The notes under the pieces were generated by a model. It did no database searches, had not been told where the DNA came from, and worked only from the letters and a program-made list of their open reading frames with translations. Positions 1 through 29,028 of a DNA stretch of 29,028 nucleotides are shown here, in pieces. This DNA is from Rhodospirillales bacterium. GTDB taxonomy: Bacteria > Pseudomonadota > Alphaproteobacteria > JAREAF01. The DNA lies in the NCBI GenBank assembly GCA_029240475.1, contig JAREAF010000001.1:1-29028 (forward strand). The letters run 5' to 3'. The first letter of the stretch is position 1. Each line of letters starts with the position of its first letter. A program made the translations under genes and the position numbers.

Positions 1-963
1 CTCCTCGGAGAGGAACTCCCACCAGCGGGAGAGATAAACGCCGAGCTTGCCGAACCAGTCCAACGCGTTCGCGGGGTACATGCGGACCACGGCCGAGAGC
101 GGCAGCGATTTCGTCTCGCCCGTCACATCGGCCAGCAGGATTTGCCTCTGGGCATCCTCGGCGCGGAGCCGCCCGGCTTCGGCGGCGAGCCTTTCATGCT
201 CCTTCTGCAGCTCCGCGATCTCGGCGCCGAACTCCGCCTCGGCCGCCCGGTGCCGCTCGCTCGCCGCACCGGACTCAAGCGCGATGGCGCGCAGCTCCAA
301 GCGCCGCTCCTCGATCCGGCGGTTCACGCCGCCGATCTGGTCGCGCTCGATCTCCCGCAGCCTTTGCCAGCGGTCGCGCGCCGCCTCGTGCAGGCGGGCG
401 AGCTCGGCGTCGGAAAGCTCGGCGGGAGCGCGCGCTGCCCCGTTCACCGACAGGCCCTGGATGCGGCCGATGAAGGGTCCCCATTCGAGCCGCTCGATCA
501 GCACCAGGTCCGCCGGCCTGGACACCGCTTGGCGCTCGAAGCTGGAAACCCAGCGGAAATCCTCGTTGTAGAGGTCGTAATTGCCGATGCGATAGAGGGT
601 CCTCTCGGCCAATCCGCCGGCCGCCGCGATCGCGGCCTGCGCCTCGGGCGGCAGGACCGCCACTTGGCCCTCCTGCGGCCGGAAGCTCTCGGTGCGGCGC
701 GGCTCGCCGGCTATGACCGAGCCGTCGGCCAGCTGCACCAGCTCGATCGGCTTGGGCCAGAAGGCGAGGGCGCCGTTCCAGACCACCAGGATGAGGAATC
801 CCAGGATCATCAGGATGCCGAGCGCGAGCGCGCCGCCCAGCATCCACAGGGCCGGCTCGCCGCGCGCGGCGATGTCGGTCCCGGGCGTGCGGACGACGCC
901 GGCGTCGGCCCGCTCCCCCGCCTCGCCTCCGATCTCCGCGCGTTGGATGACTTCCACGGCCAT
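1..963 (-). CDS. pstA: Phosphate ABC transporter permease PstA, long N-terminal type (partial, continues beyond window start)
   Basis: Hand translation from ATG at 963 (GAGG RBS-like sequence upstream, 12 nt after the pstC stop): MAVEVIQRAE...EPALWMLGGALALGILMILGFLILVVWNGALAFWPKPI... open to base 1, ending DWFGKLGVYLSRWWEFLSEE. Follows pstC. Missing from the ORF track because its stop lies outside the window. Confidence 0.88.
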   Translation of the reverse strand, partial: MAVEVIQRAEIGGEAGERADAGVVRTPGTDIAARGEPALWMLGGALALGILMILGFLILVVWNGALAFWPKPIELVQLADGSVIAGEPRRTESFRPQEGQVAVLPPEAQAAIAAAGGLAERTLYRIGNYDLYNEDFRWVSSFERQAVSRPADLVLIERLEWGPFIGRIQGLSVNGAARAPAELSDAELARLHEAARDRWQRLREIERDQIGGVNRRIEERRLELRAIALESGAASERHRAAEAEFGAEIAELQKEHERLAAEAGRLRAEDAQRQILLADVTGETKSLPLSAVVRMYPANALDWFGKLGVYLSRWWEFLSEE

Positions 964-975
964 CGGCGTCCGCCT

Positions 976-3612
976 CTAAAGCTGTGCCGCGCGGCGGCGG
1001 AAGCGCAGCCGCACCAGCTCGGCGAGGGTGTTGATCACGAAGGTCATGACGAACAAGGTCAGCGCGGCGAGGAACAGCATGCGGTAGAGCGAGCCGCCGC
1101 GCACCGCCTCCGGCAGCTCGACCGCGATCGTCGCGCTCAAGGCCCTGAGGCCGTTGAAGAGGTTCCAGTCGATCAGCGGCGTGTTGCCGGCCGCCATCAC
1201 CACGATCATGGTCTCGCCGACCGCGCGGCCCATGCCGATCATCACCGCGGCGAAGACGCCGCTCATGGCGGTCGGCAGCACGATGGAGGTCGCCGTCTGC
1301 CAGGGCGTGGCGCCGCAGGCGAGACTCGCAGCCCGCAAATGCTCGGGCACCGCGTTCAGCGCATCCTCGGCGATCGTGTAGATGATCGGGATGACGGCAA
1401 AGCCCATCGCGAACCCGACCACCAGCGTGTTGCGCTGGACATAGGTGTCGAACACGCCGCCGCGCGGGTCGAGCCCGGTTCCGGCGAGCAGGCTGGCCAG
1501 CAGCCAGCTCACGATCGCTCCCAGCAGCAGGAATGCGGCCCAGCGGGCGAAGTCGATCACTCCGGCCGACGCGCCGCTGCGGCGCAGGAGCATGGCATAG
1601 GCCTCGCCGTAGAGGCGCCGAAAGAGCCAGCGCAATGCGAGCACCGAGACCGGCAGCAGGAGGACCGTGAGCATCGGCGCGCCGCTGCCGATGGCGCCAT
1701 TGACCCAGTCCTGGAAATCGCCGGCGAAGAACAGCGCCTCGAAACTCGGCGCCAGGGCGTAGGCGCCGGCGAGCGCGGCGCCGATGACGAGGAACGTGGT
1801 CGCGAATTTCGGCAAGCCACCCCAGCGCAGGGCGATAGCCTGCGGCATCATCTGCCAGAGATAGGCGGCGAGCAGCAGCGCGACCGGCACCAGGGCGAAG
1901 GCGAGGATCACGGCCGAGATCCAGCTCTCGACCACCGGCGCGATCACCAGCGCGGCCAGGAACCCCAGCACCACCGACGGCAGCGAGGCCATCAGCTCCA
2001 TCGTCGGCTTGACCACCGAGCGCACGCGCCGATGCACGAACTCGGAGGTGTAGATAGCCGCCAGCAGCGCGAGCGGGATGGCGAATAGCAGCGAATAGAC
2101 CGTCGCCTTGAGGGTGCCGAAGATGAGCGGCACCAGCGACAGCTTGGGCTCGAAGGCGTCGCTCCCGGAGGAGGACTGCCAAGTATAGCCGGGGCCGGGA
2201 TAGCCCTCGTACCAGACTTCGCCGAACATCGTGCCGAAGCTGGTCTCCGGATGCGGGATCGAGATCTGCCAGAATTGCGCGGCGCCGTTGCCGGCCACCG
2301 CCAGGACGGCGTTGTCGCGGGGCGCGAGCGCGATCGCGCTCCAGCTCGCCCCTCCTCCGCTCTGCGCGAGCTTCAGAACCGTCGCCTCCCTGGTCGCGTG
2401 GCGCACCCAGACCTCTCCGGAGGCATCGGCCGTGACGAACAGCTTGGAGCGCTCGCTGGCATCGAATGCCGTGACGGCGGCACCATGCTTTTCGAGGCTA
2501 TGGGCGCGCACCAGCGCGTAGCCGTCCTCGGTGCGCGCATTCGCCCGCGGCAGCCGGAAATAGATGTCGACCGAACCGTCCGACCCGCCGGCCACGATCG
2601 ACTGCTCGCCGATGAGGAAGCCGAGCGCCGTCAGCTCCACCCCGACGCCGAACAGCTTGCGCTGCTCGGCCATGACGGGCGCGTCGAAATTGCGGGTGTC
2701 GAACCGATAGAGCGTGCCGTCCGCGGCGGCGGCATAGACCTGGTCGGCGCCTTCGGTCACCAGCAACGAGCGGATCTCGGTTCCGGCCGGCAGGGGCGGC
2801 AAGGTCGAGACCGCGACCTCGGTCGTTTCCTCGCCGGTCAGCAGGTTGGTCGCGGACTCTCCGAGCCCGAGCCGCAGCACGCCGCTCGCATCGGCGCTGA
2901 CGAAAGCCTTGGTCGGGCGCTCCGCCGTACCGCCGAGACGATAGTCGAGCGCGATGATCGGCGCGGCCGCTCCCTCCTCCACCGGGGTCGGCTCCTCCAG
3001 GGTCGTCTCGACGGTCAATTTGCGGAGCTGGCCGGCGGAAATGAGCACGTATAAAGCGCCGTCCTTCAGATACTCGCGGTCGCTCAGAGGTTCCGCATCC
3101 GGCGGCAGCGCGCTGGCGGGAAGGGTCTCGGCGACGATCTTCATGGTTCCGAAGCGCACCGTGCCGTCCTCGAATCCGAACGCCAGGTCGCGCCCCGAGA
3201 GCGAGCGGGAGAAGGCCGTCGGCGCCAGGCCGCCGAAATCGAAGCCAGGACCCGGCACCGCCTTGCCCGTCGCGAGATGGACCAGAGTCGCGGTTCCGGC
3301 CGGGTGCAGCTCGACGGCGATGGTTCGGTAGTCGTCCATCACCGTCATCACCGCCCCGCCGCGCTTCGGCTGGGCGACGAGCTCTCCGAGTTGCGGCGCC
3401 GGAAGCCCATGAGCCTCGAGAGTCTTGCCGCCCGTGAAGAGCGGCGCGACCACCTGCACCAGATAGGCCATGATGCCGAAGACGGCGAGGATCACGAAGA
3501 TGCCGCCGATGCGGATGGCCCAATCGGCCGCGCGGTCGGCGACCAGCACCGAGCGGCGGGTCTTGCGGATGGGCCTCGGAGCGGCAGCGGGTTCGGGAGT
3601 TTCGGCAGACAT
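976..3612 (-). CDS. pstC: Phosphate ABC transporter permease PstC with a large extracytoplasmic beta-rich domain
   Basis: 878-aa ORF; C-terminal permease motifs SLVPLIFGTLKAT, KPTMELMASLPSVVLG, EAALxxG-like RAASLACGATPWQT and GRAVGETMIV; located between pstS and pstA. Confidence 0.92.
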   Translation of the reverse strand: MSAETPEPAAAPRPIRKTRRSVLVADRAADWAIRIGGIFVILAVFGIMAYLVQVVAPLFTGGKTLEAHGLPAPQLGELVAQPKRGGAVMTVMDDYRTIAVELHPAGTATLVHLATGKAVPGPGFDFGGLAPTAFSRSLSGRDLAFGFEDGTVRFGTMKIVAETLPASALPPDAEPLSDREYLKDGALYVLISAGQLRKLTVETTLEEPTPVEEGAAAPIIALDYRLGGTAERPTKAFVSADASGVLRLGLGESATNLLTGEETTEVAVSTLPPLPAGTEIRSLLVTEGADQVYAAAADGTLYRFDTRNFDAPVMAEQRKLFGVGVELTALGFLIGEQSIVAGGSDGSVDIYFRLPRANARTEDGYALVRAHSLEKHGAAVTAFDASERSKLFVTADASGEVWVRHATREATVLKLAQSGGGASWSAIALAPRDNAVLAVAGNGAAQFWQISIPHPETSFGTMFGEVWYEGYPGPGYTWQSSSGSDAFEPKLSLVPLIFGTLKATVYSLLFAIPLALLAAIYTSEFVHRRVRSVVKPTMELMASLPSVVLGFLAALVIAPVVESWISAVILAFALVPVALLLAAYLWQMMPQAIALRWGGLPKFATTFLVIGAALAGAYALAPSFEALFFAGDFQDWVNGAIGSGAPMLTVLLLPVSVLALRWLFRRLYGEAYAMLLRRSGASAGVIDFARWAAFLLLGAIVSWLLASLLAGTGLDPRGGVFDTYVQRNTLVVGFAMGFAVIPIIYTIAEDALNAVPEHLRAASLACGATPWQTATSIVLPTAMSGVFAAVMIGMGRAVGETMIVVMAAGNTPLIDWNLFNGLRALSATIAVELPEAVRGGSLYRMLFLAALTLFVMTFVINTLAELVRLRFRRRAAQL

Positions 3613-3634
3613 GGAGGTCCATTAAGCGAGCGGA

Positions 3635-3653
3635 GCGGGAGTGTCTCTCCCGC
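3635..3653 (-). other. Intercistronic stem-loop between pstS and pstC
   Basis: GCGGGAG-TGTCT-CTCCCGC, a 7-bp perfect inverted repeat with no U-tract. Confidence 0.5.
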
Positions 3654-3675
3654 CCCGAGCCGTTGATCAAGAGCC

Positions 3676-4656
3676 CTATTGCGTCATCCCGTCCAGGCCC
3701 AGCGCCTTGGCGTCCTTGTCGGCGATCTTGGCGGTGATCGGGAAGTAGCCGTCCTTGATCACCGCCTGCTGGCCCTGCTTCGAGAGCACATATTTGACGA
3801 ACTCGGCCCGCAGCGGGTCCAGCGGCTGGTTGGGGTCCTTATTGGTGTAGACGTAGAGCAGGCGCGCGAGCGGGTACTTGCCGGCATAGGCCTGCTCCGG
3901 CGTCGCCTCCACGCACTGGCCGGCCCTCTTGGCGAGAGGCACCGCCCGGACGTCCGCGGTCTTGTAGCCGATGCCCGAATAGCCTATGGCGAGTTTGTCG
4001 GTGGCGACGCCCTGGACCACGGCGGATGAGCCGGGCTGCTCCTTCACACCGTCCTTGTAGTCGCCCTTGAAGAGCGCCTCGTCCTTGAAATAGCCGTAGG
4101 TGCCCGAGGCCGAGTTGCGGCCATAGAGCGAGATCGGCTTGGCGGCCCATTCGCCGGTGAGGCCGAGATCGCCCCAGCTGGCGATGCCCTTGTCGAGGCC
4201 GCCCTTGCGCGTCTTGGAGAAGACCGCATCCACCTGCTGCAGGGTCAGGCACTGGATCGGGTTGTCCTTGTGAACGAAGATCGCGAGCGCATCCACCGCC
4301 ACCGAGATGGGCGTCGGCTTGTAGCCGAACTTCTTCTCGAACTCGTCCGCTTCGGACGGCTTCATCGGGCGCGACATCGGCCCAAATTGAGCCGTGCCGG
4401 CGATCAGCGCGGGCGGGGCGGTGGAGGAGCCCTTGCCCTCGATCTCGATCTTGACGTTGGGATACTGCGCCTTGAACCCCTCGGCCCAGAGCGTCATCAG
4501 GTTGTTCAGCGTATCCGACCCGATCGATTTGATATTGCCCGAGACGCCGCTGACCGGCTGATAATCCACGAGCTTCGGGTCGAGCTCGACCGCGGCGGCG
4601 GCGGTCGCGAGCGAAAGGCTCGCCGTCAGGGCCAATAGCGCCGATCTCATAAGCAT
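3676..4656 (-). CDS. pstS: Phosphate ABC transporter substrate-binding protein PstS
   Basis: Signal peptide [22 protein letters not shown], motifs [26 protein letters not shown] and [12 protein letters not shown]. Start placed at ATG 4656 with AGAGGAG RBS 7 nt upstream, not the ORF-track start at 4710. Confidence 0.95.
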
Positions 4657-4768
4657 CACAGCTCTCCTCTCGCACTGGCCGGCCGGGCCCCGGGCCGCTT
4701 CGAGGCTCACAGAGGTTCGAAGCCGGCCCGAGCGCGGGCGCCGCTATCAATAGAGGCCGTGTGTAATG

Positions 4769-4802
4769 ACCATAAGTCGGTTCGATGACAGTTGGATGAC
4801 AA
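4769..4802 (-). promoter_or_regulatory. Pho box (PhoB site) plus -10 element of the pstS promoter
   Basis: Minus strand TTGTCAT-CCAA-CTGTCAT (4802-4785), two half-sites 11 nt apart, then 10 nt, then TATGGT (4774-4769); directly upstream of pstS. Confidence 0.85.
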
Positions 4803-4825
4803 TGTCCCCGCCGGTCGATGGCGGC

Positions 4826-5491
4826 TCACCGCCGGCGCGCGCCCACCGGGAAGCCGAGATCGCCCAGCTTCACCACCGCCTCGGTGCGGCTGCGCGCGCC
4901 GAGGACCCGCAGGATATTGGAGACATGGACCTTGACCGTCTGCTCGGCGAGCTGCAGGGCCTCCGCAATCTCCCGGTTGGAGCGGCCCTCCGACAGGAGC
5001 AGCAGCACCTCCGATTGCCGGCGGCTGAGCTGCCGTAGGGCCGCGTGCGAGCGGAAGAGCTCCCTCTGATCCACCTGTGGCGCCGCCTTGGGGGCATTGC
5101 GCATCAGCGAGGCCGGCAGGTAGGTCTGGCCCGAGAGGACCCCCGCCAAGGCATCGAGCAGCTCGCGGCCGGTCATGGATTTGGAAATGTAGCCGGTCAC
5201 CCCCAGCTCGAGCGCCCGCAGAACGTCCTCGCGCCGCTCGGAGGCGGAGACGATCACCAGCGGCACCTCCGGGGCGTGCTCGCGTACCATCGCCACTCCG
5301 GCGAAGCCGTCCATGCCCGGCATGGCGAGGTCGAGCAGTATGAGATCGAAATCGGCCAGCTTGTCGTTGAGGCCCATGACGTCGTAGAAGCTGCCGGCCT
5401 CGGTGACCGTAAGGTCCTGGAAGCCTGCGCTCATGAACTGGGTCAGGCCCTGGCGAAATAGCGCGTGATCGTCGGCGATTAGGACGTTCAT
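4826..5491 (-). CDS. NarL/LuxR-family response regulator (REC + HTH)
   Basis: MNVLIADDH, phosphoacceptor DLILLDLAMPG, C-terminal LSRRQSEVLLLLSEGRSNREIAEALQLAEQTVKVHVSNILRVLG. Confidence 0.95.
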   Translation of the reverse strand: MNVLIADDHALFRQGLTQFMSAGFQDLTVTEAGSFYDVMGLNDKLADFDLILLDLAMPGMDGFAGVAMVREHAPEVPLVIVSASERREDVLRALELGVTGYISKSMTGRELLDALAGVLSGQTYLPASLMRNAPKAAPQVDQRELFRSHAALRQLSRRQSEVLLLLSEGRSNREIAEALQLAEQTVKVHVSNILRVLGARSRTEAVVKLGDLGFPVGARRR

Positions 5492-5644
5492 CAGCTGCTC
5501 TGCGGGAATACCGAGTAGGTTTCGGAAAGAAGTAAGTCTCTACCTCAGCCGTATGGTATCATTTTAACGCGGGACTTGTTTAATATCTGGACGTGGTAAT
5601 GAAATAAAAATCCGGCTAGTCGATCGAAAGCTGCGCATGGGCGG

Positions 5645-7774
5645 ATGGTGAGCGAGACTGTGGTATTCGGCGAGCAAGCCAAGGCGCTCGCCAAGCGGGA
5701 TTCGGTCGACGAGCTGCTTCAAAGGATCAGGGTCCTGGAGCGCGCGGTGGCCGAATCGCGCGAGAGCGAGCGTCGCTATCGCGGCTTGGTCGAATCCGGG
5801 CGCGACATGATTGTGCGGATCGACACCGACTTCCGCTTCACCTTCGCCAACGACGCATGCTGCCGGACATTTGGCCGGCGGCGAGAAGACCTGATCGGGA
5901 CCCACATGTTCCCGGTCGTTTTCCCCGACGACCTTCCGAACACGATCACCGCGCTCAAGGCCCTTTCGGAGCCCCCGCATCGGACCAGCACCCTGGAGCG
6001 CAACATCACGTCGGAAGGCATCCGCTGGATTGCGTGGGAGGCCTGCGCCATCCTCGACGACGAAGGACGCGTGCTCGAATATCAGGGGATCGGGCGCGAC
6101 GTCACCGAGTTCCGCAGGCTCGAGCAGGAGCTGTTCCGGGCGAAGAACGAGCTCGAGCAGCGGGTGCGCGAGCGCACCGCGCAGCTGGAGGAGGCACTGA
6201 GCGAGCGCGCCCGCATCGCCGATGAGCTGGAGCGTCATAACCGAAGAATCCGCGCCCTCGAGCAGACCATCCCGGTCGGCATCTTCGAATCCGACACGGT
6301 TGGGCGCGTCATCTATTCCAATGCCGGGCTGATGGACCTGACCGGCTACACCGAGGAGCAGCTGAGCGGCTACGGCTGGCGGATCATGATTGCGCCCGAA
6401 GGAGCCGACAAGGTCTTCCTTGGCTGGCAGCGCGCGGTGCAGGAGCATCAGCCCTATTTCGAGGAGGTCCAGATCCGCACCCCGGACGGGAAGCACAAAT
6501 GGGTCCTGGTCCAGGCTGCGCCGATGTTCGGTTCGGATGGGGTCTTCCGCGGACATGTCGGGACCGTCACCGACATCACGCACCAGAAGACGGTTCAAGA
6601 CGCGCTGCGCGCCGGCGAAAAGCAGCTGCGGCAGGCCAAGGAGGAGGCCGAACGCGCCGATCTCGCCAAGTCGAAGTTCCTCGCCGCCGCCAGCCACGAT
6701 CTGCGGCAGCCCTTGCAGGCCGCCAATCTGTTCATGGCGGTGCTGCAGAACCGCGTGAACGAGGAGGAGCGACGCTTCGTCCTGGACAAGCTGCAGCAGT
6801 CCTTGAGCGCGCTGGAAAGCCTGCTCAACGCGCTGCTTGACGTCTCAAAGCTGGAGGCGGGCGTAAGCCAGCCCTCCCCGTCGATCTTTCCGGTGGGCGA
6901 GCTTTTCATCCAGCTCGCCAGCGAGTTCGCCCCGCGCGCGGCAGAGCGGCGCCTGCGCTTCCGGGTGGTGCCGGCTTCGGTCTATCTGCGCACCGACCGG
7001 ACGTTCCTGGAACGCATCCTGCGCAACTTGCTCTCCAACGCGCTCGCTTACACCGAGCAGGGCGGAATACTCCTCGGCGCGCGCCGGCGCGGCCGGCATC
7101 TGCGCATCGAGGTCTGGGATACTGGCATCGGCATTCCGGCGGACAAGCTGGAGGAAATCTTCGAGGATTTCAGCCAGCTCGGCAACGAGCACCGGGACCG
7201 CGATCGCGGCCTGGGCCTCGGCCTCGCCATCGTCAAGCGCATCGCCAAGCTGCTCGACAGCCGGGTCACCGTTCGCTCCAGGCCCGGAAAGGGCTCCGTC
7301 TTCGCCTGCGACATCCCCCTGGCGCACCCAGCGCCCCAAGCTGCGCCAGCCGCCGACGAGCCCGGCCATGCGCCCTCGGAAGGGCCAGGCAGGCTGATAG
7401 CCGTCATCGATGATGAGGTGAGCGTCCGCGAGGGCCTCGCCCTGCTGCTGTCGGACTGGTGACATGTGCCCGTCGTGGGCTCGACGACCGGCGAGGTCAT
7501 GGACCAGCTTGCCGAGCTCGGCCTGGCGCCGGACCTCATCATTGCGGACTATCAGCTGGCGGGAGGGCGCACCGGGGCCGAAGCGATCGAGGAGATCCGG
7601 CGGCAATGCGGACGAAATCTGCCGGCCATCGTGCTGACCGGCGATACCGCGCCCGAGCATCTCGGCGCGGCGCGGCGGAAGGGCTACATCCTTCTGCACA
7701 AACCCATCGGGCAGGAACATTTGCGGCTTGTGCTGGGTTCATTGCTCGAGGGCAAAGGTGCAGCTCGGACCTGA
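5645..7774 (+). pseudogene. PAS-PAS hybrid histidine kinase (HisKA-HATPase-REC) interrupted by an in-frame TGA at 7460-7462
   Basis: ORF 5645-7462 has two PAS/PAC regions, H-box AASHDLRQPL, N-box NLLSNAL, DTGIGI and GLGLGL boxes and the start of REC (IAVIDDE...LLSDW). The same frame resumes immediately (HVPVVG...PDLIIADYQL...VLTGD...LLHKPI) to TGA 7774. A true nonsense allele, a split gene and a sequencing error cannot be told apart here. Confidence 0.75.
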
Positions 7775-9203
7775 TTATCTGGGGGTTCAAATCGGAACGG
7801 ACGGGCCGCGCAGCACCGCCGCGACGCGTGCCGCCTTGCGCCTGGAATCGGCGCTGTTCTGGACGGTCTTGGGCACCCTTGCGGCCATGCCACTGCCGTT
7901 CGGCAGCGCATGGCCTTGGGCCTGGAGCCTCGCCGCCGTCCTGATCGGGCTGGTTCTGCTGACCTACGGGCTGGGTCTGGTCTTCACCGAGGCGAGACTT
8001 GCCCTGCCGATGCGGCGGCTGCGCGTTCCCCTGCTGCTGCTGTCCTTTCCGGTCCTCTGGGCGTTCCTGCAGGCGACGCCGCTGGGCGGCTCGGATCTGG
8101 CCCACCCCATCTGGTCGGCCGGCGGGGAGGCGCTGGGCCGGCCCGTTTCCGGCAAGATCAGCGTCGACACCCACGCGACGGGCACCTCGGTGATGCGCCT
8201 CTTCCTCTATGTCGGGGTGTTCTTCCTGGCCGTTCAACTCTGTCGAAGCGCCGACCGCGCCTTCTTCGCCCTGAACGCCATCGTGGCGATCGGCGCGGCC
8301 TATGGCCTGTACGGAATCATCGCGTATCTGCTCATGCCCGAGCAGCTCGCCTGGCTGCCGCGTACGAGCCCTCGGGGCGACCTGTCCGCAGCCTTCCTCG
8401 ACGGGATTCCGTACGCCACATTCGCCTCCCTTGGGCTGATCGCGGCAATCGCTCTTGTGGCCAAGCTGGTGCACCGGCCGGCTGTCGGGAGCGGCAGCAG
8501 AAAAGCGGTTCTCTCCAACCTTGCGCGCATTCTTGGGGCGAAAGGCTGGGCCCCCGCGGGGGCCGTCCTGGCGCTCGCAGCCGCGACGCTGCTGACCCAT
8601 TCCCGCGCCGGGCTGATCGCGACCGGGATCGGCGTGGTCGTGCTCCTTTTCTGCCTGCTCAGCGCCACGCGGCTGAACCGGTTCGGGCGGAGCGCCCTGG
8701 CCGCGCTGGTGGTCGGCGGCATGCTCCTGACGGTGCATCTGGCGAGCGAAACGGCTCTGGAGGAGGGCGCGGCCGCTGACGCTTCGCCCGGCCAGCAGAG
8801 AGCCGCCCTCAACGCCCTGGTGTGGCAGGGCATCACCGATTCCCCCCTGCTCGGCCATGGCTATGGCGCCTTCGAATCGGCGTTCCAGGGCTACGGCGAC
8901 GGCACGGTCCAGGGCTACGCGCCCAACGCGCACAACGACTATATGGAGCTGGCCTTCGATCTGGGCCTGCCGGCCGCCGGCCTGCTGCTGCTCGCGATAG
9001 GCTCCGTGGCGCTGCGCTGCCTCATCGGCGTCTACGACCGCCGGCGCGACATCGTTTATCCCGCGCTGGCGGTCGCTGCGACCTCGGTCGCCGCCGCCCA
9101 GGCGCTGACGGACTTCAGCCTGCAGGTTCCGGCGACCGCCGCGCTGCTGGCCTTCATCCTGGGCCTAGGCTACAGCCAATCCTGGACCTCTTCGGAGGGC
9201 TGA
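7758..9203 (+). CDS. O-antigen ligase (Wzy_C) family membrane protein
   Basis: Many hydrophobic segments, PLPFGSAWPWAW, LTHSRAG, and GHGYGAF...AHNDYMELAFDLGLP; next to wzc. Start uncertain (GTG 7758 chosen; ORF track begins at 7728). Confidence 0.85.
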   Translation: MQLGPDYLGVQIGTDGPRSTAATRAALRLESALFWTVLGTLAAMPLPFGSAWPWAWSLAAVLIGLVLLTYGLGLVFTEARLALPMRRLRVPLLLLSFPVLWAFLQATPLGGSDLAHPIWSAGGEALGRPVSGKISVDTHATGTSVMRLFLYVGVFFLAVQLCRSADRAFFALNAIVAIGAAYGLYGIIAYLLMPEQLAWLPRTSPRGDLSAAFLDGIPYATFASLGLIAAIALVAKLVHRPAVGSGSRKAVLSNLARILGAKGWAPAGAVLALAAATLLTHSRAGLIATGIGVVVLLFCLLSATRLNRFGRSALAALVVGGMLLTVHLASETALEEGAAADASPGQQRAALNALVWQGITDSPLLGHGYGAFESAFQGYGDGTVQGYAPNAHNDYMELAFDLGLPAAGLLLLAIGSVALRCLIGVYDRRRDIVYPALAVAATSVAAAQALTDFSLQVPATAALLAFILGLGYSQSWTSSEG

Positions 9204-9207
9204 AGGG

Positions 9208-9942
9208 CTAGCGGACCAGGGTCTCGAACCGCTGCAGGTCCTCGGGCTGGTCGAGCAGCGCGGCGCGGACCAGGCGGGTGACCTCGGGCCCGGAAGATTT
9301 CGCGAAGCCGGACAGCTGGTCCGGATCGGCGCGCCAGGCGAGGCGGATCTGCCGATCGAGCAGATCATGGTCGCCCTCCCGCAGATGCGCGGCGAGCGCG
9401 AATCCGAGACGCACGCGCCAGAGCGCCAGGCGCGGTTCGGCAGGGGCGGTCAGCACCGACATCCGCCAAGCGTCGGCGGCGCCGGGTCCGGCCCCGTCCC
9501 TCAGGTTGCGCGCATAGGCCAGGCGCGCCCAGCCGTAGCCGTCCGCGGGCGAGGCCGACAGACCGCCCTCCAGCAACGAGACCGCATCCACCACGAGGTC
9601 CCGCCGCTCGGCCTGCGCGCGGGCCGGCAGGCGGTCCGCCAGCGCCAGTTTGGCGCCGGCAAGCTGCGCGGCGAACCGGCCGGAAGCGGAGAACCGGCGC
9701 GCGGCGGATGCGCGCCAGGCCAGCCGCCCGAGATCTTCCTCGCTGACCGGCCGTCCGTCCTCGATCGCGTCCAGCACGCGCTCGGCCGGAACCATCACGA
9801 CCGCGCTGGCGAGCCGGGGCAATCCGAACACCAGCAGGCAGGCGCCCAGCGCGAAGGGCAGCAGCGCCTCCGGCCACCGCCGCCGAAGCAACGCGACGGC
9901 GGGCTCGGCCTCAGTTGGCGTAGTAGCCCTTGTATCGGTCAT
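9208..9942 (-). CDS. Hypothetical membrane-anchored, helical-repeat-like protein of the polysaccharide export locus
   Basis: N-terminal TM (ALLPFALGACLLVFGLP) followed by Ala/Leu/Arg-rich helical segments (GLSASPADGYGWARLAY). Overlaps the wzc 3' end. Start at 9942 (MTDTR) or 9978. Confidence 0.65.
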   Translation of the reverse strand: MTDTRATTPTEAEPAVALLRRRWPEALLPFALGACLLVFGLPRLASAVVMVPAERVLDAIEDGRPVSEEDLGRLAWRASAARRFSASGRFAAQLAGAKLALADRLPARAQAERRDLVVDAVSLLEGGLSASPADGYGWARLAYARNLRDGAGPGAADAWRMSVLTAPAEPRLALWRVRLGFALAAHLREGDHDLLDRQIRLAWRADPDQLSGFAKSSGPEVTRLVRAALLDQPEDLQRFETLVR

Positions 9943-12190
9943 AGTAGTAGCCGGAGTCGCCGTAGCTGAACCGGGCATGCTTGCGCATGTTGACCCGGGT
10001 CAGAACGGCGCCGGCGATGCGGCCGCCGGACTGGCGCAGCTGCCGGATCGCCGAGATCGTCACCTCGCGCGGGGTGGTCTCCCACCGCACCATGACCAAA
10101 GTGGCGTCCGCCAGCCCCGACAGCACGACCGCATCCGACACCGCCATGATCGGCGGAGAGTCGATCACGACCAGATCGTAGAGCGAGCTCATCTGCCGGA
10201 TCAGGTCCCGCATCCGGCGCGAGCCCAACAGGTCCTGCGGCCCCGGCGTGTCGGGCTGCGAGGGAATGATGTGCATCCCGCTCGGCTCGTCCTTGTGCAG
10301 CACGCCGGGAATGAGCGCATCGCCGGCGAGCAGCTCGCGCAATCCCGCATCCGACTCCAGCCCCAGCACGCGCGCCACCTTCGGCCGGCGCATGTCGGCG
10401 TCCACGAGCACCACCTTCAGGCCGGAGCGCGCGGCGATGCGGGCGAGCGAGATCGCGAAGGTCGTCTTGCCTTCCTCGGGCAGCGCCGAGGTCACCAGGA
10501 TGACCTTGGGCGGATGGTCGACGTTCGAGAAATGCAGCGCGGTCCGCACCGACTGCAGAGCCTCGGCATAGGCCGAGGTCGGTTTTTGCAGGAGATAGTC
10601 CTGCGGCTGCGACTTGCGGGAGGCGCGCACGGCCGGGATGAGCCCCAGTCCCGGCACGCCGGTCAGCCGCTCGACCTGCTCGGGCGAGCGGAAGCCGTTG
10701 TCGAGCCGCTCGATCAGCAGCGCCAGGAAGATTCCCAGGAAGAGCGAGATGCCGAGCGCCAGCGCGAGGATCACCTTCTTGCGGGGGAAGGACGGCCAGG
10801 CCGGCACTTCAGCCGCCGAGATGATGCGCGCGTCGGGCTGAATGATCTGATCCTGGTTCGAGGTCTCCTTGAAGCGGTTGAGGAAGGTCTCGAACAGCGC
10901 GCGGTTGGCGTCCGCTTCGCGCTGCAGCTCGTTCAGCTTCACCGAAGCTTTGCTGAGCTCGCCGACATTCTGCTGGATCGAAGCCAGATTGGAGGCCAGC
11001 GTGCTCTCGCGGGCGCGGGCGACCTCCACCTCGTTGGCGAGCGAGAGCACGATCTTGTTCACCTCGGCGTCGATCTTGCTGCGCAGGTCGCGGATCTCCG
11101 CCTTGAGGTTGATCATGGTCGGATGGCGCTCGCCGTAGCGGCCGGCCAGTTCGGCCTGTTGGCGCGCCAAGTCCGTTTCCTGCTCGCGCAGACGCTGGAT
11201 CAGCGGATTGGCCAGGACCTCGGGCGAGCTGTCGACGCCGCCGGTCTTGACCAGCTCGCGCACGCGCCGCAGCCGGGCTTCGGTCTGGGCGCGCTCGGTG
11301 CGCGCCAGGATCAACTGGCTGTTCAGTTCCGAGAGCTGCTGGGAGGAGACGGTCTGGCCCTGATTGTCGATGAGATTGGACTGCTCCTTGTATGCCTGGA
11401 GAGCGGTCTCCGATTCCTTCACCTTCTCGCGCAGGTCGGCCAGGCGCTCATTGAGCCAGGCGGTGGCGCGCCGGGTGGCCTCGAACTTGGCCTCCAGCTG
11501 ATCGACCAGATACTGGTCCGCGACCGCATTGGCGATCACCGCGGCCTTCTCGGGATCTTCGGAGGTGAAGTTCACGATGATGCTGTAGGAGCGGCGGTCG
11601 TTGGACACCTTCAGATGGCCGAGGAAAGAGCCGATTACCGAACTGAGGGCGGCGGTCTCCTCCTCCTCGGCCGTACGCGGCTCTTCCGGCGCCTGTCTCT
11701 GCGCGCCCAGCCCCACCGCCGCCATCGCCCAGCGCGCCCCGGATTCCACCCAGTAGAGCGGGTTGACGTAATCGAGCGCCGAACGCTGGCGCAGGCTGGC
11801 GTTGAACTCCGGATCCTGCATCAGCCCGAGCTTCTCCACGACCCTGCGGGCCAGGGAGCGCGAGGTGATGATGTTGATTTCCGACTGCACCCCCGTTTGA
11901 AAGGCGCCCGGATCCGTATTGAGCCCGGAGACCACCGTTTCGATATCGACCACATTCTGCTGGCGGGTGTTGAGCATCAGTTCCGCCGAGGAGGTATAGC
12001 GGGGCGTCAGCTGGATCAGGACCAACAGGGTCAGCAGCAGGACCGCAGCCACCGTGCCGAAGATCACGCTCTTCCGGCGCCGCAGCATGCCGAGGATGGA
12101 ACGCAGGTCGATTTCGCGGTCCTCGACGACCGCCGGCACGACCGCATCGAGCCGCCGCGAGCCGAATTCTTCGGGTAGAATCGTGGCCAT
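9911..12190 (-). CDS. wzc: Polysaccharide co-polymerase / tyrosine autokinase (Wzc/GumC/ExoP family)
   Basis: EIDLRSILGMLRRRK plus TM, long coiled coil, second TM, Walker A SALPEEGKTT, DADMRRP, Walker B VVIDSPP, Tyr-rich tail YGDSGYYYDRYKGYYAN. Start at ATG 12190 (MATILPEEF); the ORF-track extension to 12517 is rejected. Confidence 0.93.
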   Translation of the reverse strand: MATILPEEFGSRRLDAVVPAVVEDREIDLRSILGMLRRRKSVIFGTVAAVLLLTLLVLIQLTPRYTSSAELMLNTRQQNVVDIETVVSGLNTDPGAFQTGVQSEINIITSRSLARRVVEKLGLMQDPEFNASLRQRSALDYVNPLYWVESGARWAMAAVGLGAQRQAPEEPRTAEEEETAALSSVIGSFLGHLKVSNDRRSYSIIVNFTSEDPEKAAVIANAVADQYLVDQLEAKFEATRRATAWLNERLADLREKVKESETALQAYKEQSNLIDNQGQTVSSQQLSELNSQLILARTERAQTEARLRRVRELVKTGGVDSSPEVLANPLIQRLREQETDLARQQAELAGRYGERHPTMINLKAEIRDLRSKIDAEVNKIVLSLANEVEVARARESTLASNLASIQQNVGELSKASVKLNELQREADANRALFETFLNRFKETSNQDQIIQPDARIISAAEVPAWPSFPRKKVILALALGISLFLGIFLALLIERLDNGFRSPEQVERLTGVPGLGLIPAVRASRKSQPQDYLLQKPTSAYAEALQSVRTALHFSNVDHPPKVILVTSALPEEGKTTFAISLARIAARSGLKVVLVDADMRRPKVARVLGLESDAGLRELLAGDALIPGVLHKDEPSGMHIIPSQPDTPGPQDLLGSRRMRDLIRQMSSLYDLVVIDSPPIMAVSDAVVLSGLADATLVMVRWETTPREVTISAIRQLRQSGGRIAGAVLTRVNMRKHARFSYGDSGYYYDRYKGYYAN

Positions 12191-12225
12191 AGTTATCCGC
12201 TTGCCCCCCTTGGCTGCGCAGGAAG

Positions 12226-12251
12226 AACGCAGGTCGGAGCCCGTCGGTTCC
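12226..12251 (-). promoter_or_regulatory. EcfG (general stress sigma)-type promoter for wzc
   Basis: Perfect GGAAC-N17-CGTT on the minus strand ending 35 nt upstream of the wzc ATG. Confidence 0.75.
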
Positions 12252-12365
12252 TCGCCCGGCGCAGCCGATCGGGTGAATTCAGAGTGAACGGCAGCGCATC
12301 CCAATGGATGCAGACCCGAGGCGGCCCGAGTTACCCCATTCGGGGCCGGGCGGGAGGGGACGCGC

Positions 12366-12396
12366 AAATAGAAAGGCCGGCCCGAAGGCCGGCCCC
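12366..12396 (-). terminator. Rho-independent terminator after the beta-barrel gene
   Basis: Minus strand GGCCGGCC-TTCG-GGCCGGCC followed by TTTCTATTT; cUUCGg tetraloop. Confidence 0.8.
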
Positions 12397-12419
12397 TCCG
12401 CCCCCAACAGACCTGCCGA

Positions 12420-13679
12420 TTAAAGCTGTGCGCCCACCCGGAACAGGATGACGTTCTGCGAGAACTCGTCGGCGGTATCCGAGTTCCGGGTCCGGTGCGT
12501 GAACTCGGCCCCCGCATAGAAGTTTCGGTTGATCAGATAGCGCGCCGAGAGCAAGCCGGTGAAGATGTCGTCCTCGCGGTCGATGCCCTCGTAATCGTCG
12601 CGGCCAACGGTCAACCCGGCGCCCAGCAGCACATTGCGCAGAAGCTCGTGCTCGACCGAGGCTCCGAGGCGCGTCGCCAGATAGCCCGAGGCATTGGCCT
12701 GCGTCGTCTCCTCGGTGCTGACCTCGAGGAACCCGCGCAGGGAGGTGAGGCCCGTGATGTTCCAGAGCAGGCTGCCGCCGGCCGCCAGCCCGTCGATGTC
12801 GTTCAGCTCCTCGTTGTCATAGGTGGTGTGCTGGTAGCCGACGAAGACCTCGCCGGAGACCTTTCCGGTGAAGTCGAGGTCGGTGCCGATGACCGCGGCG
12901 TAACCGACCGAATCGCGATCGAGACCGTTCTCGTCCACCTCTTCATAGTTCCGCATCCGACCGCTCACGCGCACGAAGGCCTCGGTGTCGGGCAGATACT
13001 CATATCCGACCCGGCCGGTCAGGAGGTACTGGACGCGGTCGCGGTCGTCCTGGTCGATCTCCCCGCCGCCAGCGGCGTCGACATCGTGGAAGTCGAAATG
13101 GTCGACATTGCCGTCCAGCCGCGCCGAGATCCGGCCGCGGCCGCGGAAGGCGCCGAGATTGGCGGAGTACATGTCGTACTCGGTGGGCTCTTCGCCGGCG
13201 ACGTCGTCGGGCGAGCCGCGGTCCTCGTGGCGGTGACGCCAGCCGAGACCGCCGAAGATGAAGGTCTCGCGCACCACGTCCAGGCGGCCGTCCAGCAGGG
13301 CGAAGCCATCGAGGAAGTTCTCGTCCTCATTGTCGAGATAGAAGCCCGCCTCGGCGCCGGTGCGCAGATTGAGCGCGTGGCGCCCCCAGTTTGACTCCAC
13401 ATCGACCTCGGGCCGGACCACGGTGATGAAGTCGTCTTCCTCATCGTCGTCATCGGCGAAGATGTTGTCGTTGTAGGCCTCGCCCAGTTCGATGCGGGGG
13501 AAGACCAAGAACCCGCCGGCGCGCACGCCCAACGGGTCGTAATCGGGGCGCGGCCGCTCGAACACGCTCTCACCGCGCCGAGGCTCCTGAGCCTGCGCCT
13601 CGGCGGCGGTCAGCGTCGCCGCGACCGCCATGGCGCATCCGGACAGCAGCGTCGCTACGCGCCGGTTCCGATCCGTCAT
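12420..13679 (-). CDS. Outer-membrane beta-barrel protein of the polysaccharide-export-associated type (BBP2/DUF2320-like)
   Basis: Sec signal (AVAATLTAAEAQA), N-terminal RPRPDYDPLGVRAGGFLVFP, alternating hydrophobic strand pattern, C-terminal VILFRVGAQL; upstream of wzc. Confidence 0.8.
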   Translation of the reverse strand: MTDRNRRVATLLSGCAMAVAATLTAAEAQAQEPRRGESVFERPRPDYDPLGVRAGGFLVFPRIELGEAYNDNIFADDDDEEDDFITVVRPEVDVESNWGRHALNLRTGAEAGFYLDNEDENFLDGFALLDGRLDVVRETFIFGGLGWRHRHEDRGSPDDVAGEEPTEYDMYSANLGAFRGRGRISARLDGNVDHFDFHDVDAAGGGEIDQDDRDRVQYLLTGRVGYEYLPDTEAFVRVSGRMRNYEEVDENGLDRDSVGYAAVIGTDLDFTGKVSGEVFVGYQHTTYDNEELNDIDGLAAGGSLLWNITGLTSLRGFLEVSTEETTQANASGYLATRLGASVEHELLRNVLLGAGLTVGRDDYEGIDREDDIFTGLLSARYLINRNFYAGAEFTHRTRNSDTADEFSQNVILFRVGAQL

Positions 13680-13925
13680 TCAGTACCCCCTTGATCTCAG
13701 GTTGCCGAGTATTCGCTCAGGTCGAGCCGCCGGCGAGAACGCGGCGAAGCAACTCTCCGCCAAGCGGACCCTGCAATCGAAGTCGAAGTCTGGCTTGTCA
13801 TTGAGCAATAATCGATAGGTCGCGACCTTACTCCGACAGTCTTCAGCGCTCTGTGGCCATTCTGCACCAGTCCGACCATCGCGTTTGCTGGGATGGAAGC
13901 GAACTCGTTGGAACGCGCGGACGCC

Positions 13926-14096
13926 TCAGTCCTGGAACGCGCGCCAGACCAGCAGGCCCGCCCCGCCCCACAGCATCCATGCGAGAATGGACGCAAGCAG
14001 GATGACCAGCAGCTTGCGGCGCGGGGACCAAAGCCGATCGGGCTCGGCAGACGCCGTCGGAATCGAATCGGCGGGTGGTCGATGTTCCTGGAGCAT
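13926..14096 (-). CDS. Small single-pass membrane protein, hypothetical (56 aa)
   Basis: MLQEH...WSPRRKLLVILLASILAWMLWGGAGLLVWRAFQD: basic patch then a hydrophobic helix. No clear RBS, so start and coding status are uncertain. Confidence 0.45.
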   Translation of the reverse strand: MLQEHRPPADSIPTASAEPDRLWSPRRKLLVILLASILAWMLWGGAGLLVWRAFQD

Positions 14097-14229
14097 AGGA
14101 TGGAGGAAATGCCGGATCGTGAAGTCGCTGCTCTGCCGCTCGCCAGACACTCTATTCCACCATACTGGACTGATTTGTGCCAGATACACGAAAGATTGAG
14201 ATGCTCATTAGATTATTTCATTTTACCGC

Positions 14230-14255
14230 GGAACATGGACGGATCAGCAAACGTT
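14230..14255 (+). promoter_or_regulatory. EcfG-type promoter upstream of a small ORF and manC
   Basis: Perfect GGAAC-N17-CGTT ending 20 nt before ATG 14276. Confidence 0.72.
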
Positions 14256-14275
14256 GCAGGGTGCAGGGGACAAGG

Positions 14276-14431
14276 ATGCCAAGCCGTCGGGACTGCCTGC
14301 TTCAGCTGCTATGCTTGCCGCTCGCGCCGCTGTCTCTCGCGGCGGCGCCGGCAGAAGAGCGTCAGGCCTGTCTTTGCGACGAGACGGGAGCGCCCCTGAC
14401 CGCCGAGACGGGCGAGCCGCTCGGCTACTGA
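14276..14431 (+). CDS. Small putative exported peptide (51 aa) with twin-arginine-like signal
   Basis: MPSRRDCLLQLLCLPLAPLSLAAA-PAEERQACLCDETGAPLTAETGEPLGY; AGGGG/AAGG purine run before the ATG; lies between an EcfG motif and manC. Confidence 0.5.
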   Translation: MPSRRDCLLQLLCLPLAPLSLAAAPAEERQACLCDETGAPLTAETGEPLGY

Positions 14432-14453
14432 CGTTTGGGGGAATGCTTCGGCG

Positions 14454-15872
14454 ATGATCGTTCCAGTGATCCTGTCGGGAGGGTCCGGGACAAGGCTTTG
14501 GCCGCTGTCCCGTTCCAGCTATCCCAAGCAGTTCCTCAAGGTGGGCTCGGGAGAGTCTCTCCTGCAGCAGACCGCCCGCCGGGTGGCCGGCCACGGCTTT
14601 GCGGCGCCCGTCGCGGTCTCGAACGAGGAGCAGCGATTCCTCATCGCCCATCATCTGCTCGAGGCCGGCGCAGCGCCCCAGAAGATTCTCCTTGAGCCGG
14701 CGGCGCGCAACACGGCGCCCGCCGCCGCCGCGGCCTGCGTCTATCTCTCCCAAGGTCAGGATCCGCTGCTTCTGCTCCTGCCGGCCGACCATGTGATCGG
14801 CGACGCCGAGGCTTTCCGAGCCGCGATCACCACGGGTGCAGGCTATGCGCGCGACGGCTATCTGGTGACCTTCGGGATCCGGCCGGACCGGCCGCACACC
14901 GGCTTTGGCTATATCGAGGCGGGCCGCAGCCTGTCCGCGGACAGCTCGGCCGCCGCGCATGCGGTTGCGCGCTTCGTCGAGAAGCCGGACGCCGCCACCG
15001 CCAGGAGCTACGTGGAGAGCGGGTCGCATTACTGGAACGGCGGCATATTCCTCTTTCGCGCTTCGACCTTCATCCGCGAACTCGAATCCTTCGCGCCGGA
15101 GGTTCTCGCCGCGTGCCGGGAAGCAGTGGAGCGCGGCAGCCACGACGGGGATTTCTTCCGACTGGAGGGCGCCGCGTTCCGGCGCGCTCCGGACCGGTCG
15201 ATCGACTACGCGGTCATGGAGAAGACCGCCGCGGCGGTGGTCGTGCCGGTGGAGATGGGCTGGTCGGATGTCGGCTCCTGGTCCGCTCTTTGGGAGGTGG
15301 GCGAGAAGGACGCGTCCGGCAATGTGGTGGAAGGGGACGCGGTGCTGCATGAGGTGAGCGGCACCTACATCCGCACCGACGGTCCGCTGGTCGCCGGGAT
15401 CGGCGTCTCCGACATGGTCGTTGTGGCGACCGAAGACGCCGTGCTGGTGGCCCCCAAGGACCGCGCCCAGGAGGTCCGCGCCATCGTCGAGCGGCTAAAA
15501 TCCTCGGGGCGGACGGAGCACGAGGCGCACCGGCTGGTCCACCGCCCGTGGGGCAGCTATCGGACCATCTCGCTAGGCGACCGTTTCCAGGTGAAGGAGA
15601 TCATCGTCAAGCCGGGAGCGTCCCTCAGCCTGCAGAAGCACCATCATCGTGCCGAGCACTGGGTCGTCGTGGAAGGCACCGCATCGGTGGTCCGCGGGGA
15701 GGAAACGCTGCTCCTGCACGAGAACCAGTCGATCTTCATCCCGCTCGGCACCAAGCACCGGCTCTCCAATCCGGGCAAGCTGCAGCTGCGGCTGATCGAA
15801 GTACAGTCGGGCTCCTATCTGGGCGAGGACGACATCGTGCGCTTCGAGGACAATTACGGCCGCGCGCGCTGA
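14454..15872 (+). CDS. manC: Mannose-1-phosphate guanylyltransferase / mannose-6-phosphate isomerase
   Basis: VILSGGSGTRLWPLSR..YPKQFL, EPAARNTAPA, WNGGIFLF, SIDYAVMEK, WSDVGSW, and cupin domain HRPWGSY...SLQKHHHRAEHWVVV. Confidence 0.96.
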   Translation: MIVPVILSGGSGTRLWPLSRSSYPKQFLKVGSGESLLQQTARRVAGHGFAAPVAVSNEEQRFLIAHHLLEAGAAPQKILLEPAARNTAPAAAAACVYLSQGQDPLLLLLPADHVIGDAEAFRAAITTGAGYARDGYLVTFGIRPDRPHTGFGYIEAGRSLSADSSAAAHAVARFVEKPDAATARSYVESGSHYWNGGIFLFRASTFIRELESFAPEVLAACREAVERGSHDGDFFRLEGAAFRRAPDRSIDYAVMEKTAAAVVVPVEMGWSDVGSWSALWEVGEKDASGNVVEGDAVLHEVSGTYIRTDGPLVAGIGVSDMVVVATEDAVLVAPKDRAQEVRAIVERLKSSGRTEHEAHRLVHRPWGSYRTISLGDRFQVKEIIVKPGASLSLQKHHHRAEHWVVVEGTASVVRGEETLLLHENQSIFIPLGTKHRLSNPGKLQLRLIEVQSGSYLGEDDIVRFEDNYGRAR

Positions 15873-15890
15873 GCGCCCGCGAGGCGCGCC

Positions 15891-16298
15891 TTAAAGGCGG
15901 CCCACCTCGAATTCCGCGCAGCTATGCCCGTGCTGGCCGAGGCCGTCCTCGATGTGGTCGGCGGCGAGCGGAGTTCCCATCAGATACTGCGCGGCGGGAG
16001 TGTCGCGCGCCTCGGCCGCCTCCTGCACCAGGCGGTCCCAATCCTCCATGTCGCCATCGCCGCGGCCGAGCCACATCAGCGCGACGAGGTTGGACGTCTC
16101 CTCCTCGTTGAGACCGGCGATGAAATCGCCGAGCTCGGTGCGCGTCACATCGTCTGCGTCATCCTCGAGCACTTCGACGAAGTGGTCGTCGGACGGATTG
16201 GAGCCGGAATCAGGATCGTCGTCGCCGGCCACCTGCGCCTGAAGCTGGCGCAGCTTGACGATCACGAAGCAGACCTTCTCGGCGCTGATGGCGATCAT
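15891..16298 (-). CDS. DUF3775-like protein (135 aa)
   Basis: MIAISAEKVCFVIVK...GSNPSDD...LVALMWLGRGD...YLMGTPLAADHIEDGL; this is the C-terminal part of track ORF 15891..17144. Confidence 0.8.
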   Translation of the reverse strand: MIAISAEKVCFVIVKLRQLQAQVAGDDDPDSGSNPSDDHFVEVLEDDADDVTRTELGDFIAGLNEEETSNLVALMWLGRGDGDMEDWDRLVQEAAEARDTPAAQYLMGTPLAADHIEDGLGQHGHSCAEFEVGRL

Positions 16299-16332
16299 GA
16301 ACCTACCCGTCCTTCGCCCGGATCGGCATGAA

Positions 16333-16357
16333 AACCCGGGAGGGCTGCGGCCGTTCC
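16333..16357 (-). promoter_or_regulatory. EcfG-like promoter for the DUF3775-like gene
   Basis: GGAAC-N16-GGTT ending 34 nt upstream of ATG 16298; one mismatch to consensus. Confidence 0.6.
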
Positions 16358-17101
16358 CTAGCCCGCGGACGCCGGACAGATCGCGCGCTCGGTGACCGGC
16401 GCGTCGGGCATGCGCGCGCGAATGATGCGGGCGCGCTCGCGGACATAGGCCGAGGGCTTGGCGGGCGACCATTCGCGCGGATTGGGCAGAACCGCCGCCA
16501 GCAGCGCGGCTTCGTTCGGCTTGAGCGCGCGCGCGGGCTTGCCGAAATAGGTCTGCGAGGCCGCTTCCGCCCCGTAGATGCCGGGCCCCCATTCGGCGAT
16601 GTTCAAGTAGAGCTCCAGGATGCGCTCCTTGCTCAAGCCGATCTCCAGCCAGGGCGTCAGATAGGCCTCGGCGGCCTTGCGCACGAAATTCCGCCCGGGC
16701 CAGAGGAACAGGTTCTTGGCCGTCTGCATGGTGATGGTGCTGGCGCCGCGCACCCGGCGGCCGCGCCGCCAGTCGCGAACGGCTTTTTCCAGCTCCACCG
16801 GGTCGAAGCCGTAATGCTCGCAGAAGCGGGCGTCCTCGGCGGCGATGACCGCGCGGAACAGCTCGGCGGAGATGGCCTGGCGCGGCACCCAGTCGCGATG
16901 GAGCCCCTCGCCCTCGAACAGGCGCAGGATCATCAGCGGCGTGACCGGCGGCGGCACCACGCCATAGAGGAGGATCCCCGCGCCGGGCACGCCGACCGCC
17001 ACCGCCAGCAGGCCCCCGATCAGGCGTGACGCCCAGCGCGAGCGCCAACCCCGGCCGAGCGCGCCGGCGCGCCTGCGCGAAGGTGATGAGGTCGCGACCA
17101 T
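16358..17101 (-). CDS. mtgA: Monofunctional biosynthetic peptidoglycan transglycosylase
   Basis: GT51 motifs [51 protein letters not shown] and N-terminal TM. Confidence 0.93.
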
Positions 17102-17162
17102 CGGCCCTGTTTTGCCAGAGCCGGGCCGCGGAATCGAGCGGCAACTGCCAAGATCGCGGGGG

Positions 17163-17375
17163 TCAGCCCTCGTTCAAGGTGAAGCCGATCCGCAGCACCA
17201 CCTGGAAGTGAGCGACCTCGCCGCCTTCGATGTGGCCGCGCATCTCCTTGACCTCGAACCAGCGCAGATTCTCAAGAGTCTCCGAGGCGCGCCCGACACC
17301 CTTGCGGATGGCGTCCTCGACGCTCTCGGACGAGGATGAGGCAAGCTCAATGATCTTGTAGACGTGGTCGTCCAT
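17163..17375 (-). CDS. Dodecin (flavin-binding dodecamer), 70 aa
   Basis: [19 protein letters not shown]...[29 protein letters not shown]; GAAGGGGA RBS upstream. Confidence 0.92.
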
Positions 17376-17423
17376 CGGCTGTTCCCCTTCGGCGGACCGA
17401 CGGGAGCGTCGGCCCTCCGGCAG

Positions 17424-17448
17424 AACGGGCGCGGCGCGCGCGGGTTGC
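17424..17448 (-). promoter_or_regulatory. EcfG-like promoter for dodecin (possibly bidirectional)
   Basis: Minus strand GCAAC-N16-CGTT; the same bases read AGAAC-N16-GGTT on the plus strand toward the epimerase gene. Confidence 0.5.
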
Positions 17449-17476
17449 CCTGCTCGAGGCTCGCCGCGCGCGATGG

Positions 17477-17493
17477 CGCAACTTTTTCGCCAA
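17477..17493 (-). promoter_or_regulatory. Candidate sigma-54 -24/-12 promoter facing dodecin
   Basis: TTGGCGAAAAAGTTGCG: GG and GC separated by exactly 10 nt with TT before GC; deviates from TGGCAC at two positions. Confidence 0.4.
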
Positions 17494-17535
17494 TTCAGCT
17501 GTTTTCCGACACTCCGATCTCTGGGGGCGGTGCGA

Positions 17536-18651
17536 ATGGGCGAACGTGTGTTGATCACGGGTGGAGCCGGCTTCATCGGGTCCCACCTGGCGGACGAGCT
17601 GCTGGCCGCCGGTCGCGAGGTCCGCGTGCTGGACAACTTGACCGAGCAGGTTCACGGCGGCGCAGACAGGGCGCCGGATTACCTCTCGCCCGAAGTCGAG
17701 TTCGTTTCAGGGGATGTGCGCGATGCCGAGGCGGTGGCGCGCAGCCTCGCCGGCGTGGACGCGGTGGTCCATCTCGCGGCGCGCGTCGGCGTCGGCCAGA
17801 GCATGTACGAAATCGACGAGTATGTGGACACCAACGAGCGCGGCACCGCCGTGCTCCTCCAGGCGCTGATCGCGCGCCCGGTGCGCAAGCTGGTCGTGGC
17901 CTCCTCGATGAGCATCTATGGCGAGGGGCTCTATGCGAACGGCGGCGGCGCCCCTCGCGAGGACGTCGAGCGCACCCATGCCCAGCTGCAGGAGCATCGC
18001 TGGGATCCCGTCGACGAGCAGGGCCGGGCCCTGGCGCCGCTGCCGACGCCCGAGAGCAAGCGCCCGCAGCTGGCTTCGGTCTATGCCCTTTCCAAATTCG
18101 TGCAGGAGCGGATGTGCCTGGTGACCGGGCGCGCCTATGGGATCCCGACCATGGCGCTGCGGTTCTTCAACGTCTATGGCCCGCGGCAGGCGCTCTCCAA
18201 CCCCTATACGGGCGTGCTCGCCATTTTCGCCGCGCGGCTGCTGAACCAGAAGCGCCCGGTGATCTTCGAGGATGGGCTGCAGCAGCGCGACTTCGTGCAT
18301 GTGCAGGACATCGCCCGCGCCTGCCGGCTGGCGCTGGAGCGCGACTGCGCCGATGCGGTGGTCAACATCGGCAGCGGCGAGGCCTCGACCATTCTCCAGA
18401 TCGCCGAGCGGCTGGCGCTCGCATTGGGGCGCAACGACGTCGAGCCGGAGATCACGGGACAGTTTCGCGCCGGCGACATCCGGCACTGCTTCGCCGATAT
18501 CGGCCAAGCGCGCCGGCTGCTCGGTTACGAGCCGTCGGTGAAGCTCGATGACGGGTTGAAAGAGCTGACGGAATGGCTGGCCGGCCAGGCCGCCGAGGAC
18601 CGCTTCGATCAGGCCCGAAGCGAGCTGATGCAGCGCGGCCTATCCGCGTGA
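17536..18651 (+). CDS. NAD-dependent epimerase/dehydratase (extended SDR)
   Basis: MGERVLITGGAGFIGSHL, HLAARVGVGQS, ASSMSIYGEG, YALSK catalytic YxxxK, LRFFNVYGPRQ; start at ATG 17536. Confidence 0.93.
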   Translation: MGERVLITGGAGFIGSHLADELLAAGREVRVLDNLTEQVHGGADRAPDYLSPEVEFVSGDVRDAEAVARSLAGVDAVVHLAARVGVGQSMYEIDEYVDTNERGTAVLLQALIARPVRKLVVASSMSIYGEGLYANGGGAPREDVERTHAQLQEHRWDPVDEQGRALAPLPTPESKRPQLASVYALSKFVQERMCLVTGRAYGIPTMALRFFNVYGPRQALSNPYTGVLAIFAARLLNQKRPVIFEDGLQQRDFVHVQDIARACRLALERDCADAVVNIGSGEASTILQIAERLALALGRNDVEPEITGQFRAGDIRHCFADIGQARRLLGYEPSVKLDDGLKELTEWLAGQAAEDRFDQARSELMQRGLSA

Positions 18652-18674
18652 CTCCCCACGAAGGTGCCCCAGAG

Positions 18675-19781
18675 ATGATCTTCGCCTATTTCGCCCATTC
18701 GATCTCGTCGGACTGGAACAACGGGAACGCGCATTTCCAGCGCGGCGTCTTGCGCGAGCTGGTCCGCGCCGGTCATGCGGTGCGCGCCTTCGAGCCGGCC
18801 GACGGCTGGAGCAGGTCGAATCTCATCGCCGAGCAGGGCGAGGCGGCGCTGGAGCGCTTCGCCGCCAGCTTCCCCGAGCTATCGCCGATCGCATACGAGC
18901 CGGCGGCGCTGGATCTCGATCGCGCCCTCGACGGCGTCGATGTCGTCGTCGTGCATGAATGGAACCCGCCCGAGCTGGTCGCAGCCCTGGGGCAGAAGCG
19001 CCTGCGGGGCGGCCGCTTCAAGCTGCTCTTCCACGACACCCATCACCGGTCCGTCAGCGATCCGAAGGCGATCTCGGGCTACGACCTCGAAGGCTATGAC
19101 GGCGTGCTCGCCTTCGGGGAAGCCATTCGCGAGCGCTATCTCGCGCGCGGTTGGGCGCGCCGGGTATGGACCTGGCACGAGGCGGCCGACACGCGCCTGT
19201 TCCGGCCGATCGTCTCCCAGGAGCGATGGGGCGATGTCGTATGGATCGGCAACTGGGGCGATGACGAGCGCACGCGCGAGCTGCAGGAATTCTTCCTCGA
19301 GCCGGTCAAGGCGCTGCGGCTGCGGGCCCAGGTCCGCGGCGTGCGCTTCCCGCCCGAGGCGCTGGCCTCGCTCTCTCATGCCGGCGCGCGCTATGGCGGA
19401 TGGGTGGCCAATGCCGCGGTGCCCGATCTCTTCGCCCGCTTTCCGCTAACGGTGCACATCCCGCGGCGGCCCTACCGCGAAGCCCTTCCGGGCATTCCCA
19501 CGATCCGCGTCTTCGAGGCGCTGGCCTGCGGCATCCCGCTCATCTCGGCGCCCTGGGACGATGTGGAGCGCCTGTTCCGAGCCGAGGATTATCTCCTGGC
19601 CGCCGATGGGCTGGCGATGCAGCGGATGATGCGCGACCTGCTCTGCGACCGCCATCTGGCCGCCAGGTTCGCCAAGAACGGGCTGGAAACGATCCGCACC
19701 CGGCATACCTGCCGCCACCGGGCCGAGCAACTCTTGGCGATCTGCGCCGAACTGGACCTGCCGGAACGTTCAGCCGCCTGA
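18675..19781 (+). CDS. CgeB-family glycosyltransferase
   Basis: MIFAYFAHSISSDWNNGNAHFQRG, FHDTHHR, WIGNWGDDER, IRVFEALACGIPLISAPW; start at ATG 18675, 23 nt after the epimerase stop. Confidence 0.85.
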   Translation: MIFAYFAHSISSDWNNGNAHFQRGVLRELVRAGHAVRAFEPADGWSRSNLIAEQGEAALERFAASFPELSPIAYEPAALDLDRALDGVDVVVVHEWNPPELVAALGQKRLRGGRFKLLFHDTHHRSVSDPKAISGYDLEGYDGVLAFGEAIRERYLARGWARRVWTWHEAADTRLFRPIVSQERWGDVVWIGNWGDDERTRELQEFFLEPVKALRLRAQVRGVRFPPEALASLSHAGARYGGWVANAAVPDLFARFPLTVHIPRRPYREALPGIPTIRVFEALACGIPLISAPWDDVERLFRAEDYLLAADGLAMQRMMRDLLCDRHLAARFAKNGLETIRTRHTCRHRAEQLLAICAELDLPERSAA

Positions 19782-19819
19782 CTGGACCGCCTGACCGGAT
19801 TGAAGGCGCAAAATGCCGA

Positions 19820-19854
19820 GGGGGCGGAGCGATCCGAAGGATCGTCCGCCTCCC
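19820..19854. terminator. GC-rich hairpin between convergent genes, probable terminator
   Basis: GGGGGCGGA-G-CGATCC-GAA-GGATCG-TCCGCCTCCC; long stem with one bulge and only a weak U-tract. Confidence 0.5.
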
Positions 19855-19874
19855 GACATTCTGATCGGCCGACC

Positions 19875-20210
19875 TTACTGAGTCGTGGTGGTGGTCGTGC
19901 CGGTGGTCCCGGTGGTCCCAGTAGTCCCGGTGGTGCCGGTCGTCCCGGTGTCGCCGCCGGTCGTGCCGGTCGTGCCGGTGCCGGTGTCCGTCGTCGTGGT
20001 CGTCGTTCCGGTCGCACCGGTGGTCGTGTCGGTGGTCGTGCCAGTGGTGCCGGTGGTGGTGTTGGTGGTCGTGCCGGTCGTGCCTGTGTCGGTTGCACCG
20101 GTATTCTCGGCCGTGGTGTCGTTGTCGCCACAGGCCGCGAGCGGTCCCGCGACCGCCACGATCACGGCGGTGAGCAGCGACAACCGGCGCAGCGTTTCGA
20201 ATTTGGCCAA
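19875..20210 (-). CDS. Thr/Gly-rich low-complexity lipoprotein (111 aa)
   Basis: TTG start at 20210 with GGAGG RBS; signal MAKFETLRRLSLLTAVIVAVAGPLAA-C (lipobox LAAC); mature 85 aa almost entirely T/G/D. Confidence 0.8.
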   Translation of the reverse strand: MAKFETLRRLSLLTAVIVAVAGPLAACGDNDTTAENTGATDTGTTGTTTNTTTGTTGTTTDTTTGATGTTTTTTDTGTGTTGTTGGDTGTTGTTGTTGTTGTTGTTTTTTQ

Positions 20211-20258
20211 ACTACCCTCCTTGGGTCTGTTGGGTCGTCTATTGGCCCCCCGCGCGTG

Positions 20259-20283
20259 AACACGGGGCAACATTCGCAGTTGC
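20259..20283 (-). promoter_or_regulatory. EcfG-like promoter for the Thr-rich lipoprotein
   Basis: GCAAC-N16-TGTT ending 48 nt upstream of the TTG; core AAC/GTT and spacing kept, two mismatches. Confidence 0.45.
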
Positions 20284-20500
20284 GCGTGGGCAGGTGCCTT
20301 AATGCCGTCACAGTCGGCTTGCGCCGAGATGGTCTTGGTGAACGGGCGGCGGCTTAGATCAGGAGGGGCGGCTTATATACCCTTGGGTCTGTGACCGGGC
20401 GCGCCGGCTGCGATATGATTAGCGGCAAATCATCACATCCGGGCGGCTGCGGTTTCAGGTCCAGGCTGCGGCGCCTGAGACTCAAGGATCCAGCCCTGTC

Positions 20501-21304
20501 ATGAACGATCTCTCTCACGAAATCGCCCGACACCTGCCGTTCCTGCGCCGCTACGCGCGCGCCCTGACCGGGTCTCAGGAGCGGGGCGACCGTTACGTGC
20601 GGGTCTGCCTTGAGACCATCCTGGAGGAACCGGGGCGGATCGCGCCGGAAGAAGACCCCCGGCTCCAGCTGTACAGCGTTTTCCATGACGTATGGGCCGT
20701 GGTGCAATCGGTCGCTCCGGAGGATGAGGGCGAGGCCGGCGGTTCGGGCGGCGACAGTCTGCAGCAAGGCTTGGCGGCGTTGCCCGCCATCGAGCGGCAG
20801 GTGCTCCTGCTGATCTCGCTCGAGGGCTTCTCCTACGAGGAGACGGCGCAGATCCTGGGGCTCGAGCGCGACGAGGTGCGGCTGCTGCTGCACGCCGCGC
20901 AGGAGGAGATGCAGCGCCAGACGGCCGCTTCGGTGCTGATCATCGAAGACGAGCAGCTGATCGCCATGGACCTGGCGCGCATCGTCGAGGAGATGGGCCA
21001 CCGCTTGTGCGGCACCGCCGCGCGCCAGCAGGAGGCGATCGAGCTCGCCGAGCGGACCCGGCCCGGCCTGGTGCTGGCCGACATACAGCTGCAGAACGGC
21101 GACAACGGCATCCAGACCGTCCGCGAGATCCTGCGGCGGATCGACGCGCCCGTGATCTTCGTCACCGGCTTTCCCGAACGGCTCCTCACCGGCGAAGCGC
21201 TCGAGCCGGCCTTCGTCATCACCAAGCCATTCAACCCGCAGACCCTGAAGACGGCGATCGCGCAGGCGCTCTCGCTCTCGCGCGATCCGGCCCGACAGAG
21301 GTAG
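20501..21304 (+). CDS. phyR: PhyR anti-anti-sigma response regulator of the general stress response
   Basis: N-terminal sigma-like domain HLPFLRRYARALTGSQERGD...RQVLLLISLEGFS, C-terminal REC VLIIEDE...LVLADIQL...VIFVTGFPERLLTG...ITKPF. Confidence 0.95.
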   Translation: MNDLSHEIARHLPFLRRYARALTGSQERGDRYVRVCLETILEEPGRIAPEEDPRLQLYSVFHDVWAVVQSVAPEDEGEAGGSGGDSLQQGLAALPAIERQVLLLISLEGFSYEETAQILGLERDEVRLLLHAAQEEMQRQTAASVLIIEDEQLIAMDLARIVEEMGHRLCGTAARQQEAIELAERTRPGLVLADIQLQNGDNGIQTVREILRRIDAPVIFVTGFPERLLTGEALEPAFVITKPFNPQTLKTAIAQALSLSRDPARQR

Positions 21305-21340
21305 CCTCGCGGAGCTCTTCGCTTCCGAGGGTCCCGCCTG

Positions 21341-21682
21341 GTGTCGACCGACGATCGGCTGCCCACCGAGATCTGGGTCAAGGCGCATCTGCGGCGCTGC
21401 TACGCGGAGGGCCTGCCCGCGACCATCCTGCGCCGCGGCGATGCGACCGGCGGAATGGTGCTGCTCAAGATCAACCGCCTGGAGCTGGGCTGCGCGGTGC
21501 TGACCCAGACGCGCGACCTGGCGGGCCGGCCCGCCTGGCTCGCCGCGCAGGGCGGCGCCCTCCTGCCCGAAGCGGATGCGGACGCCTACATAGAACGGGC
21601 GGTCAAGCGCGATCCGGACCTGTGGGTGGTCGAGGTCGAGAGTCGCAGCGGCGAGCACCCGTTCGAGGGGCGCGTTCTCTGA
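21341..21682 (+). CDS. DUF1491-family protein
   Basis: RLPTEIWVKAHLRR...ILRRGDATGG...YIERAVKRDPDLWVVEVES. Confidence 0.85.
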   Translation: MSTDDRLPTEIWVKAHLRRCYAEGLPATILRRGDATGGMVLLKINRLELGCAVLTQTRDLAGRPAWLAAQGGALLPEADADAYIERAVKRDPDLWVVEVESRSGEHPFEGRVL

Positions 21683-21683
21683 G

Positions 21684-22466
21684 CTATTCCCACGGCGATC
21701 GCCGGTCTCTGGGCCGATAGCGGACCTCGGGGAGGTGGCTGCGCCGGCCGGGCGGGCGCACTTCCCACGGCGTGGAATGCGACGGCTCCAGCAGATGCAC
21801 CTCCCGCCGCTTGAAGAACGGGGTCAGCGCCATGCCGGCCACGAAGCCACCGATATGCGCCCAGAAGGCGACGCCGCCACCCTCTTCGCTCATCGGCATG
21901 GCGGCCCCGCTCACGATCTGCAAAACGAACCAGAGACCGAGCACCAGCGCCGCAGGTAGGTTTATGATCCGCACGAAGAAGAAGATGATCACCACGCGCA
22001 CATTGGCGCGCGGATGCATGATGAGGTAGGAGCCGAGCACGCCGGCGATGGCGCCGCTGGCGCCGACCATGGGCACCTGCGACTGCGGCGCATAGATGCT
22101 CTGAGCCAGCGCCGCCCCGATCCCGCACAGCAAGTAGAAGATCAGGTAGCGCGGGCGCGTCATGGAGTCTTCGACGTTATTCCCGAAGATCCAGAGATAG
22201 AGCATGTTGCCGCCGAGATGCAGCCAGCCTCCATGCAGGAACATGGAGGTGAAGACCGTCGCCCAGGGCGGCACCAGCGCGATCTCGGGCGCAAGCTCGG
22301 CATAGCCGAAGAGCGAGGCGGGAATGACGCCGAGCGCGAAGATGATCTGGTCGCCGAGCGGGCCCAGCGACAGCTGCCAGAGAAATGCGAGCACGCAGGC
22401 GGCGATCAGCGCCCAGGTCACGATCGGCGGGCGCCCTACCGGATTGTCGTCGGAAATCGGAAACAT
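21684..22466 (-). CDS. Rhomboid-family intramembrane serine protease
   Basis: MFPISDDNP, SMFLHGGWLHLGGNMLYLWIFGNNVED, catalytic GASGAI and VAFWAHIGGF. Confidence 0.93.
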   Translation of the reverse strand: MFPISDDNPVGRPPIVTWALIAACVLAFLWQLSLGPLGDQIIFALGVIPASLFGYAELAPEIALVPPWATVFTSMFLHGGWLHLGGNMLYLWIFGNNVEDSMTRPRYLIFYLLCGIGAALAQSIYAPQSQVPMVGASGAIAGVLGSYLIMHPRANVRVVIIFFFVRIINLPAALVLGLWFVLQIVSGAAMPMSEEGGGVAFWAHIGGFVAGMALTPFFKRREVHLLEPSHSTPWEVRPPGRRSHLPEVRYRPRDRRSPWE

Positions 22467-22472
22467 GCTCGG

Positions 22473-23228
22473 CTAGTCGCGGTAGCCGGGGTCAGTGCGG
22501 TCGAGCTGGCGCAGGAGCGCGCGCCACTCGCGCGTCCCGGCGGGCTCGTCGTCCTGTTCATACTGCCGCGCCGTCTTTTCGCAGACCTCGGGAGCGGGAA
22601 TAACCAGCTCGCGTCCGGTGGAGAGCGCCGCGATCTGGATCTCGCAGGCGCGCTCCAGGTAGAACATGAGGCTGAAGGCTTCCGGCACGCTCTCGCCCGC
22701 GGTGAGCAAGCCGTGATTGCGCAGGATCATCGCCTTGCGCATTCCCAGATCGCTGGCGAGCCGGTCGCGCTCGTCCAGGTCGAGCGCGATGCCTTCGTAA
22801 TCGTGATAGGCCACGCGATCGTAGAACTGCAGCGCGATCTGCGAGATCGGCAGCAGTCCCTCGCGCATCGAAGCGACGGCGATCCCGGCCCGGGTATGGG
22901 TGTGCAGAACGCAGTGGACGTCCGGCCGCGCGCGGTGGATCGCGCTGTGGATGGTGAAGCCGGCCGGGTTCACCTGATGAGGCGTGTCCTCGACGACCCG
23001 GCCGTCGATGTCGACGCGCACCAGGTTGGAGGCGCTCACCTCCTCGAACAACAAGCCGTACGGGTTCAGCAGGAAGTGCTCGGTTCCAGGAATGCGCGCG
23101 GAGATATGCGTATAGACCAGGTCGGTCATCCGCATTTGCGCGATCAGCCGATAGCAGGCGGCGAGCTCGATGCGCGCTGCGCGCTCCTCGACGGTCCAGC
23201 GGCGGGCGGCTGCGGTCAGGGCGGCCAT
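22473..23228 (-). CDS. Class II aldolase/adducin-family protein
   Basis: YTHISARIPG, NPYGLLFEEV.ASNL, GFTIHSAIH, VLHTHT, LRNHGLLTAG; start ATG 23228 with AGGAG RBS. Confidence 0.92.
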   Translation of the reverse strand: MAALTAAARRWTVEERAARIELAACYRLIAQMRMTDLVYTHISARIPGTEHFLLNPYGLLFEEVSASNLVRVDIDGRVVEDTPHQVNPAGFTIHSAIHRARPDVHCVLHTHTRAGIAVASMREGLLPISQIALQFYDRVAYHDYEGIALDLDERDRLASDLGMRKAMILRNHGLLTAGESVPEAFSLMFYLERACEIQIAALSTGRELVIPAPEVCEKTARQYEQDDEPAGTREWRALLRQLDRTDPGYRD

Positions 23229-23293
23229 GTCGATGCTCCTTCCGAACGGTTCCCGCGACCCTAGCCGATCGGCCGCGCTCCCGCGAGCCGGCG

Positions 23294-23470
23294 CTATACG
23301 CCCGGCCAGGCGATTACGATCCAGCCGAACCAGATAAGCCCGATCCAGACCGCCAGCACCACAATGAGGCCGGTCAGCGGCCAATAGCCCCAGGCGCGCG
23401 CGAACGGGAACCAGGGCCCGGAGAGGACGAGCGCAACGACGAGAGCGACAAGGACGGCGGTGCCGAGCAT
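23294..23470 (-). CDS. Small two-TM membrane protein, DUF3309-like (58 aa)
   Basis: MLGTAVLVALVVALVLSGPWFPFARAWGYWPLTGLIVVLAVWIGLIWFG; the P-x-x-P-x-x-R-x-WGY-x-P linker resembles DUF3309. Alternative start at 23512. Confidence 0.55.
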   Translation of the reverse strand: MLGTAVLVALVVALVLSGPWFPFARAWGYWPLTGLIVVLAVWIGLIWFGWIVIAWPGV

Positions 23471-23501
23471 GGACGGATCCGTTGCGGCGATCACCGCCAG
23501 C

Positions 23502-23527
23502 AACGGCGGCATTGAGGCGGACGTTCG
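23502..23527 (-). promoter_or_regulatory. EcfG-like promoter for the DUF3309-like gene
   Basis: CGAAC-N17-CGTT ending 31 nt upstream of ATG 23470; one mismatch. Confidence 0.5.
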
Positions 23528-23538
23528 CGCGCCGCCCT

Positions 23539-24306
23539 TTAGCGCTCCGCCGCGCGCCTGCGGGCCGCCTCGCCCAAGGCGCGGTAGAGCTTCATCGAGA
23601 AGGGGTTGGCGGCGGCCTTGTATTCGGGGTGCCATTGCACGCCAAGCGCCAAGCTGGGCGCTTGGGCGACCCGCACCGCCTCGATTGTGCCGTCCGGAGC
23701 ATGGCCCTCCGCCACCAGCCCGGGCGCCAGCCGGTCGATGCCCTGGCGGTGCAGCGAATTGACCCAGACCTCGCCCGCTCCGGCGATCCGCTCGAAAGCT
23801 CCGCCCGGAATGAAGCGCACCGGATGGCGCGGCCCGTAGCGCAAATCGAGGTCCTCCTCCTGCGGAGCGCGGTGATCGTGACGCCCCTCCAGCGCATGGA
23901 CTTCGGCATGCAGGGTGCCGCCGAGCGCCACGTTCAGCTCCTGAAAGCCGCGGCAGATCGCCAGCAGCGGAATCCCTCGCTCGAGCGCCGCGTGGATGAG
24001 CGGGAAGGTGGTGGCGTCCCGCGCCTCGTCGTAAGGCTCGGCGGCCGCATGCGGCTCCACGCCGTACCGGCTTGGATGGACGTTGGAGAGGCTGCCGGTC
24101 AGCACGACGCCATCAACGCGCTCCAGCAAGGAACGAAGGTCGAGCGCTTCGCCGAGCGCGGGCACGATCACCGGGGTGGCCGCCGCGCCCACGGCGATCG
24201 CCGTCAGATATTTCTCGCCGACGGCATGGGTGGGATGGCCACCCGCGGCTTTCAGGCAGGCCGAGACGGCGATCAGCGGGGCGGCGTCGCTCATGCGGGC
24301 CATCAT
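23539..24306 (-). CDS. Gamma-glutamyl-gamma-aminobutyrate hydrolase-like (PuuD / peptidase C26) amidohydrolase
   Basis: DGVVLTGSLSNVHP, nucleophile LAICRGFQELNV, NSLHRQGI, VQWHPE; start at 24306, 24303 or 24294. Confidence 0.9.
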   Translation of the reverse strand: MMARMSDAAPLIAVSACLKAAGGHPTHAVGEKYLTAIAVGAAATPVIVPALGEALDLRSLLERVDGVVLTGSLSNVHPSRYGVEPHAAAEPYDEARDATTFPLIHAALERGIPLLAICRGFQELNVALGGTLHAEVHALEGRHDHRAPQEEDLDLRYGPRHPVRFIPGGAFERIAGAGEVWVNSLHRQGIDRLAPGLVAEGHAPDGTIEAVRVAQAPSLALGVQWHPEYKAAANPFSMKLYRALGEAARRRAAER

Positions 24307-24337
24307 AGGAGATGCCGCCGGTTGCGCGCCATCCAGG

Positions 24338-25237
24338 TCATCCTTCCCGGCCTTGTTGCGCCCGGATCAGCTCGGCAAAGCCGAACAGCAGCAGCAGGAT
24401 GCCGGCGATCACCTCGATCGCGGCCACCATGCGCACCGAGTTGTCGATGGGCAGGATGTCGCCATAGCCGACGGTCGCCATGGTGGAGACGGAGAAATAG
24501 AGGCTCTCGGCAAAGCCCATCGGGCGCGCCTGGCCGGAGACGGAGAACTGCGCCCCCGGCTGAATCCGGTCGATCAGGATGTACAGAGCCGCGAAGACGA
24601 TGATCACGAGCGAGTAGACGCTGAAGAACGCGAACACCGGCACGGCCATCCGCGCGAGGTTGCGAAAGAAGATCTCAAACAGGGAGCCGGTCTCGAGGAG
24701 GAAGAGCGCGATCTGCTCCACGTTCCAGATGACCGCCACGGAGATCGCCGCCATCGACAGCAGCAGCGCCAGCCCGAGCCAGCCGGGGGCGATCAGGTCG
24801 GGCAGCGCGAAGGTGAAGGCGCCGATCGCCACGATCGGCACGAGCCAGGCGATGCCGATCGCTTCCTGGCGTTCCGGACGCCGGCGCTGCTCGGCCAGAT
24901 GCCGGATGCTCTGCCGCTGGACGGCGCAGCCGGCGGCGAAGGCCAGGATGGGCAGCACGAATGCGACCGCCTCCACGGCGGGGTCGACCGGCGCGAAGTT
25001 GGCCTCCACGAAAAAGACGAAGAGACAGGCATAGACCGTCAGGAGATTGGCCAAGGCGAGCGCGAACAGGCCGGCGCCCGGAAACAGTCTGCGGAAGAGC
25101 GCGACCGGCAGCAGGATCCCCCCGAGCAGCACGGCCGCGAACCAGCGCGAGAACCCGGTCAGGGCGGCGGCGATCAGCAGCACGAAGCTCGCGGTGGCGA
25201 CGATCTCGCGCAGCTGGATGCGCCGTGGGGACCTCAT
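24338..25237 (-). CDS. Potassium channel family protein (pore domain at C-terminus)
   Basis: Several N-terminal TMs followed by [19 protein letters not shown] (TVGYG filter) and a final TM; ATG overlaps the upstream stop (ATGA). Confidence 0.85.
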
Positions 25238-25605
25238 CGCCGCCGCCAGGCGGCCGAGGCCGTCAGGGCCAACCAGCCGGCAATGAGAGCCATTCCGCCG
25301 AACGGCGCTATTCCTGCCGGCATGCCGAGCCCAAGGCCCCGCATGCCCAAGGTACCGCTGAACAGAATGAGTCCCGCCAGGAACGCGATACCGGCAAGCT
25401 GCGGCAAGGCTCCGCCCCTGCGGTCGGCGAGCCAGGCGGTCGCCGCCAGGGCCGGCGCGTGAAGCAGCAGAAACTCGGCCGCACGTCCGGCCAGGTCGGG
25501 AGCGGGGAGCCCCTGATGGGCGGCCGCCGCGGCCATCGCCACTCCTGCAGCGCCGGCCAGGCCGGCCGCCGCAAGCCAGATCCGCGCGGCGGCAGCCATC
25601 GGCAT
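25234..25605 (-). CDS. DUF423-family small membrane protein
   Basis: [44 protein letters not shown]; start at 25605 or 25599. Confidence 0.8.
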
Positions 25606-25609
25606 CGCC

Positions 25610-26791
25610 TCAGCCGCGATGGTCCTGGCTGGCGACCAGCCGCTCGGCCACCTCGGCCATCTTCTCGGCCGGCAGATTGGCGAAGGCGAGCCGCAGGGCG
25701 CCCTCCTGGCCCGGCCCGAAGATCGTGCCCGGCAGGCAGAGCAGGTTGTGGCGGTCGGCCAGACGCCGCGCGACGGCGGAAGCGACCTCGCCCGCGAAGG
25801 GATGGCGCACCCAGGCGAAGAAGGCGCCCGCGCTGATGAGCTGGTATTCGAGCGCATTCGCCCGGAACGCGGCGCGCAGCGCCTCCAGGCGCTCGAGCAT
25901 CATGCGCCGTTTCTCCTCGCGCCAGGGCGCAAGCCGCTCGATGCCGAACAGCGCCGCCTCCTGGCCGATATGGGGCGCGCAGATCGCCACGCAGTCCATC
26001 GCCTTGGCCACCGCATCGAGCAGCGGCCGGCCCGCCGCGATCGAGCCGACGCGATAGCCGGTCAGGCTGTAGGCCTTCGAGAAGCTGTAGAGCTGGACCA
26101 GCGTTTGCGGCCAGTCCCGATCCTGGAACAGGGCGTGCGCGGGCGCGCCGCTCGCGCGGAAATCCTTGTAGGTCTCGTCCAGCACGAGCGCGATCCCGCG
26201 CCGCTGCGCGAGGCGGTAGAAGGCTTGGATCAACTCGGCCGGATAGGTCGCTCCGGTCGGGTTGTTGGGGCTGATCAGCACGATGGCGCGCGTGCGCGGG
26301 GTGATCCGGCGCGCGGCCTCGTCCGGATTGGGCAGCGCGTCGCCCGCGCCCACCGGCAGCGGCACGAGCGAGACGCCGAGCATCTCCAGCCACATCTGAT
26401 AGTTGAAGTAGAAGGGCAGTGGCAGGATCACCTCGTCGCCTGCGCGTGCGAGCGCCTGCGCGACGAGGCAGAAGGCCTGATTGCACCCCGCAGTGACGCC
26501 GATCTGCTCGGCGGCGATGTTGCCTCGATAATCCTGGCCGAGATGCGCGGCGAGCGCGGCGCGCAAATCCGCGCGCCCGAGGATGTCGGTATAGAAGGCG
26601 GTCTCGGGGCGCTGCACCGCCGCGGCCAAGTGGCGCGTCAGCGCCTCGGCCGGTGGATAGCTCGGCACCGCCTGCGCGCAATCGAGCAGCGGACGGTCGG
26701 CCGGGAACACCCGCCCGCGAATCCAGGACTGCGCCTCGGCGATCGGCGCCGCGGCGACGCTTTCGACCAGGGGGTTGAGGCGGTAAGCCAT
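25610..26791 (-). CDS. PLP-dependent class I/II aminotransferase
   Basis: [24 protein letters not shown]-lysine motif [15 protein letters not shown]; start ATG 26791 (MAYRLNP). Confidence 0.93.
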
Positions 26792-26874
26792 GACGGGGCG
26801 AGCCTTCGACAAGGGCCGTGATCGGCCGCGGCGAGGCTTGCACCCTCGTTCCGCGCCTGTCAACGCGCCAGGGG

Positions 26875-27447
26875 TCAGCCGGGGGCGCCCTTCAGCAGGA
26901 GCGTCCAGTCGCGCAGCTTCTCGAGAAGGTTGCGGATGTGCTTGCGTGTGTTCTCGTCGGTGAGACGGCCGTCGGCATCGAACTTCGCCGCAGCCTCGCG
27001 GATCAGCACCTCCGGGCGGCTCAAGACCGGCATGTTGAGCCCGCTCAGGATCTGCCTGAGATGCAGCTGCGCGCGCACGGTGCCCATGAGTCCCGGCGCG
27101 GCGCCCATCATCGCCACGGGTTTGCCGATGAACGGCATGTCGGGCGGACGCGAGGCCCAGTCGATCGCGTTCTTCAGCACGCCGGGTACCGAGTAGTTGT
27201 ATTCGGGGGTGACGAAGAGCAGGGCGTCCGCCTCGGCGATGGCTTGCCGGAATTCCGCGACCGGCGGCGGGAAGCCCTTCGCCTTCACATCCTCATCATA
27301 GAGCGGGATGTCGCCCAGCCGCTGGAACGGGCGGATCGACACGCCCTCGGGCGCAAGCTCGCACGCGGCTGCCAGCGCCCGCTTGTTGAAGGAGCCCTGC
27401 CGCAAGCTGCCCGCGATGCCAAGAATCGTGATCGCCAACCCGCACAT
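26875..27447 (-). CDS. NADPH-dependent FMN reductase (flavodoxin-like)
   Basis: GIAGSLRQGSFN, LFVTPEYNYSVPGVLKNAIDWASR; TTG at 27438 with AAGGA RBS is an alternative start. Confidence 0.93.
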   Translation of the reverse strand: MCGLAITILGIAGSLRQGSFNKRALAAACELAPEGVSIRPFQRLGDIPLYDEDVKAKGFPPPVAEFRQAIAEADALLFVTPEYNYSVPGVLKNAIDWASRPPDMPFIGKPVAMMGAAPGLMGTVRAQLHLRQILSGLNMPVLSRPEVLIREAAAKFDADGRLTDENTRKHIRNLLEKLRDWTLLLKGAPG

Positions 27448-27603
27448 CCTTCGAGCCGCCGCCAGATCAACGACGATAGCAGTTCAGTTGTCGCGGCGCG
27501 ACGGGATGGCCCTGAAACCAATCTATTCTAGCTGAATATTTGCTGCTGTTTTTGAGTTGTTTGGCCTCTATTGGGGGACGGCAAATCAAGGCCCATGAAG
27601 GAC

Positions 27604-27628
27604 GGAACTCGGGACAGTTCATGGCGTT
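27604..27628 (+). promoter_or_regulatory. EcfG-type promoter for the GYGQ-repeat protein
   Basis: Perfect GGAAC-N16-CGTT ending 49 nt upstream of ATG 27678. Confidence 0.8.
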
Positions 27629-27677
27629 CGCAGCAAGAGGAATGCCCTGCGAAACCTTTGCAGAAAGGGTGAATTCG

Positions 27678-28949
27678 ATGGATCGGCGTGACGAGGAACG
27701 TCGCGGCTCCGAGCATAGCGGCTCCGAGCGTCAGCGGCACGGCGAGCACGGCTCTGGCCAGCACGGCCAGAGCCAGTACGGCCAGAGTCAGTACGGGCAG
27801 GGCCAGTCCGGCCAGAGCGGTTACGGCCAAGGCGGCCAGAGCGGCTACGGACAGCCCGGCTACGGCCAAGGCGGCCAGAGCGGATACGGCCAGTCCGGCT
27901 ACGGCCAGTCGGGCTATGGGCAGTCCGGCCAGAGCGGATACGGCCAGGGCGGATACGGCCAGGGCGGATACGGCCAGGGCGGATACGGTCAGGGCGGATA
28001 CGGCCAAGGCAGCTACGGGCAATCCGGCTATGGCCAGGGCCAGTCGGGCCATGGCCAGCATGGCGGGTACGGCCAGATGCACAGCCAGACCGGCTTTGGG
28101 CAGCAGAGCGGCGGGTATGGCCAGGGCGGCTATGGCCAGTCCGGGTATGGGCAGGGCGGCTATGGCGGCGGCTACGGCCAGGGCGGCTATGGCGGTCAAG
28201 GTCAGCAGGGCGGCGGCCAGTACGGCTATTACGGCCAGCCCGGCTGGAGCAGCCAGCAGGGCGGCGGCTTCGGCCAGCCCGGCTATGGCGGCTATGGCCA
28301 ATCCTACGGCCAGGGCACCGGCGGATATGGCGGCCAGTCCGGTTACGGCCAGGGCGGCTATGGCGGCCAGTCCGGTTATGGGCAGAGCGGCTACGGGCAG
28401 TCCGGCTATGGCGGCCACGGACAGCATGGCGGCGGCTACGGGCAGTCCGGCTATGGCGGGCAGTCCGGCTTCGGCCAGGGCGGCCAGTCCGGCGGCTGGG
28501 GCCAGAGTGGCTATGGCGGCCAAAGCGGTCAGTCGAGCTTCGGCCAGAGCGGTCACGGCGGCGGCTACGGCCAGTCGTCAGGCTGGTCCGGACGCAGCCA
28601 CCAGGACGAGGACTGGGATCCGGACTATCGCAGCTGGCGCGAGCAACAGATGCGCAGCCTCGATGAGGATTATCGGCGTTGGCGGTCGGAGCGTCAGCAG
28701 AAGTTCGGGAACGAATTCCAGTCCTGGCGCGAAAAGTTGAAGAGCATGTTCACCGGCGAGGACCAGTCCGGCAGCCAGTCCGGCAGCTCCAGCCAAGGAG
28801 CGGGCACGAGCGGTTACGGCGCGTCGGCGGGCTCGGGCTCGACGGGCTCCAGCACCGCAGCGGGCGGAACCAGCTCCACGGCCTCCAGCCGTCGCGGTTC
28901 GGAGTCGGAATCGGAGAGCTCGACCAGCAGGAGGCGTTCCTCGAGCTGA
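27678..28949 (+). CDS. Gly/Gln/Ser/Tyr-rich low-complexity (prion-like) protein, 423 aa, function unknown
   Basis: ATG 27678 with AAAGGG RBS-like sequence, own promoter motif and terminator; about 280 aa of [G/S]GYGQ repeats followed by a charged segment and a Ser/Gly tail. The 27540 start would lie upstream of the promoter motif. Confidence 0.85.
27750..28592 (+). repeat. Coding repeat region for [G/S]GYGQ units, including a near-perfect 15-bp tandem array at 27933-28007
   Basis: Degenerate GGC-GGA/C-TAC/T-GGC-CAG-type units throughout; five adjacent copies of (G/A)GCGGATACGGYCAR. Confidence 0.9.
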
Positions 28950-28978
28950 CCCCCCAGCTTAGGGAACGCGACTGCGTG

Positions 28979-29009
28979 AAGCCCCGTCCCGGACGGGGCT
29001 TCTCTTTTT
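28979..29009 (+). terminator. Rho-independent terminator after the GYGQ-repeat gene
   Basis: AAGCCCCGTC-CCG-GACGGGGCTT followed by CTCTTTTT. Confidence 0.88.
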
Positions 29010-29028
29010 GCTCCGCCTCGGCTCCGGG

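Follow-up and report, generated by a model that had tools for sequence, protein, structure and literature searches.

Results

Promoter-like sites and genes around phyR

The window, a stretch of 29,028 nucleotides from a Rhodospirillales metagenome-assembled genome (MAG, 82% complete), carries wzc, manC, an epimerase-glycosyltransferase pair and phyR together with genes for small stress proteins, a Thr-rich lipoprotein and a Gly/Tyr/Gln-rich (GYGQ) protein. A preliminary description had proposed three exact GGAAC-N16/17-CGTT sites, before wzc, a small peptide gene with manC and the GYGQ gene, and four near-matches before the DUF3775, dodecin, lipoprotein and DUF3309 genes; all seven were located (Table 1), the three exact matches comparing with 0.22 after dinucleotide shuffling of the window. 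All seven motifs are non-coding and in sense orientation with a start codon 20-49 nt downstream, and the gene identities proposed earlier, Wzz/GNVR/AAA_31 (wzc), ManC, DUF3775, Dodecin, DUF3309 and PhyR, were borne out, the dodecin gene matching Pfam at E = 4e-28 and the DUF3309 gene at 24.3 bits (cut-off 22.3). Pfam matched neither the lipoprotein nor the GYGQ protein, whose reading frames agree with the earlier description. Besides the three exact sites there is one GCAAC-N16-CGTT, and the other three, as well as an eighth candidate before the epimerase that had been missed, are one position off G[GC]AAC...CGTT. It had also been overlooked that the peptide and DUF3309 sites are palindromic, the opposite strand reading GCAAC-N17-TGTT at 14232-14257 (minus) and GCAAC-N17-CGTT at 23500-23525 (plus), respectively. 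Among the genes thought to be free of the motif, pstS, the regulator, the kinase, mtgA and the aminotransferase indeed lack a site at up to one mismatch, whereas the FMN reductase gene has a weak one, GCGAC-N17-CGTT (27469-27494, minus), in which the near-invariant AAC is broken. The seven promoter-like boxes are real, and in most cases they very probably bind the alphaproteobacterial general-stress sigma factor.

Table 1. Candidate promoters and phyR in the window, with positions counted from its first nucleotide.
Feature	Position	Strand	Motif or domains	Distance to start codon	Gene or genes
Candidate wzc promoter	12226-12251	-	GGAAC-N17-CGTT, exact	35 nt, ATG at 12190	wzc, 9911-12190; hypothetical gene, 9208-9891
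Candidate peptide promoter	14230-14255	+	GGAAC-N17-CGTT, exact	20 nt, ATG at 14276	51-aa secreted peptide, 14276-14431; manC (probable), 14454-15872
Candidate DUF3775 promoter	16333-16357	-	GGAAC-N16-GGTT	34 nt, ATG	DUF3775, 15891-16298
Candidate dodecin promoter	17424-17448	-	GCAAC-N16-CGTT	48 nt, ATG	dodecin, 17163-17375
Eighth candidate, epimerase	17478-17503	+	GCAAC-N17-TGTT	32 nt, ATG at 17536	epimerase, 17536-18651; glycosyltransferase, 18573/18675-19781
Candidate lipoprotein promoter	20259-20283	-	GCAAC-N16-TGTT	48 nt, TTG	Thr-rich lipoprotein, 19875-20210
phyR	20501-21304	+	Pfam PhyR_sigma2, PhyR_sigma-like, Response_reg		anti-anti-sigma response regulator of the general stress response
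Candidate DUF3309 promoter	23502-23527	-	CGAAC-N17-CGTT	31 nt, ATG	DUF3309, 23294-23470
Candidate GYGQ promoter	27604-27628	+	GGAAC-N16-CGTT, exact	49 nt, ATG at 27678	423-aa GYGQ protein, 27678-28949

The motif in the genome and its local enrichment

In its exact GGAAC form the motif was counted 38 times in the genome, 25 times in non-coding DNA (13% of the genome) and 19 times correctly placed before a gene, compared with 2.7 upstream sites in dinucleotide shuffles, the statistics resting on gene calls from our own crude caller. With either -35 box, G[G/C]AAC-N16/17-CGTT is found in 59 upstream regions versus 4.6 expected, and the genome scan against shuffled upstream regions that had been proposed earlier places the motif above background. 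In co-directional regions the counts are 36 sense and 7 antisense; genome-wide, the motif lies at a median of 49 nt from the start codon. It has the properties of a genuine promoter class in this genome. Of the two -35 boxes GCAAC is the commoner, with 40 upstream sites against 19 for GGAAC, so the dodecin site, which had been called a degenerate near-match, is a full match.

In the rest of the genome the motif stands before a classic general-stress set of genes, comprising by Pfam identity DNA repair proteins (LigD, Ku and an ATP-dependent ligase), OtsA (GT20), a PRC-barrel protein, Pmp3, entericidin, DUF3309, a CBS protein, a Gly-zipper protein and an FMN reductase. By our own reading of the downstream genes, about 10 of the 59 strict sites, counted outside the window, lie in front of polysaccharide or sugar-nucleotide genes; five of these genes have Pfam support (a GalU-like nucleotidyltransferase, whose downstream gene reads as ugd, a priming sugar transferase, a glycosyltransferase, a GalE-like epimerase and a PGM/PMM enzyme), and the rest, including a flippase-like protein on contig C411 without a Pfam match, were identified from N-terminal sequence only.

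The window's contig, C120, is the most motif-enriched of the assembly: 4 of its 18 upstream regions carry a strict site against 0.5 expected (about 8-fold, P = 1.2e-3), which supports the earlier claim of enrichment around phyR, and 7 of 18 against 0.96 (P = 2e-5) do so when TGTT, GGTT and C-first variants are added, classes that were chosen after the sites had been seen. The clustering could be unrelated to phyR if the contig simply carries a polysaccharide locus, a gene class that bears the motif throughout the genome, as the sites outside the window indicate, and within the window three or four sites out of eight do serve polysaccharide genes. We consider this doubtful, however, given that four sites serve stress genes of other kinds (dodecin, DUF3775, DUF3309 and the GYGQ protein) and one further site serves the lipoprotein gene divergent from phyR.

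Conservation and transcript evidence at the individual sites

Conservation at orthologous loci, another check put forward in the preliminary description, was followed in two sister genomes, G001 and G002, with aligned DNA about 75-78% identical. At five of the seven reported sites both boxes are retained in at least one of these genomes while the spacers differ in sequence or length: the wzc boxes are conserved in three genomes, and those of peptide/manC, dodecin, DUF3775 and the lipoprotein in two each. The GYGQ and DUF3309 sites lack an orthologous locus for comparison. The wzc site, preceded by a conserved GC-rich hairpin after a porin gene, reads GGAAC in G001 and GCAAC in G002 with divergent spacers, and in G002, where wzc is deleted, its promoter now fronts the hypothetical gene; we are highly confident that this site is a functional general-stress promoter. 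The dodecin site, GCAAC-N17-CGTT with a different spacer in G002, is very likely to be one as well. At the peptide site, whose transcript probably runs on into manC, G001 has GCAAC-N17-CGTT and retains both the peptide reading frame and the minus-strand form (as GGAAC-N17-TGTT), and the motif is not kept in G002; function here is likely. For the lipoprotein, which has a TTG start with a strong AAGGAGG ribosome-binding site, G001 retains GCAAC and TGTT around an altered spacer of 17 instead of 16 nt, and there is good reason to regard the site as a working stress promoter. An orthologue of the GYGQ protein was not found in G001 or G002, and its exact site can be expected to function. The DUF3775 site, directly after the mtgA stop codon, is GCAAC-N16-GGTT with a different spacer in G002 and is probably functional. 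At the DUF3309 site the plus-strand reading is aimed at the 3' end of a peptidase C26 gene, the gene is absent at the syntenic place in G001, and a paralogue on contig C292 has a full GCAAC-N17-CGTT 35 nt upstream; we regard a stress promoter here as moderately likely. The epimerase candidate, for which ATG 17536 is taken as the true start, one that places the canonical Rossmann motif GGAGFIG at the N terminus, keeps its -35 box in G002, where the -10 box is CTTT and the epimerase is mostly deleted, and we lean only slightly towards function.

It might be argued that only the strict sites (wzc, peptide/manC, GYGQ and dodecin) are functional and that those of DUF3775, DUF3309, the lipoprotein and the epimerase are chance look-alikes, which would halve the island. 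Matches one mismatch from the exact GGAAC form are indeed common, 147 upstream against 63 in shuffles, and therefore about 4 in 10 could be chance; in addition, the DUF3309 site may mirror a plus-strand site, and the GGTT class (16 upstream matches versus 4.5 expected) has no sense excess in co-directional regions, with 5 sense and 9 antisense. An antisense excess is, however, expected for GGTT because real sites are palindromic, the reverse complement of CGTT-GC being GCAACG. The TGTT class is strongly enriched (24 versus 3.0; 13 sense and 1 antisense in co-directional regions), the C-first class (CGAAC) has 16 upstream matches versus 4.35 expected, and the lipoprotein and DUF3775 boxes are both retained in a sister genome across divergent spacers. 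The same variants, GGTT, TGTT, CGAAC and GCAAC, are listed before EcfG-dependent genes in Sphingomonas melonis Fr1 (PMC6599016), and a restriction to the strict sites is unlikely.

Assembled metatranscriptome contigs of related strains, which are undirected, were also inspected. Those over wzc end at 12191-12194, and the lipoprotein stretch has the region's highest RNA-contig depth in four soil and rhizosphere metatranscriptomes, with one contig ending 22 nt downstream of the -10 box, at 20237, and continuing into Illumina adapter. The contig ends lie 14-25 nt inside the expected transcription starts, and they are compatible with, and not decisive for, separate wzc and lipoprotein transcripts starting just below the boxes.

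PhyR and candidate sigma factors

The product of phyR is a bona fide PhyR, scoring 332 bits against NCBIfam NF006623 (PhyR family; cut-off 240), and it is encoded among genes carrying the stress promoter, as in the canonical alphaproteobacterial core locus of the general stress response. In that core locus phyR and nepR-ecfG are divergently oriented, and an HWE/HisKA2 kinase is encoded close by. Here, as in G001, the divergent gene is that of the Thr-rich lipoprotein, no HWE/HisKA2 kinase lies in the window, where the sole kinase is of the PAS-HisKA type, and upstream of phyR there is no recognisable motif of the GGAAC/CGTT class. A canonical nepR-ecfG operon was not found in the 82% complete MAG or its sister genomes, Pfam NepR (PF18557) giving nothing at E <= 0.001 in the genome itself and nothing at E <= 0.1 in G001 and G002; a 63-aa reading frame on two short contigs of lower GC, C90 and C203, matches NepR and nothing else in Pfam, sub-threshold at 17.3 bits (cut-off 25.7), and has no adjoining sigma gene.

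The genome encodes at least five ECF-type sigma genes, and two of them, at C432:3532-4071 and C493:1494-2006, are EcfG-like candidates, neither in the canonical context. Both the PhyR sigma-like domain and the NepR-linked EcfG genes found in genome G018 have their best matches in these two; both candidates lack NepR upstream and fall under the NCBIfam equivalog cut-offs. The C493 gene has a zinc-finger-type anti-sigma gene downstream, and the C432 gene, 97% identical to its G001 copy, adjoins kdpDE-like genes (read from their N-termini). We infer the label EcfG from the motif, from the presence of PhyR and from what the regulon contains.

An AAC core in the -35 box and a CGT core in the -10 box are common to many ECF sigma factors, and in model species phyR is usually itself EcfG-dependent. 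That the sites are real promoters of another AAC/CGT-type ECF sigma factor, lying near phyR by coincidence, would accord with these widespread cores (a near-invariant AAC is noted in PMC7083833), with the number of ECF genes, with the failure to find nepR-ecfG and with the motif-free phyR, but it is very unlikely, since both boxes and their spacing match the EcfG consensus, Ku, LigD, OtsA, the PRC-barrel protein, Pmp3 and entericidin are the set under EcfG in model species (PMC6599016), and the C432 and C493 products stand far above the other ECF factors in likeness to the NepR-linked EcfG of a distant alphaproteobacterium.

Discussion

In all likelihood the sites in the window serve as promoters in the general stress response of Alphaproteobacteria. 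An EcfG-type (ECF15-like) sigma factor would recognise G[G/C]AAC as the -35 box and [C/T/G]GTT as the -10 box at a spacing of 16-17 nt, and PhyR, whose gene lies in the middle of the cluster, would upon phosphorylation cause the sigma factor to be freed from its anti-sigma factor. The sigma factor would then directly drive polysaccharide genes in this soil lineage, namely wzc with its downstream gene and the small peptide with manC, and probably also the epimerase-glycosyltransferase pair, as well as the small stress genes for dodecin, DUF3775 and DUF3309; two further targets would be a Thr-rich surface lipoprotein and a large, low-complexity protein of the cytoplasm. The analysis shows where the motifs lie, that they are enriched across the genome, which genes make up the regulon, that the boxes are conserved and that PhyR is present; which sigma factor acts, its dependence on PhyR and the precise points at which transcription starts are what we infer in this scheme.

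The EcfG regulon of Sphingopyxis granuli TFA is similar in its promoter, GGAAC-N16-CGTT, in having GGAAC and GCAAC as its two commonest -35 boxes, with a near-invariant AAC and a flexible -10 box, and in including many small stress and envelope genes (PMC7083833). In contrast to that regulon, GCAAC predominates here, the sites are predicted from sequence, phyR lies in a polysaccharide locus, and a nepR-ecfG operon was not found. In S. melonis Fr1 the Ku, PRC-barrel and trehalose genes depend on EcfG, the motifs are concentrated within 100 bp of the start codon, and a glycosyltransferase/exopolysaccharide cluster is EcfG-dependent too, although it is classed as a probable indirect target (PMC6599016), whereas full motifs stand directly upstream of polysaccharide genes here; Fr1 also has the canonical phyR/nepR-ecfG core locus, which was not found in our genomes. 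The cluster is a sound, ordinary case of a well-known system, and what is particular to it is the location of phyR within an exopolysaccharide locus and the presence of the motif before many sugar and polysaccharide genes genome-wide.

Probable EcfG-type promoters in the window

The three exact matches and four near-matches to the EcfG-type promoter, in which a -35 box and a -10 box are separated by 16 or 17 nt, are present as the preliminary description had proposed, with a start codon 20-49 nt below each, and the names that it gave to phyR and to the genes behind the sites hold. DUF3775, dodecin and DUF3309 were identified by Pfam, wzc carries Wzz, GNVR and AAA_31 domains, and the lipoprotein has a LAAC lipobox and a Thr-rich mature chain. 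A longer reading frame for wzc was rejected in favour of the start at ATG 12190, read downstream of the site. Shuffles of the window gave an expectation of 0.22 exact GGAAC matches against the three observed; within one mismatch there are 24 matches, 14 of them in the non-coding 9.7% and 10 in the coding remainder.

EcfG-type promoter motifs in the window and the genes behind them
Feature	Position	Strand	Start codon (nt downstream)	Gene
Exact GGAAC-N16/17-CGTT	12226-12251	-	35	wzc
Exact GGAAC-N16/17-CGTT	14230-14255	+	20	51-aa signal-peptide ORF, then manC
Near-match GGAAC-N16-GGTT	16333-16357	-	34	DUF3775
GCAAC-N16-CGTT	17424-17448	-	48	dodecin
GCAAC-N17-TGTT, eighth candidate	17478-17503	+	32	epimerase (ATG 17536)
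Near-match GCAAC-N16-TGTT	20259-20283	-	48	lipoprotein
phyR	20501-21304			within cluster
Near-match CGAAC-N17-CGTT	23502-23527	-	31	DUF3309
Exact GGAAC-N16/17-CGTT	27604-27628	+	49	GYGQ protein (423 aa, Gly/Tyr/Gln-rich)

An eighth candidate, back to back with the dodecin promoter, comes into place upstream of the epimerase once its start is taken as ATG 17536, which yields a canonical N-terminus. Before the FMN reductase, where the preliminary description had reported no motif, the sole candidate is a weak GCGAC site in which the AAC core is broken. Being palindromic, the peptide promoter can also be read on the minus strand (14232-14257). That reading, also retained in the sister genome G001, is directed at an ORF 135 nt away, so that this promoter may be bidirectional. 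The ORF in question (13926-14096, minus strand) lies in the seemingly empty 786-nt gap between the porin gene and manC, encodes a single-pass membrane protein of about 56 aa and shares 53% identity with an ORF at the equivalent place in G001. Overlapping the DUF3309 site, a full GCAAC-N17-CGTT on the plus strand (23500-23525) would drive an antisense transcript into the peptidase C26 gene (23539-24306, minus strand) from its 3' end. Immediately 3' of the GYGQ stop codon, an inverted repeat (28963-28990) matches the motif with one mismatch on either strand (GGAAC...CGTC and GGGAC...CGTT); a terminator-like palindrome is a likelier reading of it than a promoter.

The motif across the genome

The window is the largest of 659 contigs of a 3.77 Mb metagenome-assembled genome (68% GC, 82% completeness), in which we called 3868 genes with our own codon-usage caller (87% coding). 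Exact GGAAC sites number 38, of which 25 are non-coding and 19 lie at most 250 nt before a gene on the same strand. The 2144 upstream regions (370 kb) contain 19 exact sites against 2.7 in dinucleotide shuffles, and 147 one-mismatch sites against 63. Since the flanks hold almost no information, a position weight matrix that included them was dropped and mismatch classes were used instead. The class that stands out is GCAAC-N16/17-CGTT, with 40 sites that are not copies of a repeat where 2.1 were expected; GCAAC, counted as degenerate in the preliminary description, is the main -35 box in this genome. The strict motif, G[G/C]AAC-N16/17-CGTT, is found in 59 upstream regions against 4.6 expected, well above the background given by shuffles, and in co-directional regions it occurs 36 times in sense and 7 times in antisense orientation. 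The class with a TGTT -10 box is clearly real (24 against 3.0 expected; 13 sense, 1 antisense), and enrichment is moderate for a C-first -35 box (16 against 4.35) and for a GGTT -10 box (16 against 4.5), where the antisense excess is to be expected, given the partial palindromy of real sites. When the pattern was counted over all of G001 with no gene calls, coding DNA dominated and the outcome (90 matches against 159 for the reversed pattern) was uninformative.

These variants agree with published regulons: GGAAC and GCAAC are the two commonest -35 boxes in S. granuli TFA, with a flexible -10 box (PMC7083833), and GGTT, TGTT, CGAAC and GCAAC variants precede EcfG-dependent genes in S. melonis Fr1 (PMC6599016).

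Around phyR the strict motif occurs in 4 of the 18 upstream regions of the window where 0.5 were expected (hypergeometric P = 1.2e-3), which bears out the proposed local enrichment, and the window ranks first among all contigs. Adding the TGTT class gives 6 of 18 (P = 3.6e-5), and adding GGTT and C-first as well gives 7 of 18 against 0.96 expected (P = 2e-5), but the relaxed classes were picked after seeing the window and the strict figure is the fair one.

The predicted regulon

Elsewhere in the genome, the motif-bearing genes are a hallmark general-stress set together with a polysaccharide programme. Genes behind GCAAC sites, read from their N-terminal sequences with Pfam confirmation where tested, encode DUF3309, Pmp3, entericidin, OtsA, Ku, an ATP-dependent ligase, a CBS protein, a GalE-like epimerase and a PGM/PMM enzyme, in addition to the dodecin of the window. 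GGAAC sites precede LigD, a PRC-barrel protein, a Gly-zipper lipoprotein, an FMN reductase, a PQQ dehydrogenase and a phospholipase-D protein. Sugar and polysaccharide genes are strikingly many behind GGAAC sites: a GalU-like gene with a likely ugd downstream, a priming sugar transferase with a glycosyltransferase, a flippase-like protein without a Pfam match, and a glycosyltransferase with an apparent UDP-galactopyranose mutase fragment. An exopolysaccharide/glycosyltransferase cluster of S. melonis is EcfG-dependent and was classed as probably indirect (PMC6599016).

Conservation and gene turnover

Conservation was assessed in G001 and G002, the genus being common to these two genomes only and all others searched being related at class level only; aligned DNA among the sister genomes is about 75-78% identical. 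As anticipated for orthologous loci, the boxes are kept in at least one sister genome at wzc, peptide/manC, dodecin, DUF3775 and the lipoprotein. At wzc, G001 keeps GGAAC-N17-CGTT with a conserved leader and 10 of 17 spacer bases identical (our own count), and G002, although wzy to wzc are lost, still has GCAAC-N17-CGTT in the corresponding position behind the porin gene, the promoter now preceding a homologue of the gene next after wzc. A GC-rich hairpin followed by a T-run after the porin gene (12366-12396), also conserved in G001, would insulate wzc from the porin transcript. The peptide ORF is retained in G001 behind GCAAC-N17-CGTT, and G002 has neither a motif nor a well-conserved peptide there. 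In G002 the dodecin site is GCAAC-N17-CGTT, compared with N16 in the window, and the DUF3775 site is GCAAC-N16-GGTT in place of GGAAC-N16-GGTT; a DUF3775 paralogue on contig C77 of G001 has no motif at the proper spacing. The lipoprotein site of G001 keeps GCAAC and TGTT around a spacer of different sequence with one additional base.

The locus is a patchwork that differs among the three species by whole genes (window regions 15891-16298, 17163-19781, 23294-23470, 24338-25536 and 27678-28949, compared with the stretches L001 and L064). Missing from the G001 locus are DUF3775, dodecin-epimerase-glycosyltransferase, DUF3309 and the ion channel. G002 is without wzy-wzc and has only a degraded N-terminal remnant of the epimerase, and no counterpart of DUF3309 or of the GYGQ protein was found in either genome, at the syntenic places or elsewhere. 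Each of the variable small genes has its own predicted stress promoter.

Transcripts in soil

Contigs that match parts of the window at 95-99% identity, drawn from four metatranscriptomes of soil and rhizosphere, show that its genes are expressed in these habitats, with depth by far the highest in the lipoprotein bin. At 20237, 22 nt below the -10 box, one lipoprotein contig (depth 61) gives way to Illumina adapter sequence, suggesting that fragments commonly end there. The wzc contigs end at 12191-12194, and among the pieces listed none bridges to the porin gene. These ends are compatible with the predicted starts of the wzc and lipoprotein transcripts, but the contigs, being undirected, trimmed and from related strains, cannot place transcription starts. 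In all four metatranscriptomes, RNA contigs lack 3 nt at window position 19952 within the Thr-rich repeat, an in-frame length variant of the lipoprotein gene among strains.

PhyR, NepR and the sigma factor

The identity of PhyR is certain, and no promoter of this class was found before phyR in the window's genome or in G001. With the NepR Pfam model there were no matches up to E = 0.001 in the window's genome or up to E = 0.1 in G001 and G002. A regular-expression search returned a 63-aa NepR-like ORF, whose sole Pfam match is NepR, below the cut-off, in two near-identical copies (contig C90:3076-3264, minus strand, L085; C203:1416-1580, minus strand, L086). Both contigs are short, of lower GC (60-64%) and with few other credible genes, no sigma gene lies beside the ORF on either, and misbinning or a mobile element may account for the copies.

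Among the neighbourhoods of all nine Sigma70_r2 matches, none has both a small upstream ORF and the motif. The ECF sigmas of contigs C432 and C493 are the closest to the sigma-like domain of PhyR and to the NepR-linked EcfG genes of a distant genome; as neither is in the canonical context, the sigma factor is inferred, from the motif, PhyR and the regulon content. Upstream of the C432 gene, 513 nt are free of genes and of the motif. This gene (C432:3532-4071, L057) and its counterpart in G001 (C13:17331-17861, L087) stand beside kdpDE-like genes, by our reading of N-termini, and both copies lie in DNA of lower GC. Their proteins are 97% identical, whereas the PhyR proteins of these two species are only 86% identical, which together with the GC suggests a recent transfer or an unusually strong constraint.

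A predicted stress regulon rich in polysaccharide genes

The data support assignment of the system to the known PhyR/EcfG general stress response, to whose mechanism they add nothing, and the regulon proposed in the preliminary description stands overall, with GCAAC promoted from a degenerate to the main -35 box. What is particular here is that phyR lies inside a polysaccharide locus, apart from nepR-ecfG, that polysaccharide genes form a large share of the predicted regulon, and that the set of small promoter-bearing genes at the locus changes from one species to the next. We tentatively propose a joint reading, quite possible if somewhat short of probable, in which exopolysaccharide production and export would be one of the main direct outputs of the general stress response in this uncultured alphaproteobacterial soil genus, through wzc, manC and the epimerase-glycosyltransferase pair in the window and, elsewhere, the GalU-like gene with its likely ugd, the priming transferase, the flippase-like protein, the GalE-like epimerase and the PGM/PMM enzyme; phyR would have moved into the polysaccharide locus, away from nepR-ecfG, the -35 preference would have shifted to GCAAC, and the dodecin, DUF3775, DUF3309 and GYGQ genes would come and go between species, each bringing its own stress promoter.

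For a soil lineage known from metagenome-assembled genomes only, these results yield a promoter model that can be put to use, G[C/G]AAC-N16/17-[C/T]GTT, and an initial list of regulon members. They also suggest joint induction of DNA end-joining and of the synthesis of trehalose and of capsule or exopolysaccharide, which, if true, would be a plausible desiccation programme.

Follow-up and report, generated by a model that had tools for sequence, protein, structure and literature searches.

A Thr-rich, predicted lipid-anchored protein behind a putative general-stress promoter in an uncultured lineage of soil Alphaproteobacteria

Small lipoproteins under stress sigma factors, such as EcnA, EcnB and OsmB of E. 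coli and the entericidin-like and glycine-zipper lipoproteins of alphaproteobacterial EcfG regulons, have precursors of about 100 aa with a lipobox, are transcribed from stress-sigma promoters and lack enzymatic domains. Hydrophilins and LEA-type protectants have more than 6% Gly and a hydrophilicity index above 1, and they are disordered and stress-induced. Thr-rich sequences are also known from ice-binding proteins and from collagen-like stalks of the (G-x-T)n kind, BclA for example, and mycobacterial lipoproteins carry Thr-rich O-mannosylated linkers. In the mycobacterial and streptococcal cases such stretches, which serve folded proteins as tails or linkers, are glycosylated by GtrB/GT-C or Pmt enzymes. 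The streptococcal Ser/Thr-rich disordered regions (PrsA, PBP1a and others) are membrane-tethered and extracytoplasmic with a stress-related role, and O-glycosylation of such regions in streptococcal lipoproteins guards against proteolysis (PMC12041528). Gram-negative outer-membrane lipoproteins have disordered N-terminal linkers that lead to a folded domain (bioRxiv 10.1101/2021.01.05.425367).

The window, by which we mean the whole stretch of 29,028 nucleotides that was analysed, holds on its minus strand a gene for a Thr-rich protein with a lipoprotein-type signal peptide. The parts of the gene, taken from its translation unless another source is given, were as follows.

19875-20210, minus strand: Thr-rich lipoprotein gene, 111 aa, TTG start (ORF translation)
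19875..19877, minus strand: TAA stop codon
20133..20210, minus strand: start codon TTG and lipoprotein signal peptide of 26 aa (n-region with K/R, then hydrophobic core and L-A-A ahead of Cys27)
19878..20132, minus strand: mature chain of 85 aa, with the head CGDNDTTAENTG, a Thr/Gly/Asp low-complexity body and a C-terminal TTQ
19893..19979, minus strand: 9-bp tandem array coding for Gly-Thr-Thr, degenerate (9.3 copies of period 9 with 77% matches in Tandem Repeats Finder)
19893-19946, minus strand: six consecutive GTT units inside the 9-bp array

This ORF is a real gene in the right frame, because its N-terminus is under purifying selection (dN/dS approximately 0.15–0.3 over codons 2–38, the N-terminal 37 codons), every natural length variant is a multiple of 3 nt, and 18 further loci occur beyond the window, mainly on soil and rhizosphere metagenome contigs. 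The ribosome-binding site AAGGAGGG at 20222-20215 was kept in all loci together with the TTG start. A Val/Pro-rich shadow ORF on the plus strand (19885-20259) showed high GC3 too and was rejected, having neither a ribosome-binding site nor conserved features. A longer start at the ATG at 20273 was also rejected, as the 5′ end mapped from RNA is downstream of it. When the 3.77-Mb assembly was scanned in six frames, only two ORFs had at least 24 Thr per 60 aa, and the Thr-rich lipoprotein reached 41 of 60.

The mature chain contained 51 Thr (60%, compared with a Thr share of 4.6% genome-wide), 19 Gly (22%), 6 Asp, 3 Asn, 3 Ala and one each of Cys, Glu and Gln, and it lacked aromatic, basic and large hydrophobic residues. 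Its mass was 7.9 kDa, its pI 4.05 and its GRAVY −0.87, and it ended in (GTT)x6-TTTT-Q. The translation bears out what the sequence-only reading had counted by hand, namely 51 Thr in 85 aa, a remainder of mainly Gly and Asp, and six GTT units. That reading had also taken the mixed Thr codons (ACC 31, ACG 15, ACT 4, ACA 1) as a sign of selection on the protein rather than of slippage. The first half of this claim stood, since the codon mix was the genome's own usage, as expected of a translated sequence and not of a pure DNA repeat. The second half has to be modified, because slippage or recombination also acts on the gene, as shown by the 9-bp array and the in-frame variants; RNA contigs carried in-frame deletions of 3 nt and 12 nt at 19952/19953, so that the array is length-polymorphic in nature.

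Among orthologues the Thr fraction ranged from 0.30 to 0.60 and the length from 87 to 112 aa (100–106 aa in the distant clade), and aromatic residues were absent throughout. The lowest Thr content (30%) was that of the same-genus orthologue in genome G001, where Ala, Glu and Ser stand in for Thr. The stop position and the C-terminal TTQ were conserved in all 18 other loci but one, the metagenome contig L042. AlphaFold, run on an alignment of only 5 sequences, gave a pLDDT of 49.8 and predicted only a helix at residues 3–24, which is the signal peptide; the pLDDT of the mature chain stayed below 50 along its whole length with this shallow alignment. The model predicts a mature chain without a fold, i.e., a disordered one, and with only 5 sequences behind it this result is a weak negative. 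The head (TAENTG) and the tail (TTQ) are conserved, which hints at some specific interaction that a pure brush model leaves unexplained.

The signal peptide was conserved in all orthologues, with Lys3, Arg8 and Arg9, core residues 10–26 and L-A-A-C27. The lipobox LAA-C of the sequence-only reading, with a signal peptide of residues 1–26, is thus upheld. A positively charged n-region, a hydrophobic core and, its Cys being residue +1, the lipobox [LVI][ASTVI][GAS]-C were all present. Position −4 of the lipobox is Pro, and a Pro at −4 breaks the strict PROSITE-type lipobox pattern. Genome G000, which contains the window, encodes both Lgt (PF01790, 9.6e-80) and LspA (PF01252, 1.9e-37). We take the precursor to be of genuine lipoprotein type, and acylation of Cys27 is predicted from these features. 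Outer-membrane sorting, which had been read from Gly at +2, is an unsafe conclusion, as residue +2 differs between clades, one having Gly there and another Asp.

In plan the protein resembles the EcnA/EcnB/OsmB kind: the precursor is of similar length and has a lipobox, enzymatic domains are absent, and the promoter is putatively of the stress-sigma type. It differs in that it has no HMM match and that its mature chain is twice as long and predicted to be disordered rather than an amphipathic helix or a Gly zipper, with a Thr content of 45–60% in most orthologues and of 30% in G001. It shares with the streptococcal regions a predicted membrane tether and extracytoplasmic location and a probable link to stress; unlike the streptococcal and mycobacterial cases, the entire mature protein is predicted to be disordered, the host is Gram-negative and no GT-C enzyme was found. 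As in outer-membrane lipoprotein linkers, a flexible low-complexity stretch would follow directly on an acylated Cys, but no domain lies beyond it and the chain ends in TTQ. Its likeness to hydrophilins and LEA proteins lies in the Gly content of 22%, in disorder and stress induction (both predicted) and in the lack of Trp, with Cys27 as the sole Cys. The Gly content was well above the hydrophilin cut-off of 6%, but the GRAVY of −0.87 falls short of a hydrophilicity index above 1, and the chain is predicted to be exported and lipid-anchored, not cytosolic, and is Thr-dominated, not charge-rich. High Thr and short Gly-x-x runs are shared with ice-binding proteins and BclA stalks, but this chain has neither a conserved register nor a predicted fold nor a C-terminal trimerising domain; its longest run of 7 triplets is too short for a collagen-like (G-x-y)n chain.

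Pfam searches gave no match for the protein or its orthologues. Searches of the NCBIfam type and a profile search of PDB sequences were likewise negative for the protein, and the ESM Atlas returned unnamed clusters alone, at 0.86–0.89, which is below the useful range. A profile search of 1.84 billion representative proteins yielded no more than 4 members of the family at E < 1e-10, together with acidic sequences that resemble the paralogues, and a scan of 185,579 species genomes found a same-genus MAG only. These searches make the family an orphan, confined to a single uncultured lineage of soil Alphaproteobacteria.

The strongest functional clue to this orphan is its putative control by the general stress response. 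The features upstream of the gene were the following.

20259..20262, minus strand: −10 element TGTT, 16 nt past the −35 element (CGTT in L021, L022 and the distant clade)
20279..20283, minus strand: GCAAC, the −35 element of a promoter of EcfG type (ECF sigma), kept in the 5 loci linked to phyR and replaced by GGAAC in the distant clade
20501..21304, plus strand: phyR, divergent from the lipoprotein gene and encoding the anti-anti-sigma response regulator of the general stress response (Pfam PhyR_sigma2, PhyR_sigma-like, Response_reg)

The gene was divergent from phyR in 5 loci (the window, G001, L021, L022 and L032), and in these GCAAC-N16/17-YGTT was retained despite a diverged spacer. The window had GCAAC-N16-TGTT, in which the −10 element departs from the consensus CGTT; L021 and L022 had GCAAC-N16-CGTT, and the distant clade had a perfect GGAAC-N16-CGTT in another genomic context. 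The motif G(G/C)AAC-N16/17-(C/T)GTT was thus present in every clade, and this conservation of an EcfG-type promoter is newly found here. In the non-coding genome, GCAAC..CGTT occurred 25 and 27 times at spacers of 16 and 17, compared with approximately 9 at others, and GCAAC..TGTT 17 and 12 times, compared with approximately 4; enrichment was confined to these two spacers. There were 139 unmasked hits at spacers 16–17, approximately 50–60 above background. Genes behind the motif were classic stress genes and included Dodecin, Entericidin-like, DUF3309, Pmp3, CBS, Ku, DUF1206, Gly-zipper lipoprotein, PRC-barrel and DUF326, so that Entericidin-like and Gly-zipper lipoproteins of the same genome stand behind the same motif as the Thr-rich gene. 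In Sphingomonas melonis, the EcfG regulon known from experiment also contains Ku and PRC-barrel genes, and the GCAAC and TGTT variants of the motif occur in it (PMC6599016). The motif counts in the present genome define a stress promoter for the uncultured lineage, in which GCAAC is favoured over GGAAC, and they give several dozen candidates for membership of the regulon. Dependence of the Thr-rich gene on EcfG is suggested by its promoter elements. In the 82%-complete assembly, the search for NepR gave sub-threshold candidates only, the best of them at a locus with no adjoining sigma gene, and ecfG was not securely located.

As a side observation, a trehalose-synthase-like (OtsA-type) gene also lay behind the motif; it is a candidate by its N-terminal sequence and without HMM confirmation.

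The transcript is bounded by two further features.

20211..20251, minus strand: 5′ UTR with the conserved GGGGGCCAAT element and the ribosome-binding site (RNA contig ends, conservation)
19809..19863, no strand assigned: hairpin rich in G+C, in the gap where the lipoprotein and glycosyltransferase genes converge (folding energy −40.7 kcal/mol, z = −3.3)

The gene was present in 14 metatranscriptome runs from 14 studies, these being runs picked because they hold it, and the source samples were soil, rhizosphere, root, winery and freshwater. RNA contigs from 4 runs of four studies, which are strandless, matched at 99% identity or more and covered 19924-20251 at a depth of 2–61, the cover stopping short of the 3′ end. 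Cover in these runs was zero over 19300-19867 and 20294-20506, which indicates an abundant monocistronic mRNA. The contigs ended at 20237-20251, one of them in Illumina adapter at 20237; the farthest end, 20251, lies 8 nt past the −10 element, and no contig entered the promoter. The gene is therefore heavily transcribed as a monocistronic mRNA with a 5′ end that matches the promoter. At the other end, the intergenic hairpin is likely the shared terminator of both convergent genes; on the minus strand it is followed by UUUUG, and a strict scan for canonical terminators did not call it. A hairpin in the 5′ UTR (GGCCAA with TTGGCC around the ribosome-binding site) appeared in most minimum-energy folds, with z from −1.1 to +1.1 and no covariation, and we do not claim it.

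Our main reading, to which we give a probability of approximately 0.5, is that the protein is a small lipoprotein of the PhyR-NepR-EcfG general stress response that acts as a tethered, disordered polyhydroxyl brush of the envelope. Under stress, EcfG-RNA polymerase would start at G(C/G)AAC-N16-(C/T)GTT, approximately 41 nt ahead of the TTG, and yield the abundant mRNA. The precursor would be exported via Sec, Lgt would acylate Cys27 and LspA would cleave, leaving the acidic, foldless Thr/Gly/Asp chain of 7.9 kDa tethered by lipid to an envelope membrane. The chain would act physically, not catalytically, as a dense, flexible, hydroxyl-rich brush that keeps the membrane surface or the periplasm hydrated and spaced in drying, osmotic or similar stress, and gain or loss of Gly-Thr-Thr units may tune its length. 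It would be, in effect, an envelope-anchored relative of the hydrophilin and LEA-type protectants. Lipidation, the membrane that holds the chain and the protective role are each steps that we infer. The membrane-tethered brush had already been proposed from the sequence, and it is the natural reading of a domain-free, acidic, Thr/Gly-rich lipoprotein chain. A bolder form of it is tentative: the family may form a class of envelope protectant not recognised before, a 'protein polyol' on a lipid anchor that consists of hardly anything but Thr hydroxyls and Gly hinges, that EcfG induces to very high levels and that replaces water at the drying membrane, with the number of Gly-Thr-Thr copies setting the thickness of the brush.

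The alternative that survives best, although we consider it unlikely, is a stress-induced mucin-like glycolipoprotein, in which O-linked sugars on Thr give hydration and protease resistance. The sugars would be added in the cytoplasm before export, by the glycosyltransferase next to the gene together with an epimerase, or by a periplasmic ligase of the Wzy_C/PglL type.

18675..19781, plus strand: CgeB-family glycosyltransferase, convergent neighbour (Pfam Glyco_trans_1_2; context only)

A chain with 60% Thr and predicted disorder is a Ser/Thr-dense tract of the mucin-like kind, and streptococcal lipoproteins are glycosylated in such regions (PMC12041528). In G000, L021 and L032 the transferase and lipoprotein genes were convergent; an insertion of epimerase and transferase in G000 only was rejected, because the other two loci show the same adjacency. 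The epimerase–transferase operon, whose two genes span 17530-19781, carries its own GCAAC-N17-TGTT motif. G001 (94% complete), the sole genome in which the transferase was not found, keeps the lipoprotein and has its least Thr-rich orthologue. On the other side, the two genes are convergent and not co-transcribed, and in the distant clade the downstream sequence, up to 1.7 kb of it, contained no transferase. The transferase family (homologues of 368 aa; by Pfam domains a soluble enzyme of GT-B type) occurs at 60–65% identity across several phyla, whereas the lipoprotein is confined to one lineage, with approximately 4 representative clusters among the 1.84 billion proteins, which argues for another, general substrate of the transferase. 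Of the two Wzy_C proteins in the genome, which would favour a ligase, the copy in the window lies inside a polysaccharide cluster of the Wzc/EpsL type, and no GT-C enzyme of the PMT_2 type was found in the genome. Sites of the PglL type have an Ala/Pro context, which the chain does not have, and in G001 Thr is exchanged for Ala, Glu and Ser. Modification by local enzymes, as first suggested from the sequence, keeps the adjacency in three loci in its favour and loses ground on the spread of the family, its absence from the G001 search and the setting of Wzy_C. Glycosylation by the CgeB-family neighbour is possible and weakly supported.

Rather improbable is an entericidin-like small stress lipoprotein, whose head (C-x-x-N-x-T-T-A-E-x-x-G) would work on or in the membrane, maybe paired with an acidic paralogue, while the Thr tail would be a tolerated expansion. 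Acidic Ala/Glu/Gly-rich paralogues in G000, G001 and G002 have the same lipobox and head motif (search E-values approximately 7.5e-11 to 3e-9; hhalign: 17 columns, probability 65%, E = 6e-5), the G000 paralogue carries GGAAC-N16-CGTT, and the G001 orthologue is intermediate in composition. The paralogues resembled Entericidin (PF08085) weakly, with 14.9–18.5 bits, but these values are under the cut-off of 23.3 and the matches fell in the repeat, not in the head. The Thr-rich protein itself had no HMM match to Entericidin EcnA/B, and its chain has no amphipathic helix. In 3 of 4 clades the Thr/Gly tail, the C-terminal TTQ and a Thr content of at least 45% were retained, which indicates that the tail is selected.

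We regard it as quite doubtful that the mature peptide is functionless, either as the linker remnant of a longer lipoprotein or because the abundant mRNA or the signal peptide is what matters. Thr/Gly tracts do serve as linkers elsewhere; a similar Thr/Gly/Asp tract of the same genome is the N-terminal linker of a secreted DUF4142 protein (contig C191), and in L042 the same N-terminus is joined to a Germane-like domain. However, L042 may be an assembly chimera joined at the repeat, and it is the only locus that departs from the conserved stop and TTQ. The frame was kept through many indels, the promoter and the ribosome-binding site were conserved in two genomic contexts, and expression was high.

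An ice-binding or antifreeze lipoprotein that shows ordered Thr rows to ice, the other function proposed from the sequence, is very improbable: it has in its favour the high Thr content, 30 overlapping T-x-T motifs and short Gly-x-x runs resembling polyproline-II antifreeze proteins, but no fold was predicted (pLDDT < 50, shallow alignment), consecutive Gly-x-x triplets numbered at most 7, repeat number and register vary among and inside populations, Thr is only 30% in G001, there was no PDB relative, and the gene is expressed in temperate, ordinary soil, rhizosphere, root, winery and freshwater samples.

General-stress regulons of Alphaproteobacteria hold many small exported proteins of unknown role, and the Thr-rich lipoprotein is an extreme and clean case of these. 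If the chain shields membranes physically, as in our main reading, the hydrophilin and LEA idea would be widened to the Gram-negative envelope, and a membrane-protecting chain of this kind would be a short peptide, easily synthesised and tested. If it is glycosylated instead, a route of protein O-glycosylation in free-living Alphaproteobacteria would be indicated. Were the 'protein polyol' form true, the chain would be a membrane-surface counterpart of cytoplasmic trehalose and LEA proteins, and its mRNA would rank among the dominant transcripts of this uncultured soil lineage in situ, giving a direct handle on how these bacteria survive the drying of soil.

The Thr-rich lipoprotein gene occupied 19875-20210 on the minus strand, exactly where the sequence-only reading had placed it, and translation with a composition count confirmed its character. 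Its main signals, in order of transcription, are:

20283-20279, minus strand: −35 element GCAAC, an EcfG-type motif
20262-20259, minus strand: −10 element TGTT, N16 after GCAAC
20222-20215, minus strand: ribosome-binding site AAGGAGGG, preceding the TTG
20210, minus strand: TTG start, opening a 111-codon frame
19877-19875, minus strand: TAA stop

Residues 1-26 formed a lipoprotein signal peptide with a Lys/Arg n-region, a hydrophobic core, and the lipobox L-A-A before Cys27. The mature chain of 85 residues contained 51 Thr, 19 Gly, 6 Asp, 3 Asn, 3 Ala, 1 Cys, 1 Glu, and 1 Gln, and its C-terminal end consisted of six Gly-Thr-Thr units and TTTTQ. Computed values were pI 4.05 (acidic), 7.9 kDa, and GRAVY −0.87. 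The Thr background in long ORFs of the assembly containing the window (G000) was 4.6%, and when all six frames of the 3.77-Mb assembly were scanned, only two ORFs had at least 24 Thr in any 60 residues, the lipoprotein reaching 41. The second (contig C191:2442-3152, L047) encodes a Sec-exported DUF4142 protein, whose first ~70 mature residues form a Thr/Gly/Asp/Gln low-complexity N-terminal linker.

The lipoprotein gene used Thr and Gly codons as the genome does (ACC 60% vs 56%, ACG 30% vs 38%), and the gene tail was a degenerate 9-bp array in DNA (9.3 copies, 77% match). Because every frame was open at the locus (genome G+C 68%) and the antisense Val/Pro frame also had high GC3, composition alone cannot decide the frame. 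We therefore rely on other evidence that the gene is real and its minus-strand frame correct. The ribosome-binding site, TTG, signal peptide, lipobox, head motif (C-G-D/E-N-D/E-T-T-A-E-N/K-T-G), and C-terminal TTQ were kept among the orthologues, namely those in the same-genus genome G001, two metagenome contigs from the protein search, and 14 further metagenome loci. The dN/dS ratio was mostly 0.15-0.3 across codons 2-38, and length differences among orthologues and RNA contigs were all in frame. In a distant clade the proteins measured 100, 102, 103, 105, and 106 aa, differed by Gly-Thr-Thr units, and all ended in STTQ; RNA contigs from the window's own population carried 3-nt and 12-nt deletions at 19952/19953. 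The one fixed difference in these contigs, at 20034, turned ACC into ACG, a synonymous third-position substitution. Lgt and LspA genes were present in G000, and a strong hairpin (−40.7 kcal/mol, z = −3.3) folded between the lipoprotein gene and the convergent transferase gene.

The divergent neighbour was phyR, with Pfam PhyR_sigma2, PhyR_sigma-like, and receiver domains, and the same head-to-head order was found in G001 and in metagenome loci L021, L022, and L032. In the intergenic alignment, GCAAC-N16/17-(C/T)GTT was conserved ~40-50 nt upstream of the TTG, while the spacer had diverged. The distant clade, in another genomic context, had a perfect GGAAC-N16-CGTT at the same position; phyR was not on its contigs, within their extents.

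Motif counts in the part of the G000 assembly not masked as coding, by spacer length (spacers 10-24 compared)
Motif: spacer 16; spacer 17; other spacers
GCAAC..CGTT: 25; 27; about 9
GCAAC..TGTT: 17; 12; about 4
GGAAC..CGTT: 18; 11; about 8

GCAAC is the most enriched and the preferred −35 form of the lineage; GGAAC..CGTT alone showed no excess in a raw whole-genome count of G000. Several dozen candidate regulon members lay downstream of the motif (about 50-60 above background). Among the products of the genes behind it were Dodecin, an Entericidin-like lipoprotein, DUF3309, Pmp3, CBS, Ku, DUF1206, a Gly-zipper lipoprotein, PRC-barrel, and DUF326 proteins, as well as OtsA-like and LigD-like proteins, the last two judged by N-terminal sequence only. 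In Sphingomonas melonis, the EcfG regulon defined by experiment includes Ku and PRC-barrel genes, and its target list holds both GCAAC and TGTT variants (PMC6599016). The enrichment, the downstream stress genes, and the S. melonis variants together make GCAAC-N16-TGTT upstream of the lipoprotein gene credible as an EcfG-type promoter, and the putative stress promoter of the lineage is G(C/G)AAC-N16/17-(C/T)GTT. The window held the following further features:

17163-17375: Dodecin gene behind the motif
17448-17424, minus strand: motif site
17478-17503, plus strand: motif site
12251-12226, minus strand: motif site
14230-14255, plus strand: motif site
27604-27628, plus strand: motif site

The ecfG-nepR pair was not located in G000, which the 82% completeness of the assembly may explain. 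A NepR-like ORF on contig C90 (3148-3234; L023:1426-1707, minus strand) scored 17.3 bits, below the cut-off, in a low-GC stretch, and had no sigma-factor gene beside it. A 296-aa secreted protein (C200:3225-4112; L048:126-1013) lay behind a perfect GGAAC-N16-CGTT; its N-terminal region was Gly/Thr/Ser-rich and it had no Pfam match.

The gene's 31-mers occurred in 14 metatranscriptome runs from 14 different studies (soil, rhizosphere, root, and freshwater), and the wider locus in 20 DNA runs. Four RNA runs, chosen for holding the lipoprotein gene, were mapped as contigs onto 19300-21400. The contigs (215-312 nt, 0-1 mismatches, assembler depth 2-61) covered 19924-20251, and cover was zero in all four runs across both 19300-19867 (transferase gene, hairpin) and 20294-20506 (promoter, phyR leader). 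Contaminating DNA was rejected as the source, since it would have covered the flanks equally; the contigs represent RNA of a short monocistronic unit, and transcripts of its neighbours are far scarcer. The few pieces on phyR were rejected as G000 RNA and assigned to other organisms, as these 35-110-nt matches had 1-8 mismatches each and most ran into unlike sequence. All contigs broke at 19924, the start of the repeat, so the mapped extent excludes the 3' end. On the upstream side, the contig that ended at 20237 ran straight into Illumina adapter; further ends lay at 20239, 20244, and 20251. Position 20251 is the first G of the conserved GGGGGGCCAAT, lies 8 nt past the −10 element, and is the 5' end predicted by the promoter; the contigs carry no strand.

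The 5' UTR element GGGGGCCAAT was conserved in the window (20211-20251, minus strand) and in L002, L021, L022, L032, and L033. Its GGCCAA can pair with TTGGCC in the region of the start codon and so enclose the ribosome-binding site, and an inner ACCC/GGGU stem touched that site in three loci; the pairing showed no covariation and its fold z-scores were non-significant.

AlphaFold2, run on a shallow five-sequence alignment, predicted only the signal-peptide helix and gave the mature chain pLDDT <50, a weak but consistent indication of disorder. We place the probability of a real, stress-promoter-driven, disordered lipoprotein at about 0.85.

Pfam, the ESM Atlas, and PDB sequences gave no match to the lipoprotein. 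Four family members at E <1e-10 emerged when 1.84 billion representative proteins were searched by profile, and among 185,579 species genomes scanned the only hit was a MAG of the same genus, a soil 'Alphaproteobacteria bacterium'. The GTDB order of the window comprises three genomes of one genus. These results mark the family as an orphan restricted to its lineage. Thr ranged from 0.30 (G001, with Ala, Glu, Asp, and Ser in place of Thr) to 0.60 (window) and Gly from 0.15 to 0.24; aromatics were absent from the whole family, and Lys plus Arg numbered 0-4.

Acidic paralogues, 63-69-aa Ala/Glu/Gly-repeat lipoproteins, were observed in all three genomes of the genus:

G000 C590:11632-11880 (L030:1477-1677): acidic paralogue with a perfect GGAAC-N16-CGTT
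G001 C10 (L029:1498-1689): acidic paralogue
G002 C332 (L028:1495-1704): acidic paralogue

They always adjoined a glyoxalase I-like gene (judged by sequence), had the lipobox and the head motif (in their form C-D-x-N-x-S-T-A-E-K-V-G-E) in common with the Thr-rich lipoprotein, ended in AAQ, and matched Entericidin below threshold only. On metagenome contig L042 (1051-1680), the same signal peptide and first ~35 Thr-rich residues were joined to a Germane-like folded domain (20.9 bits, under the 23-bit cut-off); the fusion is either a genuine relative that bears a domain or a chimera created at the repeat during assembly.

O-glycosylation of the lipoprotein, for which the sequence-only reading had suggested local enzymes, is the strongest alternative and appears unlikely. 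In G000, L021, and L032, a CgeB-family transferase gene converged on the lipoprotein gene; the transferase operon has a stress-type motif of its own; and the orthologue poorest in Thr belongs to G001 (sister genome, 94% complete), where the transferase was not found. Streptococci glycosylate extracytoplasmic disordered regions that are rich in Ser/Thr (PMC12041528). However, the transferase family is very widespread, with homologues about 60-65% identical across phyla (Azospirillum, Geminicoccaceae, Desulfuromonadales, Acidobacteria, and Myxococcota), whereas the lipoprotein occurs in a single lineage; a search for PMT_2-type enzymes found none, and the Wzy_C protein (7728-9203) sits within a Wzc/EpsL-type polysaccharide locus. 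The transferase operon reads:

17530-19781, plus strand: epimerase and CgeB-family transferase genes

The epimerase probably starts at a GTG near 17530 rather than at 17473, given the GCAAC-N17-TGTT motif at 17478-17503, and the transferase probably at 18675 (368 aa, like its homologues). In the third genome, G002, contig C114:1-1107 broke 21 codons before the transferase gene end and phyR was missing from the assembly; both are consistent with the Thr-repeat gene expected there having interrupted the assembly.

The remaining alternatives are less likely: Entericidin-like action through the conserved head is improbable, a function-less linker remnant more so, and ice binding, also proposed from the sequence, scarcely credible.

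The lipoprotein, predicted to be disordered, would be transcribed in an EcfG-dependent manner, as motif, synteny, and mapped 5' end suggest, and its sequence predicts export and acylation. The product would be a flexible chain, tethered, rich in hydroxyls, and slightly acidic, without binding pocket or catalytic residues. Since Ala, Ser, Glu, or Asp can stand for Thr, length is polymorphic, and no fold is predicted, a bulk physical role is favoured over Thr-specific chemistry. Residue +2 was Gly in the window and Asp in the distant clade and the acidic paralogues, and in this lineage sorting may not follow the E. coli rule. The brush proposed earlier stands as reasonable, and we give the full brush or protectant mechanism roughly even odds: the chain may hydrate, space, or shield a membrane surface or the periplasm in stress.

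Precedents exist for small lipoproteins induced by stress, for extracytoplasmic disordered regions rich in Ser/Thr, and for disordered linkers in lipoproteins (bioRxiv 10.1101/2021.01.05.425367). Apparent stress-promoter control and in-situ expression are the key additions to the sequence-only reading, and what is new is a conserved, strongly expressed lipoprotein that is a disordered chain alone, presumably under control of the general stress sigma factor.

Follow-up and report, generated by a model that had tools for sequence, protein, structure and literature searches.

In the low-complexity domains of FUS and hnRNPA1, aromatic stickers recur at even intervals among G/S/Q spacers and drive reversible phase separation and gelation. 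The known bacterial condensate scaffolds, among them RNase E, PopZ, SSB, Dps and similar proteins, work mostly through charge or through folded oligomers. Hydrophilins, by criteria reportedly set by Garay-Arroyo et al. 2000, have more than 6% Gly and a hydrophilicity index above 1. Bacterial hydrophilins are cited in PMC10534466. Here we describe P0001, a protein of a soil alphaproteobacterium that resembles the FUS-type domains in one part and the hydrophilins in overall composition, and that belongs by its C-terminal helix to a large bacterial family.

P0001 is encoded near one end of the window, by which we mean the whole 29,028-nt stretch of DNA analyzed. The window is an entire contig of a metagenome-assembled genome (MAG) that is 82% complete and consists of 659 contigs, and its 3′ end lies 79 nt beyond the P0001 stop codon. 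The upstream neighbor of P0001 is a divergently oriented FMN reductase gene. The window is also rich in polysaccharide genes (Wzc, Wzy_C, ManC, a glycosyltransferase and a beta-barrel porin). The initial annotation had assigned to the gene a GGAAC-N16-CGTT promoter, a ribosome-binding site (RBS) and a terminator, all of which are present in the sequence. The features of the transcription unit are as follows.

27604..27628, + strand: EcfG-type promoter, GGAAC (-35, 27604-27608), 16-nt spacer, CGTT (-10, 27625-27628)
27664..27671, + strand: RBS AAAGGGTG, read from the sequence, 7-14 nt before the ATG
27678..28949, + strand: coding sequence of P0001, 423 aa plus stop
27678..27746, + strand: charged N-terminal cap, residues 1-23, 57% charged
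27747..28592, + strand: [G/S]GYGQ low-complexity region, residues 24-305, uncharged, with 45 evenly spaced aromatics, predicted disordered
28614..28763, + strand: conserved family motif, residues 313-362, predicted to form a single amphipathic aromatic/charged alpha-helix
28764..28946, + strand: Ser/Thr/Gly-rich C-terminal tail, residues 363-423, with a basic/Ser cluster at its end
28978..29010, + strand: intrinsic terminator, an 11-bp GC-rich hairpin (28978-29002) followed by a T-run

Two alternative frames, 27688-28740 on the + strand and 27528-28556 on the - strand, were rejected as GC-rich shadow ORFs, because the P0001 frame has the highest third-position GC (0.83, versus 0.66 in the 27688 frame) and because the homologous C-terminal helix is read in the P0001 frame. 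A GC3 of 0.83 matches the real genes of this contig, whose GC content is 68%, and this agreement, together with the many C-terminal homologs in the same frame, indicates that the P0001 frame is right. The highest Kyte-Doolittle hydropathy over any 19 residues of P0001 is -0.11; the protein therefore lacks a signal peptide, as first proposed, and also a membrane helix. Against Pfam and NCBIfam, P0001 gave zero matches at E ≤ 1, and an exact-protein look-up returned no record. One database match, to a repetitive protein of 2137 aa (P0002), was judged spurious.

The most conspicuous part of P0001 is its low-complexity region. Residues 24-305, a stretch of 282 aa, contain no D, E, K or R, and their composition is G129, Q59, Y38, S35, H8, F4, W3, P3, T2 and M1, which bears out the earlier count of about 280 uncharged residues with about 38 Tyr. 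G, Q, S and Y make up 93% of the stretch, with Gly at 46%, Gln at 21%, Ser at 12% and Asn at 0%. Across the whole protein there are 32 GYG (23 of them GYGQ) and 36 G[YFW]G. The modal spacing between aromatics is 5, and their distribution is far more even than in 5000 shuffles of the sequence (patterning z = -6.35; spacing CV 0.38 versus 0.89). An array that arose by tandem repetition would have evenly spaced aromatics in any case, which counts against reading self-association into the spacing. The DNA repeats match one another imperfectly (65-92%), and their Gly, Ser and Tyr codons are mixed. The array is therefore not a product of recent slippage; it is old and has been kept at the protein level. 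Disorder prediction was one of the checks suggested at the outset. The AF2 full-length model assigns residues 21-306 no secondary structure and a pLDDT below 50. Disorder of the long low-complexity stretch is thus well supported by the model.

The low-complexity domains of FUS, TAF15 and EWS are likewise uncharged and composed of S/Y/G/Q, with repeated [G/S]Y[G/S], evenly spaced aromatic stickers and predicted disorder. The P0001 stretch is more Gly-rich and less Ser-rich than FUS-LC. It is also longer (282 versus 214 aa), it is bacterial, and P0001 lacks RRM, RGG and zinc-finger domains. Pentapeptide units identical to those of P0001 occur in the FUS-LC sequence given in bioRxiv 10.1101/2021.07.08.451535, and these shared units, with the even aromatic spacing, uphold the FUS-like sticker-spacer grammar that had been proposed. 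No homology between P0001 and FUS was detectable, the best PDB sequence match having an E-value of 0.054 (an MGC84997 protein). Judged on sequence, the resemblance is convergence, and P0001 is an analogue, not a member, of the FET proteins.

The same composition bears on whether P0001 could switch between heritable prion or amyloid states in the manner of Sup35 or Cb-Rho. Its richness in Q, G, Y and S resembles that of the Sup35 oligopeptide repeats, but the absence of Asn, with Gln at 21% and Gly at 46%, disfavors stable cross-beta structure, and P0001 has no attached functional domain for a switch to alter. We regard a switch of this kind as scarcely credible.

We next turned to the C-terminal helix. 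The initial annotation had recommended a homolog search with the non-repetitive C-terminal segment, and phmmer, run exhaustively with residues 296-372, retrieved 629 cluster representatives (clustered at 50% identity) with E ≤ 0.001, the strongest at about 1e-12. The resulting family profile scores P0001 at E = 2.3e-23. Over a 51-aa core, P0001 is 43-54% identical to its relatives, and up to 70% identical to fragments. The family motif spans about 45 aa and consists of DPDY-x2-WR, LD-x-DY-x2-WR and KF-x3-F-x2-WR; its invariant columns (Y, W, R, D, Y, F, F, R) are all present in P0001. AF2 predicts a helix with pLDDT above 90 at residues 315-361 in a fragment model and at residues 315-359 in the full-length model, and our reading of the sequence places its aromatics, spaced 3-4 residues apart, on one face. 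W, Y, F, R and D are abundant in the helix. A homodimer prediction for the helix scored 0.02, a value that the tool rates as uninformative either way. PDB sequence searches with the helix or with the low-complexity region returned nothing meaningful.

Family members are named "hypothetical protein" wherever the source gives a name, no Pfam or NCBIfam model covers the DPDY-WR helix, and literature searches found no published study of the family. It is a large, unnamed and uncharacterised family. Typical members are 200-300 aa long, lack a signal peptide and are mostly encoded by stand-alone genes. Ahead of the helix they have a region that is rich in G/Q/Y yet highly charged, and the helix is followed by a tail of S/T/G/Q. 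P0001 shares with them the homologous C-terminal helix, the order of disordered G/Q/Y-rich region, helix and S/T/G tail, and the absence of a signal peptide. It differs in charge: the family has a median charged fraction of 0.30, and charge-free runs in its 150 best members reach 52 aa at most, compared with 282 aa and its 36 G[YFW]G in P0001. By this sequence comparison, P0001 is an extreme variant of the DPDY-WR helix family, and it falls as well within the wider class of hydrophilin-like disordered stress proteins of bacteria. The earlier view that no comparable bacterial architecture exists therefore had to be given up, as the helix joins P0001 to this family and shorter G/Y/Q segments recur elsewhere in bacteria.

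Core patterns confirmed 214 family loci, mostly in Burkholderiales (Variovorax, Ramlibacter, Pseudorhodoferax, Acidovorax, Rubrivivax, Pelomonas and others) and sporadically in Alphaproteobacteria, a distribution to be read with the fact that the patterns came from a 12-sequence core and are biased towards Burkholderiales. Among 400 other genomes sampled evenly from the window's class, the helix motif occurred in five, and among 400 sampled from the phylum it occurred in six, concentrated in two families. It was not found in two same-genus genomes (94% and 75% complete). Such a patchy distribution, with five of 400 genomes in the class and neither of the two same-genus genomes, indicates that the helix family is not a core member of the stress regulon.

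A related helix, DY..WR...LDRDYDEYR...KFE.EF.., is found in SWFGD/DUF2171 proteins of Sphingomonadaceae (NF033157, PF09939), which often also carry short GYGQ repeats. In these sphingomonad proteins the helix has the SWFGD motif on one side and the DUF2171 domain on the other. P0001 differs from them in that both modules are absent from it at E ≤ 1, whereas one such protein, P0246, matches both models.

The strongest evidence here that the composition of the low-complexity region is under selection comes from comparison with an ortholog. A JGI metagenome contig of 1423 nt (L102) encodes a full-length ortholog of 449 aa. It matches P0001 in all of the first 13 residues and at 86% identity over the helix region (residues 306-362), and its S/T/G tail is similar. 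Its low-complexity region is 307 aa long with zero D/E/K/R (G121, Q70, S46, Y31, H18, A8, F7, W3), and the aromatics are again evenly spaced (z = -4.6). Relative to P0001, the repeats are rearranged, with many indels. Because composition, length and zero charge are kept while the sequence drifts, the low-complexity region itself appears to be selected.

This comparison weighs against a reading in which the helix is the functional unit and binds a target, such as a ribosome, nucleic acid, membrane surface or stress protein, with the low-complexity region a tolerated, drifting expansion that does little by itself. Conservation across the 629 representatives is limited to the helix, the part before it differs greatly among members in length and composition, repeat-number variants occur in related strains, and the same helix type stands between other modules in SWFGD/DUF2171 proteins, all as this reading would have it. 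Drift, however, should bring in charged and aliphatic residues, and none appear in the 282 and 307 residues of the two orthologs, although these differ by many substitutions and indels; the mixed synonymous codons also indicate an old array preserved as protein. We consider a helix-centred function with a passive low-complexity region unlikely, though plausible.

Metagenomes place P0001 beyond the single MAG. Soil metagenomes from at least eight studies contain the P0001 stretch, and by this occurrence the habitat of the organism is soil. Short contigs from two runs, each of a different study, together tile the gene and differ from it by 0-5 mismatches. Variants at 90-97% come from two further studies and include one in-frame repeat difference of 33 nt, and in-frame repeat-length variants are found among related strains. 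The whole repeat array is spanned by none of the listed contigs from other runs. A contig from another study joins the start of a diverged FMN reductase to the start of the P0001 gene. An assembly chimera was considered and rejected, given that L102 independently encodes the whole architecture and that this contig links the FMN reductase to the gene start. In soil metatranscriptomes, only 7-17% of sampled P0001 words were present, possibly from relatives.

When whole proteins were searched by shared words, charge-free G/Y/Q(P) segments 50-154 aa long came up in proteins of several types: BON/OsmY-like proteins (P0253, P0229), RDD and DUF4870 membrane proteins, zinc-ribbon proteins, S1-C proteases, DnaJ (P0208) and SWFGD/DUF2171 proteins (P0246). 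None of these segments comes near 282 aa at 93% G/Q/S/Y. An atlas search also led to SWFGD, BON and KGG stress proteins, and a plasmid collection gave one match only, a Sphingomonas DUF2171 protein. The MAG itself encodes further G/Y-rich proteins, namely a GYGQ-tailed fragment (C551), an OMP-like protein with (GGY)n (C71) and a secreted Q/G/Y-rich protein (C124). G/Y/Q low complexity is, as far as these sequences go, a recurrent bacterial theme of which P0001 is the extreme.

Two genomes of the same genus have a different gene in this slot, divergent from the FMN reductase. Its product combines a DUF2383/PA2169 domain with a membrane helix and a G/Y/Q tail, and GGAAC-N16-TGTT precedes the gene. 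The slot protein and P0001 are alike in position, in the EcfG-like motif and in the G/Y/Q(S)-rich tail; they are unlike in that the slot protein has another N-terminal domain and a membrane helix and lacks the WR helix, while P0001 lacks the DUF2383 part. The DNA of the slot gene's tail is about 70% similar to the P0001 repeats, a likeness that either common descent or shared codons could account for.

Another reading is that P0001 is an extracellular or envelope structural protein, for example a silk- or resilin-like matrix or a cyst coat, possibly dityrosine cross-linked, acting with the exopolysaccharide genes. The polysaccharide genes of the window would suit such a role, as would the G/Y-rich regions of OMP-like and secreted proteins in the same genome, the G/Y/Q tail that follows a membrane helix in sister genomes, and the GGYGQ-type units that spidroins also contain. 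P0001, however, has no signal peptide, lipobox or hydrophobic segment, its N-terminus is highly charged, no secretion gene is adjacent, and its relatives also lack signal peptides. Export of P0001 is unlikely, and a structural role outside the cytoplasm very improbable.

We next examined how P0001 might be controlled. In Sphingomonas melonis, the experimentally derived EcfG motif is GGAAC-N17-20-GTT, and measured EcfG targets commonly lie 27-54 nt from the start codon (PMC6599016). The perfect GGAAC-N16-CGTT upstream of P0001 ends 49 nt before the ATG, a distance similar to that of the measured targets. Three perfect motifs occur in the window, compared with 0.22 expected. Genome-wide the total is 38, and control patterns number 23-39, so there is no overall excess; because the total is no higher than in controls, enrichment counts as evidence only after coding and noncoding DNA are separated. 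After this split, 22 perfect motifs are noncoding, versus 7-11 for seven control patterns. Several other perfect motifs precede genes typical of the stress regulon, among them those for GalU, a PRC-barrel protein and a Gly-zipper lipoprotein. A general stress regulator is encoded on the same contig.

20501..21304, + strand: phyR, anti-anti-sigma response regulator with PhyR_sigma2, PhyR_sigma-like and Response_reg domains

Elsewhere in the genome, two ECF sigma candidates (C493, C432) resemble the PhyR sigma-like domain, and the short NepR Pfam model had no match in the 82%-complete MAG. Upstream regions of alphaproteobacterial homologs, examined in three genomes of two genera, contain GGAAC-N16-GGTT before two orthologs and GGAAC-N16/17-AGTT before two paralogs, and GGAAC-N17-CGTC precedes a sphingomonad SWFGD protein. 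The -10 variants that end in GTT fit the S. melonis motif. Since phyR lies on the contig, noncoding motifs are enriched and EcfG-like motifs precede the alphaproteobacterial homologs examined, the P0001 promoter is plausibly functional and of EcfG type, in line with the original assignment. From these sequence features, stress control of P0001 is well supported, and its transcription probably depends on EcfG.

Taken together, these features suggest a model in which P0001 is an EcfG-transcribed, cytoplasmic, disordered stress protein that forms a self-associating protective matrix. The gene, its composition, its family, the predicted helix, the promoter motif with its context and the conserved composition were observed directly; EcfG dependence in vivo, cytoplasmic location, self-association and protection are inferred, and on the model as a whole we are evenly divided. 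Under stress, phosphorylated PhyR would bind NepR and free EcfG, which would then use the GGAAC/CGTT promoter. The disordered region would have grown by repeat expansion in the P0001 lineage to some 280-300 uncharged residues with Tyr, Phe or Trp every ~5-6 positions. As P0001 accumulates and the cytoplasm loses water, the aromatic stickers in their flexible G/S/Q spacers would self-associate independently of salt. Because the region is neutral over 282 residues, self-association should be salt-insensitive and driven by concentration or water loss, which would be the conditions in a drying soil cell. In this way a reversible condensate or gel would form and act as a protective matrix of hydrophilin-like character. 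When P0001 is dilute, its charged cap at the N-terminus and its Ser-rich tail may keep it soluble, and the conserved helix may provide a family-specific contact, either with a partner or for self-association. Condensate, gel or prion behavior, as first put forward for P0001, is a conjecture. A more specific version, in which an EcfG-induced scaffold demixes or gels on dehydration through its Tyr stickers and recruits or anchors clients through the WR helix, is less likely than not.

The hydrophilin likeness invites comparison with proteins that protect without a separate phase. Hydrophilins and LEA-like proteins (E. coli YciG/KGG, Acinetobacter DtpA/DtpB) and BON/OsmY-like proteins are, like P0001, small, Gly-rich, hydrophilic and disordered, and they are stress-induced, as P0001 probably is; some BON-domain proteins have charge-free GYGQ runs of 51-65 aa. 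P0001 as a whole contains 35% Gly and has a mean Kyte-Doolittle hydropathy of -1.43, within the hydrophilin range. It differs from this group, whose members are charged, in lacking KGG, CsbD and BON and in having a long neutral aromatic-rich domain. At 46%, Gly in the P0001 stretch exceeds that of FUS-LC, and the protein could stay soluble and flexible.

P0001 might thus be a soluble molecular shield, a dispersed, hydrated, flexible spacer or vitrification aid like LEA proteins and Acinetobacter DtpA/DtpB. Its hydrophilin-type composition is what a shield would have, and its very high Gly content favors solubility and flexibility. The helix relatives, moreover, are about 30% charged and not FUS-like, so the function of the family needs no uncharged domain. 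Two diverged orthologs nevertheless exclude all charge over ~300 aa and place an aromatic every ~5-6 positions, which is needless for a plain shield, and such patterning is the grammar known to drive self-association. We consider a purely dispersed shield plausible but rather unlikely, and return to the self-associating matrix as our working model.

If the matrix model is true, a neutral Tyr-sticker domain under a stress sigma factor would mean that a prion-like grammar of the eukaryotic kind arose independently in bacteria and serves stress survival there. P0001 is a compact model, with 423 aa, one helix and no other domain, and is well suited to testing whether bacteria form condensates or protective gels under stress. 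The charge-free pair formed by P0001 and its L102 ortholog is a natural experiment on selection for composition versus sequence. The helix family, which occurs in many soil and rhizosphere Burkholderiales and falls outside the Pfam and NCBIfam models, merits a name and a functional test. If the scaffold reading holds, soil bacteria would possess a dedicated, genetically encoded means of vitrifying or condensing their cytoplasm for desiccation survival, and the wider family would comprise milder versions of the same device.

The chromosomal slot of the GYGQ gene (27678-28949) is occupied differently in two genomes of the same genus, G002 and G001:

L100 (G002) 146-1102, (-) strand, gene at the corresponding slot
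L101 (G001) 3053-3874, (-) strand, gene at the corresponding slot

In both, the product joins a four-helix bundle of the DUF2383/PA2169 type to a membrane helix and has a tail rich in G/Y/Q, and GGAAC-N16-TGTT lies upstream. The sister-species arrangement suggests that a gene was replaced, or modules shuffled, at a conserved stress-promoter slot. Beyond the motif at 27604, two others are perfect in the window:

12226-12251, (-) strand, sequence motif GGAAC-N17-CGTT
14230-14255, (+) strand, sequence motif GGAAC-N17-CGTT

One lies 5' of a Wzc-like gene and the other before a small ORF preceding manC, bringing the perfect motifs in the 29-kb window to three, against 0.22 expected. The window takes in all of contig C120 and stops at 29028, 79 nt 3' of the GYGQ gene's stop codon and barely beyond its terminator.

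Further G/Y-rich low-complexity proteins are encoded in the same metagenome-assembled genome:

C551:1-303, (+) strand, GYGQ-tail fragment
C71:35-1150, (+) strand, OMP-like barrel bearing a (GGY)n segment
C124:4110-6548, (-) strand, secreted Q/G/Y-rich protein of 813 aa

The C551 fragment sits at its contig start, the assembly having broken within the repeat. Among other bacterial proteins, P0253 and P0229 (BON domain; BON/OsmY-like) lack signal peptides and carry GYGQ runs of 51-65 aa preceded by a DEW-R-rich N-terminus, and in the DnaJ protein P0208 GYGQ repeats occupy the usual position of the G/F region.

Among the Burkholderiales loci of the family sharing the C-terminal DPDY-WR helix motif (L003-L082), the helix-family gene frequently has rpoN beside it on the opposite strand (18 loci) or a co-oriented DUF4142-like neighbour (16 loci), adjacencies that may simply be lineage synteny. 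Genus g42 (Alphaproteobacteria; L084, L085, L089, L090) carries two helix-family paralogs per genome, with the helix motif duplicated as two consecutive DY..WR unit sets and GGAAC-N16/17-NGTT ahead of each paralog.

A full-length ortholog of the GYGQ protein lies on a metagenome contig:

L102 (Ga0308204_10017688) 34-1383, (+) strand, 449 aa

Its low-complexity region comprises 307 charge-free residues, with His (18) and Ala (8) content above that of the GYGQ protein, making this ortholog useful material for studying selection on composition.
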